Below, in pieces: positions 1 to 64,000 of a stretch of 64,000 nucleotides of DNA. The translations under genes and the position numbers were made by a program. Each line of letters starts with the position of its first letter. Position 1 is the first letter of the stretch. The stretch is from a candidate division FCPU426 bacterium (GTDB taxonomy: Bacteria; Oederibacteriota; Muellerivitia; Muellerivitales; Muellerivitaceae). The DNA lies in the NCBI GenBank assembly GCA_963771075.1, contig CAVYSE010000011.1, positions 256,001-320,000 of the forward strand. The letters are read 5' to 3'. The notes below the pieces were generated by a model, which was not told the DNA's origin, searched no databases, and worked only from the letters and a program-made list of their open reading frames with translations.

Positions 1-2
1 CT

Positions 3-2888
3 ATCAACATCACTTCCGCCCCCTATAACGCCTCGACCGGAAGCGCCGACAATGCCGCCGCCATCCAAGCGGCTGTCAACGCGGTCGGAAGTGGAGGGAC
101 TGTGCTGGTTCCGGCTGGAACCTTTTTGAGCGGTCCGGTAACGCTTAAAAGCAACATGACCTTCCAGCTTTCCGCGGGCGCCACACTGCAAATGACCGCG
201 ATGGGGACATTCCCGACGACGGGGGATTTGCTATATGGGTCCAGTTTGACAAATATCACGATCAATGGAAGCGGCGTCATGGACGGGCAGGGGGCGGCCT
301 GGTGGGCCGCTTTTAACGCCGATAGTTCCACCGCCAGGCCTGCCGCCATGATCTATTTGACCAATTGCACGGGCGTGACCCTCACCGGGATCACGGTGCA
401 GAATTCACCCATGTTCCATATCCAACTCCTGGGAAACGGCAGCAATATTTACGCCTCGGGCTTGAGCATTACGGCGGCCTGGCCTTCACCCAATACCGAT
501 GGGATCGATTTACGGGGTAAGAACGTATTGATCGAGAATTGTTATATCAGTGACGGGGATGATTTGATTCAACTGGGAGGGACCCAGGCGGTCCAAGGAG
601 TCACGATCCAAAATTGCACCTTTGGAACAGGGCACGGCCTTTCCATCGGGGGTTATACCCAAGGCGGGGTCCAGGACCTTTTGGTGAACAATTGCACCTT
701 CAACGGCACCCAATACGGCATACGATGGAAATCCGGCCGCGACAGGGGAGGAACGAATACAAACCTGACATACTCCAACATTACCATGACCGGAATCCTG
801 GATTATCCCTTTTATCTTACCAGCTGGTACCCCGCCAATCTTCCTCCCGCGTCGGATACCGCCGCTCCCGTTTCCGCGACCACGCCCTATTGGGAAAATA
901 TCACTTTGCGGAACATCACGGCCTCGACCGCTTCCGGGGCCAAGGGACCCGGTATTTTCTGGCCCGTGCCCGAAGCGCCGGTGACAAACCTGTTGTTCGA
1001 CGGGGTCACGGTGACCGGACCCAGTGGAATTACTTTCGACATCCATCATGGGCGGGCGGTCACCTTTACCTGCACCTGCCGGATTGACGGGGCCCAGCCT
1101 CCGACCAATGTGGGCTCTTACGACGCGGATATTGTTTATCCCGCCTGTGGGTCCAACCCAACGGCCACCATGACGGGTCCGATACCAACGTTAACCTTAA
1201 CCCGTACGGGTACGCCGACCGCGACCTCCACCAGCACTGCGACCCGAACGTGGACGACCACCTATACAACCACTAGAACCCCGACCGCGACTGCGACCTT
1301 CACCCTGACCCATACCTCCACGGCCACCTGGACTAACACGCCAACCACTTCCTTGACGCGCACGGCGACTGCTACCCCGACCCGAACCCTGACCTCCACC
1401 TCGACCCAGACCTATACCTCAACACCCGCTTTTACCACTACCAATAGTCCGACAGCCACATGGACCAGCATTTCGACGTCTACCTTCACCCGTACGGCGA
1501 CTTCTACATGGACCTCATCGACCACCCCCACGGCGACCCAGACCAGTTCATTCACTGCTTCTTTCACCCGTTCCGCCACACCCACCCTGACGGGGACTTA
1601 CTCCCCGACCGCCACCGCGACCTTGACCTATTCCTTCACGGCGACCAAGACTTCCACCCCCGTGAACACACCGACGATCACATCCACCCCGGTCTTGACC
1701 CCCAGCGTCACGCTCACCTATTCGATGACGTCGACATCAACCCAAACCCGCACACCGACTTGGACCCCCACGGCCACCGCTACAGGCACGGTAACGGGCA
1801 CCTGGACTGCGACCGATACGGCCTCTTGGACCCATACCCCGGTTTCCACTCCTTCCGCCACATCCTCTTCTACCAGCTCACCCACACCCATCTTCACGAC
1901 AACCCAGACCCTTATTCCCGTGAATACCGTCTCGCCAACCGTGACCTCAACCCCGTCCAGTTCTTCCACCCATACCGCCACCGCGACCCAAACTGAAACC
2001 TCAACGCCCAATGACACGGTCACCACCACACCGACGGTTACGCTGACGATTAGCTCCTCCCCCACGAATACATCCGTTTGGAGCCCTACTCCGAGCTTTA
2101 CCCATACCGGGACCGCTACGCCGACCTGGAGTTTCACCTCGTCCTCGACCCCGACGCCTAGCGCGACCTGGACCACGACTTTATCCCCGGTCTTCACACC
2201 GACGTCCACGCCGACAGGTACGATGACGACTACGGTCACCTTGACCGCTACCCCCTCTTCTTCGCTGACCCCCACCCATCCCTACACAAGCACCCAAACC
2301 CTGACGGCTACCTCCACTCCGACGCCTAGCGTGACTTGGACCAGGACTCCCACGGTCACCTCAACCCTTTCCTGGACGTCGACGAATTCCTTTACACCCA
2401 CCTTTACCTCCACCCTCACCGCGACCTCGACGCCGACTTGGACCCTGACCTATACGCCAACCGTTACCTCGACCTGGACTTCAACCCAAACGACCACCTG
2501 GACGAATACTCCGACCTTCACCCCCACGGTTACGGTCACCGCGACGGCCGTGCCTTGGACGCCAACCGCTACCTCAACCCCGACAGGCACTTCGACTCCC
2601 GGCCAAACGCCATCGGCGGTGATCTATCCCAACCCGGCTCCAGGGCCTGGGCCTATTACGCTGCAATTAACTCTGCCCAAGCCCGAATCCCAGGTGACGA
2701 TCTCGGTCTATACAACCGCCTACCGGCGGGTGAACGAGATCATCCTAAACAATGTTCAGGCGGGGACCACGGAAGTGCCCTTACCTTTGACGAGTAAATA
2801 CGGCACCGCCTTGGCGAACGGCCTTTATTACGTGGTGGTCAAGTACCCCCAGGGACAAATCATCCTCAAATTATTGGTCTTGCGGTAA
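3..2888 (+). CDS. GH28 polygalacturonase-like enzyme + Thr-rich stalk + T9SS-like C-terminal domain (5' end outside window)
   Basis: Frame is open from base 3 (INITSAPYNASTGSADNAAAIQAA...). GH28 motifs NTDGID, GDD, GHG, IRWKSG; Thr/Pro stalk; tail IYPNP...LANGLYYVVV...KLLVLR. Confidence 0.9.
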   Translation: MNITSAPYNASTGSADNAAAIQAAVNAVGSGGTVLVPAGTFLSGPVTLKSNMTFQLSAGATLQMTAMGTFPTTGDLLYGSSLTNITINGSGVMDGQGAAWWAAFNADSSTARPAAMIYLTNCTGVTLTGITVQNSPMFHIQLLGNGSNIYASGLSITAAWPSPNTDGIDLRGKNVLIENCYISDGDDLIQLGGTQAVQGVTIQNCTFGTGHGLSIGGYTQGGVQDLLVNNCTFNGTQYGIRWKSGRDRGGTNTNLTYSNITMTGILDYPFYLTSWYPANLPPASDTAAPVSATTPYWENITLRNITASTASGAKGPGIFWPVPEAPVTNLLFDGVTVTGPSGITFDIHHGRAVTFTCTCRIDGAQPPTNVGSYDADIVYPACGSNPTATMTGPIPTLTLTRTGTPTATSTSTATRTWTTTYTTTRTPTATATFTLTHTSTATWTNTPTTSLTRTATATPTRTLTSTSTQTYTSTPAFTTTNSPTATWTSISTSTFTRTATSTWTSSTTPTATQTSSFTASFTRSATPTLTGTYSPTATATLTYSFTATKTSTPVNTPTITSTPVLTPSVTLTYSMTSTSTQTRTPTWTPTATATGTVTGTWTATDTASWTHTPVSTPSATSSSTSSPTPIFTTTQTLIPVNTVSPTVTSTPSSSSTHTATATQTETSTPNDTVTTTPTVTLTISSSPTNTSVWSPTPSFTHTGTATPTWSFTSSSTPTPSATWTTTLSPVFTPTSTPTGTMTTTVTLTATPSSSLTPTHPYTSTQTLTATSTPTPSVTWTRTPTVTSTLSWTSTNSFTPTFTSTLTATSTPTWTLTYTPTVTSTWTSTQTTTWTNTPTFTPTVTVTATAVPWTPTATSTPTGTSTPGQTPSAVIYPNPAPGPGPITLQLTLPKPESQVTISVYTTAYRRVNEIILNNVQAGTTEVPLPLTSKYGTALANGLYYVVVKYPQGQIILKLLVLR

Positions 2889-3271
2889 AAGCGGCATTTG
2901 ACTTTGGAAAATGGAAGGAAAGATGAAATTTTTTTTGGGGATCTTATTTGTGTCGGGGTTTTGGGTTTGAGTTGGTTGTGTGCGTTCCATCAAAGTTACT
3001 CTTACCTACCTATCCGAATCTTAAACCAACAGAGACTTCCACGCCTTCGAGCACAATGACTTCCGCTCCAACCGAAAGCTTTTCAACCCTGGCCACCATT
3101 AGCTTTTCGCCAACTCCCTCTCTTTCTACGACCCTTTAATCATAAAAAGGGTCTGTGTGAGGGCATTTTGGGATGTTTTTTTATTTCCTTAAAATTGCAT
3201 TGAAATTAGATAAGGTAAACCGTGAAACAAACTAGTGTTTTTACCCCTGAAAATGGAATAATTCGGTAAAC

Positions 3272-3319
3272 TTTGGTACCGGTACAAATCGTTATAAGCT
3301 TTCAATGTAACCGGTTTAA
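3272..3319. promoter_or_regulatory. Two ACCGGT-centred near-palindromes (LacI-type operator candidates)
   Basis: TTTGGTACCGGTACAAA (3272-3288) and TGTAACCGGTTTAA (3306-3319) in the AT-rich region upstream of the GH gene; similar sites at 7374 and 11972. Confidence 0.4.
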
Positions 3320-3361
3320 AACGATTTTAATTTGAGTAAAAAAGGTTTTACGGCTGTGAAC

Positions 3362-6300
3362 ATGAGATTGAAGTCTCAAATAATTCAAAAAGTCCTGACC
3401 TTAGGTTTAGTCCTAGTGAGTGGACCAGTTTTGGGCCAAACCACCATAACCATAAATGCCGCTACCACCCTGGTCACGATTCCCAACACCATTTATGGCA
3501 ACAACGCCCAATTCTACAACGCGCACAATAATGGGGCGGATACCACTTATAACACCGCCATGCAGGTATCCGGCTGTCGTAGTATCCGTTGGCCGGGAGG
3601 TTCCGAAGCCGACCAATCCGATTGGAACAATCTCGTTTGCTGGGACGCGGGGGCGGCTACAACCCCCCAGTTCATTACTTTTCTCCAAACCTTCGGCGGA
3701 ACAATGCAGCCCATCGTGAATGGCAGCGGCATATGGTGCAGTGGAGGCTCCGGGGCCGGCGCGCCCACGACCTTTACCCACGCCGCGGCCGTGAGTCTGG
3801 CGGAGGCTTGGGTTACCTGGAACATGACCAACACGGGTTCGGCCAGGGCTAAGTATTGGGAAGTGGCGAACGAAATCTATGGAAATTGGGAAGTCGGCGG
3901 CCAAGGATCAACCGGAAGCAACCTGACCGGCACCCTATACGGGACTGACTTCGCGGATTATTACAAAGGGATGAAGGCCATCGATTCCACCATCCAGGTC
4001 GGGGCGGTGGCCTCACCCGGATCGGGGGATTACAGCAACTGGACACCCAACATGCTCGCCGCCGCCAAGGCGGCCGGGGTTGTGCCCGACTTTCTCATTA
4101 TCCACAATTATCCCGTCGCGTCCGGCGGGGCGGGCCAGGCCACGGACTCCCTAATCCTGAGTTATCCGTCGACCGTCGCGACCCAAACGGCCAGCCTGAA
4201 CAGCATCGTTTCATCCTCCCTTGGAAGTTCTTACGTCGGGCAAGTCAAATACTTCATGACCGAGTTTAATTCCACTCTGGGTCCCCTCGCCCAAAGCGAC
4301 GAGTACGTGAACGCCATGTTCGTGGCCGAATGGGTCATGGAGTGCGCGAAAAACGGATGGATCGGCGCCAACCTGTGGGCCACTGAGAACGGGGGGACCC
4401 CCGACTATGGTTTCCTCAACACGACAACGGATGTCCCTTTCCCGGATTATTACTCTTACGCAATGTTGACGAGCAAATTTGGGGTTACCATGGTTTCCTG
4501 CTCCAGCAGCGCCGCGACGGTGAGTTCCTACGCGGCCATGAATACCTCGGGGAATCTGACCCTATTCATGGTCAATAACAATCCTAGTGCCACCGAGACG
4601 GCGACCATTAATATTTCCGGATTTACACCGGGCGCTTCGGGCACGGCCTGGGTCATGCTGCCTTCCGGCGCTACCGGAGGTGTTAGTCAGGAAGCAACGG
4701 GAATTCTCGTTAATGGGACCGCCAACCCGGCGCCCAGCGCCATCACTGGCATCGCGGGAACGACCCAGACCACCAGCACCTCTTTCACGGTGACTCTGCA
4801 ACCCAATGAGATGTACCTGATCGTTATACCCGGCACCTCCAGCTCCAACCCAACCCCCACCCCGACCAAGACCAACACATTGACCTCGACCCCTACCCGG
4901 ACTTCTACCGCGACCTCGACCGCAACCCCGACCCCCACCCGGACTTTCACGTCCTCCCCCACCACTAGTGTCACCTCTAGCCCCACGGTAACAACCACCA
5001 AAACCTCTACTTCAGCCTCGACAGCTACAGCCAGCTGGACCCCGACCCGGACTCCCACGCCGACTCTGACCCCGACCTTGACCCTGACGCGGACCAACAC
5101 CGCCTCGAATACCCCCACGAATTCCACCACCGCCACACCCACCTTGACCAATACCCGGACGCCTACCGCGACTTCAACCAATAGGGTGATGAATACCTCC
5201 ACGGCCACATGGACGATCACTGGGACCGCTACCTCAACATCCACCTTTACCCCAACTCCGACGCGGACCTTCACGAATACGGCGACCGCCACCGCCACTA
5301 ATACCCCCCCGAATACAACCACCCTGACCCCGACGATTACTTTGACAAGCACCTCGACCGCGACGCGCACCTCGACTGTGACCTCCACTTCCACGGTTAC
5401 CTCAACCGCTACGAACACATCGGTGAATACCACCACGCTCACACCCACCCGTACGGTGACATCGACCTATACTTCGAGCTCTTCTCCCACCGCCACCCGC
5501 ACTTCAACCGCGTCCTCGACCGCCACGACCACGGGCACTTCTACCGTGACGCCCTTGTTTACGGCCTCTAGTAGCACCACGCCGTCCGTCACCCTCTCTT
5601 GGACGGCAACAAACACCCCCACCGCCTCCGGGACATTGACCCGAACCTTCACAACCACCTCTACCCCGACTCTTACCTCGACCCATACCAATACGATCAC
5701 ATCCAGCCCGACCGCCACGGGAACACCGACCCAGACTCCGACCGCGACGGCCACTTTGCAGTTGAGCGCGACGAATACGCTTTCGCCAACGGTTACGTTG
5801 ACCTCTACGGAGACCAACACCTTTAGCTCAACGAGGACCTGGACGACGACGATCACCCCGACCTCGACCTTTACCGCGACTTCATCGGCGTCTACGACCC
5901 CGACTACGACGGCAAGCTCCACGAGGACTTCAACCGCGACTTCCACCTCGACGGCCTCGGGCACTCCCACCCTTACGGAAACAGCCACATCCACCTTCCC
6001 GCTGAGCCCGACCATTACCTTGACCCCGACCCTCACCCTTTCATCGACCGCGACGCAGACCCACCCCCCCACGGATACCTCGACTCAAACCTTGACGGCT
6101 ACTTTGACCTCCACCCTGACCCCAACCCGTACCCCGACGTCGACCTATACGACAACCGATACGGCCACGGGAACACCCACCCCAACCGGAACGCTGACGG
6201 CCACGATTCCCTTTAGTCCGACCGTGACGGCATCCCCCACGGTCACTTCGAGCTCAACCATGACATCCACGACGACAGCGACCCTTACGTCGACATGGAC

Positions 6301-7363
6301 GCCGACTTGGACGGTGACCAACAGTTCCACCGCCACAAGTTCGGTGACGAATACCCCGACGCTTTCCTATACCCCGGTTTTTACGAATACCCATACCTTT
6401 ACGGCGGTTCCGCCGACCAGCACACTGAGCATTACCCCCACGGCGACTCCAACCCAGACCGCGAGTTCGACCCCAACCGCCAGTTCCACGCCCACTTCGG
6501 CGACCCTGAACATGACTTCGTCCACATCCACTTTGAGTACTCTTTCGGGAACCGCCGGTGTCACGGCAGTATCCGCGAACCTCAGCGATCCAAGCGCATT
6601 AGGGGTCAACCTCACGAATATCACGGTCAGCGACCTGGGAGGCAACGCGGGGAATGTCACATCCGTCAGTGTTTATTTGAATGGAATACTGCAGGCTTCT
6701 GTTCCGGGATTCACCGGCAATACGGCCACGCTGAGCCTGAACAACGACTTGATCACGTCTACCTCCAACAGCCTGCAGGTCCTGGTGGACTTCTCGGGTA
6801 CGGCGGTTGGGACCTATGAGTTCTCGATCAGCGGCCTGACGGGAACCAGTACGAATAACGGGGGACAGCCGGTGTCGATCACGGGATTGCCGGTTTCAGG
6901 CAATACGGTGAACTGCCAGCAAGCCACGTCCACGCCCACCCAAACCTCCATACCGACCCACACCTATACCTATACCGCCACACCGACGCTGACCCCCTCG
7001 GTGACATGGACCGCGACCTCCACCTGGACGATTTCGGCCACGACGACCGGAACGATCACCCCGACCTTTACGCAAACGCCGGTACCCCAAAAGATACCGA
7101 TCCTTTATCCCAATCCTGTGACCGGACCGACGGTGAATGTGCTTCCGCCCAGTTACACGGGAATCTCGACGGTGAGGGTGGAGATCTTCACGGTGAATTA
7201 TCGAAAGGTAGTGGATGAGACCTTCTATTCGGTGCCCTCGGGAACGAGCGTTAACGTCAACCTGACGGGCCGGGGAGGGAATCCCTTAGCCAACGGAATT
7301 TACTACGTAGTGGTCACGGTCAATGGCCAACGCTCCATCGGGAAACTACTGGTTCTGCGGTAA
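3362..7363 (+). CDS. Secreted clan GH-A glycoside hydrolase (GH44/GH51/GH79-like) + Thr stalk + beta-sandwich + T9SS-like CTD
   Basis: Signal peptide MRLKSQ...VLG; IRWPGGS, WEVANEIYGNWE (acid/base NE), FMTEFN (nucleophile); tail LYPNP...LANGIYYVVV...GKLLVLR. Confidence 0.8.
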   Translation: MRLKSQIIQKVLTLGLVLVSGPVLGQTTITINAATTLVTIPNTIYGNNAQFYNAHNNGADTTYNTAMQVSGCRSIRWPGGSEADQSDWNNLVCWDAGAATTPQFITFLQTFGGTMQPIVNGSGIWCSGGSGAGAPTTFTHAAAVSLAEAWVTWNMTNTGSARAKYWEVANEIYGNWEVGGQGSTGSNLTGTLYGTDFADYYKGMKAIDSTIQVGAVASPGSGDYSNWTPNMLAAAKAAGVVPDFLIIHNYPVASGGAGQATDSLILSYPSTVATQTASLNSIVSSSLGSSYVGQVKYFMTEFNSTLGPLAQSDEYVNAMFVAEWVMECAKNGWIGANLWATENGGTPDYGFLNTTTDVPFPDYYSYAMLTSKFGVTMVSCSSSAATVSSYAAMNTSGNLTLFMVNNNPSATETATINISGFTPGASGTAWVMLPSGATGGVSQEATGILVNGTANPAPSAITGIAGTTQTTSTSFTVTLQPNEMYLIVIPGTSSSNPTPTPTKTNTLTSTPTRTSTATSTATPTPTRTFTSSPTTSVTSSPTVTTTKTSTSASTATASWTPTRTPTPTLTPTLTLTRTNTASNTPTNSTTATPTLTNTRTPTATSTNRVMNTSTATWTITGTATSTSTFTPTPTRTFTNTATATATNTPPNTTTLTPTITLTSTSTATRTSTVTSTSTVTSTATNTSVNTTTLTPTRTVTSTYTSSSSPTATRTSTASSTATTTGTSTVTPLFTASSSTTPSVTLSWTATNTPTASGTLTRTFTTTSTPTLTSTHTNTITSSPTATGTPTQTPTATATLQLSATNTLSPTVTLTSTETNTFSSTRTWTTTITPTSTFTATSSASTTPTTTASSTRTSTATSTSTASGTPTLTETATSTFPLSPTITLTPTLTLSSTATQTHPPTDTSTQTLTATLTSTLTPTRTPTSTYTTTDTATGTPTPTGTLTATIPFSPTVTASPTVTSSSTMTSTTTATLTSTWTPTWTVTNSSTATSSVTNTPTLSYTPVFTNTHTFTAVPPTSTLSITPTATPTQTASSTPTASSTPTSATLNMTSSTSTLSTLSGTAGVTAVSANLSDPSALGVNLTNITVSDLGGNAGNVTSVSVYLNGILQASVPGFTGNTATLSLNNDLITSTSNSLQVLVDFSGTAVGTYEFSISGLTGTSTNNGGQPVSITGLPVSGNTVNCQQATSTPTQTSIPTHTYTYTATPTLTPSVTWTATSTWTISATTTGTITPTFTQTPVPQKIPILYPNPVTGPTVNVLPPSYTGISTVRVEIFTVNYRKVVDETFYSVPSGTSVNVNLTGRGGNPLANGIYYVVVTVNGQRSIGKLLVLR

Positions 7364-7566
7364 CGATCCAGGGTTGAACCGGTTCGAATCAAAGACAATC
7401 TCCCGTTTGTCACGAGAAACCCCGCTATAAAAGCTCTTTTATAAATTTGTGCCCACCAACAAAAAAATTATTTCATGATCATCGAACGTATTCTTGGATA
7501 GGCTCTTATTGGTGATACAATTTCGTATCAAGCTATTGTTCTTAGATCGGGGAAGGTGAATATTCC

Positions 7567-10026
7567 TTGAAAATGACGCTACAAATATATCTTCGGAACT
7601 TCCTATTTCTACTGTTCGCGGGATTAATCGTTTCGGTTGTCCAAGCCCAAACCACTTCGACCTGTTCCCAATACCAAAGCGTGACCGTGGGTTCTTATAT
7701 CGTCCAAACGAATTATTGGAACCAGGGCACCTGCCCAGGAACTCAATGTGTGACCGTGGATAATACCACCGGAGCCTGGGGGGTGACCGAAGCCTCCTTT
7801 ACCTGCGCGCCCAATGTGGGCAGTTATCCTTCCATCTATTACGGGTGCCATTACGGTTCCGCCAGCCCCGGAACCAACTTGCCGATGCTCGAAAGCAGCC
7901 TCCAGTGCGTCACATCGAGTTGGAGCTTTTCGGTTCCCGCGGCCACCGGCGATTCCTACGACGTTGCTTATGACATCTGGTTCGCTCCCGCGTCCAAACC
8001 CACCTGCGCCAATGACAGCGGAGGCTATGCCAACGGCGCGGAGCTGATGATCTGGCTGAACTACATGGGCAATGTCCCGCTTCCGAATAATTCAGTGACG
8101 GTGACCACCGGATTATCCTTGGATGGTTATACCTGGAACCTCTACGAAACCCCTTCCGCCACCCTGGGGTGGACTTATATGTCCTACCAGATCACTTCCA
8201 ACGTTACTTCCGTCACCAACCTGGACCTGATGGCTTTTTTTAAGGACGCCCTCGCGCGCGGATTCATCCAATCTACCTGGTACCTCGCCGCGGTCGAGGC
8301 GGGAGACGAGATCCGGACGGGCGGTATCCCCTTTATTAGCAATTCCTTTTCTTGCGCGGTCAATAACGCCTGCCCCAACACGTTCACTCCGACTCAAACT
8401 CCTGTTTTGTCCTACACTCCAACTTTCACGCGCACCCCCACCCGCACGATAACATCGACACCGACTCCCTCGGTAACCCCAACGTCTTCCTCCACGGCCA
8501 CCCTGAGCCAGACCTATACCCTTTCTCCAACCCGGACGATTACCCCGCCCGGGACTTCCACGAATACCGTTACTTTTACCCCGACTTTCTCAAGCACGAG
8601 AACTTTCACCTATACCTTGACTACGACACCCACGGGAACCATCACCCAAACCGTTTCAAGGACTCCTACGGTTTCCATGACCCCCATCCTATCAACCACT
8701 TCAACCGTCACCCCCACCCATACCAATACGGTGACGAACACCCCCGTTTGGACCGGAACTTTTACGGCGACCCTTGTCAGTACAGCGACGCCAACCGCCT
8801 CGCCGACCCCAACTTTCACCGCGACCCTTACCCCTACCCTCACCCGTTCTTCCACCCCTACCTCAACCAGTACTCCGACCGCGACTGTCGTTTCGACCAC
8901 GACTACCACGCCGACACCCACTTCCACCTATTCCCGTACCATGACTAACACCTTCACCCCAACACCTTCTTCGACCCGAACCATAACCTTTACCCCGTCT
9001 ATTAGTTCCACTTATTCCCTAACCCCAACCACGACCCCTAGCGCCACTTCGACGAATACCCCGGTTTTGACCCCGACGGTGACCCGCACCTTTAGCCTCT
9101 CACCCGTTTCGACTTTGACTTCCACTGCGACTTTTACCTTTTCTGAGACAGCTTCTGCCACACCTACCTTGTCTCAAACGGCGACTCCGACAATTTCTCC
9201 CAGTCCCTCCCCAACCCATTCACCCACGCCCAGTTGGACCTTGACCTCCACTCCCATTTGGACGGGTACCATGACCCCATCAACGACGACAACCATGACG
9301 GATACCCCTTCCGCTACCTCCACGATGACCTCGACAGCCACCTCTTCGATGACCTTCACGAGGACCGTAACGCCGACGAACACCTTTACTCCCATCGCCC
9401 CCAACACGGTGACCGCAACCCAAACCCTAACTTCGACGCTTGTTTTTACGTCTTCAATGACCGCTACCTACACTGGCACCGCGACCACCACAAAAACTCC
9501 CACGTCGACTTCGACCCCAACCCGTACCGATACTGAGTCGCCGACGGCCACCTTCACAGGAACAACCACATCCACCGCCACCTCTACCTTAACCTCAATA
9601 TGGACCGGAACGGGTACCGCAACCGGAACCTTGACTCCGGTGAATTCGCCCACACCTTCGTTCACGGTGACCGCGTCCTTTACGATCACTCCCATCTTTA
9701 CGTCGACCCCCACCCCGACCCGGTTCTTTACACCTGTTGCGACGGCCATACCCGGCCGTCTGTGGATTTATCCCAACCCCGCGCCAGGAAACACGGTCCA
9801 GGTCCTGCCCGCTCCCTATTCCATCACCTCCAACGTCCGAATTGAGATCATCACCCTCGCTTTCCGGAAGGTGCAGGACATCACCTTTCCCCTGATTCCG
9901 CCTGGTACGGCAGTGACCTTGAACCTGACCGACCGTTCGGGCAATCTCCTTTCCGATGGCCTTTATTACCTGGTAGTGACGGTGAATGGAAACCAGACGA
10001 TCGGTAAACTATTGATCCTCAGGTAG
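7567..10026 (+). CDS. Secreted GH12 endoglucanase-like enzyme + Thr stalk + T9SS-like CTD
   Basis: Signal peptide; GH12 motifs QTNYWN, YPSIYYG, YDVAYDIW, AELMIWLN, VEAGDE; tail IYPNP...GKLLILR. Confidence 0.88.
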   Translation: MKMTLQIYLRNFLFLLFAGLIVSVVQAQTTSTCSQYQSVTVGSYIVQTNYWNQGTCPGTQCVTVDNTTGAWGVTEASFTCAPNVGSYPSIYYGCHYGSASPGTNLPMLESSLQCVTSSWSFSVPAATGDSYDVAYDIWFAPASKPTCANDSGGYANGAELMIWLNYMGNVPLPNNSVTVTTGLSLDGYTWNLYETPSATLGWTYMSYQITSNVTSVTNLDLMAFFKDALARGFIQSTWYLAAVEAGDEIRTGGIPFISNSFSCAVNNACPNTFTPTQTPVLSYTPTFTRTPTRTITSTPTPSVTPTSSSTATLSQTYTLSPTRTITPPGTSTNTVTFTPTFSSTRTFTYTLTTTPTGTITQTVSRTPTVSMTPILSTTSTVTPTHTNTVTNTPVWTGTFTATLVSTATPTASPTPTFTATLTPTLTRSSTPTSTSTPTATVVSTTTTTPTPTSTYSRTMTNTFTPTPSSTRTITFTPSISSTYSLTPTTTPSATSTNTPVLTPTVTRTFSLSPVSTLTSTATFTFSETASATPTLSQTATPTISPSPSPTHSPTPSWTLTSTPIWTGTMTPSTTTTMTDTPSATSTMTSTATSSMTFTRTVTPTNTFTPIAPNTVTATQTLTSTLVFTSSMTATYTGTATTTKTPTSTSTPTRTDTESPTATFTGTTTSTATSTLTSIWTGTGTATGTLTPVNSPTPSFTVTASFTITPIFTSTPTPTRFFTPVATAIPGRLWIYPNPAPGNTVQVLPAPYSITSNVRIEIITLAFRKVQDITFPLIPPGTAVTLNLTDRSGNLLSDGLYYLVVTVNGNQTIGKLLILR

Positions 10027-10148
10027 TTGCCAGGATTCGGTTTTTATTAGGCGCGGATTCAGTGGTTTTTCCTTATTCCGCAAACCTCGATCCTCCCAGA
10101 ATAAAATCTTACGTGACTATTTTTCGTGAAGCGGGTTAACCTGGGGGC

Positions 10149-11954
10149 ATGGCTAAACGCCCTTCCGAACCCTTCAAGAATATTTTTGAGTATGAAAGCT
10201 TCCTGACCATCCTTCGGTATTACGTCGACCTGAATTGTTTCGTTATTCCCGCCGACCCCGGGACGGGGGCGAAGGACTGGCTGGCGGTGAACTATCACCA
10301 GCGACAGGCCTCCCTGTTCGATTTCGAGAAAAAATACAACTGGAAATTTAATTGGGACAAATTAGTCGATCCCCTTTATGAGAGCCAACAGGGTAAGCAT
10401 CAACCGCTTCTCCTCGAGACACTGGGTTTTTACGATATTTTCATGCCCATCCGCCGGGGAAGGGAAAGGCTGGGGACCGTTTTTTCGGGAGCTTTCGCCA
10501 AGGGCGAAGTGACCTATCCCCTATTGCGGTCGAGTTGGAATCAATTGACAAGACAAACGGCGTCCCCTGAAAACGCGGAATTCCGGCAATTCGCGCGGGT
10601 GATGCTGGAAACCCCGGTATTCGATGACCCAACCCTCAATGCCTACCGGGAAGCCCTTGAATTGTTTGCCCGCGTGATGGCCTATGAGAACAATCCCCAC
10701 ACGGCCAAGAGGCTCCAGGAATTATTAACCCGGGTTTTCTCCAAGCGGTTTGTCCACAGTTACTTCATGGGTTGGGCCCTTGGGATTTCCACCCGCCAGG
10801 CCACACCGATTTGGAACATCGGCTTGGAAAAGATGGACTGGATCAAAACCGAAATCGGTATCACCCGTATCCCCACTTGCGTCCTGGCGGTCATCCCTTT
10901 AAATACCGCCGGAAAAAAGCGGGACGCGGTAGAGGAAATGATCCGGATCTACCGGTTTCAACGGCGCAGTTTCATGTTTGCCCAAACGCTTCCCCAAACC
11001 GTCGGAGGTCCACTCGAAAACTACGGGGCTCTTTTCGTTACCTCCCCCGACCCCGCCCCCAGCCGGCTCCAAAGGCGCAGGCGAATTTCCGACATCGCCG
11101 AACGAATCCATCAATTCGCCATGGAAGAGCTGGGCGGCCCGGTCCTAGTCGGGATCGGGGAGTCGGTTACTCCTGGAGAAATTTTAAGCGAATCCTACCG
11201 GCAGGCGGTATTGGCCCTGCACCTGGAAAGGGGGACGAGCAGCGGGGTGGCCTTTTTCAATCAGGGCCGAAAGGAAAAAAAAGAGGGTATATTGGAAATC
11301 ATGCGGTTGGTCCGTGAATTGAGCGGCCACATTATGAGTGCTTCCTACTCAAGCACGGACGCCGTTTTGGATGAGTTCCTCCAGCAGGTTCTCACCCTAT
11401 CCATGCAAGATCCGGAAGAAATACGCCGGCATTTACAATACGCGTTGATCCAATTGATCGAGGCGGTGAAAACCCGGGTTGGTTACCAGGATAAACTCTC
11501 CGACCAGCTGCGTGAACAACTGGTCCTTTCGCTGGAAAAAGCGGGGACCACGCAGGACACGGTCTTGGTATTCAAGGACGCGCTGGAAAAACTTTTGTAC
11601 ATGACCCAAGGACCGGGGACTTTGAACGCGGTGTTCTCCATGGAGGAAGTCCGGGCTTTCGTGGATGGACACTTCCGGGAACCGATCAAGCTCAAACGAC
11701 TGGCAAAGATGGCAAAGGTGTCCGTCTCAACCCTCAGCCGAAGGTTCAAGGCGGCGACCGGCGTGGGTTTGGAAAATTATCTCCAGAACTTGAAGTTGGA
11801 GGAGGCTCGGCGTTTGTTGAAGACCGGAAGCCTTCCGGTCGCCCAAGTGGCGAAGTTTTGCGGATTCAAGCCCGGCTCCCATTTTTCCAGATTTTTCAGA
11901 AAAAAAACGGGTATTTCCCCTCAACTGTTCCGAGTTAAGTCTCCGCGCGGTTAA
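10149..11954 (+). CDS. AraC-family transcriptional regulator with large N-terminal (PocR-like) sensor region
   Basis: C-terminal AraC double HTH (LAKMAKVSVSTLSRRFK...VAKFCGF...HFSRFFRKKTGISP); N-terminal GFYDIFMPI...LGTVFSG resembles a PocR ligand-binding segment. Confidence 0.85.
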   Translation: MAKRPSEPFKNIFEYESFLTILRYYVDLNCFVIPADPGTGAKDWLAVNYHQRQASLFDFEKKYNWKFNWDKLVDPLYESQQGKHQPLLLETLGFYDIFMPIRRGRERLGTVFSGAFAKGEVTYPLLRSSWNQLTRQTASPENAEFRQFARVMLETPVFDDPTLNAYREALELFARVMAYENNPHTAKRLQELLTRVFSKRFVHSYFMGWALGISTRQATPIWNIGLEKMDWIKTEIGITRIPTCVLAVIPLNTAGKKRDAVEEMIRIYRFQRRSFMFAQTLPQTVGGPLENYGALFVTSPDPAPSRLQRRRRISDIAERIHQFAMEELGGPVLVGIGESVTPGEILSESYRQAVLALHLERGTSSGVAFFNQGRKEKKEGILEIMRLVRELSGHIMSASYSSTDAVLDEFLQQVLTLSMQDPEEIRRHLQYALIQLIEAVKTRVGYQDKLSDQLREQLVLSLEKAGTTQDTVLVFKDALEKLLYMTQGPGTLNAVFSMEEVRAFVDGHFREPIKLKRLAKMAKVSVSTLSRRFKAATGVGLENYLQNLKLEEARRLLKTGSLPVAQVAKFCGFKPGSHFSRFFRKKTGISPQLFRVKSPRG

Positions 11955-12229
11955 ACGAGAAAATTTCCTGATTGAACCGGTTACTTTTCGCATGAAATAT
12001 AAGTCCATATGAATGACGTTTTTAGACCAACCACCTTTTCGGCTGACGTTGTGCCTTGTTTTACTTAGCGGTATCTTTTGAAAGCCGGGGATTTCCTTTA
12101 TTGAATAAAAGCGCTTCCTTGGCTTAAAAGGAAATCGTTTTTGGGAATGAGAAAGGCTGAATCCTTTCTCCGAAAAACAGAACGGGTCAAGACCGATAGT
12201 CCCGTCTAACTAAATGGAATGGTTCCAAA

Positions 12230-15200
12230 ATGATTTTTAAATCGAAACTTTGCCTAGTTTCGGCTTTTATACTAGGTATCTTCGGGGGAATGCTTTCGGG
12301 CGAGAACCGTGCCGAGGCGCAAACCGTCACGGTCACCTCCGGCACGACTTATCAAACCATCTCGGGTTTCGGCGCGTCCAGCCAATGGGACAACACCTTC
12401 TCATCCTCGCTCGCGGACACCTTCTGGTCGGACGATTCGAGCCAGCCTCCCGCCAGCCAGGTGAACGGCAATGTCGGTCTTTCCATCCTCCGCCTCGGAA
12501 TTGACGACTCCGGCAACGCCAACTGGGGTTCCCAATGCGCCTTCGCGACCCAGGCGCTGGGCATCAACCCCAACGTCAGGGTCTTCGGCAGCCCCTGGAG
12601 CCCGCCGGCCAAGTGGAAGAACAACAACAGCGTGGACGGCAATAACACCGGCAGCGACGGCTTCAATCCCGGCGCCAACACCAACCAGCTCAACACCGCG
12701 GAATTACGGCAGACTATGCCACCTACCTAACCAGCTTCGCCACCGCCTGCAAGAACACCTACGGCTTTACGCCCTACGCGATCTCGGTCCAGAATGAACC
12801 GGACTACGACCCCAGCTACGACGCCTGCCTTTGGTCGCCCTCGGCCATTGACACCTTCATCGGGACTTATCTCGGCCCGGACCTCAATGCCGCCGGCTTC
12901 ACCAACATCGTCATGATGCCGGAATCCTTCGCGGACAACTTGACCGGGGCCAACACCGCCATGGGAGATTCGAACGCGGCGAAATACGTGAAGGTCATCG
13001 GCATGCACCTCTACGGCGGCGGCCCCAACACCATCCCGTCCAGCTATTCCACCACGGCCGGCCACACCGTCGAAAGCTGGTGCACCGAAATCTCGGAAAA
13101 AACCAGCGACAACAACATCGACAGCGGCGTTTACTACGCCGGCCAGCTTCACAGCTGCATCGTGGACCACAATTTCAACGCCTATTGCTACTGGTGGCTC
13201 GTCCCAACCGGAACCGACGACGAGGGGCTCTGCGACAGAGCAGGCAACCCCACCAAGCGCCTCTACTACGATCGGCAATTACAGCAAGTTCATCCGCCCG
13301 GGTTACGTGCGCATCGGCGCCACCGAGGTGCCCTCGGCGGGCGTTTCCGTTTCCGCCTACTACAGCTCTACCGATGGGTAAGGTCGTGATCGTGGCCATC
13401 AACAGCAATACCGGCTCCACCGAGAGCGAGAACTTTCAACTACAGCGACCTGAACGTGTCTACGGTCTATCCCTGGATCACGGACTCGACCGATAACCTG
13501 GTCCAGCAGACGTCGGTGGCCGTCAGCGGAGGAAAATTTACCTATACCCTGCCGGCGGAAAGCGTGTGTCAGTTTCGTGGCATCGGTTTCCGGAGGCTCG
13601 ACCCCGACTACGACCCCCACCCCGACCCTGACTGGGACGAGAACGGGAACGCCTACCTATTCCTCCACTCCCACCGTCACCCGGACGTTGACTCCTGCCA
13701 ACTCCCCAACTTCGACCTTTACGAGGACCTTGACGGTTACCAGCACTTCCACACCGACCCAAACGACCACCCTCACCTCCACGGTGACTTCGACTCGCAG
13801 TTCCAGCCCGACATCGACCAACACTCCTTCTTCTACTTTCACAAACACAGTGTCTTATACAGCGACCCCCACCCGAACCTTGACGCCAGGAAACACCCCG
13901 ACATTAACGCCCACTTCCTCATCGACCCTGACAGCCACCCCGGTTTTCACGGCCACCGCGACGCCCACCCGGACTTCAACCGCGACGAATACCTCGACCG
14001 TTACTTGGACTTCCACTTCGACGCCCCCATTCACCCCGAGCGCTACTTTATCCTTCACGCCCTCACCCACCCAATCCACGACTCGGACTTTTACGGCGAC
14101 CAACAGCCCTTCCGCGACAACGACCTTCACCTCAACGAATACCCCGACTTCCACGAATACCACGACCCCAACCCGCACCCTGACTCCCACGGTCACCGGA
14201 ACCTCAACCGCCACTTTCCCCTTCAGCCCGACGGTGACTTTGTCTCCAACCTCCACCTTTACCGGCACTATGACCGCAACCCACACCTCCACAGGAACGT
14301 TCACGGGTACGGCAACATCCACCTCAACCTTTACCCCGACCCATACCTCCACCGCTACTTATACAGGTACCGGAACCTCCACGCCGACGGCCACCCATAC
14401 CTTGACGCCCACAAATTCCGCAACATCCACCGTAACGGGTACCTCCACGGCCACCTTCCCCTTCAGCCCTACGATTACCCTATCGCCGACGGTAACGCTG
14501 ACACCTACCTCGTCTTCCACTCCGACCGCCACCACCACCTTGACTTCGAGTTCTACCCCGACCTCGACCCATAGCCTAACGCCCACCGATACATCGACTG
14601 CCACGAAAACTCCGACCTTTACGCCGACGGCAACCAACACCCAGACGTGGTCGCCTACGGCCACCTTCCCCTATAGTCCGACGGTGACCCTGTCCCCCAC
14701 AACCACTTACACTGGCACGGATACGGCGACCCCCACTTGGACTTTCACCTCAACCTCCACCTTTACTTCGACTTCGACTCACACCTTCACGGCCACCGCC
14801 ACGGCCACCCCAACATCGACCCCCACTTCAACTTCGACGGCCAGTCATACTTTCACCGCCACTTCGACGCCAACCTCCACCCCCACCTTTACCACGACCC
14901 CCACGGTGACCTCGACGCGGACCTTTACCCCCACTTCAACCATGACTTCGACCTATACGTCGACCGCCACCGCGACCACGACCTTCACCCCGACCGAGAC
15001 TTTCACGCCCACCTCGGCCATCGTGAATATCAGCTCAACCTCATCCACCTTCAATACACTTTCCGGGTCCGCCGGCGTCACGGCAGTATCCGCGAACCTC
15101 AGCGATCCAAGCGCATTAGGGGTCAACCTCACGAATATCACGGTCAGCGACCTGGGCGGCAACGCGGCGAATGTCACATCCATCAGTGTTTATTTGAACG

Positions 15201-15880
15201 GAATACTTCAGTCTACCGTCTCCGGGTTCACCGGCAATACGGCCACGCTGAGTCTGGGTAATTTCCTGGTCTCGTCCTCGCCGGTCAATGTACAGGTATT
15301 GGTGAACTTCTCCCCCTCCGCCTTTGGCACCTATGAGTTCTCCGTCAGTGGGTTGACGGGAACCAGCGCCAATAACGGGGGACAGCCGGTGTCGATCACG
15401 GGCCTGCCGGTTTCGGGCAACACGGTGAACTGCCAGCAAGCCACGTCCACGCCCACCCAAACCTCCACACCCACCCACACCTACACCTATACCGCCACAC
15501 CGACGCTGACCCCCTCGGTGACATGGACCGCGACCTCCACCTGGACGATCTCGGCCACCAGGACCGGAACGATCACCCCGACCTTTACGCAAACGCCGGT
15601 ACCCCAAAAGATACCGATCCTTTATCCCAACCCGGTGACCGGACCGACGGTGAATGTGCTTCCGCCCAGTTACACGGGAATCTCGACGGTGAGGGTGGAG
15701 ATCTTCACGGTGAATTACCGGATGGTCGTGGATGAGACCTTCTATTCCGTACCCTCCGGAACCAGTGTGACCGTCAACCTGACGAGCAAATGGGGAAGCA
15801 CCCTGGCGAACGGATTGTATTACGTTGCCGTAACGGTGGATGGTCACCGTAGTATCGGAAAATTACTCGTATTGAGATAA
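12230..15880 (+). CDS. Secreted GH30 (xylanase-like) + Thr stalk + beta-sandwich + T9SS-like CTD, broken by six apparent 1-nt insertions
   Basis: Across frames: YQTISGFGAS, SPWSPPAKWK, ISVQNEPDY, PESF, WCTEIS, NYSKFIRPGYVRI. Removing extra bases near 12701, 12711, 13267, 13377, 13435 and 13567 gives one continuous ORF. Confidence 0.85.
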
Positions 15881-15944
15881 GCAAGGCCAATCACGCGGGA
15901 TTTGAAGATCCCGCCGGGCCAACCATAGACAAGGGCCTTCGTGC

Positions 15945-18848
15945 ATGGAACCCGTCCGGCGAAACCGACATATTTTGAATGGTTCCTTTTTTGCCATTCT
16001 ACCATTGGCCCTGTTCCTTGGAACGGTTACACCAGCCCGGGCGGCCAACAAAAATTATTGCGTGAACGTCGATTATTCGGCTGTCCCTACCCTGTGTAAT
16101 TACGAGAAGATCACCCTGATCGTCAACGTGGGCACCTGCGCCTCCGTGGCGGTCACGGCCGACGGGGCCGCGGTGACAGGCGCCACCTACAATTCCTCCG
16201 CCGGAACAGCCATGTTCACTACCACGGGCAAATCCATCGTGGTGACCGCGCAAAATTGGACAACGGGCGGGACGGGCGCGGCTACCAAGGCCACGCTCTA
16301 CAATAATTTTCATTGGGCCTACTCCCTCACCTTTGACGATGGCAGGCTCACCCAATACGAATACGGCAAACCTCTTTTGGATGCGTTGGGCTGGAGGGCC
16401 GGGTCGGCGGTTGTAGCTTCCTGGGCCAACACGGGCGGAGGACCCGGGAGCGGCAATTACTATATGAATTGGGCAACCTTGCAGGCCTTGAGAACGGCAG
16501 GATGGGATATCTTCAACCATTCCTACGATCATCCCAGCCCTGGATTGACCTGCACCAACATGGTCACCGAGTTCGGGCAGAACCAAACTTTCCTTCAAAC
16601 CAACTTTCCGGGCTTCAACGTCACCCATGTGGTTTTTCCCTATGAAACCGACGCGGCGCTGCCCTGTACCGGCTTCCCCCCCACCTATATCCTCTCGGGG
16701 GAATGCGGAGGCGGTTCCTATAACTATGTGGATACCAACGTCAATTCCACGCTCATATTCCAACGCGGCGGCATGTTTGGAACCGACGACACCGCTTGGA
16801 AATCGCTGGCGGCCGCCGCGGAAAGCCAGACCCGGTCCACCTGGCTCATTGAATATACCCATAGCGTCTCGCAGGGCAGCGGGGCCGCGGCCGACGCCTA
16901 CAGTACCAACCAGACCACCCTGACGGACCTGTTCAACTACTTGAACACGAATTTCGCCGCCTCGGGCAATAACAGCATGTGGTTCGCGCCCGCCGCGGAA
17001 GTACGGGACTACCTCTTCACCCGGGACAACGCGGTGGTGACCACCTGCACCGTGAATACGCCCACCTTTACCTCCACCCCGAGTTCCACCGCAACAGCGA
17101 CGAGGACGAACACCCCGGCCAATACCGCTACCCTCAACTCGACCCCGACCAAGACCTCCACTCCAACTTCAATCTCAACCTGGACCCCAACCCGAACCAA
17201 TACCCCCACCCAGTCCATGACGCTATCCCCAACGGCGACCTTGACTCCGACCTTTTCTCTTACCCTGACCCGGACCAACACCGTCTCATATACCCCCGCG
17301 AATTCCACCACCGCCACGCCCACCTTGACCAATACCCGGACGCCTACCGCGACTTCAACCAATACGGTGATGAATACTTCCACGGCCACATGGACGATCA
17401 CTGGGACCGCTACCTCGACATTAACCTATACCCCGACGCGAACCTTCACGAATACGGCGACCGCCACCGCCACCAATACCCCCCCGAATACAACCACCCT
17501 GACCCCGACGATTACTTTGACAAGCACCTCGACCGCGACGCGCACCTCGACGGTAACTTCCACTTCCACGGTTACCTCAACCGCCACGAACACATCGGTG
17601 AATTCCACTACCTCCACACCCACCCGTACGGTGACATTGACCTATACTTCGAGTTCTTCTCCCACCGCCTCCCGCACTTTAACCGCATCATCGACTGCCA
17701 CGTCCACGGGCACTTCTACTGCGACGCCCTTGTTTACGGTTTCCATTACCTCCACGGCTTCCGCCACCCCGAGCGCCACACCCACAACGGTTTTTACCCG
17801 GACAGTGACCGAAACCTTGACCCGCACTCCGGTGAACACCCTGACGATCACCTCCACTTCCACCTACCCCGCGACGCCGACCGGAACCTTCACTTCATCA
17901 CCTACCCAACCCCCATCGCCCTCCGAAACCCCCACCTTCTCGTTTACTTCGACGGGGACCGCTTCCGAAACAACCACACCAACGCCGCCTTTTACGCCGA
18001 CACACACGGCAACGTCCGTTTATACGATCACCTACAGCCCGACCCTGAGCTCCACCCCTACCCTAACTGACACCCTGACCTGGACCGCCACTGAAAGCCC
18101 CAACCCTAGCCAAACCCCGACCCCGTCTTTCACCTGGAGTTCGACAGTGGTATTCACCTTGAGCGCCACCCAGACCTTTACCCCCAGTTCTACAGCCTCT
18201 TTCACCCCCACCGGCTCCCACACGGGAACCCCTACGATGACCCCCACGGCTACCCTTTCATTGACACCCACCCTTACCCCAACCTCCAGCTTGACCACCA
18301 CACAAACATGGACCCGAACAACCACCCTGACTCTCACCAACACCGGGACCCCCACGGTAAGTTGCACATCCACCTACACTTCAACCGCCACACCCACCCC
18401 GACCCTTACCCGAACCTATACTTCAACTCCGTTTCCCACGGTCACTTCCACCCCAACCCTCACCTCCACCCTCACGTTTACGGCCACCCTGACCTTCACC
18501 CTTACCCAAACCCATACCCCAACTTCCACCGAGGTTAATACCCATACCGCGACCCCGGTTCCTTCCGTACCGCCGGGCACGTTAGGGCTTTATCCCAACC
18601 CCGTCACGGGACCGACGGTGAATGTCCTTCCCCCGGATTACACGGGGCCCGCGAATGTTCGGGCGGAGATTTTCACGGTGAATTTCCGGAAGGTGTACGA
18701 TCGTACTTTCGATTCCATCCCAACCGGAACGGCTATATCCGTCACTTTGACCAGCTGGGGCGGGAACGGGCTCTCCAATGGGCTTTATTACGTGGTGGTG
18801 ACGGTGGATGGGAAACGAACCATCGGGAAACTCTTGATCTTGAGATAA
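15945..18848 (+). CDS. Secreted CE4/NodB-type polysaccharide deacetylase + Thr stalk + T9SS-like CTD
   Basis: Signal peptide ending ARA; LTFDDG and NHSYDHP metal motifs; tail LYPNP...LSNGLYYVVV...GKLLILR. Confidence 0.85.
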   Translation: MEPVRRNRHILNGSFFAILPLALFLGTVTPARAANKNYCVNVDYSAVPTLCNYEKITLIVNVGTCASVAVTADGAAVTGATYNSSAGTAMFTTTGKSIVVTAQNWTTGGTGAATKATLYNNFHWAYSLTFDDGRLTQYEYGKPLLDALGWRAGSAVVASWANTGGGPGSGNYYMNWATLQALRTAGWDIFNHSYDHPSPGLTCTNMVTEFGQNQTFLQTNFPGFNVTHVVFPYETDAALPCTGFPPTYILSGECGGGSYNYVDTNVNSTLIFQRGGMFGTDDTAWKSLAAAAESQTRSTWLIEYTHSVSQGSGAAADAYSTNQTTLTDLFNYLNTNFAASGNNSMWFAPAAEVRDYLFTRDNAVVTTCTVNTPTFTSTPSSTATATRTNTPANTATLNSTPTKTSTPTSISTWTPTRTNTPTQSMTLSPTATLTPTFSLTLTRTNTVSYTPANSTTATPTLTNTRTPTATSTNTVMNTSTATWTITGTATSTLTYTPTRTFTNTATATATNTPPNTTTLTPTITLTSTSTATRTSTVTSTSTVTSTATNTSVNSTTSTPTRTVTLTYTSSSSPTASRTLTASSTATSTGTSTATPLFTVSITSTASATPSATPTTVFTRTVTETLTRTPVNTLTITSTSTYPATPTGTFTSSPTQPPSPSETPTFSFTSTGTASETTTPTPPFTPTHTATSVYTITYSPTLSSTPTLTDTLTWTATESPNPSQTPTPSFTWSSTVVFTLSATQTFTPSSTASFTPTGSHTGTPTMTPTATLSLTPTLTPTSSLTTTQTWTRTTTLTLTNTGTPTVSCTSTYTSTATPTPTLTRTYTSTPFPTVTSTPTLTSTLTFTATLTFTLTQTHTPTSTEVNTHTATPVPSVPPGTLGLYPNPVTGPTVNVLPPDYTGPANVRAEIFTVNFRKVYDRTFDSIPTGTAISVTLTSWGGNGLSNGLYYVVVTVDGKRTIGKLLILR

Positions 18849-18875
18849 GGAAATGGAAGGGCCAGGGTAAAACTC

Positions 18876-18915
18876 ATCCCCAGCCGGTGGGACCGGGCTG
18901 GGGATTATTGTTTTT
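18876..18915. terminator. Hairpin between convergent genes
   Basis: ATCCCCAGCCGG...CCGGGCTGGGGAT followed by a T-rich tract. Confidence 0.6.
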
Positions 18916-18938
18916 GGGGAAAATCAACAGTTAAGGGA

Positions 18939-20276
18939 TCAGGGATTCGGCGGGGGAATCGTGCCCGCTCCCGGATCCTCAGTTGGAATCGTCCCGGGTT
19001 GCATCGCGGTGGTTTCCAGCGGGTTCCCCTGCAGGTCGAAATAGTTCAGGGTGCCGTCCGAAAGGGTTACGTCGATCTCCATGGCCCCCCCATCCCCCGG
19101 GTCCACGAATTCCACCTTTTGAACCTTGGAAGCCAGGTAAACGGGGTTGAAGTCGGGGGGTACGGCCGTGTCGTAAAGAAACGCGTCCTGGCCCGCGCCC
19201 ATTACCTTAACCACCCTTGTTCCATCGGCGTTGGCGGTTACCACCGGGTTGGGCAGGCCCACGGTGGTGACCTCGACCTGGTCGTTGGCGGAATTGCAGG
19301 GGATGTATTGTGCCCCGTTGTAAAAATACAAGTCGCCCACATGGTAGGGGTCCTGCCACCACCACCACCCGTCATTCCAAAAGCACCAGCGGTTGAAATC
19401 CGAGTCGTACCACCACCAATGGTCACCGTAGCAACGGGTCCAGAAATAGCTGCCGCCCGAATACCAGCCGTACCATTGATTGCCCGAGGCGTCGAGAAAA
19501 TGGCAAATATTGAAGCTTTTGTCCTTGTGCCAGTAGTAATGGTTCGGTTTCACCTCGGACAGGTTCCATTGGTTGATGGACTTGCGCCAGGGGTCCTGGT
19601 CGATCAGCGACATGGGGCCCCGCACCAACTCGTCATTATATTCCCGGGGGGACATGGGCTTGGCCGCCAGGGACCGGTGATCGGGGCCTTTGCGGGGCGC
19701 GCGGATGATGGAATGGGCCCGGTCGTCGTCCAATAGCTGGGCGCGGTTGGCGAGGGGGTAGGGGATGCTGGCCACCCCGAGTTTTTGAAGTTTTTTCCGA
19801 ACGTAGCCGGGTTGATAGGGGTGGTGCTGGTGGTGGGCGCTGCTCCTCACGGTAGGGGCGCCGGTTGGGGAGCCGGAGTCCGCCGGGTTGATACGCAGGG
19901 TCGTGTCGGAGGTGGCGTTCAGGTCCTGGGGGACGAACTCGGTTTGGACCTGGGGCGCATAGACTTGGCTGTCCCAGGTTCCGCTGGGTTGGCTAACGTC
20001 GATCTGAACCGCCCGGCTTTCGTTCCATTGGTTGATGGGTGTGGAGGGCCGGACGGGACGGGGAATCGAGAAATTAGTACCCGCCGAAGGCCGGGACACC
20101 GGTATGGGCCTTGCCGGGGATTGGGTTTGGACTTGAGGTTGCGGCTTGGTGACCGCCTGGGGGATGGCGGTGGGCTGGTCTTTAACCGGCGCGGGCCGGT
20201 TCACCTGCTGGGCCCAAAGGAAAGAGGGGAAAGACGCCCCCAAAATTAAAAGACCCGATGCGAACCAACGGTTCAT
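18939..20276 (-). CDS. Secreted hypothetical protein, Pro/Gln-rich N-terminus and Trp/Tyr-rich core
   Basis: AGGAG RBS before ATG at 20276; signal peptide; WWWYDSDFNRWCFWNDGWWWWQDP segment. Confidence 0.7.
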   Translation of the reverse strand: MNRWFASGLLILGASFPSFLWAQQVNRPAPVKDQPTAIPQAVTKPQPQVQTQSPARPIPVSRPSAGTNFSIPRPVRPSTPINQWNESRAVQIDVSQPSGTWDSQVYAPQVQTEFVPQDLNATSDTTLRINPADSGSPTGAPTVRSSAHHQHHPYQPGYVRKKLQKLGVASIPYPLANRAQLLDDDRAHSIIRAPRKGPDHRSLAAKPMSPREYNDELVRGPMSLIDQDPWRKSINQWNLSEVKPNHYYWHKDKSFNICHFLDASGNQWYGWYSGGSYFWTRCYGDHWWWYDSDFNRWCFWNDGWWWWQDPYHVGDLYFYNGAQYIPCNSANDQVEVTTVGLPNPVVTANADGTRVVKVMGAGQDAFLYDTAVPPDFNPVYLASKVQKVEFVDPGDGGAMEIDVTLSDGTLNYFDLQGNPLETTAMQPGTIPTEDPGAGTIPPPNP

Positions 20277-20364
20277 GGAAAACACTCCTCTTCAGCGATC
20301 CAACGGTAGGATAGGGTTTAGACGCCTTTCAGAGGGCCTTCCCCCCGCCGGTTAGAAGGCCATC

Positions 20365-20799
20365 CTATAGCAGGCCGATGGCCTTTTTCCATTCGGGAGT
20401 GGGGCGAATGAGTTTACGGGTTTTCAAGTCAAATAAGCCGATCACAAAGGTTCCTTCCGCGCCGACCTGCCCGTCCTCTTTCACCATTTCCTGGTAAACG
20501 AAACTGAGCAGGCCCTTTTGTTCCTGAAGGCGGGTCGTGACGAGGATCTTTTCCCTTAATTTGATTTCCCGCTTAAAACGGATGGAGGCCTCTAAAAGCA
20601 CCGGGCCGAACCCGTAACCTTGGATCTTCTCAACCCCGAATCCGTTCGGGGTAATCCATTCCCAACGGGCTTCCTCAAAGAGCACCATATAGGCTGCGTT
20701 GTTGACGTGTCCATAGGCGTCCAGGTGCTGTTCCCGGATGATGATTTCGTGAATGTGCCCGGAAGAGGCCATTGGCGTTCCTTCGTTTGGGTGGTTCAA
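20365..20799 (-). CDS. Acyl-CoA thioesterase (4HBT/YbgC hot-dog fold)
   Basis: HLDAYGHVNNAAY...FEEAR motif. Confidence 0.85.
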   Translation of the reverse strand: MNHPNEGTPMASSGHIHEIIIREQHLDAYGHVNNAAYMVLFEEARWEWITPNGFGVEKIQGYGFGPVLLEASIRFKREIKLREKILVTTRLQEQKGLLSFVYQEMVKEDGQVGAEGTFVIGLFDLKTRKLIRPTPEWKKAIGLL

Positions 20800-20855
20800 A
20801 TGAGCGCCCCTTTTCCTGTCTATTCCCGCGCGAATTAGTTTTATTTGGTTAAATC

Positions 20856-20889
20856 TTAACGGAATTTTAATGGGCCTCCCCAGTAAAAT
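20856..20889 (+). promoter_or_regulatory. Putative KdpE-type promoter
   Basis: TTAAC-ggaatt-TTAAT, 12 bp, TAAAAT. Confidence 0.65.
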
Positions 20890-20921
20890 CCGAATGAGTT
20901 TACTTAATGGGGAGGTAAAAC

Positions 20922-20993
20922 ATGGATGCCATCTATTCCGTTGTCATCATGGTTGGGTTACTAGCCTTGTCGATCTATTACCTAAACAGCTAA
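20922..20993 (+). CDS. 23-aa single-TM micropeptide MDAIYSVVIMVGLLALSIYYLNS
   Basis: GGAGG RBS, own promoter and terminator; shares LLALS(I/V)YYL with 25053-25163. Confidence 0.7.
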   Translation: MDAIYSVVIMVGLLALSIYYLNS

Positions 20994-21011
20994 AACCCCC
21001 TTTGAATGATC

Positions 21012-21049
21012 AAAAAGGCTCCCTGTCCAAGCGGGGGGCCTTTTTGTTT
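21012..21049 (+). terminator. Intrinsic terminator
   Basis: AAAAAGGCTCCC-loop-GGGGGCCTTTTT followed by GTTT. Confidence 0.7.
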
Positions 21050-21192
21050 GGTAGTGGTTCATTTTGAATAATTCCCCACTTTGAAAGGGGGGACAGGAGG
21101 GTATTAGACTTTAACGACAAGGCTAACTCCCCCTTAATCCCCCTCTTTCAGAGGGGGAAAAAGAAGGCCCGCCATCAAACTGATCCACTACC
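21050..21192. mobile_element. 143-bp MITE with 18-bp TIRs and 8-bp target-site duplication
   Basis: GGTAGTGGTTCATTTTGA (21050-21067) and TCAAACTGATCCACTACC (21175-21192) are 16/18 inverted; TTTTGTTT flanks both sides (21042-21049, 21193-21200). Confidence 0.8.
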
Positions 21193-21201
21193 TTTTGTTT
21201 T

Positions 21202-21237
21202 AAGTCGCCGCGTTGAAATCCCCGGCTTTAGCCGGGG
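21202..21237. repeat. IS200/IS605-end-like hairpin repeat, copy 1
   Basis: AAGTCGCCGCGTTGAAATCCCCGGCTTTAGCCGGGG is identical to 49895-49930. Confidence 0.75.
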
Positions 21238-21258
21238 ACGTGCGAATTACGCACGAGG

Positions 21259-21954
21259 TTATTCCACCTTCAGGCGGTAACCCACGCCCGATTCGGTGAG
21301 GATATACTGGGGCCGGTCGGGGTCGGCCTCGATCTTGTGGCGTAATTGATAGATATATATGCGGAGGTACTGGATCTGGTCCCCGCTGGCGGGCCCCCAA
21401 ACTTCCTTCAAAATTTGTTTCTGGGTCACGACTTTGCCCGCGAATCGAATCAAAACCGCCAACAAATCGTATTCGTTGGGGGTTAGGTGCACTTCCTGCC
21501 CCCGGACTGTCACCACCCTAGCGGCCATGTCCACCCTGAAATCGGGCGTCTCGAACACTGATTCTTCCCGGCCCTGCTTGACTCTTTGGGAATGCCGCAA
21601 GGCAACCCGAAGGCGGGCCATAAGCTCCCCCACGCCGAAGGGCTTGGTCAGGTAGTCGTCGGCCCCCGCGTCCAGCCCGGCGATCTTGTCTTTTTCCTTG
21701 CCCCGGGCGGTGATAATGATCACGGGTACCGTGGACCATTCCCGGAGCCGCCTCAAGACCTCCAGGCCATCCAGGTCGGGAAGCCCCAAGTCCAAAAGTA
21801 CCAGGTCGGGGTTATGGGAACTGGCCAAGGATAGGCCTTCTTCCCCGGTTTCCGCCTCCAGGAACTTGAATCCCTGGCTGGTCAGGGTGGGCTTCAGGAA
21901 GCGGCGAATAGGTTGTTCATCCTCAATGAGTAAAATGGTTCCCGTATCGACCAT
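21259..21954 (-). CDS. kdpE: KdpE response regulator (OmpR family), copy 1
   Basis: IEDE, LLDLGLPDLDG, GADDYLTKPF, HLTPNEY, YILTESGVGYR; AAGGAG RBS; downstream of kdpD. Confidence 0.92.
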   Translation of the reverse strand: MVDTGTILLIEDEQPIRRFLKPTLTSQGFKFLEAETGEEGLSLASSHNPDLVLLDLGLPDLDGLEVLRRLREWSTVPVIIITARGKEKDKIAGLDAGADDYLTKPFGVGELMARLRVALRHSQRVKQGREESVFETPDFRVDMAARVVTVRGQEVHLTPNEYDLLAVLIRFAGKVVTQKQILKEVWGPASGDQIQYLRIYIYQLRHKIEADPDRPQYILTESGVGYRLKVE

Positions 21955-22052
21955 AAGGTCTCCTTGATACCGCGACTGGTCCCCGTTTTGGTGAGTCGGT
22001 TCCAAACTATTTCTCCCCTTATTTTATGAAGAAACAAACGGCTTCGCCCGGA

Positions 22053-24740
22053 TTAATCCGCCTTTTCCGGCGGCGGCTGGAGCGGAATGGTAAAGCGGAA
22101 GACCGCCCCGCCCCCCGGCCGGTTCCTCGCTTGGATGGAACCTCCGTGGATTTCCACGATGCCCTTGCAGATCGCCAGCCCTAACCCCGCCCCTCCGCGC
22201 TTTTCCTTTTGGGGACCGCGATAGAATTTTTCGAACACTTTTTCCAGGTCCTCTTCGGGAAGCCCGGGGCCCTTGTCCATGACCTCGACCGCCACTTGCC
22301 CCTCTTCCAGCCGGAGGGATATCTCGATGGGGTTTTCGGCGGGCGTGTATTTGATGGCGTTTTCGACCAGGTTCACCAATACCTGCTCGATCAGCAAGGC
22401 GTCCATGGGCACCAGGGGCAGGTCGGGTTCGATATGGGTCTCCAGCTTCCGGTCCCCCAGCTTTTTCTCCAGCCGCATGATGGCCGAACCCACGACTTCC
22501 CCGGGGTACTGTTGTTCCAGGCGGGGTTTCACCGCCTTGGCCTCGAGTTTGGTCATTTCCAACAGGTTGTTCACCAGGCGTTCCAGCCGCTCGCTTTCGT
22601 CGTAAACATTCAAGAGCAGGTCGCTCCGGGTGCCCTCGTCCATTTTCTTGCCGTTCTCCAAAAGGCTGGAAATGGAACCCGTGATGGCGGCCAGGGGAGT
22701 GCGCAGGTCGTGGGAAAGGGAACTCAGGAGGGAACTGCGAAGCTTCTCCGCCTCCATCTGCATTTGGGTGTCCCTTTGCTTGTCCTCCAGCTTGTCCCCG
22801 GCCACGGCCAGGGCGGTCTGGTGGGCGAAAGCCTCCAACAAATGCAATTGCTCGGGGATGAAAAGCCGGTCGGCTTCCTTCGGCTTGACCCCCAACGCGC
22901 CTACGGGAGCGCCGGAAGCCAGCAAGGGCACGTAAAGAGCCTCGGTGGAAGGCAGGGTGTCGGTGCCCCGTCCGGCCATCTGGCCCAGGTCATAGGCCCA
23001 GTGGGCCACGCCTATTTCTTTCGGGGTGAGGTCGAAATCCTTCTGGTCGCCGCATTGGATCTTCAGGCGGCCCTCCGCGTCGGGCAGGAAGGCGATGACG
23101 GAACTTTCAAACACTTCGGCGATGTGCTTCACGGCGATTTCCAGGAGCTCGGCCGTGCCGCGGGTGGAGGCCAGTTCCCGGGAAAGGGCGTAGAGGGCGG
23201 CGGTGCGCCGTTCCCTCAGGCGGGAAACCTGGGCCTGGCGCCGGACCCTCACCGTCAGGTTGCTGATGGAAAGTCCCACCAATAACATCACCAGGAACAT
23301 GAATAAATATTGGGTGTCACTCACCGCGAAGGAAAACCGGGGCGGAACGAAAAAGAAATCGAAAGCGATGACGCTCAAAAAGGACGCCATGGTCGAGGGC
23401 CCGAAACCCAGTTTCGAGGACACGGCCAGGATGCCCAGAAGATAGACCATGATGAGGTTGGCTAGGTCCACGCCGGGGTAAAAGATCCAGGCCAGGCCGG
23501 TGCTGAGCCCCACGGCCAGGAGGGCCCAAAAATAACCCGCGGGTTTGAAGACGGCGCGGGCGCCCGGGGAGGCGGCGGCCCTTTTTTCCCGGGGGTCGGC
23601 CGATTCCCCCTGGGTTGTGTAGACATCGATGTCGCCGCTGAGACGGATCAAGAGGTCAATGGGGGAGGGCCGAAACAGGGATAGCCAGCCTCGCTTCAAG
23701 GGCTTTCCCACGAATATCTTGGTGACATTTCGGTGACGGGCGTAATCCATGACCTCTTCGGCGAAGAAGGATCCGCTGACAACGGCTGTTTCCGCCCCCA
23801 ACTGCTCGGCCAGGCGAAGGTTCTGGATGGCCTTGGAGCGGGTTTCATCCCCCTGGCGGGCCAGGTTCGGCGTTTCCACATAAAGGGCGATCCAGGGGGA
23901 CCTGAGGCTTTTCGCCATGCGGTGGGTGGCGCGCACCAGGCTGGCCGAGGAAGGGCTCGGCCCCACGCAAACCAGCAGGCGGTCCGCCGTCGCCCAGGTT
24001 TGGGTGATGGATTTGTCCCGGCGGTACACCTGAACCTGGTCGTTGACCCGGTCGGCGGTGGTCCTGAGGGCGATTTCCCTAAGGGCGATCAAGTTGCCCT
24101 TGCGGAAGAAATTCTGGGAAGCACGTTGGGCCGCGTCCGGCAGGTAGACTTTGCCGTCCCCCAGGCGCTTCAAAAGGTCGTCCGGCGGCAGGTCGATCAG
24201 CTCCACCTCATCCGCCATCTGCATGACCTTGTCGGGAAGGGTTTCCCGCACCACGATTCCCGTGATCTGGGCAACGATGTCGTTGAGGCTTTCCAGGTGC
24301 TGGACATTCAGGGTCGAGTAGACGTTCACGCCCAAATCCAGCAATTCCTGCACGTCCTGCCAGCGTTTCAGATGGCGGGATCCTTCCGCGTTGGTATGGG
24401 CCAGTTCATCCACCAGGAGCAGGCCGGGTTTGCGCGCCAGGGCGCCGTCGATGTCGAATTCATCCAGGCGGGTCCCGCGGTAGTCCACTTCCCGGGGAGG
24501 AAGAACCTCCAGGCCCGCCACCAGGGCGGCCGTTTCCTTCCGGCCGTGTGTCTCCACGAGGCCCACCACCACGTCCAGCCCTTCGGCCTTTTTGGCGCGG
24601 GCGGCCTCCAGCATGGAATAGGTCTTGCCCACGCCCGGGCAGGCACCGAAAAATATCTTCAGTTTCCCCTTTTTCTGGGCTAATTCTTCCGCCTGGACTT
24701 TTTCTAAGAGCTTGTCCGGGTCGGGTCTTTGGTTGTTCAT
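22053..24740 (-). CDS. kdpD: KdpD sensor histidine kinase, copy 1
   Basis: GACPGVGKT, VETHGRKET, LVDELAHTN, Usp domain, 4 TM, GAF, SHDLRTPL, HATPase GAGLGLAI. Confidence 0.95.
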   Translation of the reverse strand: MNNQRPDPDKLLEKVQAEELAQKKGKLKIFFGACPGVGKTYSMLEAARAKKAEGLDVVVGLVETHGRKETAALVAGLEVLPPREVDYRGTRLDEFDIDGALARKPGLLLVDELAHTNAEGSRHLKRWQDVQELLDLGVNVYSTLNVQHLESLNDIVAQITGIVVRETLPDKVMQMADEVELIDLPPDDLLKRLGDGKVYLPDAAQRASQNFFRKGNLIALREIALRTTADRVNDQVQVYRRDKSITQTWATADRLLVCVGPSPSSASLVRATHRMAKSLRSPWIALYVETPNLARQGDETRSKAIQNLRLAEQLGAETAVVSGSFFAEEVMDYARHRNVTKIFVGKPLKRGWLSLFRPSPIDLLIRLSGDIDVYTTQGESADPREKRAAASPGARAVFKPAGYFWALLAVGLSTGLAWIFYPGVDLANLIMVYLLGILAVSSKLGFGPSTMASFLSVIAFDFFFVPPRFSFAVSDTQYLFMFLVMLLVGLSISNLTVRVRRQAQVSRLRERRTAALYALSRELASTRGTAELLEIAVKHIAEVFESSVIAFLPDAEGRLKIQCGDQKDFDLTPKEIGVAHWAYDLGQMAGRGTDTLPSTEALYVPLLASGAPVGALGVKPKEADRLFIPEQLHLLEAFAHQTALAVAGDKLEDKQRDTQMQMEAEKLRSSLLSSLSHDLRTPLAAITGSISSLLENGKKMDEGTRSDLLLNVYDESERLERLVNNLLEMTKLEAKAVKPRLEQQYPGEVVGSAIMRLEKKLGDRKLETHIEPDLPLVPMDALLIEQVLVNLVENAIKYTPAENPIEISLRLEEGQVAVEVMDKGPGLPEEDLEKVFEKFYRGPQKEKRGGAGLGLAICKGIVEIHGGSIQARNRPGGGAVFRFTIPLQPPPEKAD

Positions 24741-24774
24741 GGAAAACACCTAAGGCCAAAAAAGTTAAACCCAA

Positions 24775-24879
24775 TCCAACAAAAAGCCGCTATGCCACAA
24801 GGAAAACCCAAACCCACCCCCGGGTGCCTCGTATTTACTCATTTTCACTTTAAACGGATCTTCGTGCCTTTGTGTTGAA
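24775..24879. repeat. Degenerate member of the CCAAG/CTTGG inverted-repeat family
   Basis: Left arm TCCAACAAAAAGCCGC...CACAAG, right arm CTTCGTGCCTTTGTGTTGAA; lies upstream of kdpD1. Confidence 0.4.
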
Positions 24880-24946
24880 ACTTCCTAGCTTAATTTTACC
24901 CTTCAAATCCGGGGGGGAACAGGGGAAGCATCGAAACTTGAGTGTT

Positions 24947-25012
24947 TTAATTTTTCCTTAATTGTTAGTGAAACCCTCTTAACAGCATCTTAATTGGCCG
25001 TTCATTTATCAT
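24947..25012 (+). promoter_or_regulatory. Putative KdpE-type promoter with two repeat pairs
   Basis: TTAAT-N6-TTAAA (24947); TTAAC-N6-TTAAT (24979, 32 bp later); 12 bp; TATCAT. Confidence 0.7.
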
Positions 25013-25052
25013 TCGCCTCGAGGTTCGAATTGATCCCTAGGGGAGGTTTGGC

Positions 25053-25163
25053 ATGGACAGCCTATGGCTTCCGGCAGGAATCGTTTTGGTTCTCTTGGCC
25101 TTAAGCGTTTATTACCTGGTGCAGATCGAAAAGATAGAGCTGAAGAAGGAGTCGGACACTTAA
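25053..25163 (+). CDS. 36-aa single-TM micropeptide MDSLWLPAGIVLVLLALSVYYLVQIEKIELKKESDT
   Basis: GGGAGG RBS; hydrophobic helix with charged tail; hairpin follows at about 25195-25241. Confidence 0.7.
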   Translation: MDSLWLPAGIVLVLLALSVYYLVQIEKIELKKESDT

Positions 25164-25511
25164 AAAAATTTAAAACCAATTGATGCGTCAGGGGAGGCGC
25201 GAGGGAACGGAAATGTAGACCATTTCCTTCCCACGCGCCTTTGCTATTTAAAGGGGCGGTTAGGGATTTGTTAGTTTCAAAAAATCGAGCGTTAGCTTTT
25301 CGTTAAGTTTTAGTTAGGAAGGAATGGAAAAGGAAAAACGGGCCGATCATTCGTTAATTTTTTATTAACGAACGAACTTTTTTCGTTAGGACCAAGTTAG
25401 GTTTCGGAGCGGGAAAAACAATTTAGTGTCATCTACACAAAAGTGCCCCGCGTGTTTCGCCCGTGAAAATAAATTTGGTTGTTAACAAAGCGTTTGTTAG
25501 GAAACGGAAAG

Positions 25512-25527
25512 TGGCACGAGGTTTGCT
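25512..25527 (+). promoter_or_regulatory. Sigma-54 (-24/-12) promoter
   Basis: TGGCAC-GAGGT-TTGCT matches TGGCAC-N5-TTGCW, in the intergenic region upstream of the porin. Confidence 0.75.
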
Positions 25528-25740
25528 TTTCGTAACGCCGAAAAGGGGCCGCCGAAAATTTGGCGCCTCATCGGAGTAGAAAATGGAAGGAAAATTTAAT
25601 AATTTTTTGAACCTCGTTTCCTGGGTTTTAGGAGAGATGTGGGAAACGTTGTTCTGAAGTCGAGCCGGGCCCTGAAAAATCGGAAAACCGGTTCGTAATT
25701 AATTTTGCTGGTCCCGGGAAACCGGGGAAAGGGGTGGGTT

Positions 25741-27366
25741 ATGAAAGCCGAAAGTTGGGTTCGGATCTTTAGAAAAGGAGCTGCTTTCCTGTTCGTGGTG
25801 TTGTTGCTCGCCGTGACAGGAAGGGCGCTTGCGGATAGCGCAACGCCGGTAGCAACTGCTGCGGCGACGCCGGCCGCTGCGCCATCAAGTCTGCAAGGGT
25901 TCATGAATTACGCGGACTTCACTTGGGTGAATGGGAATACGCGCGAACATGATTTCCCGCTGGACGGGAAGTTCTTTTCGCCCGAACTGCTGTTTGACAC
26001 TAATTACACCTACAATTTCGCCAATCCGAAAGACAACGTAGTCGACGGTTCCACTTGCGTGGAGCATTCAGGCCAGGTGGACGTCGAACACATCGGCGTC
26101 GGGGGTGATTTCCATATCCCGGTCGGGGACGGCGGGGATTACGTGAGAGCCCGGCTCATGACGGAATTCGGCAATTACGCCGAGCAGATCCCGCGCGATG
26201 ACGAAACTCCGGCCAAGGGCGCCTGGAATGTCATTCCGGGGGTACAATACCTTACGGAAGCCTACGGCGGCTATCACATCGCCATACCCGGAACGGATGG
26301 CATGAACATCGACATGGGCCAGTTCCCCTCTTACGTCGGGCTTTTCAGCTTTTACGATTCGGAAAACTGGTGCTACCAGGCTTCGTATGTTTCCTCAAAT
26401 ACGCCCTGGTTCTTCACGGGAATGCGCATCCAGTTTTTCCCCAATGATACCCTTAAGATCGAGCCCTGGCTGATCAACGGCTGGCAAACCTACGGGTCGT
26501 TCAACAACGGGGTTTATGGTCTTCCCATGGACTTGGGAATGGAAATCCGTTGGGCTCCGAATCCGAGCTTGGTGCTTATCTTCAACAACTACGCGGGAGC
26601 GGACAACCCGAATTCACCCGATTGCGTCAAGTACCACACGGATGACAGCGCCGTTGTCAAGTACATGGACGATCCGAAATCGGACGGCATCACTAAGATG
26701 GCCTTTTCCCTTACCTGCGACGCGGGGATGCAAACAGGGCCTATGTACGTAGGCTTTGCAAGCGGGGTTGGACCTGCTGGCACCACAAACGGTTCGGGTG
26801 GAGCCCTTTCCCCAACCGGCGGTGCTTATGTCGGGGCGGGCGCTAGTGGCAACGGCATTTTTGGAACCGGCGAATACGCCAATTCCCAAGGTTACGTGAA
26901 CGTGGGTCCTAACGGGCAAAACGGGGAAAGCTTCCTGGGGGCCATGTTCTACAACAGGATTTGGTTCGCCCACGATACCTGGGCCTTTACTTTCGGTGGC
27001 GGTGCGATGGAAAACCAAGGCGCTTATCTGGCCCTGCTTCCGCCGATTAACGGGGATACGGGGGCTAATTATTTCGGTGATACAAATGCCGTCGCGGCTT
27101 TCGGGGAATACCCGGGTGAGGCCTGGACAGCATGGGATTATGACTTTGGCCTGCAGTTCATGCCGGACCAGTACTTTACCGTCGACTTGGAATACACCCA
27201 CCGCGCTTCCAGTCTCAATTACTTCGTTGGGCCGGGCGGGATCACTTCCACGGATGGTTGGGGTCCCGGGGCGGGTACGGGTTCAACCCAAGTCAATGGG
27301 GGTTATTCACCGAACCTGGTTCAGACTGAGGACTTAATCATGAGCTCCATCATGGTGCACATATAA
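25741..27366 (+). CDS. Outer-membrane beta-barrel porin (BBP2/DUF1597-like)
   Basis: Signal peptide; EAYGGYH, IDMGQFPSYVGL, NTPWFFTGMR, WLINGWQ segments typical of the family; amphipathic C-terminal strand. Confidence 0.75.
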   Translation: MKAESWVRIFRKGAAFLFVVLLLAVTGRALADSATPVATAAATPAAAPSSLQGFMNYADFTWVNGNTREHDFPLDGKFFSPELLFDTNYTYNFANPKDNVVDGSTCVEHSGQVDVEHIGVGGDFHIPVGDGGDYVRARLMTEFGNYAEQIPRDDETPAKGAWNVIPGVQYLTEAYGGYHIAIPGTDGMNIDMGQFPSYVGLFSFYDSENWCYQASYVSSNTPWFFTGMRIQFFPNDTLKIEPWLINGWQTYGSFNNGVYGLPMDLGMEIRWAPNPSLVLIFNNYAGADNPNSPDCVKYHTDDSAVVKYMDDPKSDGITKMAFSLTCDAGMQTGPMYVGFASGVGPAGTTNGSGGALSPTGGAYVGAGASGNGIFGTGEYANSQGYVNVGPNGQNGESFLGAMFYNRIWFAHDTWAFTFGGGAMENQGAYLALLPPINGDTGANYFGDTNAVAAFGEYPGEAWTAWDYDFGLQFMPDQYFTVDLEYTHRASSLNYFVGPGGITSTDGWGPGAGTGSTQVNGGYSPNLVQTEDLIMSSIMVHI

Positions 27367-27466
27367 CCTGGATTGCGGAAGGATGATTTAGCGGGAAAAG
27401 AACATGCGGCGATGGGCCTGGTTTCAGGGACCCGGCTCAACGCCCTCCTAACCAACTTTTGGGGAG

Positions 27467-27498
27467 AGGGACGGCCCGCCAAGCCGTCCCTTTTTTTT
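27467..27498 (+). terminator. Intrinsic terminator
   Basis: AGGGACGGC-loop-GCCGTCCCT followed by a T run. Confidence 0.85.
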
Positions 27499-27551
27499 GG
27501 CCCGGTTTGAGTTGCTTGGTCCTTAAGCCGGGGGGGTGGAGTCCATGAACT

Positions 27552-27585
27552 TTGATGAATTTTTAATGGGCACAGGTTGGATAAT
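27552..27585 (+). promoter_or_regulatory. Putative KdpE-type promoter of kdpE2
   Basis: TTGAT-gaattt-TTAAT, 12 bp, GATAAT. Confidence 0.55.
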
Positions 27586-27612
27586 GATCCAGTCGATAAT
27601 GAGGTGAGAACA

Positions 27613-28332
27613 ATGCAAAACAAAAACGTGATTTTAATGATCGAGGATGAGCAACCCATCCGCCGTTTTTTGAAACCCTATCTGGAAAGCCATGACTTCA
27701 AGGTTTTGGAGGCCGGGACGGGGGAAGAGGGCCTCGCCATGGCCTCTTCCCACAAGCCGGACATCATCCTGCTTGATTTGGGCTTGCCGGACCTGGACGG
27801 CTTAGTCGTTCTCAAACGCTTGCGGGAATGGGCGTCGATTCCCATCATCATCCTGACCGCCCGGGGCAAGGAAAAAGAAAAGGTCGAGGGGTTGGACGCG
27901 GGCGCGGACGATTACCTGGCCAAGCCTTTTGATACAGAGGAACTGATGGCCCGGGTCAGGGTGGCTTTGCGCCACGTTATGCGGCTCAAACAGGGCGGCG
28001 AAGAAACGGTCTTCGAGACGCCGGATTTCAAGGTCGATATGGCGGCCCGAACCGTTCATGTGAGGGGAAAGGAAGTCCACCTCACACCCAATGAATACGA
28101 CTTATTGGTTTTGCTCATCCGCTATGTAGGCAAGGTAGTCACCCAAAAGCAGATTATGCAGGAGGTTTGGGGGCCCAACAGCACCGAACAGGGAACCTCC
28201 CTGCGGCTTTATATCCACCAATTGCGGCAGAAGATCGAGGCCAAGCCCGCCCACCCGAAATATATCCTGACCGAGCAGGGTGTGGGGTACCGGTTGAAAT
28301 ACGAGGAACCGTCCGTCTCGCCTTCCAAATAA
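27613..28332 (+). CDS. kdpE: KdpE response regulator, copy 2
   Basis: Close paralog of 21259-21954 (IEDEQPIRRFLKP, DLGLPDLDG, HLTPNEYDLL); GAGGTG RBS. Confidence 0.92.
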   Translation: MQNKNVILMIEDEQPIRRFLKPYLESHDFKVLEAGTGEEGLAMASSHKPDIILLDLGLPDLDGLVVLKRLREWASIPIIILTARGKEKEKVEGLDAGADDYLAKPFDTEELMARVRVALRHVMRLKQGGEETVFETPDFKVDMAARTVHVRGKEVHLTPNEYDLLVLLIRYVGKVVTQKQIMQEVWGPNSTEQGTSLRLYIHQLRQKIEAKPAHPKYILTEQGVGYRLKYEEPSVSPSK

Positions 28333-28352
28333 GAAGCTCAAACAGAAACGCA

Positions 28353-28544
28353 TTTAACCGCCAAGACACAAAGTTCGCCATGCCGACCTACAATAAAATA
28401 GTTTAAAGAGGTCGGTAGAGTAACGATTCCCACATTAGTTTTATGGTAAATCGGCACAAGGAAGAAAAAACGATAATTTTAGACTTTTTTCTGGTTTTCC
28501 TATCCTTATTTGTTCTAGGCGGTCTTGGCGTCTTGGTGGTGAAA
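28353..28544. repeat. CCGCCAAG...CTTGGCG inverted-repeat element
   Basis: TTTAACCGCCAAGACAC ... GCGTCTTGGTGGTGAAA flanking an AT-rich spacer. Confidence 0.7.
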
Positions 28545-28659
28545 AAATGTTTTCGTTTTGATTCTTGTTAGGGTCTCAAAGATTCTCCGGGCCTTTACAA
28601 CCCGGAATCCGATGGTATTTCAATGGTATTATTCCCGAAGCAAATCCTAGGTGGTTTTC

Positions 28660-31347
28660 ATGACTGATCAACGACCCGATCCCGATGCCCTCTTAAGGCG
28701 TTTCAGGGATGAGGAAGAAAGCAAAAACCGGGGAAAACTCAGGATATTTTTCGGTTATGCCCCGGGGGTGGGCAAAACCTACGCCATGCTCCAAGCCGCG
28801 CAGGCCAAGAAGGCCCAAGGCGGGGATGTGGTGGTGGGAATCGTGGAAACCCACGGCCACCCCGGGATGACGGCCCTCCTGGAGGGATTAGAGATCATCC
28901 CTCCCTTGGAAATTCATCAAGATAACCAACCCTGGAAGGAACTGGATTTGGACGGGGCCTTGAGCCGCAAGCCCCGGCTGTTATTGGTGGACGACCTGGC
29001 CACCATCAACGCGAAGGGGTCCCGCCACTTGAAGCGATGGCAGGATATCCAGGAGCTTCTTCTCAGTGGTATTAATGTCTATACCACCCTCAATGTCCAG
29101 CACCTGGAAAGCCTGAACGATATCATCAACCGGATCACGGGAACCATCGTTTGGGAAACCCTTCCGGACTCGGTCTTGGAAAAGGCGGATGAGGTGGAGC
29201 TGGTCGACCTTCCCCCCGACGATTTGATCGAGAGGCTCGCGGAAGGGAAGGTGGACATCTCGGCGCAAGACCCCCGGGCCATGCAAAATTTCTTCCAAAA
29301 AGCGAACCTGGTGGCCCTGCGGGAGATGACCTTCCGCATGGTCGCGGACCGCTTGAACGACCAGGTCCAGGCGTTAAGGCGGGACCAGGCGGCCATCCCG
29401 AACTGGGAAACCCAGGATCACCTGCTGGTCTGCGTGGGCCCTACCCTTTCCTCGGCGAACCTGGTGCGGACCGCCCACCGCATGGCCAAGGCCCTCCGGG
29501 TCGACTGGATCGCAGTCTACGTTGAAACACCGGCCCAAGCCCGGCAGGCGGAAGCCGAATCCCGGGCGATCCTGAATCTTCGCCTCGCCGAACAATTGGG
29601 AGGGGAAGCGGTGCTCTTGAGCGGGGTAGATTTCGCGGAGGAAGTCATCGACTTCGCCAAGGCCCGTAAAGTCTCGAAGATTTTGGTGGGCCAGCCGAGA
29701 GAAAGGCCCTGGTGGAAAATCCTCAGCCGATCGCCCGTGGACCAGCTTTTACACCAAGGCCCCGATATCGACATCTACGTCACCAAATGGGAGACACCCT
29801 TTACGCCCAAACCACCGGGCCGGGGGAAACCCTTGAAAATAAACTGGTTGGGATACGGCTTGGCCGCGGTTTGCACGGCCGTTTGCACCGGGCTGGCTTG
29901 GCTGATTTTCCCGCCGGAACTGAAAACCAACCTGGACCTGCCCAACGACACCATGGTCTTCCTCCTGGGCAGCCTGGCCTTCGCCGCCATGCAGGAAATC
30001 GGGCCTTCGATATTTTTTTCCATCCTGAGCGTGCTGTGCCTCGACTTCTTCTTCACCCCACCCCTCTTCGAGTTCGACGTATCCGATAACCGTTATATAT
30101 TGGTTTTTTTCGTCATGCTTTTCGTCTCCCTTTCCATTAACGGCCTGATGTTGAGGGTGAGGGCCCAGGCCCGCCTTTCCCGTATCCAGGAACGGCGCAC
30201 GACCGCGCTTTACGGCCTATCCCGGGACCTGGCTTCCAACCGGGGGACGGACGAGCTGCTCATGATCGCCATCAAGCATATCTCCGATTTCTTCGAGAGC
30301 TCGGTGGTGGCTCTCTTGCCCGACGAAAAGGGTGTCCTGAGGGCGCGAGGCGGGGACCTGGCAGACTTTAATTTATCCTCGAAGGAAATGGCGACCGCTC
30401 ACTGGACCTTCGACCTTGGCCAGATGGCCGGCCGGGGTACGGAAACCCTGCCGGGCGCCGAGGCCCTTTACCTGCCCCTCTTGGCCACGGGGGCGCCGGT
30501 GGGCGTGCTGGCCGTCAAGCCCCGCTTCACGGAAAAGTCCTTTATCCCCGAGCAACTTCATCTTTTGGAGGCCTTCGCCCACCAGACGGCCCTGGCCGTG
30601 GCCGGGGACGAGTTGGCGGAAAAGCAGAAACAAACCCAGGTCGAGATAGAAACGGAAAAGCTCCGGAGCTCGCTTCTCAGTTCCGTTTCCCACGACCTGC
30701 GAACCCCCCTGGCCACGATCAAGGGTTCCATTGGCGGATTGCTGGAAGCGGGGGAACAACTGGGGGCGGCGACCCGGCGGGATTTCCTCGAGAACATCCA
30801 CGATGAGGCCGACCGGCTGGAACGACTGGTCAATAACCTGCTGGAAATGACCAAACTGGAGTCGGGGGCCATCCAGGCGGTCAAGGTCGCCAATTATCCC
30901 GAGGAGGTCATTGGGTCGGCCATTTCACGGGTCGAAAAGAGGCTCGGGAACCGAACTCTCAATACCCGGATCCCGTCTGATCTCCCAACCGTCCCCATGG
31001 ACGGTCTTTTGATTGAGCAGGTTTTGGTGAACCTATTGGATAATGCCTTGAAGTACACCGCGTCCGAGGCTGCCATCGAAATTTCCACTTGGACCTGGAA
31101 AAATCAATGGTTCGTGAGGGTGTCCGACTCGGGCCCGGGGGTCAAAGAGGAAAACCTCCCGAAGTTGTTCGACAAGTTTTTCCGCGGGGACCAATCGGGC
31201 AAAAAAACAGGTGCCGGTTTAGGTTTGGCCATCTGCAAGGGTATTATTGATATTCATGGGGGTGAATTAAGGGCGGAAAACCGGCCCGGAGGCGGGTTGT
31301 CCTTTGAATTCTTTTTGCCCATCGCTAGCTCAAACCCAATCACCTAA
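28660..31347 (+). CDS. kdpD: KdpD sensor histidine kinase, copy 2 (divergent N-terminal motifs)
   Basis: GYAPGVGKT, TTLNVQHLESLND, SHDLRTPL, GAGLGLAI; same architecture as copy 1. Confidence 0.93.
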   Translation: MTDQRPDPDALLRRFRDEEESKNRGKLRIFFGYAPGVGKTYAMLQAAQAKKAQGGDVVVGIVETHGHPGMTALLEGLEIIPPLEIHQDNQPWKELDLDGALSRKPRLLLVDDLATINAKGSRHLKRWQDIQELLLSGINVYTTLNVQHLESLNDIINRITGTIVWETLPDSVLEKADEVELVDLPPDDLIERLAEGKVDISAQDPRAMQNFFQKANLVALREMTFRMVADRLNDQVQALRRDQAAIPNWETQDHLLVCVGPTLSSANLVRTAHRMAKALRVDWIAVYVETPAQARQAEAESRAILNLRLAEQLGGEAVLLSGVDFAEEVIDFAKARKVSKILVGQPRERPWWKILSRSPVDQLLHQGPDIDIYVTKWETPFTPKPPGRGKPLKINWLGYGLAAVCTAVCTGLAWLIFPPELKTNLDLPNDTMVFLLGSLAFAAMQEIGPSIFFSILSVLCLDFFFTPPLFEFDVSDNRYILVFFVMLFVSLSINGLMLRVRAQARLSRIQERRTTALYGLSRDLASNRGTDELLMIAIKHISDFFESSVVALLPDEKGVLRARGGDLADFNLSSKEMATAHWTFDLGQMAGRGTETLPGAEALYLPLLATGAPVGVLAVKPRFTEKSFIPEQLHLLEAFAHQTALAVAGDELAEKQKQTQVEIETEKLRSSLLSSVSHDLRTPLATIKGSIGGLLEAGEQLGAATRRDFLENIHDEADRLERLVNNLLEMTKLESGAIQAVKVANYPEEVIGSAISRVEKRLGNRTLNTRIPSDLPTVPMDGLLIEQVLVNLLDNALKYTASEAAIEISTWTWKNQWFVRVSDSGPGVKEENLPKLFDKFFRGDQSGKKTGAGLGLAICKGIIDIHGGELRAENRPGGGLSFEFFLPIASSNPIT

Positions 31348-31370
31348 GACCTATGGAAGGGTCCTTTTGA

Positions 31371-32576
31371 ATGGAAAATTATTTTAAAAAATGGATATGG
31401 GTTATTTCGCTGTTTGCATGTATTTTTAAACCCGTGTTTGCCCAGGACATCTCAAATGTCCGGGTTCGCCTGGATTCTGGACAAAAACAAGTAGTTATTT
31501 CCTATGACCTAAGCGGATCAGGGGCCGTTGAAGGTGATTTAGTTCTTCAATTATCAAATGACCAGGGCAAGAGCTGGTCGGTGCTACCCCACGATGGATC
31601 GATCAGTGGAGATGTAGGAAGGGGAGTCCAATCCGGAATAGGCAAAAAAATTGTTTGGCAGGCGAGGGAAGACTTCAATGGATTAGTTCCCGATAATTTC
31701 ATGGCCCGATTATCCGTGGAAAAACTGGTTTCATCGGCCTCCTCGGGGCAATCTCCAGCGGAACTCCAACCCACTCTTGGCTTGGGGGAACAAGAAAAAG
31801 AAAATCAGGCCGAACTGGAAAAGAACCAGATTCTACCCCCGACCATGATTGGCAAGGATGGAGCCAACCGGATCTTGATCCCCGCCGGATATTTCATGAT
31901 GGGCTCGCCTGCCGGCAAGGGAGAGAAGAATGAGCAACCCCAGCACCGGGTTTGGATCAGCTCCTTTTATATGGATCGAAAGCTTGTAACTTTCGACCAG
32001 TACGACAGGTTTTGTGACGCCACCGAACGTGAAAAACCCCTGGACGGATTTATTCAATATAAACAACAGCCCCACTGGGGAAGGGGACAAAGGCCGGCCC
32101 TTAACGTTACTTGGAAAGAGGCGGTTGCCTACTGCAAGTGGGCCGGGGGCCGCCTACCCACCGAAGCCGAATGGGAAAAAGCCGCGCGGGGTGGAACGGG
32201 TACCATTTATTGTTGGGGAAACGACGCTGGCAAGACGGAGGATTACGCCTGTTTTGGTGATATTTCCAGACACATGACCTTTCCCGTAGGGCAATTCAAA
32301 CCCAACGGTTATGGGCTTTACGACATTGTGGGAGAACTTTGGGAATGGGTGTTGGATTGGTACGACCCGCAATATTATTCCGAAAGCCCGGAAAGGAACC
32401 CAGCCGGGCCCGATTCGGGTAATCTCAAGGTTTTGCGCGGAGGCTCCTTCGCCAACGGTTCGGATTGCCTGGCGGTGGCCCACCGGGCCGGATGGGACCC
32501 GGAAAAACAGGATGGTTTCGTGGAATTTGTCGGTCATGTTTACGAACATGGCTGCCGTTGTGTCCAAACGCCTTAG
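31371..32576 (+). CDS. Secreted FGE-sulfatase/SUMF1 (CLec-fold) domain protein
   Basis: Signal peptide; IPAGYFMMGS, RLPTEAEWEKAARGG, PNGYGLYDIVG, VLRGGS, GCRC. Confidence 0.88.
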   Translation: MENYFKKWIWVISLFACIFKPVFAQDISNVRVRLDSGQKQVVISYDLSGSGAVEGDLVLQLSNDQGKSWSVLPHDGSISGDVGRGVQSGIGKKIVWQAREDFNGLVPDNFMARLSVEKLVSSASSGQSPAELQPTLGLGEQEKENQAELEKNQILPPTMIGKDGANRILIPAGYFMMGSPAGKGEKNEQPQHRVWISSFYMDRKLVTFDQYDRFCDATEREKPLDGFIQYKQQPHWGRGQRPALNVTWKEAVAYCKWAGGRLPTEAEWEKAARGGTGTIYCWGNDAGKTEDYACFGDISRHMTFPVGQFKPNGYGLYDIVGELWEWVLDWYDPQYYSESPERNPAGPDSGNLKVLRGGSFANGSDCLAVAHRAGWDPEKQDGFVEFVGHVYEHGCRCVQTP

Positions 32577-32638
32577 CTCTTTCCTGAATTTGCAGATGAA
32601 GGTTACCCCCCCTTTTAAAAAAGGGGGGAGGGGGGGTA

Positions 32639-32995
32639 TTAGCCTTCGATGACCGCCTTGAGAATCTTCTCTAAAACCGCTTTGGTATCCCCCAACACTT
32701 GATGGTTATCAAAGCGAAACACCTGCAGGCCACGTTCCTTCGAAAACGAGGCCCGAAGGGCATCCTTATCTTTTCCTTCACGGTGGAAATGCTGACCGCC
32801 GTCTAATTCAATGACCAGCGCGGCCTTGGAACAATAGAAATCCACAATATATCCGCCAATTATCCTTTGCCGGTAAAAGCAAGCCCCCGCCAGCTGCTTG
32901 CGACGAAGACGAGACCAGAGAAGGCGTTCGGCATCCGTCATATTACGGCGTAATTTCTTGGCGACCGAAGTCAGGCCCCGGCGGTAAGTCAACAT
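32639..32995 (-). CDS. DUF559 / Vsr-like endonuclease domain protein
   Basis: LRRNMTDAERLLWSRLR, FYRQRIIGGYIVDFYC, IELDGGQH, RFDN; flanked by CCCCCTTT..AAGGGGG palindromes (32605-32640, 33000-33023). Confidence 0.88.
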   Translation of the reverse strand: MLTYRRGLTSVAKKLRRNMTDAERLLWSRLRRKQLAGACFYRQRIIGGYIVDFYCSKAALVIELDGGQHFHREGKDKDALRASFSKERGLQVFRFDNHQVLGDTKAVLEKILKAVIEG

Positions 32996-33165
32996 CGAAT
33001 ACCCCCCTTTTCCAAAGGGGGGATAGTCAATGGCCATGTTATTGAACATGGCTGCCGTTGCGCGCAAACGCCTCAAATTACGAAAACTTATTACCGCGAA
33101 GACGCGAGGAAAATTGATAACCAAAGATAACGTCTAGCGAAATTTTAACGTCATTCTCTGGAATT

Positions 33166-33230
33166 ATAACTGGCTGCTAACGATTCTGTCGTTCCTCCTA
33201 ACAACGGCCTAACCCTCCCCAAAATATAAT
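33166..33230 (+). promoter_or_regulatory. Putative KdpE-type promoter (upstream of a tandem pair)
   Basis: ATAAC-N6-CTAAC (33166); CTAAC-N6-CTAAC (33198); 11 bp; TATAAT. Confidence 0.65.
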
Positions 33231-33383
33231 TCTTCATGTATACCGGGATTATTTGAAAAAGGTCCTAGGGAAAGACCTCCCGGCCACGGCGAAAATTTCT
33301 GCTTGGAAATTGGAAGAGGCAAAAGAAACCCTCCCGAGCCTTTGCCTATGACCACGAAAAGCTGGTATTCGGAAGAGGCTGTT

Positions 33384-33481
33384 CTAACGGCTTCTTAACA
33401 AGTACTCCCGTTCTTATAACGGCAACATAACGCCGATCAAGCCCCTTCTAACAGCAAGCTAACCCCCCCTGGACGTATATT
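33384..33481 (+). promoter_or_regulatory. Putative KdpE-type promoter with three repeat pairs at a 32-bp period
   Basis: CTAAC-N6-TTAAC (33384); ATAAC-N6-ATAAC (33416); CTAAC-N6-CTAAC (33448); 12 bp; TATATT. Confidence 0.78.
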
Positions 33482-33510
33482 TTTCCTGAAGCAAAAACGA
33501 GGAGGGTTCC

Positions 33511-33606
33511 ATGACACCGCAACTACTGATTTCCGTGGGAATGTCGTTGACTGTCGCTGGCCTGGCCTGCATGGCCTATATCCAGCTTTTCTGGAAAGAG
33601 AATTAA
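33511..33606 (+). CDS. 31-aa single-TM micropeptide MTPQLLISVGMSLTVAGLACMAYIQLFWKEN
   Basis: GAGGAGG RBS; first ORF after the triple-repeat promoter. Confidence 0.65.
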   Translation: MTPQLLISVGMSLTVAGLACMAYIQLFWKEN

Positions 33607-33701
33607 AGGATCCCAGGGCGGAGGGGAACGGGCACCCCTGAAAGCCTTGGTAAAAATGTAAAGAATGCCTGACGCAAATAGTCTTCATAAGGAGGACTCA
33701 G

Positions 33702-34145
33702 ATGAAAAATTTAAACAAAACGACAACCTTAGCGCTGGCCATGGCTATGGTGTTCGGGATAACCACCCTGAGTTTCGCCGGTAATCACCCGGCCTTGACC
33801 TATCCCCAAGGGGCGATTGCCACCTCGGATTCCCCGGCGCAAGTGGCCGAGACGAATCCATGGCACAAAGGCGCGCTTAAGTACGCTTCGGGGCTCGTCG
33901 TTTTCGGGCCTTGGTACACGAGTTGCCCCGTTAGTCACGCGGCGCTTAATTCCAAGCATCCGGGTGTCGTTGTCGCCTTGTCGAACGGGAAGTTGATCCT
34001 GCTGGCCAGCGCCGGGTTGAAAGGCGAAGTGGAGGCGAATCCCGGAAAATACGCCGCTTATATGTATGGTACGGCGTCGAGCGATAGGGCCTCCGACATT
34101 CATATGGCGGATGCCGCGGGTTCTACCGGGAATCAGAAGGACTAA
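33702..34145 (+). CDS. Secreted protein with degenerate YHS-like domain
   Basis: TAAGGAGG RBS; signal peptide; CPVS...NGKLILLAS...NPGKY pattern. Confidence 0.65.
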   Translation: MKNLNKTTTLALAMAMVFGITTLSFAGNHPALTYPQGAIATSDSPAQVAETNPWHKGALKYASGLVVFGPWYTSCPVSHAALNSKHPGVVVALSNGKLILLASAGLKGEVEANPGKYAAYMYGTASSDRASDIHMADAAGSTGNQKD

Positions 34146-34214
34146 CGCTTTCCACCAAAGCGTATTTGCGATAAGGACCGGGGTGGAGTTGGTTCCCGGT
34201 CCTGGAAATTCCTG

Positions 34215-34245
34215 AGGGGCGCGCGGAAATCCGCCGCCCCTTTTT
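34215..34245 (+). terminator. Intrinsic terminator just upstream of the PII genes
   Basis: AGGGGCG-CGCGGAAATCCGC-CGCCCC-TTTTT. Confidence 0.65.
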
Positions 34246-34280
34246 GTTTATCCTGTGAAAATCAGATGGAGGGGATCATC

Positions 34281-34655
34281 ATGAAAAAAATCGAGGCGAT
34301 TATCCGGCCCGCCAAATTCGAGGACGTCAAGGCGGCGTTGAAGGAAGCGGGTTACGGCGGATTGACCGTAACCGAGGTGGAGGGGCACGGGATGCAAAAG
34401 GGAGTCACCCAGCAGTGGCGGGGCCGTCAATACAAGGCGGAGCTCCTGCCCAAGATCAAGCTTGAGATCGTATGTCCCGCGAACGAGAAGGACAAAATTC
34501 TCAAGGCCATTATGCGAAGCGCCTACACGGGCCAGGTGGGGGATGGGAAGATCTTCGTTTATGAGGTAGGCGAGGCCTACCGGATCAGCAGCGGGGAATC
34601 GGGCGAGAAGGTCGTCATGCAGGAAAAAGAAACCAGGACGATGGCGGTACTCTGA
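34281..34655 (+). CDS. P-II family regulator 1 (GlnK/GlnB-like)
   Basis: MKKIEAIIRP, GHGMQKG, WRGRQY (Tyr51 equivalent), LPKIKLEIV, TGQVGDGKIF. Confidence 0.92.
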   Translation: MKKIEAIIRPAKFEDVKAALKEAGYGGLTVTEVEGHGMQKGVTQQWRGRQYKAELLPKIKLEIVCPANEKDKILKAIMRSAYTGQVGDGKIFVYEVGEAYRISSGESGEKVVMQEKETRTMAVL

Positions 34656-34676
34656 AAAACAGATTGGCGGTTTATC

Positions 34677-35063
34677 ATGTTAAAAATCGAAGCCATTATC
34701 CGGCCTGAAAGATTAGAGCTGGTCTGCGCGAAATTGAAGCGGGTGGGTTACCCGGGAATGATGGTGATGGAAATGGAAGGCCATGGGCGCCAAGGAGGCC
34801 TTCATTCCCATTGGCCGGCGGATTTGCGGATCCAATTTCTTCCCAAAGTGAGGATCGAGATCGTGATAGAAAACAAGGACCAGTTAAAAGTCATCAAGGC
34901 CATCCTTTCGGGTGCAAAGACCGGGGAAGAAGGAGATGGAAAGATATTTATCACCGAAATCAAGGAAGCCATCCGGATCCGCACCGGAGAAAGGGGCGTG
35001 AGCGCCCTTTCCCAGGAAAAGATCCAGCAACCCAAAAAGCAGGGAGTGTTGGCCCGCAATTAG
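34677..35063 (+). CDS. P-II family regulator 2 (altered T-loop)
   Basis: KIEAIIRP, GHGRQGG, FLPKVRIEIV, GDGKIF, RIRTGE. Confidence 0.9.
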   Translation: MLKIEAIIRPERLELVCAKLKRVGYPGMMVMEMEGHGRQGGLHSHWPADLRIQFLPKVRIEIVIENKDQLKVIKAILSGAKTGEEGDGKIFITEIKEAIRIRTGERGVSALSQEKIQQPKKQGVLARN

Positions 35064-35096
35064 GAGAGATTTCTATTTAAAGGAGTAATTAAAAGT

Positions 35097-35432
35097 ATGA
35101 AACGTATTGAAGCCATCGTCCGGCCCAATGCCTTAAGGGCCGTATTGGAAAGTTTGGAAGCCATTGGATATCCGGGCGTGACGGTCCAGGAAGCCCAAGG
35201 ACATGGGACGCAGAAGGGCGCAACGGATATCTACCGCAGTCAAAGCGTCGAGGGTCTCCTCCCAAAATTGGTGGTTTCCATGGTGGTGGAGGACCCTCTC
35301 GTTGAGAAAACCATTGATTCCATCGTTAAGGCCGCACGCAAGGGTGAAATCGGGGACGGAAAGATTTTTGTTTACTCGGTCGTGGACGCGGTTCGGATTC
35401 GCACGGGCGACAGGGGCAAGGCCGCGCTCTGA
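35097..35432 (+). CDS. P-II family regulator 3
   Basis: RIEAIVRP, GHGTQKG, LLPK, GEIGDGKIF, RIRTGD. Confidence 0.9.
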   Translation: MKRIEAIVRPNALRAVLESLEAIGYPGVTVQEAQGHGTQKGATDIYRSQSVEGLLPKLVVSMVVEDPLVEKTIDSIVKAARKGEIGDGKIFVYSVVDAVRIRTGDRGKAAL

Positions 35433-35541
35433 TTTAGCTGACAGTCCGCAGCTCGCAGTTCGCGGGAAAATCTTTAAAAGCCTAACTGCCAACTGCGTAC
35501 TATGTTTTCCTGCGAATGGCTAACCATTACAAAGTGATCAA

Positions 35542-35973
35542 TTATCCCTTCGGTTGTTTCCCGCTGAGGATCCACACGTATAACCCGTATCCCAGAATGG
35601 CGGCCACCAGCAAAGGGCCGCATAGGAGTTTCACATCCTCCCAGTTGCCCATCATACTTACAGCCCGGGTCCATATATTCCAATGACCGGGAATCCTTCT
35701 CCAAAAGGCGGTGATAAAAAAAACGCTCCCAAGCATGACTAACATGTCGAACATATAGAGGGGACGTTCCTGTCTTTCGAATAGATGGAAAATAAAATCC
35801 GACGCCAGAAATACCGGGAGTACCGACAACGTTGTGAAAAGCCCATAGACCAATGTGTTTGGCAGGGAAGAACACCATAAATAATCTACGGTTCCCTTGG
35901 CGGCCAAGTAAAAAATATCAAAACAAGCGAACCGGACGAAAACTTTCAAGAGATACATCGGGAACCTTTCCAA
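35542..35973 (-). CDS. Hypothetical integral membrane protein
   Basis: About four hydrophobic segments; fills the gap between operons; start uncertain. Confidence 0.55.
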   Translation of the reverse strand: MERFPMYLLKVFVRFACFDIFYLAAKGTVDYLWCSSLPNTLVYGLFTTLSVLPVFLASDFIFHLFERQERPLYMFDMLVMLGSVFFITAFWRRIPGHWNIWTRAVSMMGNWEDVKLLCGPLLVAAILGYGLYVWILSGKQPKG

Positions 35974-36132
35974 TCAAAAATACTCGCCTCGTGACGATTC
36001 ATCCTAGTGCGCCGCCTGGCGTTTGAACAACCGGATTATATTATTTTCCCGCAAGAGAAATGTTTTTAATACTTTCCTAATTTTTCACCCGCCTGATGCC
36101 GCCTTATTGAAATTAACATTTGTTAATTTACA

Positions 36133-36197
36133 TTAATATTTTCCTAACGTTTCCCGCCAACTTCTAACAGCAACCTAACGCGCGCCCGCAGTACACT
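36133..36197 (+). promoter_or_regulatory. Putative KdpE-type promoter, probably leaderless transcript
   Basis: TTAAT-N6-CTAAC (36133); CTAAC-N6-CTAAC (36164); 12 bp; TACACT; ATG 6 nt later with no RBS. Confidence 0.7.
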
Positions 36198-36203
36198 TCC
36201 GCC

Positions 36204-36821
36204 ATGAAGAATTCACATTTGTTAATTTTGATGAGCGAGACGAAACTTTCGCCCGAGCAATTGGCGAAGAGACTGGGGATCTCCAACATGTCCATCCGCC
36301 GCTGGATGAAAAATTCTCCGAACGCGAAGGTACCGGCGATCTACGAAAAGACGGTTTGGGACGCCGTCTACCAGATGGTCGCGGAGGGAATGCTTTCACC
36401 CGAATCAGCTTTCGTCCGGAAGGCCGTGAAGGAAAGCCAGCGGTTTTATTTCAGGGCCGCCATCAAGAGCCTGGGCTTCAAGGGGACGACGCGGGGAAAA
36501 GCGAAGTTCTCGGTGAATTCCATCATGAAGGGGCTTTCCGAGATCGGGGCCCAGGAAGGGCACCAAACGGTCGTGGAAAAGGATAAAAAGAAAATCAATT
36601 CATTCATCAGGCTGGGACGGGATTGGAAAGAAAGAATCACCGCCTTGATGAAAGTGACCGCCAGTCAAAGCCTTTCCGAAAGGGACAAGCTCGTGGCCTA
36701 TGGGGCGTTGTTTTACCTGCTCTGCCCTTTGGACCTGATCCCGGATAACGTTCCGGTGTTTGGGATGATGGACGATTACTGCGTGCTGGGTTTGGCGGCT
36801 GCGCATTACGCCGAAAAATAA
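36204..36821 (+). CDS. HTH + DUF1232 (YkvA-like) fusion protein
   Basis: N-terminal SPEQLAKRLGISNMSIRRW HTH; C-terminal YLLCPLDLIPDNVPVFGMMDD DUF1232 motif. Confidence 0.78.
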   Translation: MKNSHLLILMSETKLSPEQLAKRLGISNMSIRRWMKNSPNAKVPAIYEKTVWDAVYQMVAEGMLSPESAFVRKAVKESQRFYFRAAIKSLGFKGTTRGKAKFSVNSIMKGLSEIGAQEGHQTVVEKDKKKINSFIRLGRDWKERITALMKVTASQSLSERDKLVAYGALFYLLCPLDLIPDNVPVFGMMDDYCVLGLAAAHYAEK

Positions 36822-36846
36822 AAAATTTTGTTCAGGTGAGTGGACC

Positions 36847-38370
36847 ATGAAAAAAATTCTATATGGATTCAGCCTAACGATTTGGGGCTTGGCCTGCGGG
36901 GCTGGCGCCCAAACCTTGACCCTGGAGCAGGCCATCCGGTCCACCTGGGAGAATTCGTCCCAGTTACAGGCCCAAAAGGCCCTGGCGGGCATCTATTCGG
37001 ATGATACCTGGAGGCGGTTTGTGCCGGCGGAACCCAGCTTTTCCTATACGGACGACTACAGCGAGACCTTCTATACCCTGGGGCTTTCCCTGACCTACCC
37101 CTTCCCCTTGAAGAGCATCATCATGAACCAGCTGGACTGCGCAAACGCCGAACAACAAAGGTTCGAACTCACCGCCCAAAAATACGATTTGGCGGTCGCC
37201 ATCGCCCAGGCCTACATGAATGGTGCCACCGCCCAGGCCATGATCGAGTTCCAGAGGCAGAACGTGCAGGACCTGGAAACCATCACCGAGGCTATCCGCC
37301 TCCAATACGTGCATGGGCAGTCCAACCAGACCCAAAAGATCAGCGCCGAACTGCAGTTGACCCAGGCCCAAAGGGATCTCAAGACCGCCCAGGACCAACT
37401 GTCGACGGCCGTGGAATTGTACGCCCGGCTCATGAAAATTCCCCCCGTCCAGGTGACGGGTTTCGAATTGCCGGAGGACGTCCCTCCCTCCATCATCCGT
37501 GAATTGGGTGACCGAACTTCCGGGCAATTAAGGGATAAGGCCAATGTGGACGTGAATGAGGCCACCCGGGCCACCGGATTTTGGAACCAGTTTCCGGACC
37601 CGACTTTCAGCTTCAACAAGGATTACTACAACCCCAACAACTCGATTGTGCCTTTAAACGACAGTCCCACCCAGCAGCCCAGTGACTATAACTGGACCAT
37701 TTCCTTTACCCTCCCCATCCTGTTTCCCGTGCACGAGGTGGCGGAAGCCCAGCGCACCGAGAACCAGGGGGTCGTCGCCCGGGAACAGGCCAAATTGCAG
37801 TTGATCCAGGACAACTCGGCCCAGGAGGCTGGGGTGCTCGATTACAAGCGCAGTGTGGTCCGGTTCCGCCAATTGCATGACCGGGACCTGCTCCTGGCCG
37901 AGACCATGAGACAGGCCGCGGTGGAGGCCTATAAAAGAGGCCAGCTCCATTTCGCGGACCTGATGCTGGCCCGGCAGACCTACGCCAGCCTGAAGACCGA
38001 GGATATCCAGATCCGCCAGGAAATCGTCACCGCTCACCTGGCCGGATTAAGGGAATTATCGAAGAACCCTGAAACCGACGCTTCCATTCAAACGCAATCC
38101 ATCCCGGCTAACAACAACCCTCAAGTCTCCTCCGCGGCTGGGCCCGCTTCAACGAATCCAACCGCAACAGCGGTTCCGGCGCCCGTTCATCTATTGGGTG
38201 CGCCGGACGTAACCGGTGAAATTCCGGGCTCAAAACAGGATGTAAAACCCGCGGCCGAACCAGCCGCGAAAGAAAACCCAACAGACGAGGGCGAAACCAG
38301 TCAAGCCATCCCCCTGGCGACGCCCACGGCAGGAATAACGGCCGGGGATGACTCAAAAGAAACAAAGTAA
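36847..38370 (+). CDS. TolC-family outer-membrane efflux protein with Pro/Ala-rich tail
   Basis: Signal peptide, LTLEQAI start, YxxG coiled-coil repeats; precedes MFP and RND genes. Confidence 0.8.
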   Translation: MKKILYGFSLTIWGLACGAGAQTLTLEQAIRSTWENSSQLQAQKALAGIYSDDTWRRFVPAEPSFSYTDDYSETFYTLGLSLTYPFPLKSIIMNQLDCANAEQQRFELTAQKYDLAVAIAQAYMNGATAQAMIEFQRQNVQDLETITEAIRLQYVHGQSNQTQKISAELQLTQAQRDLKTAQDQLSTAVELYARLMKIPPVQVTGFELPEDVPPSIIRELGDRTSGQLRDKANVDVNEATRATGFWNQFPDPTFSFNKDYYNPNNSIVPLNDSPTQQPSDYNWTISFTLPILFPVHEVAEAQRTENQGVVAREQAKLQLIQDNSAQEAGVLDYKRSVVRFRQLHDRDLLLAETMRQAAVEAYKRGQLHFADLMLARQTYASLKTEDIQIRQEIVTAHLAGLRELSKNPETDASIQTQSIPANNNPQVSSAAGPASTNPTATAVPAPVHLLGAPDVTGEIPGSKQDVKPAAEPAAKENPTDEGETSQAIPLATPTAGITAGDDSKETK

Positions 38371-38397
38371 GTCTATTTTTAAGGAGAGGTGACGAAA

Positions 38398-39351
38398 ATG
38401 AAAACACTACAAGCAATCCTGCTGGCGGGGACATTGGCGATCGGAGCCAGGGCCTGGGCCAATGAATACCAATGGGCCAAGGTGATGGCTGGGGAAGAAA
38501 CGACGGGAATCCGAACGACGGGAAAGATCATTCCCCAGGCGGGAGCCTTGAAGAGCCTGTCGGCCAATACCCAGGGCCGGATCATTTCCGTCCTCAAGAA
38601 AGAAGGGGACGAGGTCGAGCCGGGCGACCCGATCTTCCTGGTCAACGACTCGGAATGCGAGGCCTTGGCCGAAGAGAAGCTTTTGGCCCGGAAAAACGGC
38701 GTCGAGGACCTGATCAAAGCGGCCAACCAGCGGGAAAAGGAATTGGGCGTCAAGGTGGAACAAGGCAAGTACGAGATCGTCTCACTCTATAAGGGGGTGA
38801 TCCTCCAAAACCTCGTCAGCGCGGGGACCATCTACAGCCAGGGCCAGCCCCTGGTCAATATCCTGGATATGCACCGTCTCACGGTGGAATTGGATTTCGC
38901 GGAAAAATACGTTTCCGACCTGCACCGGGGCCAGAAGGTCGCCTTCCAGCTGGCTTCCGATTCACAGACTTCCTACAACTCGACCATCGAAACCATCGTT
39001 CCCACGATCGACCCCAACCAGCGCACCACCATCGTCCGGCTGAAGCCAGTGGCCCTGCCCGCCGAAATCAACCTTTCCGAGCTGGTTTACGGCGTGGTCC
39101 AGACCGGGGCGAGCGTACCCATCCTGAAGGTTCCTTCCACCGCCCTGGTTTTCAACCATGACAAGCAATATGTCATGAAGGGCGACGAGAAAAACCCGGT
39201 GGCGGTGGAGGTCCAGGTGGTCAACGAGACGGATGACCTGAGTTCGGTGCGGCCCGTGAACCCCGGCGAACTTAAAGATGGGGACATGGTCGCCAGCGAC
39301 GGGGGCATTTACCTGTGGGCCAAGGTTAACGGCATTTACGGTGGTAGCTGA
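38398..39351 (+). CDS. RND periplasmic adaptor (membrane fusion protein)
   Basis: Lipoyl half-motifs GRIISVLKKEGDEVEPGDPIF, PTIDPNQRT, VPSTALV. Confidence 0.85.
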   Translation: MKTLQAILLAGTLAIGARAWANEYQWAKVMAGEETTGIRTTGKIIPQAGALKSLSANTQGRIISVLKKEGDEVEPGDPIFLVNDSECEALAEEKLLARKNGVEDLIKAANQREKELGVKVEQGKYEIVSLYKGVILQNLVSAGTIYSQGQPLVNILDMHRLTVELDFAEKYVSDLHRGQKVAFQLASDSQTSYNSTIETIVPTIDPNQRTTIVRLKPVALPAEINLSELVYGVVQTGASVPILKVPSTALVFNHDKQYVMKGDEKNPVAVEVQVVNETDDLSSVRPVNPGELKDGDMVASDGGIYLWAKVNGIYGGS

Positions 39352-39362
39352 TACGAAATAAA

Positions 39363-39466
39363 TCTACCCCCAAGGCACAAAGGCTCCAAGAAAGGCAATA
39401 AGTGTAAACCCGCAAATCAATGCTTTGACTCGGTTTTTCTTGGTGACTTGGTGTTTTAGTGGTTAA
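39363..39466. repeat. CCAAG/CTTGG inverted-repeat element
   Basis: CCCCAAGGCACAAAGGCTCCAAGAAA ... TTTCTTGGTGACTTGGTGTTTTAGTGGTTAA. Confidence 0.65.
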
Positions 39467-39513
39467 CAAAGTCTTTTTTGGGGGATGACGGACAAAGCGT
39501 AAAAGGATCTAAC

Positions 39514-42500
39514 ATGGTAAAGCTCATATTAAAATGGATGCAGTTCCAGCGGGAAGCCTTCGTGCTGTTCCTCTTCCTCTTGCTGGGCATCATCGGCTAC
39601 GGGGCCTACGTCGCCTTCAACAGCGAGATCATGGCCTTTCCCGAGTTTACTAACGTCCAATTCAACATCAATACCCAATGGCCCGGCCACGCGGCGGAGG
39701 AAATCGAGCGTCTGGTCACCATCCCACTGGAAACGGTCACCCGGAGCGTGCCGGGGGTGATCAATTCCACCTCCCTTTCCGAGTTTGGCTTGAGCGTCAT
39801 CCTCTTGACCTTCTCCGACGACACCCCCAATTGGAAGGCCCGAAGCGATACGGCCCAGTACATGACTAATGCCAGCTTACCTTCGGGTGTTTCACCCAGT
39901 ATCTCGACCGATACCACTCCCCTGGGGCAAATCATGCGTTTTTCACTGGTGGGTAACCTCCCGCCGGATGAGATGCGCATGATCGCGGATTGGCAGATCC
40001 AGCGCTACCTTTTGACGGTCCCGGGCGTTTCCGACGTTGAGACATTTGGGGGCCCCACCCGTACGATTGAGATCAAGGTGGATATACCCCGGATGCAATC
40101 CTTGGGGCTCAGCATCGCCCAAATCGCGCAGAACCTGGGTGCCAACCACCAAAACGCGGGTGGGGATTTCATCAGCCACGGCGACGAGATGTATATCGTC
40201 CGGTCCATCGGGCTTTACCAGGACCCCATGGATCTGGAGAACGCGGTCATCGCCACCCAGGGCAACACCCCTATCCGCATCAAGGATATCGGGTCGGTCG
40301 TCATGAGCCACCATGTCCGCCTGGGGCAAACCGGGCGGGACCACGACGACGATGTGGTGAGGTCCATGGTCAACCTGAGGGTCGGGGCCAATACCATGGA
40401 AACCCTGGCCGGTCTGCACAAGAAGATCAACGAACTCAACGACCATATCCTGCCCAAAGGCTGCAAGATCGACATCTATTACGATCGGGGCGACCTGATC
40501 CACCGCAGCAGCCGTACGGTTTTCCACAACGTCATCTTCGGGATTATCCTCGTATGCACGCTTTTGATATTGGGGTTCGGAATCCAATATTGGGCCATGT
40601 CGGCGGGGGTGGCACTGATCATCCCCTTCGCGCTTTTGGTGGCCTTCGTTGGCTTGCATATCTGTGGCTACAACCCCAACCTGATTTCATTAGGCGCGGT
40701 GGACTTTGGCATCATCGTGGAGACGGCGGTTTTCGGAGCCGAGGCCCTGGCCGTGTCCCTGGCCCGGCAAAAAAGGAAGGATGACGAGGCCAACGCCCTT
40801 GCCTTGTCCGAGGTTTTAGGCCCGGCTCTCCTTTGCGCCTTCCTGCTCCTGATCGCCTTTATTCCCATATTGAGCCTGCAGCGAATTGAGGGACGCATCT
40901 TCCGTCCCCTGGGGATCACCCTGGTTTCGGCTTTGGTCGGGGGGCAATTGGGCGCCTTCATCTTCCTTCCCCTGGCGGCATCCTGGGCGCCCATCGGGCC
41001 CAAACCCACCCAGTCGGACGCGGTTTTCCATTGGATACTGGAACGCTGTAACCGGGTCATGCTTTGGTTCAACAAGTTTAAATATATCGGATGGATCGCG
41101 GGGGCCATCATCGCTGTCCTTCTCATCGCCATCAATTGGGGTATGGGAACGGAATTTTTACCCACGATGAACGAGGGTAACATTTGGCTCCGCGTCAGCG
41201 CCCCGCCCACCATTTCACGGGAAAAGTCGATACAACTGGCTCATGAGATACGGGAAAGAATCCTACGGATTAAAGAGGTTAAATCGGTTGTTTCCCAGAC
41301 CGGCCGTCCCGATGACGGGAGCGATATCAGCGGTTTTGATACGCTGGAGTTCCAAATCGATCTGGGCGATCCGGAAGAATGGAAAAGCGCTGATTCGATC
41401 GAGGGGTTCGTGAAGCTGATCCGGGAACAGGAAAAAGACATCGAGGGCTGCGATTTTTACTATTCCCAGTACATCAAGGACAACGTGGACGAGGCCATCA
41501 CGGGGGTCATGGGAGAGCTGGCCCTCAAGATCCATGGTCCGGACCTGAAAGTTTTGAGAAACCTGGCGGACCAGTGTGAGGAAATCATTTCAAAGACGCC
41601 AGGGGCCACGGATGTGGGTGAGGAGGACATCTTCCAGCAGCCGGAACTGCAGTATGTGATGGACCGGGACAAGATGGACAGTTATGGCATTCAGGTTTCA
41701 CAAGCGGAGGATGTCCTCTCCTCGGCGCTTTCGGGCAAATGGGCAGCCCAGATGGTGGACCAGCAGGGCCGGTACGTGGATATTCTGGTTAAGCCGAAAC
41801 TGCCCAGCCCCATTACGCAGAACGTTTTGAATTCCATTCCCCTCCTGGCGCCCGGTGGCGGGGAGATACCTTTGGGAGAAGTGACCCAGGCCAAGGTGGT
41901 CGAGGGTGTGTCGCATATCTATCGGGAAGAAGGTGAGCGACGCGTCGCGGCCAAGTGCTCGGTGCGGGGAAGGGCGGTCGTGGAATTCGTCAAGGAAGCC
42001 GACGACAAAATCAAACAACAGGTCAAGCTTCCCCCGAAATACTGGTATTACTGGTCGGGGACATTCGAGAACGCCAAAAGGGCCAGCCGTCAATTGTCCA
42101 TCATTGTGCCGATTTGCATCCTGGCCATGATCATCATCATGTACACCTGGTTCAAGGACTGGAGGCTTCTGGCGATACTGCTGTGGGAAATCCCCTTTGC
42201 CACCATAGGCGGCTTGGCGGCCTTACGGATGGCCGGTTTGAACCTCAGCATCTCGGCGGCGGCAGGGGGTATCATCCGTATCGGGGTGTCCTTCCTGACG
42301 GGCATGATGATCATTTCGGCCTTCGTCAAGACCCGGGACGCCTCCAAGGCCTTGATGGAAAAGGGCCGTAGCATCCTGATTTCCAATGGGGTGGCCATCA
42401 TCGGCCTCTTGCCGGCGGCCCTGTCCCATGCCATCGGTTCCGAGACGGCGCGGCCTTTCGCGGTGGCGATTTTGGGGGGGTTGGCGGCCTCCATGACCCT

Positions 42501-42576
42501 CAGCCTGACCCTGCTTCCGGTCTTCCTGAAGAGGATCGAGAAGTACTATAAAAAACCAAAGCCCGAGGAAGAATAA
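39514..42576 (+). CDS. CusA/CzcA-family heavy-metal RND transporter
   Basis: AFPE, AEEIERLVTIPLE, SLGAVDFGIIVE, IEGRIFRPL, EFLPTMNEG, GRPDDG, GSETARPFA. Confidence 0.9.
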   Translation: MVKLILKWMQFQREAFVLFLFLLLGIIGYGAYVAFNSEIMAFPEFTNVQFNINTQWPGHAAEEIERLVTIPLETVTRSVPGVINSTSLSEFGLSVILLTFSDDTPNWKARSDTAQYMTNASLPSGVSPSISTDTTPLGQIMRFSLVGNLPPDEMRMIADWQIQRYLLTVPGVSDVETFGGPTRTIEIKVDIPRMQSLGLSIAQIAQNLGANHQNAGGDFISHGDEMYIVRSIGLYQDPMDLENAVIATQGNTPIRIKDIGSVVMSHHVRLGQTGRDHDDDVVRSMVNLRVGANTMETLAGLHKKINELNDHILPKGCKIDIYYDRGDLIHRSSRTVFHNVIFGIILVCTLLILGFGIQYWAMSAGVALIIPFALLVAFVGLHICGYNPNLISLGAVDFGIIVETAVFGAEALAVSLARQKRKDDEANALALSEVLGPALLCAFLLLIAFIPILSLQRIEGRIFRPLGITLVSALVGGQLGAFIFLPLAASWAPIGPKPTQSDAVFHWILERCNRVMLWFNKFKYIGWIAGAIIAVLLIAINWGMGTEFLPTMNEGNIWLRVSAPPTISREKSIQLAHEIRERILRIKEVKSVVSQTGRPDDGSDISGFDTLEFQIDLGDPEEWKSADSIEGFVKLIREQEKDIEGCDFYYSQYIKDNVDEAITGVMGELALKIHGPDLKVLRNLADQCEEIISKTPGATDVGEEDIFQQPELQYVMDRDKMDSYGIQVSQAEDVLSSALSGKWAAQMVDQQGRYVDILVKPKLPSPITQNVLNSIPLLAPGGGEIPLGEVTQAKVVEGVSHIYREEGERRVAAKCSVRGRAVVEFVKEADDKIKQQVKLPPKYWYYWSGTFENAKRASRQLSIIVPICILAMIIIMYTWFKDWRLLAILLWEIPFATIGGLAALRMAGLNLSISAAAGGIIRIGVSFLTGMMIISAFVKTRDASKALMEKGRSILISNGVAIIGLLPAALSHAIGSETARPFAVAILGGLAASMTLSLTLLPVFLKRIEKYYKKPKPEEE

Positions 42577-42623
42577 AATGGGCCGAATCGGGTGTTCCAG
42601 GGCGAGTAAGGGAAAGATGTAAT

Positions 42624-42670
42624 AAGCCCTGATTTAGCTTTCATTAAAAGCCAAATCAGGGCTTTTCTTT
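42624..42670 (+). terminator. Intrinsic terminator
   Basis: AAGCCCTGATTT...AAATCAGGGCTT followed by TTCTTT. Confidence 0.8.
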
Positions 42671-42843
42671 ATAAACGCAGCGAACCCCTATACATCCAGC
42701 CCTGAAGCCGTGCACCAACCCTGAACCAGGCGGCACGCTCGGGTGACCAAAACCAAATAATCAATAACCTTTATTTTTCGTGATTCGCCGCGAATCATTA
42801 TTTTTAAGGGTTTTTTTCGTTTTTTTATGAACGAAAATCCTTG

Positions 42844-43012
42844 CGTCCAATTCTTACCAACAATTTGTATGAATTGGACGTGAGATTATAGAATGTGGGT
42901 TTTAATTGTTCGTTATACGAACATTTAAAATAAGGGAATTTGGGGTAGTTTGATATCGGCGGAATCGTCACGTCCAATTGTCTTGAGAATCTCAAGTGAA
43001 TTGGACGTGAGA
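42844..43012. promoter_or_regulatory. Two CGTCCAATT-Nx-AATTGGACG inverted repeats
   Basis: 42844-42880 and 42968-43010, directly upstream of the wHTH gene. Confidence 0.65.
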
Positions 43013-43032
43013 ATGGATATTAAGGAGGGCGT

Positions 43033-43503
43033 ATGGAGGCAAAACCAACTATTAAAGGTTTTCTCAAGGGGTTTCTTGGCTTGAATAGTACCCCGGCTAA
43101 TCCTCAAAATCCCAATTCTTCCAATCAATCGCCGACACAAGAACCACCCCAACCCATACACCCGTTGAAGGAGCCCAAACCTAGGTCGGAGGCCTATCTC
43201 AACCGGCGAAAAGGGCGCATCAAGCACGGTTCGACCTTAGGTTATATAGAGACGATAGCCCCTTACCTTTTGGATAAGGGGGAAGTATCCCCAGGGGATA
43301 TGGCCCGGGAGCTTGGTATACCCAAAAGCACCCTGATCTACAACCTGAACCGGCTTTCAAAGATTTGTAACGGGGCCATCATTGAGGGAAGGGATTTGAA
43401 GGTACATGTCGTGAATAACCTATTAAAAGGTCACCGCTTGGAACGGGTAGGAGGTGGGAAGTATACCCGGTACCGGCTCGTACCATCAGAATCGAAAGAT
43501 TAG
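43033..43503 (+). CDS. Winged-HTH hypothetical DNA-binding protein
   Basis: TAAGGAGG RBS; SPGDMARELGIPKSTLIYNLNRL helix-turn-helix; ERVGGGKYTRY wing. Confidence 0.7.
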   Translation: MEAKPTIKGFLKGFLGLNSTPANPQNPNSSNQSPTQEPPQPIHPLKEPKPRSEAYLNRRKGRIKHGSTLGYIETIAPYLLDKGEVSPGDMARELGIPKSTLIYNLNRLSKICNGAIIEGRDLKVHVVNNLLKGHRLERVGGGKYTRYRLVPSESKD

Positions 43504-43964
43504 AGGTGACATATTTTGGCCAACTCAAGGCCCAAACGGGGGTGAAGCTGTTGATGGGGCTCTGTTGGGAATAGGACATCAAGGAGAAATTACGTAAAGT
43601 GCAGAAGCTTGCGGAAAAATGAGACGCTAAAAATCATGCGGTTTTATTGGCCATGACATTGATGAAAACAAGAATTATTGAATCGTTGAACGATAACGGA
43701 TTTTTTCAAGTCGTGAATGAATTTGAGAAGTGGGATAATGTCAAGGTTGTAAACGACGGGTAGGTAATTTTAATAAATGATGTCTGACCGTTTTCACGAT
43801 AGGTTAAGTTAAGGGGTCCTGACCGGAGACTTAACTTGGGCCTCAAACCAAAGAGTTGGGATTTCTTGCCGTCTCCGCAATTTCTGTGTTTTTTACCTTC
43901 CGGAATTGACATTTCTTGGCACCCCTTGGATGATACCGAGGAAACTAAAACAAAGGGAGAGTAG

Positions 43965-44264
43965 ATGCGTTCGCGCAAGTGGGTTAAATTTATAGCTCTT
44001 GCGGTCTTCTTGATTTTCGCAGGTGTGGAGTTGTCCGAAGGTTACATCCACCACCATCACGAAAAGACGGAAGATAGTGACGATGACTGCTCGTACTGCA
44101 GCTTCCATAAGGCTTTCAGCAAAGTTGATTTTTCAGCCGCGCCGCTTGTGGATTTGGTTCCGCTTTTCTTCCTGTTTTTCGCGGGGTTGGTTTATCTTCC
44201 GACCTTCCACGGCTTCCGGTTCATTCTCCCCACGGGCCGTGCCCCTCCGGTCGTTTTTTCCTAA
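43965..44264 (+). CDS. DUF2946-like leader protein (TM, His tract, CxxC, C-terminal RAPP)
   Basis: HHHH, CSYC, GRAPP; GGGAG RBS; heads the ABC operon. Confidence 0.78.
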   Translation: MRSRKWVKFIALAVFLIFAGVELSEGYIHHHHEKTEDSDDDCSYCSFHKAFSKVDFSAAPLVDLVPLFFLFFAGLVYLPTFHGFRFILPTGRAPPVVFS

Positions 44265-44450
44265 ATTCAAACGGGATAACAAATGAAAGAGTAGCGGGAG
44301 AGTTTTAGAATTCCCGTTCATTCCGACATAACCGGGTTCTTTCCTAAAAAATTCCCATTCCCTTTCATTCCCAGTTCTTCGTTTGAAATTAAGCATATTC
44401 CTTTTTAATCCCATCGCATCCTTTTAACCATAGACAGACATGAGGGATAA

Positions 44451-45146
44451 ATGAAAGTTCTGGAGATAAAAAACTTAAAAAAGACTTACCCATCGCCTGA
44501 GGGCGGCAATCACTTGGTTGTTCAAGTGAACCATTTCGCCCTGGGCCAGGGCGAACAGATGGCCTTGTCCGGGGAAAGCGGTTCGGGAAAAACCACTTTT
44601 TTGAACCTCATCGCGGGAATTTTGAAAGCGGACGAGGGAAGCATCCATCTGGGGGGGCAAGAGTTGGAATCGCTCCCTGAAAGCCGTCGGGACCTGCTTC
44701 GAGCCCAATCCCTGGGTTATATCTTCCAAACCTTCAACCTTTTACAAGGTTATACGGCTTTGGAAAACGTGGAGTTGGGCATGATGTTCGGCCAAGGAGT
44801 GGATTCAACCTACGCGGAATCACTCCTGCAACGGGTTGGACTGTCGAAGCGGCTCCAATATCTTCCCCGGCAGATGTCGGTGGGCCAACAGCAAAGGGTG
44901 GCGGTGGCCAGGGCCCTGGCCAATCATCCGAAATTGGTATTGGCGGATGAGCCCACGGGCCACTTGGACCATGAGAGGGCCATGGAGTCCCTTACTTTGA
45001 TCCGCCAAATCTGCCGTGAGAACGGGGCAGCCCTTCTTTTAGTCAGCCACGATAAGGAAGTCTTGTCGAAATTCGAGAAGGTGGAAAACCTGGGAAGGAT
45101 CAACCGGGCAGTTGAAACGGCAGGAAAAGGAGGGGCCAAATCATGA
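44451..45146 (+). CDS. ABC ATPase (LolD/MacB-like)
   Basis: GESGSGKT, MSVGQQQRV, LADEPTG, VSHD. Confidence 0.92.
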   Translation: MKVLEIKNLKKTYPSPEGGNHLVVQVNHFALGQGEQMALSGESGSGKTTFLNLIAGILKADEGSIHLGGQELESLPESRRDLLRAQSLGYIFQTFNLLQGYTALENVELGMMFGQGVDSTYAESLLQRVGLSKRLQYLPRQMSVGQQQRVAVARALANHPKLVLADEPTGHLDHERAMESLTLIRQICRENGAALLLVSHDKEVLSKFEKVENLGRINRAVETAGKGGAKS

Positions 45147-46417
45147 ACCCACTGGAATCCATAAAGAACCTGTTTTTCCTGGTCCGGCGGAGCATGAAAC
45201 AGCACGCCCTTTCCACGGCCATCACGGTGATGTCGGTGGGACTGGCGACGGGCCTCACCATGGCGGTCTTTTCCATCCAGCACCAAACCCGGGGGGCGTT
45301 CACGGGAGGGCGTGTGGGATTTGACGCGGTATTGGGCGCGAGGGGAAGCCAATTGCAGTTGGTCCTTAACGCCGTCTACCAACTGGAGACCTCCCCCGGC
45401 AACATCCCCTGGTCGCTTTACACGGAAGTGAAGAACGACCCGAGGGTGGAGTTGGCCATCCCTTACGCGGTGGGCGACAACTACATCGGTTACCGCATTG
45501 TCGGCACTACCGGTGACATCTTCACCCGCTTCGAGTACCAATTGGGAAAACACCTGGAAGTAGAGGAGGGGGGCCGGGTCTTCGACCCATCGAAACGGGA
45601 AGCCGTCATCGGCAGTTTCGTTGCTCAAAAACTAGGCCTGGGAGTGGGGTCAACCTTCAAGCCCTTCCACGGGCTTTATTACGATCCCAACATGCAGCAT
45701 GAGGAAGTCTTCCAGATCGTGGGAGTGCTCAAAACCACGAATACGCCGATGGACCGGGTGCTTTGGATCCCCATCGACGACGTGTACCGCATGAAGGGCC
45801 ATGTGTTGCGGGGTACGGGTAAGGAATATACGCCCCAGGCGGGCGTGGAAATCCCGGACGCCGATAAGGAAGTCTCCGCCGTCATGTTGAAATTCCACAG
45901 TCCCCAGGCGGGGTTCATGCTGGACCAGACCATCAACCGCCAGGGAAAAGTGGCGACCCTGGCCTGGCCGATCGGAAAGGTGATGGCCGAGCTTTTCGAC
46001 AAGATGGGGTGGGTTACCAAGATACTCACTTTGGTGGCCTACCTGGTGATGCTGGTGGCCGCCGCGTCCATCCTCTCCAGCCTGTACAACACGCTGAACG
46101 AAAGGCGCCGGGAATTCGCCATTTTGCGGTCCTTGGGCGCCAGGCGTTCCACGGTCTTTTCCGCCATCGTTATGGAAGCCACCGCAATCGCGGGGCTGGG
46201 GTCGCTGGTGGGTTATGCCATTTACCTGGCCTTGTTTTCCTTGGCCGCCATCATCGTGCGCGAACAAACAGGGGTGGTGCTGGAAGTTTTCCGGTTCCAC
46301 TTTTCCTTACTGGCCGTTCCCCTGGGCATGACGCTTTTGGGTGCCCTTTCCGGCTTGATCCCGGCCCTCAAGGCCTATTCCACCGACGTGGCCCGTAACC
46401 TGGACCCACTGTCTTAA
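45143..46417 (+). CDS. ABC permease (FtsX/MacB-type)
   Basis: GARGSQLQLVLNAVY, GDNYIGYRIVGT, ERRREFAILRSLGA; overlaps the ATPase stop. Confidence 0.9.
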   Translation: MNPLESIKNLFFLVRRSMKQHALSTAITVMSVGLATGLTMAVFSIQHQTRGAFTGGRVGFDAVLGARGSQLQLVLNAVYQLETSPGNIPWSLYTEVKNDPRVELAIPYAVGDNYIGYRIVGTTGDIFTRFEYQLGKHLEVEEGGRVFDPSKREAVIGSFVAQKLGLGVGSTFKPFHGLYYDPNMQHEEVFQIVGVLKTTNTPMDRVLWIPIDDVYRMKGHVLRGTGKEYTPQAGVEIPDADKEVSAVMLKFHSPQAGFMLDQTINRQGKVATLAWPIGKVMAELFDKMGWVTKILTLVAYLVMLVAAASILSSLYNTLNERRREFAILRSLGARRSTVFSAIVMEATAIAGLGSLVGYAIYLALFSLAAIIVREQTGVVLEVFRFHFSLLAVPLGMTLLGALSGLIPALKAYSTDVARNLDPLS

Positions 46418-46445
46418 CAATTGAATAAAACTAAGGAGAAGAAAA

Positions 46446-47042
46446 ATGAGAATTGAACAAAAACCAACATCCAACGCCAAGAAGCCAAGAAGCCAAGAAA
46501 AGCAAAACAAAGTTGGATTTAAGGGAATCTTTGAAAACTTAACTTTTTCGCCGTTCTTTGCGGCTTTGCGGCTTCGCGTTGGCCGTGGGTATTCGGTTTT
46601 GCTCTTGGCTTTGCTTCTGTCCGCGGCCCCGGTCTCGGCCCATGAGCACCATCCCCCGCACCACGGGACATTGGTGGTTTTGGGGGAGGAATTTTCCCAT
46701 GTGGAGCTTCTTTTGGATTCGTCCACTGGGGAACTGGACGCTTTCGTTCTGGACGGGGAAGCCGAGAATCCGGTGAGAATTTCCCAGTCTTCCCTTCAAA
46801 TCCTCGTAAAAGACAAAGCGAAGGATTGGATCTTGAAGCTGAAACCTATCGCCAATGCCTTAACTGGGGAAACCAAAGGCGACACTTCCCAATTCCAGCT
46901 TGTCTCACCCAAGCTCAAGGGAATGACCCAGTTTCAAGGGGAGATCGTTCGCATCAAAGCTAAGGGTACGGATTTCAAGAATGTCTGGTTCCTGTATCCC
47001 GAGGGTAATGAGGGCGTGAAAAAACCGGATTGGGCCAAGTAG
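46446..47042 (+). CDS. Periplasmic His-motif metal-binding protein; N-terminus contains a translated palindromic repeat
   Basis: TAAGGAG RBS; VSA-HEHHPPHHG, HVEL; repeat at 46471-46582. Confidence 0.7.
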   Translation: MRIEQKPTSNAKKPRSQEKQNKVGFKGIFENLTFSPFFAALRLRVGRGYSVLLLALLLSAAPVSAHEHHPPHHGTLVVLGEEFSHVELLLDSSTGELDAFVLDGEAENPVRISQSSLQILVKDKAKDWILKLKPIANALTGETKGDTSQFQLVSPKLKGMTQFQGEIVRIKAKGTDFKNVWFLYPEGNEGVKKPDWAK

Positions 47043-47207
47043 GGATTAGCCTCTTTGTATTTTCCGCAGAAAGGCCGGGTTCGAAAAATTTGGCGTTTGC
47101 AACGATCTTGGCCTTCCGCGGACTGATTACAAATTGTTTATGAATAACAAATTTTCAGGAATAAGACGGTTCGTCAGGAGGGGTGGGATGGGTTTGAGGC
47201 CATTTTT

Positions 47208-47810
47208 TTGAAAAGAAGAGTATTCATTTTTGGGGGAGCGGTATTTTTCTTCATGATCTCATTTCTGCCTGGCGCGGAGGTCGAGATTGAATACGGAAAA
47301 ACCACGGCCACTCCATGCAGCGTTGTAACCATTGACGATTCTCCATCCGGCTCCGGGTCGATGTATACCCAGGTGGAGGACCACCCCCTGGTGACTTGGG
47401 CAACCTTGGCCCGGTTTCCTTATGACGTTCCAGGCAAGGACGAAGAAAATAATCCTGATTTGAGGAAGAAGGATAAATACCCCATACCGGAAACGGTGAA
47501 AAAATTGAACGGTGTAAGCGTGGCGGTGGTGGGTTTCATGATCCCCGTTGATTTAGACGCGGATGGGGGAAAGGCCGCTTCTTTTATGCTGATCCGAAGC
47601 CAAATGACCTGCTGTTTTGGCATCGCGCCTAGGATGAATGAGTGGGTATTCGTTCAAATGGAGGAAGGCAAAACGGCGGATGCCGTCATGGATGTCCCGG
47701 TAACGGTTTTTGGCGTCCTGTCCGTGGGCGAAAAACACTCAAGCAAATGGAGCCTTTACCGGTTGGTTTCGAACAAAGTCGCTTTTCTCAAACAGTCAAG
47801 TTGGCAGTGA
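47208..47810 (+). CDS. DUF3299-like protein 1
   Basis: VTWATL, LNGVSVAVVGFMIP, TCCFG, P.MNEWV, PVTVFGVL. Confidence 0.75.
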   Translation: MKRRVFIFGGAVFFFMISFLPGAEVEIEYGKTTATPCSVVTIDDSPSGSGSMYTQVEDHPLVTWATLARFPYDVPGKDEENNPDLRKKDKYPIPETVKKLNGVSVAVVGFMIPVDLDADGGKAASFMLIRSQMTCCFGIAPRMNEWVFVQMEEGKTADAVMDVPVTVFGVLSVGEKHSSKWSLYRLVSNKVAFLKQSSWQ

Positions 47811-47841
47811 GCCGCAAAGAACGATGAAGGGGTTTTAAACA

Positions 47842-48468
47842 GTGCAAAGGGAAACAAGTGTGGTTAAAAAATCGCCAAAAGGCCTGGCTGTTCGACTGGC
47901 CGTTCTTTTGGGCCTGGGGGTCGTGATTTCGACAGGGAGCATGCGGGGACAAAACCCTTCCCCCCGCGGATACCCGATCACGTCCATTAATTTGAAATCA
48001 CCCCCGGTCACGGTTTATTCACAGGTCGATCACCATCCTTATGTGACGTGGGATACCTTGGCGCATTTCGCGTATGACGCCCCTGATATTGAGGAAGAGA
48101 TCGACCCGAGCCTGAGGCTAAAGAAAAAGAAGTATCCCGTTCCTGATTTTATTAAACAACTGGATGGGGCGAGTATCGCGGTAGTGGGTTTCATGATCCC
48201 TTTGGATACGGACGATACGGAACAAAAGGCAACCTCCTTCATCCTGGCCCGAACCCAGGCGAGTTGTTGCTACGGCATCACCCCGAAGATGAATGAATGG
48301 ATGTTCGTCTGGATGAAAAAAGGGAAGACGGCGGAAGCCATCATGGATCTTCCGGTGACGGTTTTTGGGACCCTTTCGGTGGGGGAACAAAAGAAAAGGG
48401 ACACGGGCTGGAGCCTTTACCGGATGGTCTCGGACAGGGTCGCCGTTCCCGAACATTCAATTTGGTAG
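47842..48468 (+). CDS. DUF3299-like protein 2
   Basis: VTWDTL, GFMIP, SCCYG, WSLYRM. Confidence 0.75.
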   Translation: MQRETSVVKKSPKGLAVRLAVLLGLGVVISTGSMRGQNPSPRGYPITSINLKSPPVTVYSQVDHHPYVTWDTLAHFAYDAPDIEEEIDPSLRLKKKKYPVPDFIKQLDGASIAVVGFMIPLDTDDTEQKATSFILARTQASCCYGITPKMNEWMFVWMKKGKTAEAIMDLPVTVFGTLSVGEQKKRDTGWSLYRMVSDRVAVPEHSIW

Positions 48469-48520
48469 ATGGATTAAAAAGAAAAATGAAGGTTTTTGCC
48501 CGTGTCAAGGAGGCAAAGCA

Positions 48521-49135
48521 ATGGATAGGAAATGGATGAAGGCGTGGGACTTTCGTATGGCCATTCTCCTGGCCTTCGGAATCATGCTTTCCATGACCAA
48601 GGTCCAGGGGCAATCCCAACCGCCGAGCGATGGGTACCCCTTTCCTATCAAACCTATTGATTTGAAATCACCCCCGGTCACGGTTTATTCCCAGGTCGAT
48701 CACCATCCTTATGTGACGTGGGATACTTTGGCTCATTTCGATTATGACGCACCCGAAATGGAAGAAGAACTCGACCCCCGTCTGAGGTTAAAGAAAAAGA
48801 AATATCCCATTCCGGATTTCGTTAAAAAACTGAACGGTATGAGCATTGCGGTTGTGGGATTCATGATACCCGTGGACACGGATGACGCGGAAATGAGGGC
48901 CACCTCCTTTATCCTCGCCCGCACCACGGCAAGTTGCTGCTTCGGCATTGTCCCCAAGATGAACGAATGGATGTACGTCCAGATGAAAAAGGGAAAGACC
49001 GCCGAGGTCACGATGGACATTCCCATCACGGTTTTCGGGACCCTCTCGGTGGGGGAACAAAAGAAAGAGGAAACGGGCTGGAGCCTTTATCGGATGGTCT
49101 CGAATAAGGTCGTTGTTCCTGAGCCCGATTGGTGA
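48521..49135 (+). CDS. DUF3299-like protein 3
   Basis: AAGGAGG RBS; near-identical DNA to paralog 2; SCCFG. Confidence 0.78.
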   Translation: MDRKWMKAWDFRMAILLAFGIMLSMTKVQGQSQPPSDGYPFPIKPIDLKSPPVTVYSQVDHHPYVTWDTLAHFDYDAPEMEEELDPRLRLKKKKYPIPDFVKKLNGMSIAVVGFMIPVDTDDAEMRATSFILARTTASCCFGIVPKMNEWMYVQMKKGKTAEVTMDIPITVFGTLSVGEQKKEETGWSLYRMVSNKVVVPEPDW

Positions 49136-49142
49136 AGATGCC

Positions 49143-49895
49143 ATGAGAAACACGAGGGCCCTTCGTCCCCCCTGGGTCGGGGCAAAAAAGTTGAAAACCA
49201 AAAATGAGTCGGGGATTCCCCCTAAAGATTGGAAATATTGGCTTATGTTATCCATGACCGCGGTTTGGCTCGGCTTATTAATGTTTGTTCTCATTAAGAC
49301 CAACAACACGCTCAATGTGGGTCGGTATTGGAAGAACATTAGCGCCCTTGATCAAAACCAAAACGGTTTAAGCCGGAAAATGAATCAACCGGTTATAGCC
49401 GCCCTTCCCGGCTCTGGCACTGTGAACCTACCTTTTCCCCAATCCAGCGGGTTTTATCAAGTGGGTTTCAACACACTAGCGGGTTTTCCGTCCGAAATAC
49501 CCAACCTGGTTGCCGAACCAAAAGACCAACCCACCTTGGAGAAAAAATTTCAAGATGAAGTTCCAGGAACCATTCTGGGCCTGGATGGCAAGAAAATTTC
49601 GGTGGCCGGGTTCATGATCCCCATGGACGTGAATGATAAGGGAAAAGTTCTTTCCTTCATCCTCGCCCAAAACCGAATGACCTGTTGCTACGGCGCATTC
49701 CCGAAACTGAACCAGTGGATTTACGTCAAGATGATCGAAGGGAAAACAGTTGATTCCGCCATGGATATACCCCTCACGGTTTTCGGAACGTTGGGCGTGG
49801 GAACGAAATACGACCAGGATAATCAAGGCTGGTGCTTGTACCGCATGACCTGCGTAAAACTGGATTTGCCGAGGAAATCCTGGTTTGGATTTTAA
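49143..49895 (+). CDS. DUF3299-like protein 4, membrane anchored
   Basis: IPPKDWKYW followed by a TM; GFMIP, TCCYG, LYRM. Confidence 0.75.
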   Translation: MRNTRALRPPWVGAKKLKTKNESGIPPKDWKYWLMLSMTAVWLGLLMFVLIKTNNTLNVGRYWKNISALDQNQNGLSRKMNQPVIAALPGSGTVNLPFPQSSGFYQVGFNTLAGFPSEIPNLVAEPKDQPTLEKKFQDEVPGTILGLDGKKISVAGFMIPMDVNDKGKVLSFILAQNRMTCCYGAFPKLNQWIYVKMIEGKTVDSAMDIPLTVFGTLGVGTKYDQDNQGWCLYRMTCVKLDLPRKSWFGF

Positions 49896-50009
49896 AGTCG
49901 CCGCGTTGAAATCCCCGGCTTTAGCCGGGGTTGAAAGGCGTCCCAGCCGAAGGCTGGGCAAGCGAAGCTTGGACTTCGTGGAGCCCCGGGCTTGCCCGGG
50001 GGGGTCTAC
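49895..50009. repeat. IS200/IS605-end or REP-like element with two terminal hairpins
   Basis: 36 bp identical to 21202-21237; the other end reads GTAG-ACCCCCCCGGGCAAGCCCGGGG on the minus strand. Confidence 0.72.
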
Positions 50010-50063
50010 CATTCGGGGTCCGGGTGAAACACAAAATAGTTTTTAAATGGAGGTTTCATAAAC

Positions 50064-50474
50064 ATGGTTCATAAATGGGTCCTTCCACCCTTACCCAATC
50101 TTGACAAGGCGGGCGCTCTTATGTCGTTTACTTGCGCGGTTCATTGTGTGCTTTTCCCTTTATTGATTGTCATCATGCCTTGGTTGGGCGCGTCCTTCCT
50201 TTATGACCGGAAAATCGAGTTCTTTTTCATCGTTGGTTCCGTGTTTTTGGCCACGCTCAGTTACAGCTATGGTTTTCACCTTCACCGAAAAATTTACCTC
50301 ATGCTGATGCTTTACCTCTGTACCGGGATGATCGTGGCTGGAAAGGTTCTCATCGGCGGCGTGCCGGGCTTGTGGGTGGCGGTCCCAGGGGCCCTCGGCT
50401 TGGCGACCGGGCACCTGTTGAACATGCGGCTTTGCCGACATTGCGCGGAGGGGGGACATCCACATCTGGATTGA
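50064..50474 (+). CDS. MerC-domain membrane protein
   Basis: LDKAGALMSFTCAVHC, four TMs, GH..N, C-terminal CRHC..H.H. Confidence 0.82.
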   Translation: MVHKWVLPPLPNLDKAGALMSFTCAVHCVLFPLLIVIMPWLGASFLYDRKIEFFFIVGSVFLATLSYSYGFHLHRKIYLMLMLYLCTGMIVAGKVLIGGVPGLWVAVPGALGLATGHLLNMRLCRHCAEGGHPHLD

Positions 50475-50520
50475 GGATGAATCAAGGGGAAAAGGGCTGG
50501 GGTGGGTTGCCGTCGTTTTC

Positions 50521-51240
50521 TTGGTTTTGGCTTTTGCGGCCCGGGGCGAAAGCCTGGCCGCCCTGAATCCGGCCGCCGGAACAAACGGTTACTCCATCGC
50601 GACGATGGGGGAATATCCCCCAGGGAGTAGTACCCCGAAAATCACCTTAACCTTTTCCAAAGGCGGAAAAAAACTTTGGGCTCACGTCCTGGAACATCCG
50701 GTCGAGAAAATCGCCATCATCGAGAAGAACGGGCGGTCCTTTTTCGGACTTGAGGACGGTGAAATCAGGGGCTATGACAGACATGGCAAAAGGATTTTGA
50801 CTCAATATGGAAAATTTCTGGTTGCTTCCGACGGCGGAAGGTATATCGCCTTTAATCCCCGGGGAATAAAGGGGATACAGGGCCATCCTTTAATTCAGGT
50901 CTTCGGCGTCGATGACGGGGGAAAACATGAGCTTGAACTCGGCGAAGGGTCAATCGAGGAATTGACGGATGATGGCAAGATGATTCTTGTCCGGCAAGGT
51001 CCTGGGTCATCCTCACAAAGCGGGTATTCTCTTTTGAATAACCGCGGAAAATTAATTTGGGAGAGAAAACAGCCGTGCCAATTTATAAAGGTGGAGGGAA
51101 ATGGAAAATGGATTCTTTTTGCCACGGACAACGGAAAAAGGGTGGAATCCTGCGATTTAAAGTCGGGGAAAACAGTTATGGTGATGCCGATACGCAGGTA
51201 CAACGCCCTATACAACCGGCCTCCGCCACGGCATCCCTGA
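50521..51240 (+). CDS. Secreted hypothetical, beta-propeller-like; true start may be ATG 50477 with a 1-nt indel
   Basis: Upstream in-frame GKGLGWVAVVFLVLAFAARG looks like a signal peptide; repeated GKxxW motifs. Confidence 0.55.
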   Translation: MVLAFAARGESLAALNPAAGTNGYSIATMGEYPPGSSTPKITLTFSKGGKKLWAHVLEHPVEKIAIIEKNGRSFFGLEDGEIRGYDRHGKRILTQYGKFLVASDGGRYIAFNPRGIKGIQGHPLIQVFGVDDGGKHELELGEGSIEELTDDGKMILVRQGPGSSSQSGYSLLNNRGKLIWERKQPCQFIKVEGNGKWILFATDNGKRVESCDLKSGKTVMVMPIRRYNALYNRPPPRHP

Positions 51241-51493
51241 TCTTGGTGTTGGTGATATCCTTCATCTCATCCTTCCAGGTACAGGCAGGGCCCGATCAGG
51301 CTACCGGGCCCTCCGCCTTGGGCACTCCGTCCATAAGCCCAACCTCGAATTCCGCACCGAAAGCCGCGAAAAAAAAGAAACCGTTAAAAACCTTCGAGTG
51401 GTATTTCAAGAACGGGTGCAATTGCGCCCAATGCCAGGCGGCCAGGCAAAAACAACAAGAGAATGAAGAGAGGCTCAAAGAGAATTTCACGCC

Positions 51494-52915
51494 TTGAACC
51501 GCTTATTCCCATTACCGAAAACCAATTTCGGGAGGCGAACCGTGAGATTGTTTCCCTTGGGCTTGACTTGCCTGCTCGTTTTATCCGGCGTTACCGGGAG
51601 CCTGGCCCAAACGCCCGTTCCGGCTCAAAATCTCCCCGCTCTGGTAGCCGCCCTGATTTCCCCCGCCTCAAAAGTCAAAAGCGTCGAACAATATCCGTCC
51701 GGCCTGAATGGGGACGGCAAGGCCCAGACCCTCTACGTGGTTCATTTGAGCGATGGAGCAGGCGGGAAAGCCGGTTTGTTCATGGTGGATTCGGATTCCC
51801 GGTTGGTCTGGAGCCGGGTCCACAAACCCGAGCCGGTTATTGTCGGCACCTTCCGCAATGATGTGCCGCCCGTTTTTGGATATCCCTATTACGAGTCCCC
51901 TACGGCGGACTTTACCGCTTATAAACTCCTGATGTGGGATGGGCGGAAGCCCCGAATCGTTTTTGACGGCTCCTCCGGCGCGGCGGGTGAGACCCCCTCA
52001 TTCGTGGACCTGCGCGGGGACGGGACCCGGGAGATGGTCTTTTACAACCGGGGAAGCAAGCATTACGATGCGCCTTCCATCTTCGTCTGGAATGAGGAAA
52101 AACAGCGGTTGGAATATGGTGAACTGCGCTTCCCGAATTTTTGGAAAAAACTCATCAAAAATGAAATGGATAAACTCCAGGATTGGCAATATAGCAAGGC
52201 CCATTCCGAGGATCTCTTTGTTGATTGCGCCTGGCTGGATAGCTATTTGCGGGAAAGCGGCAGGACGGATGGGATCAACGAGTTTTTCCGACTGGCGATT
52301 GAAAAACTGGACCTCTTCGCGGAAAAAACAGGGGATGATGATTTACGCCAAAGGGCGGACGATGAAAAAAACCACCTCCATTTTATCCTGTCCGGGCCGA
52401 TCAGCGGCCTACTCCAGGACTTCTATAACCATTGCTCCCACTGGCCCTCTGGGGTCGCCGAGCTCAAAGCCTATACCGGGAAAAACAAATGGAATTTCGA
52501 CTGGAGCCTCTATCCTCACCTCGCGGTCGGGCCTACCCGATGGAATGTCTGCCGGGTCGCTTTCATCGACAGGTTTGTGATCCCACAGGCAAGGGTGGAC
52601 TTCAACGTTGGCCCGGATATACCCGATATCCCGGTGGAGGGGTATGCCGGATTTGTCCAGGAGACTCGGGAAAACCTGCTCCGGGATTTGACGGATTTGA
52701 TCCAGCAATTTCGGGTCAAAAAGGGCCGGTGGCCCCGAGACCGGAAGGAACTCCAACTTTATGGGAAGGACAGCTTTCAAGAGTGGGACGATTGCCCCGA
52801 TTTAACTTTCACAGCGGCGAAGGGTGGGGTTCTCAGGGTTCGGTTCACTTTTTCACCGGAGGACATGCCGGTCGAACCCGTTAAATTCGAGTTGAAAATT
52901 GTCCCGTTCCATTAG
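51494..52915 (+). CDS. Secreted hypothetical protein
   Basis: 473-aa ORF with signal peptide and DLRGDGTRE (FG-GAP-like) motif. Confidence 0.6.
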   Translation: MNRLFPLPKTNFGRRTVRLFPLGLTCLLVLSGVTGSLAQTPVPAQNLPALVAALISPASKVKSVEQYPSGLNGDGKAQTLYVVHLSDGAGGKAGLFMVDSDSRLVWSRVHKPEPVIVGTFRNDVPPVFGYPYYESPTADFTAYKLLMWDGRKPRIVFDGSSGAAGETPSFVDLRGDGTREMVFYNRGSKHYDAPSIFVWNEEKQRLEYGELRFPNFWKKLIKNEMDKLQDWQYSKAHSEDLFVDCAWLDSYLRESGRTDGINEFFRLAIEKLDLFAEKTGDDDLRQRADDEKNHLHFILSGPISGLLQDFYNHCSHWPSGVAELKAYTGKNKWNFDWSLYPHLAVGPTRWNVCRVAFIDRFVIPQARVDFNVGPDIPDIPVEGYAGFVQETRENLLRDLTDLIQQFRVKKGRWPRDRKELQLYGKDSFQEWDDCPDLTFTAAKGGVLRVRFTFSPEDMPVEPVKFELKIVPFH

Positions 52916-52927
52916 GAACTGATGATA

Positions 52928-53430
52928 GTGGAAATCAACCTCTGCCCTCATTGATCTTTTCGGTAAGGGACAAGATGCGATTCGTTTTGCGGGGTGAAAT
53001 AAAGCAATTCAAGTCCGAGCTACTGGTTGGTTTTCACGGTGGATGGCTGCGGTTTCAATGGCTGGGGACAAAAAAACGCCAGAGCCGGATGGGGTTTCGG
53101 ACTCTGGCGAGGAAAACTTAGCGGATGGAGACTCTTAAAGGGCCTGTTTGCGTTGTGTGCCCTGGGCGAGCATGCCGATGATGAATCAAGCATCGCTGGC
53201 CAACATGGCCACGCAATAGATCGAAGCGACCCAGGCGAAAAATGTGTGTTGTTCCCATAAAGCGTTCCAGGCTTGCGTGATGGAGAAACTGGAATCTTGC
53301 GGGAGGCCCATTAACCCGGCGGCAACCATTTCGATTCCAGCCGCGGTCAAAAGGCCCATTACCGTTAACATCTGTGATTTTTTCATGACGTCCTCCCCCT
53401 ATTTACGAATTCCTTTTTGTATTTATGAAA
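52928..53430. repeat. About 500-bp segmental duplication, partner of 59615-60115
   Basis: Both copies start GT(G/A)GAAATCAA(C/T)CTCTGCCCTCATTGATCTTT, contain the CGCCAGAG..CTCTGGCG hairpin and carry the MKKSQMLTVMG gene. Confidence 0.9.
53135..53386 (-). pseudogene. 2-TM small membrane protein with an in-frame TGA at a Trp codon
   Basis: 252 nt like the paralog 59823-60074; ASDA*FIIGMLAQGTQRKQAL versus ACDAWFIIGMIAQGTQRKQTL. Confidence 0.7.
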
Positions 53431-53632
53431 GGCCTTCGGCCTTTAGGCGGGCGCTATATGTCGAGCCTTATCTAACGGGAGGATGAATACATTATGAAGT
53501 TATTAGGAAAAAAATTAATGTCGTCGTCAACTAACTAAGCGATATTATTGGTTTTGTACCTATCAGCCGCTTGGTAATGTTGACATCTTTTCTCCGCTCC
53601 ACCCATAATCAACCTCGAAAGGGGAACTTCTC

Positions 53633-53923
53633 ATGCGCTTTATTCGCGGATACATTTTCCCGATATCCGCCTACCTCGTCCTCACTCTATCGTCGATTTA
53701 CATCCTCGAGGCCAGTCATCACCACGAGGGGATGGAAGACAACGACGGCTGTTCGGTTTGCGCCTTTCAACAGAATGTTTCCCATGTGCCGTCCCTGCCG
53801 GCCGCTCCCGTTTTGGCCCCTCTTTACCGGATCCACTCACTTTGGTTTTTCCATCCAATCTTTGTTTCCGTTGTTTTCGTCTCACCTTCCGGCCGTTCCC
53901 CGCCGCTCTTTCCCCAAGCCTAA
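53633..53923 (+). CDS. DUF2946-like leader protein (TM, HHH, CxxC, C-terminal RSPP)
   Basis: SHHHE, CSVC, GRSPP; upstream of the TonB-dependent receptor. Confidence 0.75.
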   Translation: MRFIRGYIFPISAYLVLTLSSIYILEASHHHEGMEDNDGCSVCAFQQNVSHVPSLPAAPVLAPLYRIHSLWFFHPIFVSVVFVSPSGRSPPLFPQA

Positions 53924-54030
53924 TATCCTCGGTCCTTGATTTTTAGGGACTGACCTATTTCGAGGGGTGGATTCCGCCCAAATGGGCCCTATCCCCCCCG
54001 GTTATTAGATCAATGGTTTTGGGGAGAACC

Positions 54031-54204
54031 ATGAGAACAAGAAGACAAATTCAAACTAGCTCTTGGCCCAATCGCAGATTCAGGAACATGAAAAGGGCCT
54101 ACCAATCCATCATTCCGCCCCGTAATTGGAAATATTGGGTCACGGCCTGCCTGTTCGGGATGGTGACGGCCTTTTTAACCTATGTCCTGATCGAGGTTTC
54201 ATAA
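54031..54204 (+). CDS. 57-aa membrane protein with IPPRNWKYW motif
   Basis: GGGGAG RBS; resembles the N-terminus of 49143-49895. Confidence 0.6.
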   Translation: MRTRRQIQTSSWPNRRFRNMKRAYQSIIPPRNWKYWVTACLFGMVTAFLTYVLIEVS

Positions 54205-54227
54205 ATTGAAAAAACGGAGAACTAAAC

Positions 54228-56648
54228 ATGATCTATCGATTTCTAGCTTTGTTGGCTTTTTTGTCCTTTGCCGCCTTTTCGCCGGGTCCTCTTTGGGCCA
54301 CGGTGGACGGTGCTTTATCCGGAACCGTTTTAGATGACCAGGGCGTGGCGGTTCCCAACGCAAAAGTAACCATCACCGGAAACGGGACGGAAAAGGATTT
54401 AACTTCCTCGACCACCGGGGCTTTCCAGGTTTTCCCTTTGACGATTGGGGATTACCAGGTAAGTGTCCAAGCCGAGGGATTTAACCTTTACCAGGGGACC
54501 GTAGCGGTTTCAGGTAATTCCTCCTCACTGGAAGTTCGATTGTCACCAGCGGGGGAAATCCAAATGACGGTGAAGGCCAAGCGTCATTTGGTCACCCCCG
54601 CTTCCAACAGCAGCCGGGACCTGAACTCAGAGGACATTGCCCAGCTTCCCGAGGGGGCCACAACCAGTTTGCCCAAACTCCTTTACACCACTACCGCCGG
54701 ATTCGTGGAAGGGGATTTCGGCCAGGTCTTTACCCGTGGAAACCATGCCAATTTGCAGTACCAAATTGATGGTATCCAACTGCCTGATTCGGTCGGCGGT
54801 TCTTTCGGGGAAGCCTTCACGCCGGTCAATATTGACCATATGGAAATCTTGACCGGGGGCCTGGCTCCCGAGTTTGGAACCCGCATGGCCGGTGTAGTCA
54901 ATATTGTCACCAAGTCGGGCTCGACCGAGCCAGGTGGGGAAATCGGCTTGGATTACGGTTCTTACAACCAGACGACTTCTTACGCCAATTACGGCGGTGC
55001 GGACGCTTCCGGCGCGTTTCATTATTTTCTATCGGCCAATGCCTTCTCGACCGACCGGGGGCTGGATACGCCCGCTCCAGCCGATATCAACAACGACCAG
55101 AACGGCGGAAGCGAACAAGCCATCCACGACAAGAGCTATGGTTCGGATGGCTTCCTGAAACTCGATTATGTCGCGGATAACATGGACAAACTCGTGCTAG
55201 TAGCTTTCAGCGAGAACAAGTTTTACCAGATTCCCGACGACGACAGTTCTTTCGATCCTGGCGGTTCCAACTTTGCCTACTTCCAGGGACTCACGGATAC
55301 CTACGGGAACGGACCCTTCAACTATGTGCCTTCCACGACGAACGATACCCAATCGGAGGCGAACAAGTACGTTGAATTCGCTTGGAAGCACACCTTCGAC
55401 GAAAACTCGTTCATTCAAATAGCGCCTTATTGGAAGGAGTCGAACCTTACCTTCACCAACGATCCTTCCAATGACGTGGCGGCGGCGCAGGATAACGCGC
55501 TGGCCACACAATTAGGGAGTATCACCGAATCTTCTTTCTCGGAGAACCGCACCAGCGACAACTACGGGACACAGGTGGACTACACCTGGCATGCCGATTC
55601 GAACAATCTCATCAAGGCGGGAGGACAGTTTCTTTTGACCCAATCCTCGGGCCCTGTTTCGGTCATGGAGGTTACGAATTCAGGTGGCGGTCCCAGCACT
55701 ACCGCCAGTTCCGACAATTCCACCGATACCGGCTACCAAGAAGGGATTTATGTTCAGGACGAACTGACCTTAGCCAAATGGCTGGTGGTGAATGGAGGCA
55801 TCCGTTTTGATGCCACCCAATTCGTTTTTCCCGATACCACTTCCACTGATAGCAATTGGGGACCACGAATCGGTATTAGTCTTCTTCCCACTGAATCCAC
55901 GAAGTTCCACGTCTTTTACGGCAAGCTCTTCATGCCTGCCCCGGCGGAAGACTTGCGGGACACTTTCGTCAACCTGGGTCAAGGGAACCAATTGGCCCCC
56001 TATGACATTAAGGCCGAGAAGGACGATTACTTCGAGGCGGGTGTGGCCCAGCAGGCGGGGGAACAGCTTTTCACCCTCAACACCTACTATAAGTACGCTA
56101 CGAATATGTTGGACGAGACACAACTTTTGAATACGGCCATCGCCCAGCCCTACAACTTCGCTACTGGCTACGCCTATGGCGTGGAGTTTTCCATGCGGGG
56201 CAAGATCGACAAGGATTGGTCGGAATTTGCCAATTATTCCTATGAGATCGCCGAAGGTCAGGGGATCAGCGGGGGGCTCTTTGCCTTCCCAGCCGGGACT
56301 GACTTCGAGCCGGGCGTCTACCAGTTCCTTGACCACTGCCAGATCCACACCGCCAACGGGGGTTTGACTTATAACCCCGGGGATGTCTGGATCACGGCTG
56401 AAGGCTTGTTCGGCGGTGGATTGAGTACAGGCCCGAATAATTCTTTACGACTTCCGTCCCACTTCACGGCGGACCTGACCCTGGGTTACGCGTTCAAGAA
56501 AGACAGCGGGCTTTCGGGCATGAAGGCGAGCCTGGACGTGTTGAACGTTTTCGACAACCCCTACACCATCTTCATTGACAACGGGTACAACGGAAACCAT
56601 TACGAGAACGGCCGGGAGTTCATTTTCCATTTGGCCAAGGAGATTTAA
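54228..56648 (+). CDS. TonB-dependent receptor with N-terminal carboxypeptidase-like domain
   Basis: GTVLDDQGVAVPNAKV; plug TRG...YQIDG...GG..PEFG..AGVVNIVTKSG; LNVFDNPY...GR. Confidence 0.92.
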   Translation: MIYRFLALLAFLSFAAFSPGPLWATVDGALSGTVLDDQGVAVPNAKVTITGNGTEKDLTSSTTGAFQVFPLTIGDYQVSVQAEGFNLYQGTVAVSGNSSSLEVRLSPAGEIQMTVKAKRHLVTPASNSSRDLNSEDIAQLPEGATTSLPKLLYTTTAGFVEGDFGQVFTRGNHANLQYQIDGIQLPDSVGGSFGEAFTPVNIDHMEILTGGLAPEFGTRMAGVVNIVTKSGSTEPGGEIGLDYGSYNQTTSYANYGGADASGAFHYFLSANAFSTDRGLDTPAPADINNDQNGGSEQAIHDKSYGSDGFLKLDYVADNMDKLVLVAFSENKFYQIPDDDSSFDPGGSNFAYFQGLTDTYGNGPFNYVPSTTNDTQSEANKYVEFAWKHTFDENSFIQIAPYWKESNLTFTNDPSNDVAAAQDNALATQLGSITESSFSENRTSDNYGTQVDYTWHADSNNLIKAGGQFLLTQSSGPVSVMEVTNSGGGPSTTASSDNSTDTGYQEGIYVQDELTLAKWLVVNGGIRFDATQFVFPDTTSTDSNWGPRIGISLLPTESTKFHVFYGKLFMPAPAEDLRDTFVNLGQGNQLAPYDIKAEKDDYFEAGVAQQAGEQLFTLNTYYKYATNMLDETQLLNTAIAQPYNFATGYAYGVEFSMRGKIDKDWSEFANYSYEIAEGQGISGGLFAFPAGTDFEPGVYQFLDHCQIHTANGGLTYNPGDVWITAEGLFGGGLSTGPNNSLRLPSHFTADLTLGYAFKKDSGLSGMKASLDVLNVFDNPYTIFIDNGYNGNHYENGREFIFHLAKEI

Positions 56649-56666
56649 AGACAACGACGAGGCTTA

Positions 56667-56836
56667 TTCACCGCCACGATGCGTCCCCTTCGGGGACAGG
56701 CTTGCATCGCGCCAAGAACGACAAAAAAACTTTAAGGTTTAAGTCTTACGGCATAACAAATCAATTTTGCTGTTAATCCAAAACGGTGCTGTTTTCTTAA
56801 CGATTCACTTGGCGTACTTGGCGTCTTGGCGGTGAA
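56667..56836. repeat. CCGCCA/CTTGGCG inverted-repeat element with nested hairpin
   Basis: TTCACCGCCA ... CTTGGCGTACTTGGCGTCTTGGCGGTGAA; inner GTCCCC-TTCG-GGGAC. Confidence 0.72.
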
Positions 56837-56863
56837 AATTTTCTGGTGTGAAAGGTAAAAACA

Positions 56864-57499
56864 ATGAGCGGTTTATTCGAGGGTTTTACATTCATCTTCC
56901 GGGGCGGTTTCATGATGATTCCCCTCCTGATTTCCTCCCTGATCGCCTTGACGGTGATCATCGAGCGCTGGAAAGCCTATTCAAAGCGGTATATCACCCC
57001 GAAGGGCTTCATCAACGAAGTGTTGGACAAGGCCCTGACGGGCAAGGTTCCCGAGGCCGTTAAAGCCTGCGAGGGAAGAATGATCCCCGTGGCGGCGGTG
57101 TTGAAGGCCGGGCTGGAGCATTTCAAGAGTCCCATGGAGGAAATGGAAATCTCCATGAAGAACGCGGGAGAAAGCTGGGTACCCCGCCTGGAAAAATACG
57201 TCCACATCCTCGACACCACGATCACCATCGCGCCCTTGATGGGGCTTCTGGGCACCATCATCGGCATGATGGGCTCCTTTAAGGTATTAACCCAGAGCGG
57301 GGTGGACGACCCCTATTCCATCACTGGGGGTATCGCCGAGGCCCTGATCGCCACGGCCACCGGACTCGTCATCGCGCTGGTTTGCGTGATCGCGCATAAC
57401 TATTACAACACGCTCATCAAGAACTTCATCTATGAGATGGAATCCGCCGGTTCCAGGCTTTTGGAAGCCCGTATGGCCGCCGAAAGAAGGAAAAGCTGA
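56864..57499 (+). CDS. exbB: ExbB/MotA/TolQ proton channel
   Basis: APLMGLLGTIIGM, GIAEALIATATGL. Confidence 0.9.
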   Translation: MSGLFEGFTFIFRGGFMMIPLLISSLIALTVIIERWKAYSKRYITPKGFINEVLDKALTGKVPEAVKACEGRMIPVAAVLKAGLEHFKSPMEEMEISMKNAGESWVPRLEKYVHILDTTITIAPLMGLLGTIIGMMGSFKVLTQSGVDDPYSITGGIAEALIATATGLVIALVCVIAHNYYNTLIKNFIYEMESAGSRLLEARMAAERRKS

Positions 57500-57524
57500 T
57501 GAAAATACTGAACGAATTTTTTCT

Positions 57525-57624
57525 CACCCTCACCCCGGCCCTCTCCCGTCAAGGGAGAGGGAGTAAAACACGCGTTGAATTCAATTCCCCTCTCCCCTTG
57601 AGGGAGAGGGATAGGGTGAGGGGT
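57525..57624. repeat. CCCTCTCCC/GGGAGAGGG palindromic element
   Basis: CACCCTCACCCCGGCCCTCTCCC..GGGAGAGGG ... CCCTCTCCC..GGGAGAGGGATAGGGTGAGGGG between exbB and exbD. Confidence 0.8.
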
Positions 57625-57656
57625 GCCTTTTCACGGCCACTCTTGGGGGTGTGCTG

Positions 57657-58067
57657 ATGCAAATACGCCAAAGGCCGCTCAAAAGGGTCCGCATCGAGAT
57701 CATCCCCATGATCGACGTGATCTTCTTTCTGCTGGTGTTCTTTATGGTGACGTCCCTCGCAATGACCCGCATTAACAGCGTCAAGGTCCTGCTCCCCAAG
57801 ATGTCGGGCAAGGCCGAGAACATGAAGCAAAACATCATATTGACCGTCAAGAAGGATGGGTCCCTGCTCATCAACAAAACCTCCGTGACCCTGGACACCC
57901 TTGGCAGCCAACTGGCCTACCAGATGCAGGCCAACCCCCAGGACGTGGTGATCATCAACGCGGATGAGGGCGTGGGTTACGGCCAAGTGGTGGAGGCCAT
58001 GAACAAGGCCAAGGAAGTGGGGGTGCGCAGGTTCGCCCTCGTGGCCGAGGCGGATAAAGACAAATGA
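57657..58067 (+). CDS. exbD: ExbD biopolymer transporter
   Basis: IIPMIDVIFFLLVFFMVT, INAD...YG.VV. Confidence 0.9.
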   Translation: MQIRQRPLKRVRIEIIPMIDVIFFLLVFFMVTSLAMTRINSVKVLLPKMSGKAENMKQNIILTVKKDGSLLINKTSVTLDTLGSQLAYQMQANPQDVVIINADEGVGYGQVVEAMNKAKEVGVRRFALVAEADKDK

Positions 58068-58669
58068 CCACCTTTGACGAATATTCGAGCCTGGACCAGG
58101 ATGCCAAGAGACTCCGGCAGGCCGCTACGTGGGCGGTGGTTTTGGAAGCTTTGGTTTTTATCGCACTAGACCTGGGGCACCTTCCGTTTTTGCGGAATCC
58201 CTTTAACTCCACAGATTATGTCGAGGCCCAAATCATCCAGTTACCCCCCAATGCCCATTTGACCGGGGCGCAGGCAGTCAAAGATGAGGATGAAGTAGTT
58301 TTCAGTCACAAGGAAAACCACCGGAAGAAGGCTGAAAAAAAGGCACCGCCGAAAACAGCCGAACCCCAAAACCAAGTTGAAGCGGGGCCGTCTCTTGGGC
58401 CCACCCATGGGCCCGTGGCTTTTTACGCCCCCGCACCGGTGATTCCAACTTATCTCCGGGACCAGAATTTGAAAACCAGCGTGGTGATCGAATTCCTCAT
58501 CACCGCCCAGGGACAGGTTACGCCCCGGCTATTGGATTCCAGCGGAAATGACGAGCTGGACGCCATCGCCCTGAAAACCGCTTCGAAGTGGCAGTTCAAG
58601 CCCGCAGCCAAGGATAATACGCCCGTTGATTCCAAGACCCGGCTGAGGATATTGTTTGAGGTGTCTTGA
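58064..58669 (+). CDS. tonB: TonB energy transducer
   Basis: N-terminal TM, Lys/Pro linker, SSGNDELD..A...WQFKPA. Confidence 0.85.
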   Translation: MTTFDEYSSLDQDAKRLRQAATWAVVLEALVFIALDLGHLPFLRNPFNSTDYVEAQIIQLPPNAHLTGAQAVKDEDEVVFSHKENHRKKAEKKAPPKTAEPQNQVEAGPSLGPTHGPVAFYAPAPVIPTYLRDQNLKTSVVIEFLITAQGQVTPRLLDSSGNDELDAIALKTASKWQFKPAAKDNTPVDSKTRLRILFEVS

Positions 58670-58681
58670 ACAGGGGGGAAG

Positions 58682-59641
58682 ATGCATACCGAAAACCTGA
58701 GCGCCTGGACCCACGAGCACGTTTACACCGGGCAAAATACCCATGCCGAGAACAGCACCAGGATTGTGGCCGCCATTACGGCCACGATGATGGTGGTGGA
58801 AATCGTGGCGGGGTGGCTATTGAATTCCATGGCTCTCCTGGCCGACGGCTGGCACATGAGTTCCCATACCCTGGCCATCGGCTTAAGCGCCCTGGCCTAT
58901 GCCCAGGCTCGCCGCCAGGCCACGGACGCCCGCTACGCCTTCGGCACCTGGAAGATTGAGGTTTTGGCCGGTTACACCAGCGCGGTCCTCTTAATGGTCA
59001 TCGCAGGCCTAATGGTTTGGGGTTCCATCGGCAACCTGATCACCCCCAAACCCATCCATTTCGCCCAGGCCATCCCCATCGCCATCGTGGGTTTGACGGT
59101 CAACATCGTTTGCGCGTTGATATTGGGTAATGCCCACCACCATGGACATGATCACGGCGACGGGCACGAACATTCCCATGATCCCGGTGATGACGCTCAC
59201 CACGATTTGAACCTCAAGTCGGCCTATATCCACGTGGCCGTGGATGCCGCCACCTCGGTGTTGGCGGTCCTTGCCCTGACCGGCGGGCTTTACCTGGGTT
59301 GGGTCTGGCTCGATCCGATCATGGGCATGGTTGGCGCGGGGGTGGTGTCGCTTTGGGCTTGGGGGCTGATCCGGGAAACCGGGAAGGTTCTCCTGGACCG
59401 CGAAATGGACCGGCCGGTCGTGGCTGAAATTAGGGAGGTGGTCGAGAAACACCCCGAATGGTCGAAATCGACCCGCATTTCCGACCTGCATGTTTGGCGA
59501 GTGGGGAAAGAAAACTATTCCTGCGTGTTAAGTCTGGTAACCGACGACCAGGGCCTGACCCCCCAGGCGGTCAAGGCTGCCTTAGCCCAGCACGAGGAAA
59601 TTTCCCACGTCAGCGTAGAAATCAATCTCTGCCCTCATTGA
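58682..59641 (+). CDS. dmeF: CDF-family Co/Ni/Zn efflux transporter (DmeF-like)
   Basis: SMALLADGWHMSSH, His-rich loop, NLKSAYIHV..DA, DLHVW. Confidence 0.85.
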   Translation: MHTENLSAWTHEHVYTGQNTHAENSTRIVAAITATMMVVEIVAGWLLNSMALLADGWHMSSHTLAIGLSALAYAQARRQATDARYAFGTWKIEVLAGYTSAVLLMVIAGLMVWGSIGNLITPKPIHFAQAIPIAIVGLTVNIVCALILGNAHHHGHDHGDGHEHSHDPGDDAHHDLNLKSAYIHVAVDAATSVLAVLALTGGLYLGWVWLDPIMGMVGAGVVSLWAWGLIRETGKVLLDREMDRPVVAEIREVVEKHPEWSKSTRISDLHVWRVGKENYSCVLSLVTDDQGLTPQAVKAALAQHEEISHVSVEINLCPH

Positions 59642-59822
59642 TCTTTCTGGTATGGGACAAGGTGCGATGCGTGTTGCGGGATAAAATAAAGCAATTCTAA
59701 TCCGGGCGAGGGGATGGCTTTCACGGTGAACGGCTTCAAATTCAATGGATGGGGATAAAAAAAACGCCAGAGCCGAATGAAGTTTCGGACTCTGGCGATG
59801 AAAACTTAGCGGCTTGAGGCTA

Positions 59823-60074
59823 TTAAAGGGTCTGTTTGCGTTGTGTACCCTGGGCGATCATCCCGATGATGAACCAAGCATCGCACGCCAGCATGGCCAC
59901 GCAATAGATCGAAGCGACCCAGGCGAAGATCGTGTGTTGATCCCATAACAGGCTCCAGGCCTGTGAAATCGTTGTGTTGGGATCCTGCGAAAGGCCCATT
60001 AAGCCTGCGGCGACCATCACGATTCCCGCCACGGTCAGCATCCCCATCACCGTTAACATCTGTGATTTTTTCAT
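59823..60074 (-). CDS. 83-aa 2-TM membrane protein
   Basis: GGAGG RBS; protein-level conservation with the paralog at 53135-53386. Confidence 0.75.
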   Translation of the reverse strand: MKKSQMLTVMGMLTVAGIVMVAAGLMGLSQDPNTTISQAWSLLWDQHTIFAWVASIYCVAMLACDAWFIIGMIAQGTQRKQTL

Positions 60075-60495
60075 GACTACCTCCCTCACTTGACGAATGT
60101 CTTTTTTTTATGAAAGACCCCCGGGGTCTTCCGGCTTAAGGATTTTTCCCTCGTGTTTGTTCCTAACGAAAGAATAACACCCCTAACGATTTATTAACAA
60201 GATGGATTGTCCATCCAACGCCCCATCCGGAATATGACGGTGGTCACGAGCGCGCTTAAAATTAAAAACGCGGATAAAAATATTTTTTTCTCCATCAGCT
60301 TCACCGCAAAAACAAAAGATCAAATCGTAGTTATTAGTAAATCGTTAGGTTTTTGTTAGGCCCTACTTTTTTGTATTTACGTTGATTCTCCCTAAAAAAA
60401 TATTTTTCGGAACCCTTTTTTTACCCCCGAAAGACCCATGTCCGTAGGGTGCAAAGCCGTTTCTTTGGGGTACTGCCTTAACAAAATCCTTCATT

Positions 60496-60561
60496 TTAAT
60501 TTTTCCCTTATTTTTGTCGGTCCTCTCTTAACGGCATCCATATCCCCTTTAGCCGTAATGT
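60496..60561 (+). promoter_or_regulatory. Putative KdpE-dependent promoter of the kdp operon
   Basis: TTAAT-N6-CTTAT (60496); TTAAC-N6-CATAT (60528, 32 bp later); 12 bp; TAATGT; closely resembles 24947-25012. Confidence 0.7.
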
Positions 60562-60619
60562 TTCTACGACAAGGCGATCCGATCGATTTTGACGTTAAGG
60601 ACCGCTGAAGGAGGATGAC

Positions 60620-60793
60620 ATGACACGGATACTGTTTTTAATGGCGCCGGTGATTTGGGGTGGATTGGTGTTGGGCCTAGGTTACCTTGCTACCTTGGAA
60701 CGCAAATGGGCGCTGAAACAGGATGGGTTGGAAATGAACCAGGTGGTCGTTAATTCCGAATTGAACGATAGGACACAGGGATTTATTTCGTAA
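60620..60793 (+). CDS. 57-aa single-TM peptide leading the kdp operon (MTRILFLMAPVIWGGLVLGLGYLATLERKW...)
   Basis: AAGGAGG RBS; TM followed by LERK. Confidence 0.7.
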   Translation: MTRILFLMAPVIWGGLVLGLGYLATLERKWALKQDGLEMNQVVVNSELNDRTQGFIS

Positions 60794-60809
60794 AAAGTGG
60801 AGGTGGGAA

Positions 60810-60908
60810 ATGCTCGAACTTTATTGCGTTGGAATATTCCTGGCGTTGGCAGCGTCAACCGTCTGGTTGATCGGCGCCCTGGACAAGATGATGGGAGGCG
60901 AGTCATGA
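60810..60908 (+). CDS. 32-aa single-TM peptide MLELYCVGIFLALAASTVWLIGALDKMMGGES
   Basis: GGAGG RBS; ATGA overlap with the kdpF start. Confidence 0.75.
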   Translation: MLELYCVGIFLALAASTVWLIGALDKMMGGES

Positions 60909-60994
60909 GTTTGGTCTACATCATTAGCGGCATCGTGTCCGCCGGGCTCTTGGTTTACCTGGTGGCGGCGCTCCTAAAACCAGAGTGGTTTTGA
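60905..60994 (+). CDS. kdpF: K+-transporting ATPase subunit F
   Basis: MSLVYIISGIVSAGLLVYLVAALLKPEWF; YL..ALL.PE.F signature. Confidence 0.9.
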   Translation: MSLVYIISGIVSAGLLVYLVAALLKPEWF

Positions 60995-61063
60995 CCACTA
61001 GCTCGCAGTCCGCAGTTCGCAGTCGACAGCCAACCATCTAAAGCAAAAAAATGGAGAAAACAG

Positions 61064-62855
61064 ATGACGACGAATCAATGGGTTCAAATACTCTTTTATT
61101 TTGGGGCGCTTCTGGCCCTGTCGCTGCCCTTGGGCGCTTACATGGCGAAGGTTTACGAGAACAAGCCTTTCTTCCTTTCCAAGTGGTTCGGTTGGCTGGA
61201 AAGGCTGGTCTACCGGCTTTGCGGGGTCAAGCCGGAAGAAGAGATGGATTGGAAAAGCTACGCCCTGGCCATGCTGCTCTTCAACATCGTGGGAGGGCTC
61301 ATCCTCTACGCCATCGAGCGTTTCCAGGCGTCCCTGCCTTTGAACCCGGCGGCCCAAAGCGCGGTGCCGCCCGACCTGGCCTTTAACACGGCCATCAGTT
61401 TCATCACCAACACCAACTGGCAGTTCTACGGCGGGGAAACCACCATGAGCTACCTGACCCAAATGGCGGGCTTGGCCGTGCACAACTTTCTTTGCGCGGC
61501 GTCGGGAATGGCGACCCTGGTCGCCCTGATCCGGGGCCTCGTTCGGAAAGAAACGAAGTTCCTGGGCAACTTCTGGGCCGATATGACCCGGGGTACTCTC
61601 TATATCCTCCTGCCCTTGAGTCTTTTATTCGCATTAGTCTTGGTCCAACAAGGCGCACCCCAAACCTTCAGTAATAACGCCACGGCCACCTTGGTTCAGC
61701 CGACCTCCTATGACCAGCCGGTCACCACTGCGGCGGGCGTGCCGGTGACGTTGGACGGCAAACCCCAAATGACTCATGTGGTCGTGACCGATCAGTCCAT
61801 CGCCCTGGGGCCCGTGGCATCCCAGGAAGCCATCAAGATGCTGGGCACCAACGGCGGGGGTTTCTTCAACGTGAATTCGGCCCACCCCTACGAGAACCCC
61901 ACGCCCCTTACGGATTTACTCGAGCTTTTGGCCATCCTTTGGATACCGGCGGCCCTTTGCTTCACCTTCGGGACCATGGTGAAGGACATGAAGCAGGGCT
62001 GGGCCATCTTGGCTGCCATGTTCCTCCTGCTGGCGCCCATGCTTTACCTTTGCGTCCAACAGGAACAATCGGGAAATCCCGCTACTCAATAAACTCACGG
62101 CGGGAGCCCATGGGGCGGCCTTGGCCGACGGTAATATGGAAGGCAAGGAAGTGCGGTTCGGCGTCGCGGGTTCTTGCCTTTGGGCCTCGGTGACGACCGC
62201 CGCCTCCAACGGGTCCGTCAACTCCATGCACGATTCTTTTACGCCCCTGGGGGGAATGGTTCCAATGTGGATGATCATGCTGGGGGAAGTTTCCTTCGGC
62301 GGGGTCGGTTCGGGCCTCTACGGCATGCTGGCCTTCGTCATCCTGGCGGTTTTCGTGGCGGGACTCATGGTGGGCCGCACCCCCGAATACCTGGGTAAGA
62401 AGATCCAGACCTACGAGATGAAGATGGCCTCCATCATGATCCTGATCCCCCCCCTCCTGGTGTTGGTTTGCACGGCAGTGGCGGTGGCGACCGGCGGGGC
62501 GGGCACCAACAACCCCGGAGCCCATGGTTTTTCAGAGCTTCTTTACGCCTTTGATTCCCAATCGAATAACAACGGGAGCGCCTTCGCAGGCCTTTCGGGG
62601 AACACTCTCTACAATCTCATGGGCGGGGCCGCCATGTGGTTCGGCCGGTTTTGGCTGGCCATCCCGGTTTTGGCCATGGCGGGAAGCCTGGCGAAAAAGA
62701 AGATCGTCCCCGAGAGCGCGGGGACCCTGCCGACTCACACGGCCCTTTTCATCGTGATGCTCTTTTCAACGGTCATCATCGTGGGCGCCTTGACCTTTTT
62801 CCCAGCGCTGGCCCTGGGGCCGATCGTGGAACACTTGAAAATGATGAAGATGTAA
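61064..62855 (+). CDS. kdpA: K+-transporting ATPase subunit A (one apparent extra C near 62078)
   Basis: [35 protein letters not shown]; removing one C in AATCCCGCTA restores GNPLLNKL...GNMEGKE. Confidence 0.93.
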
Positions 62856-62867
62856 ATGAAAACCAAC

Positions 62868-62961
62868 ATCCAACGCAAAGACGCCAAGTCTCCAAGAAAG
62901 GCTTAGAGAGATTTTTTATTTTAAAAGAATTTCAGATTCTTTTTGCGGCTTGGCGTTGGAT
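62868..62961. repeat. CCAACGC/GCGTTGG inverted-repeat element
   Basis: ATCCAACGCAAAGACGCCAAG ... TTTGCGGCTTGGCGTTGGAT; shares AAAACCAACATCCAACGC with 46460-46477. Confidence 0.7.
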
Positions 62962-62983
62962 TTAGGTGTTTGGGAGTTTGCAC

Positions 62984-63250
62984 ATGTTGACTGTAGAAAA
63001 GGAAATGATTGGCCTGTTGATGAAGGGGGCCTCCAATCAGTTGGAGAACATCCAAGTTTCCTTTTTCCTAGTGGCTTGGTCCACGCTTTTATTGGCCGTA
63101 CTAAGGATGGTTCGCAATGAAAAAGAAAAGGGGAGTTTCGTCCAGGCGAAGGACCTCAAAAGCCTCGCCCAGGATTACGCGAAAAGGTCGGAAACGGAAA
63201 CCGGCGGCAGTTACGCGGGAGCCCGAAGCGCCGAAAAGAGGAGAAATTAA
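62984..63250 (+). CDS. Small single-TM protein between kdpA and kdpB
   Basis: GGGAG RBS; VSFFLVAWSTLLLAVL; stop lies 1 nt before the kdpB ATG. Confidence 0.55.
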   Translation: MLTVEKEMIGLLMKGASNQLENIQVSFFLVAWSTLLLAVLRMVRNEKEKGSFVQAKDLKSLAQDYAKRSETETGGSYAGARSAEKRRN

Positions 63251-63251
63251 A

Positions 63252-64000
63252 ATGAGCGAAAACATCAAAAAGCGCCAGCTGTTCGAGGGGGAGATCACCC
63301 GAAAGGCGATCGTGGAATCCTTCAAGAAATTGAACCCCGCCCACATGGTCAGGAACCCGGTCATGTTCACGGTTTGGGTGGGAAGCGTCTTGACCACGGG
63401 GCTATGGCTACAGGCCGCGATGGGCAAAGGGGAGGCCGCCGCTGGCTTCATATTCGCCGTTTCCCTGTGGCTGTGGTTCACCGTGCTGTTCGCCAATTTC
63501 GCGGAGGCCATGGCCGAGGGGCGCGGCAAGGCCCAGGCGGACACCCTGCGCAAGAGCCGGCAGGAAGTGAAGGCCAAGAAACTGGCCAAGCCCGAGAAGG
63601 ATTCCAAGCAAACCGAGGTCCTGTCCGGCGACCTTCGCAAGGGCGACCTGGTGCTGGTGGAAGCGGGTGATTTCGTTCCGGCCGACGGTGAGGCCGTGGC
63701 CGGGGATCGCCATGGTGGACGAAAGCGCCATCACGGGGGAATCCGCGCCCGTGGTGCGCGAGTCCGGCGGTGACCGCAGCGCGGTGACCGGGGGAACCCG
63801 GGTCATCTCCGACTGGCTGGTCGTTAAGGTTTCCTCCGATCCCGGGGAATCCTTCCTCGACCGTATGATTTCCATGGTGGAAGGCGCCAAACGGCAGAAA
63901 ACGCCCAATGAGATAGCTCTGAACATCCTTCTTGCGGCCCTGACCATCGTGTTTTTGATTGTTTGTGCAACCCTGTTGCCCTTCTCAATTTACAGCGTGG
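63252..64000 (+). CDS. kdpB: K+-transporting ATPase subunit B (runs off window; one apparent extra G near 63705)
   Basis: [24 protein letters not shown]; after the shift [27 protein letters not shown]. Confidence 0.93.

Follow-up and report, generated by a model that had tools for sequence, protein, structure and literature searches.

Which promoter signal ties the genes around kdpFABC together in this bacterium, and which regulator reads it? In the window analysed here (the whole 64,000-nucleotide stretch of DNA), the first-pass annotation listed seven promoters of one layout. It assigned them to KdpE as an extended regulon, which it took for a much wider K+ response than kdpFABC alone. We followed up this proposal by motif analysis in the window, in the genome and in relatives.

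The promoter element and its distribution

The promoter consensus is an 11-bp direct repeat, YTAAC-RGMAWC-YWWAY, followed after 12 bp by TANNNT, often with a second half-site pair 32 bp upstream of the proximal pair. The proximal pair brackets the −35 slot at a fixed 12 bp from the hexamer, and the 6-bp spacer RGMAWC occupies that slot exactly. TANNNT begins exactly 12 bp after the pairs at 20856, 24979, 33448, 36164 and 60528 and 11 bp after the pair at 33198; extra upstream pairs are found at 24947, 33166, 33384, 33416 and 60496 (32 bp) and at 36133 (31 bp). All coordinates and spacings given in the annotation were confirmed when the sequence was re-read. Three half-sites deviate: the first at 27552 (TTGAT) and the second at 60528 (CATAT) and 60496 (CTTAT). 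Additional pairs, absent from the annotation, lie on the minus strand (25274, 25306, 25317, 25368, 25400, 53506, 60348 and 60359) and on the plus strand (25354, 36066, 60163 and 60183). Features are collected in Table 1.

Table 1. Sites, genes and other elements of the kdp island (positions in the window)
Feature	Position	Strand	Remarks
Box 1	20856..20889	+	Pair, 12 bp, −10; heads mp1; genome rank 5
mp1	20922..20993	+	23-aa hydrophobic peptide; RBS and terminator-like hairpin
kdpE1	21259..21954	-	OmpR-family regulator
kdpD1	22053..24740	-	Walker B Asp-Glu intact
Box 2	24947..25012	+	Two pairs 32 bp apart, −10; heads mp2; rank 1
mp2	25053..25163	+	36-aa peptide, mp1 family; hairpin 3′
CTAAC arrays	25259..25400	-	Upstream of sigma-54 motif
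Sigma-54-type −24/−12 motif	25512..25527	+	Before BBP2 porin
BBP2 porin	25795..27366	+	Start approximate
Claimed site before kdpE2	27552..27585	+	Unsupported; −2.6 bits; G001 only
kdpE2	27613..28332	+	Separate clade; altered recognition helix
kdpD2	28651..31347	+	Walker B Glu lost; phospho-His box kept
Four-half-site array	33166..33230	+	−10 at 11 bp; rank 20; absent in G001
Box 3	33384..33481	+	Three pairs, 32-bp period, −10; heads mp3 and YHS-like gene; rank 4
mp3	33511..33606	+	31-aa hydrophobic peptide, own family
Secreted-type protein	33702..34145	+	YHS-like as a lead only; no Pfam match
Terminator-like hairpin with T run	34218-34250		Between YHS-like gene and P-II trio
Three P-II genes	34281..35432	+	Three different clades; no own box
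Palindromic operator, copy 1	36110..36129		
Box 4	36133..36197	+	Two pairs, −10; six bases before ATG 36204; rank 2
HTH-DUF1232 gene	36204..36821	+	Predicted leaderless
Palindromic operator, copy 2	36210-36227		Within start of HTH gene
Outer-membrane factor, adaptor, RND pump	36847..42576	+	Pump CzcA/ZneA-like
83-aa membrane protein	59823..60074	-	Candidate further regulon member
Triple CTAAC array	60333..60359	-	Before 83-aa gene; opposite-strand pairs at 60163-60198
Box 5	60496..60561	+	kdp promoter; two pairs, −10; de novo in 16/18 relatives; ranks 1-3
mp4, mp5, kdpF	60620..60994	+	57, 32 and 29 aa
kdpA and start of kdpB	61064..64000	+	One-base insertion in each in this assembly

The promoter grammar is real. 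With island borders drawn after the sites had been seen, strict pairs number 20 in the intergenic DNA of the island (10,261 bp, including one pair, 21123, that is part of a dispersed repeat) against 0.9 expected, the expectation being derived from AT-richer intergenic DNA elsewhere. In 500 dinucleotide shuffles, the mean was 0.65 pairs and the maximum 4, and nine alternative gap lengths gave 0-4 pairs each. The strict pair with N12 and TANNNT occurs four times in the island and four-box arrays eight times, compared to none of either in the other 970 kb. Equal frequency in AT-rich intergenic DNA, which the annotation had named among the findings that would refute its proposal, was therefore not what we found. 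A generic sigma-70/terminator scan of 20700-37000 stayed at shuffle level, with no boxed promoter among its predictions, and Rfam gave no match in the window.

EM without a seed, run on the DNA upstream of kdpA in 18 relatives and with the window and G001 excluded, recovered the motif before kdpFABC in 16; before kdpA in G025 and G033 the box is absent or unrecognised. The resulting 76-column matrix has only four matches above 5 bits genome-wide, all among the annotated sites. A second matrix, built from 62 sites with none from G000 or G001, was scanned over the 4.4-Mb genome and placed 24979, 36164, 60528, 33448 and 20856 at ranks 1-5 (26.9-33.4 bits; next 21.8). The match at rank 6, C24:111246, is without TANNNT and was excluded. 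Motif discovery and scanning, one of the checks proposed with the annotation, thus bore out five of its sites. The remaining two fared differently. Site 33198 has a pair-only score that is equalled by 17 genome positions, and is plausibly a binding array with an off-register −10 whose role as a promoter is uncertain. Site 27552, claimed for kdpE2, scores as background (by pair score, 6806 genome positions do as well) and recurs only in the nearest relative. For this reason, the argument for kdpE2 autoregulation fails. The genome-wide matrix scan detected no strong site outside the 40-kb island, to which the regulon is confined.

Among relatives, the pattern (≤1 mismatch) was present in 19 of 23 kdpA-positive genomes but only 1 of 18 kdpA-negative genomes, a comparison in which the pattern was built partly from the same sites and the relatives are not independent. 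It misses G006 and G022 among the kdpA-positive genomes; the sole kdpA-negative match, in G028, precedes a truncated kdpD, a kdpE-like gene and a KimA-like transporter. The box also stands at kdpF in six genomes that have one KdpE-like match each (G002, G009, G014, G015, G018 and G024). An exact-pattern scan of GTDB returned 28 loci, of which seven are kdp loci of the same family; the other 21, in unrelated genomes and without kdp neighbours or an upstream pair, are read as chance. Judged from sequence, the signal is conserved among related soil bacteria before the K+-pump genes and four neighbouring gene units. HTH-DUF1232 was considered as the protein that binds the box and rejected: its gene occurs in six of the 41 genomes, in one of them as a weak partial match, compared to 20 with the box.

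Gene units behind the boxes

The sites before the micropeptides are conserved, as is the site before the HTH-DUF1232/RND unit. Cassettes like that of Box 1 occur in G003, G004, G008, G020 and G021, a forward box in a position matching Box 2 in G001 and G003, and Box 3 is kept in all five genomes that have the island. At 10 of 19 loci, kdpC is also followed by a member of the island peptide family. The KdpF family PF09604 matches 60905-60994 only and none of mp1-mp5, a test weakened by the shortness of the peptides, and the profiles of the mp1 family and KdpF could not be aligned. All scores were below 0.9 when the 83-aa protein was searched against the Atlas. The sigma-54-type motif is present in 7 of the 10 BBP2 upstream regions displayed.

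The annotation placed a whole YHS-like/PII locus under the box. This fits the peptide and YHS-like unit, with its conserved box, but goes too far for the P-II trio, which has no own box and is preceded by the hairpin. The protein at 33702-34145 does not match PF04945, and YHS clusters in the Atlas score 0.82-0.84 (<0.9); its paralogues precede other RND operons. In a tree, the three P-II proteins cluster with paralogues that this genome encodes at ammonium-transporter and porin loci. In G005, P-II lies 1.5 kb behind kdpC.

The box of the HTH gene is found in 10 of 10 close homologues, which form one clade and therefore count as one event, and at none of 57 distant loci. In the box slot, 28 of 53 distinct distant homologues have TTGACA (≤1 mismatch). 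The position of the start codon is shared by 63 of 63, and a Shine-Dalgarno match is found in 2 of 63. By this comparison of upstream regions, the box takes the place of a TTGACA −35 element in the island lineage of this predicted leaderless gene. The palindromes likely serve autorepression by the HTH protein.

Two KdpDE systems and rival readings

Since relatives conserve the motif as the footprint of the kdpFABC promoter, as annotated for the site heading kdpFAB, and since it also stands before other units, KdpE-type control is the best reading, and the boxes are likely bound by KdpE-type proteins. The annotation's single regulator gives way to two paralogues with, the data suggest, partly different half-site preferences. 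Both KdpE proteins have a receiver and a winged helix, adjoin kdpD and keep the equivalents of R193, R200 and T215; they are 73% identical, and the KdpE2 clade is supported in the tree (100/99). NCBIfam names KdpE and KdpD as best matches, yet below cut-off (278 and 257 vs 325 for KdpE; 930 and 808 vs 1123 for KdpD).

A phospho-accepting His box and an ATPase domain are present in both KdpD1 and KdpD2. The Walker B glutamate, which E. coli needs in order to phosphorylate KdpB, is present in 5 of 5 KdpD1 and missing in 5 of 5 KdpD2 (equivalence by motif position), and the periplasmic loop of KdpD2 differs from that of KdpD1. With both features changed, the signal of KdpD2 need not be K+. The wider K+ response of the annotation is accordingly reduced to several boxed units within the island, not all of which need answer to K+. 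Triple CTAAC was matched 11 times, nine of them within the KdpE2 islands of five genomes (control 4). Because KdpD2 is without the glutamate of pump inhibition and triple CTAAC tracks KdpE2, a second sub-regulon with KdpD2/KdpE2 is likely. It should also be noted that G008 has KdpE2 and no exact triple-CTAAC array, and that the division into TTAAC and CTAAC sites is noisy: the first base is T in 3 of 12 and A in 1 of 12 HTH promoters, and C in 2 of 16 kdpF promoters.

Our main reading, with a probability of about 0.58, is that the repeats are the promoter signal of the kdp island and would serve as activator sites for two KdpE proteins that share a core site and divide the targets. Phosphorylated KdpE dimers would bind head-to-tail at about −40/−25 and −72/−57 and recruit sigma-70 polymerase, substituting for the −35 element. 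Under K+ limitation, KdpD1/KdpE1 would activate kdpFABC and the stand-alone mp1 and mp2 cassettes through TTAAC-type sites. KdpD2/KdpE2, with a kinase that has lost the pump-inhibiting serine-kinase glutamate, would act through CTAAC-type sites, mainly on the 83-aa gene, the unit of mp3 and the YHS-like gene, and the leaderless HTH-RND operon. The HTH protein would likely add a second input by repressing the operon to which it belongs, and the P-II genes of this island would be reached by read-through only.

Instead of dividing the targets, KdpE1 and KdpE2 could read all boxes alike, with every unit induced by K+ limitation. A matrix from kdpF promoters detects both site classes, the paralogues share high identity and the same three DNA-binding residues, and one peptide family recurs behind kdpC, all of which fit an undivided regulon. 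This is possible but unlikely, as KdpE2 forms its own clade with a different recognition helix, triple-CTAAC arrays are almost restricted to KdpE2 islands, and Walker B and the periplasmic loop are changed in KdpD2. Binding by another OmpR-family regulator (PhoB-like, CusR-like or a third KdpE-like protein) is improbable. The genome does encode six OmpR-type regulators, the RND pump is of metal type, and pst promoters carry a related repeat, TTAAC-N6-TT(A/T)AC, so cross-talk is possible. However, the Kdp matrix scores ≤−1.2 on 19 pstS-operon upstream regions, no strong site lies beyond the island, the kdp-negative family members G007 and G010 have pstS and no pattern match, and the box is retained in the six genomes with one KdpE-like protein.

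More improbable again is an alternative sigma factor that would use the proximal element as its −35 region, with no activator site. The conserved spacer sits exactly in the −35 slot and an ECF-like sigma gene lies 3′ of kdpC in this genome, but the copies further upstream at 33384 and 33416 also contain RGMAWC at a long distance from any −10, a dimeric activator would suit both the direct repeat and the period of 32 bp, and the ECF-like gene is found in only 1 of 40 relative loci. Chance matching in AT-rich intergenic DNA does account for 27552 and the repeat-derived pair, and for the 21 GTDB matches outside the family. As an explanation of the whole it is hardly credible given the excess over expectation and shuffles and the conservation of half-sites (identity 0.87-1.0) while the 12-bp spacer diverges (0.58-0.68); for five sites it is refuted by the matrix scans and pair counts.

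Known systems and biological meaning

The two-KdpE reading can be set against the E. coli KdpD/KdpE-kdpFABC system, as described in two reports (PMC3264566, PMC5934670). Shared features are an OmpR-family regulator, the kdpFABC target and R193/R200/T215. For the distal pair, a position of −72/−57 is predicted when the leaderless HTH gene is taken as a guide to the start sites; it coincides with that of the E. coli KdpE site (−72 to −50, 11-bp period). The half-site differs (TTTA(T/C)A in E. coli, YTAAC/YWWAY here), and E. coli has one pair, whereas a second, proximal pair brackets the −35 slot here. E. coli KdpE is reported as a single-target regulator, in contrast to this island with its two KdpDE systems and about six units as targets. 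KdpE motifs vary among other species too. According to a Caulobacter crescentus preprint (bioRxiv 10.1101/2023.07.05.547876), KdpE there has several candidate direct targets besides kdp, which is a precedent for an extended KdpE regulon; its motif is unrelated and GC-rich, with one KdpDE and dispersed targets rather than a one-island cluster.

Promoters of the PhoB/pho-box class have direct repeats over the −35 slot and no TTGACA. The boxes resemble them in this placement, and the TTAAC half-site is related in this clade. The 11-bp repeats of the local pst arrays are contiguous and differ in flanks and spacing, and the rejection of these arrays by the Kdp matrix speaks against pho-box identity.

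Single-pass peptides under two-component induction, the latter inferred here, recall PhoPQ-MgrB and mycobacterial KdpF-KdpD/MmpL (PMC8534201, PMC3618439), with the difference that no alignment was obtained between the mp1 family and KdpF. The P-II trio adjoins a CzcA-type RND operon, as do PII-NG genes with czcABC (PMC7726332). This likeness is one of neighbourhood; the trio lies in a kdpDE island and groups with the ammonium-transporter/porin-locus paralogues. A further, speculative idea, which we hold to be doubtful, is that KdpD2/KdpE2 has been re-purposed to read another cation or ammonium/nitrogen and to switch on the P-II trio and the RND exporter. KdpE-induced peptides would then provide MgrB-like feedback on KdpD or the pump, and KdpE boxes grafted onto older promoters would form a K+-nitrogen-metal junction.

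The extra pair over the −35 slot appears to define a new KdpE-type site, marking a compact regulon that has several targets and an abundance of unannotated membrane peptides. The duplicated KdpDE system includes a kinase predicted to have lost one of two catalytic roles, and the HTH-RND promoter shows regulon rewiring in a clean natural form, with TTGACA before the leaderless gene elsewhere and the box before it here. The regulators likely activate not only the K+ pump but also very small membrane peptides and an export pump of metal type. All of this is testable in E. coli with synthetic promoters, and the system offers handles on the signal of the second KdpD and on the linkage of K+, ammonium and metals in soil bacteria.

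Recurrence of the box in the genome and its relatives

The seven sites of the first-pass annotation reread at the positions and spacings it had reported, with three half-sites inexact. The box comprises a half-site pair (an 11-bp direct repeat, YTAAC/YWWAY), 12 bp and a TANNNT -10, often with a second pair 32 bp upstream. A search of 41 genomes found kdpA in 23; 20 relatives' loci were retrieved, and seed-free EM was run on 18 upstream regions (the window and its relative G001 were left out; L017 was too short). The same motif emerged de novo in 16 of these and was not found before kdpA in the other two (G025 and G033). A 76-column matrix from those 16 regions gave four matches above 5 bits in the genome under study (G000; 4.39 Mb, 28 contigs; the window is C11:256001-320000), at 60528, 24979, 33448 and 36164. 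A second matrix, built from 62 sites that the first had chosen in loci other than G000 and G001 (a few probably by chance), set five sites apart from the rest of the genome by a gap, the next best score being 21.8 bits. The kdpE2 site proposed at 27552 scored as background and recurs only in G001 among the relatives' islands. No strong site was found beyond the island in the matrix scan of G000. Five of the seven sites are real and conserved, and they are likely (probability about 0.85) to act as KdpE-type activator sites; 33198 is uncertain and 27552 unsupported.

Features of the island and its surroundings (window positions; rank is the place in the whole genome with the second matrix)
Feature	Position	Strand	Rank or remark
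Site, mp1	20856		fifth
Site, mp2	24979		first
Site, kdpE2	27552
Site, -10 after 11 bp	33198		twentieth
Site, mp3/YHS-like	33448		fourth
Site, HTH-DUF1232/RND	36164		second
Site, kdpFAB	60528		third
kdpE1-kdpD1	within 20.8-64 kb	minus
BBP2 porin, kdpE2-kdpD2, FGE-domain gene, three P-II genes	within 20.8-64 kb
HTH-DUF1232 gene, tripartite CzcA/ZneA-like RND pump	within 20.8-64 kb
Metal-uptake gene block, kdpFAB	within 20.8-64 kb
Glycoside-hydrolase-like gene	12230-15880		apparently broken into several ORFs
Half-site pair	21123		same repeat type as around DUF559 gene
Sigma-54 motif	25512
DUF559 nuclease gene	32560-33070		C/G-rich inverted repeats; between two FGE-domain gene 3' end copies
Palindrome copies	36110-36129, 36210-36227		over HTH-DUF1232 gene start
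Metal-uptake-like block	43000-59650		ABC/FtsX, four DUF3299, MerC, TonB receptor, ExbBD-TonB, DmeF
Small membrane gene copy	53186-53386		shortened
83-aa membrane protein gene	59823..60074
One-base insertion, kdpA	62081		splits gene
One-base insertion, kdpB	63699		splits gene

Within the island the motif is more frequent than AT-rich intergenic DNA would lead one to expect. Strict pairs are only mildly enriched genome-wide at gap 6 (126, versus 64-121 at other gaps), but 20 of the 126 fall within the window. The island's intergenic stretches (10,261 bp) contain 20 pairs, where the rate in AT-richer intergenic DNA predicts 0.9, and 500 shuffles gave at most 4 pairs each. Pair, 12 bp and TANNNT occur together 4 times in these stretches and never in the other 970 kb, and four-box arrays 8 times versus 0. 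For all these counts the island limits were chosen after the sites were seen, and the gene calls are our own.

The box stands ahead of the peptide/YHS-like unit in all five island genomes (G001, G003, G008, G013 and G020) and ahead of the HTH gene in 4/4 that have it; in G013, from which the HTH gene is gone, the box remains ahead of the outer-membrane factor, and G020 carries a second, boxed HTH-RND-P-II operon on another contig. Aligned promoters (12 and 8) are 0.87-1.0 identical in half-sites versus 0.58-0.68 in the 12-bp spacer. A degenerate pattern, derived partly from the same sites, matched 55 times in the 41 genomes (reversed control, 18); when no more than one mismatch is allowed, it occurs in 19/23 kdpA-positive versus 1/18 kdpA-negative genomes, counts that are not independent since the genomes are kin. 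The kdpA-negative exception, G028, has boxes ahead of truncated kdpD genes, a kdpE-like gene and a KimA-like transporter. On G016:C83 (L169; about 6388, minus), a box immediately precedes kdpD and is possibly a true autoregulatory site in that genome. Conserved box-like elements lacking a -10 occur at G000:C24:111200-111290, upstream of an enhancer-binding-protein gene, and at G004:C1:398610-398645.

The island and its target units

Closely similar sequence is present in soil metagenome runs, and the order porin-kdpE2-kdpD2-FGE-peptide-YHS-like-three P-II-(HTH)-RND-83-aa gene recurs in the same five genomes. G001 lacks both the metal-uptake-like block, which is flanked by two small membrane gene copies and contains no strong box, and the DUF559 insert. 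The kdpA insertion is likely an assembly error because it is absent from contig 4 of metagenome run X1, which is otherwise identical; the breaks in the glycoside-hydrolase-like gene are possibly further such errors.

Directly downstream of most boxes lies a short hydrophobic peptide. Those of mp1, mp2 and the gene behind kdpC form one loose family, and mp3 is a family apart. A member of the former follows kdpC in 10/19 loci, in 7 of them at a distance of up to about 105 bases, and five other genomes hold six boxed stand-alone cassettes. Precedents are KdpF, which binds KdpD and MmpL (PMC3618439), and kinase control by MgrB/PtsN (PMC8534201).

Box control of the P-II trio, as first proposed, is overstated: the trio has no box of its own and is preceded in G000 by a hairpin and T run, although two close metagenome loci have no obvious T run there. 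In G004 and G013, kdpC is immediately followed by P-II, and G020 has a shortened P-II with its own box; P-II genes also adjoin czc operons elsewhere (PMC7726332). The linkage argument is weakened by P-II abundance, this P-II-rich family having 12 matches in G000 alone. A sigma-54 motif precedes the BBP2 porin in 7/10 regions, with reverse CTAAC arrays upstream. Genome-wide, 15/15 matches to this motif are intergenic, several ahead of ammonium transporter/P-II or BBP2/P-II genes, and about ten enhancer-binding proteins are encoded.

The HTH-DUF1232 promoter

Homologues of the HTH-DUF1232 gene were collected from 75 metagenome loci, of which 8 were dropped (C-terminal part match only), leaving 67. 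The box lies at the same distance in all ten of at least 67% identity (20.6-27.7 bits), versus a highest score of 4.4 in the other 57. A start codon occupies the place of window 36204 in 63/63 distinct upstream regions, only 2 of which have a Shine-Dalgarno match. The hexamer slot, six bases from the ATG, holds TANNNT in 10/10 close and 20/53 distant regions, and 28/53 distant regions have TTGACA, with no more than one mismatch, at 16-18 bp upstream of it. The simplest reading is that the gene is leaderless and that the island lineage swapped an ordinary -35 for the box. Such a replacement argues for the -10 assignment and for an activator role, though it counts as a single evolutionary event. 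Numbered from a leaderless start, the two proximal half-sites would fall near -40 and -29, and the distal two at -72 and -61, in the region that KdpE occupies in E. coli (-72 to -50; PMC3264566).

The start palindrome (at most 3/14 mismatches) recurs in 10/10 close and 27/53 distant homologues (L091-L165). It likely serves a widespread leaderless repressor as an operator for autorepression, and its conservation may be partly due to coding. In distant organisms (L108, L134, L115, L104 and L148) the HTH-RND unit occurs variously with P-II, KdpE-like regulators, a PTS EIIA-domain gene (L108, L134 and L104), BamA-like and BBP2 genes (L108 and L134) or kdpABC (L148). EIIA-Ntr is a known KdpD partner (PMC8534201).

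Two KdpE regulators

E. coli KdpE is reported with a single target (PMC5934670), Caulobacter KdpE with several candidates and a different motif (bioRxiv 2023.07.05.547876), and mycobacterial KdpE with yet another motif, kdp being induced by NH4+ (PMC5401905). We found no published account of the present motif, the P-II-kdp link or a second KdpDE island in the open-access literature, supplements aside.

G000 encodes six OmpR-type regulators. Both KdpE paralogues retain equivalents of R193, R200 and T215, and neither reaches NCBIfam cut-offs. Six genomes with a single KdpE-like match have the box at kdpF, which points to KdpE1. The pst promoters have a related TTAAC array, but it is contiguous, and they were rejected as box carriers (Kdp matrix at most -1.2 on 19/19 upstream regions); a conserved pho-box-like TTAAC array precedes the porin-pstS operon (G000:C4:35690-35740; L171-L189). 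The genome's third KdpE-like gene is accompanied by a KdpD-like kinase that is truncated (G000:C11:348979-358994; L042). It adjoins a KimA-like transporter and an APC permease-P-II fusion, the latter preceded by a sigma-54 motif; one model placed fifth a four-box site of TTTAT/TTTAC type at C11:350981 (minus).

The KdpD periplasmic loop is K+-sensing. It differs between KdpD2 and KdpD1, with the His box intact, and the Walker B glutamate, which E. coli KdpD requires to phosphorylate and inhibit KdpB (PMC11018627), is absent in 5/5 KdpD2 and kept in 5/5 KdpD1. The 10 KdpE2 rows group as one clade (support 100/99), and their recognition helix is changed. Triple CTAAC arrays matched 11 times in the 41 genomes (control 4), 9 of them in KdpE2 islands of five genomes; G008 has KdpE2, and the exact array was not found there. 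From these clade, array and KdpD2 differences we infer that KdpE1 and KdpE2 would divide the target units between them, KdpE1 taking kdpFABC and mp1/mp2 and KdpE2 mainly the mp3/YHS-like unit, HTH-RND and the 83-aa gene; the TTAAC/CTAAC split between site classes has exceptions. Of the extended regulon first envisaged, several targets beyond kdp remain likely; the picture is of one local island under two regulators and not of a K+ response across the genome.
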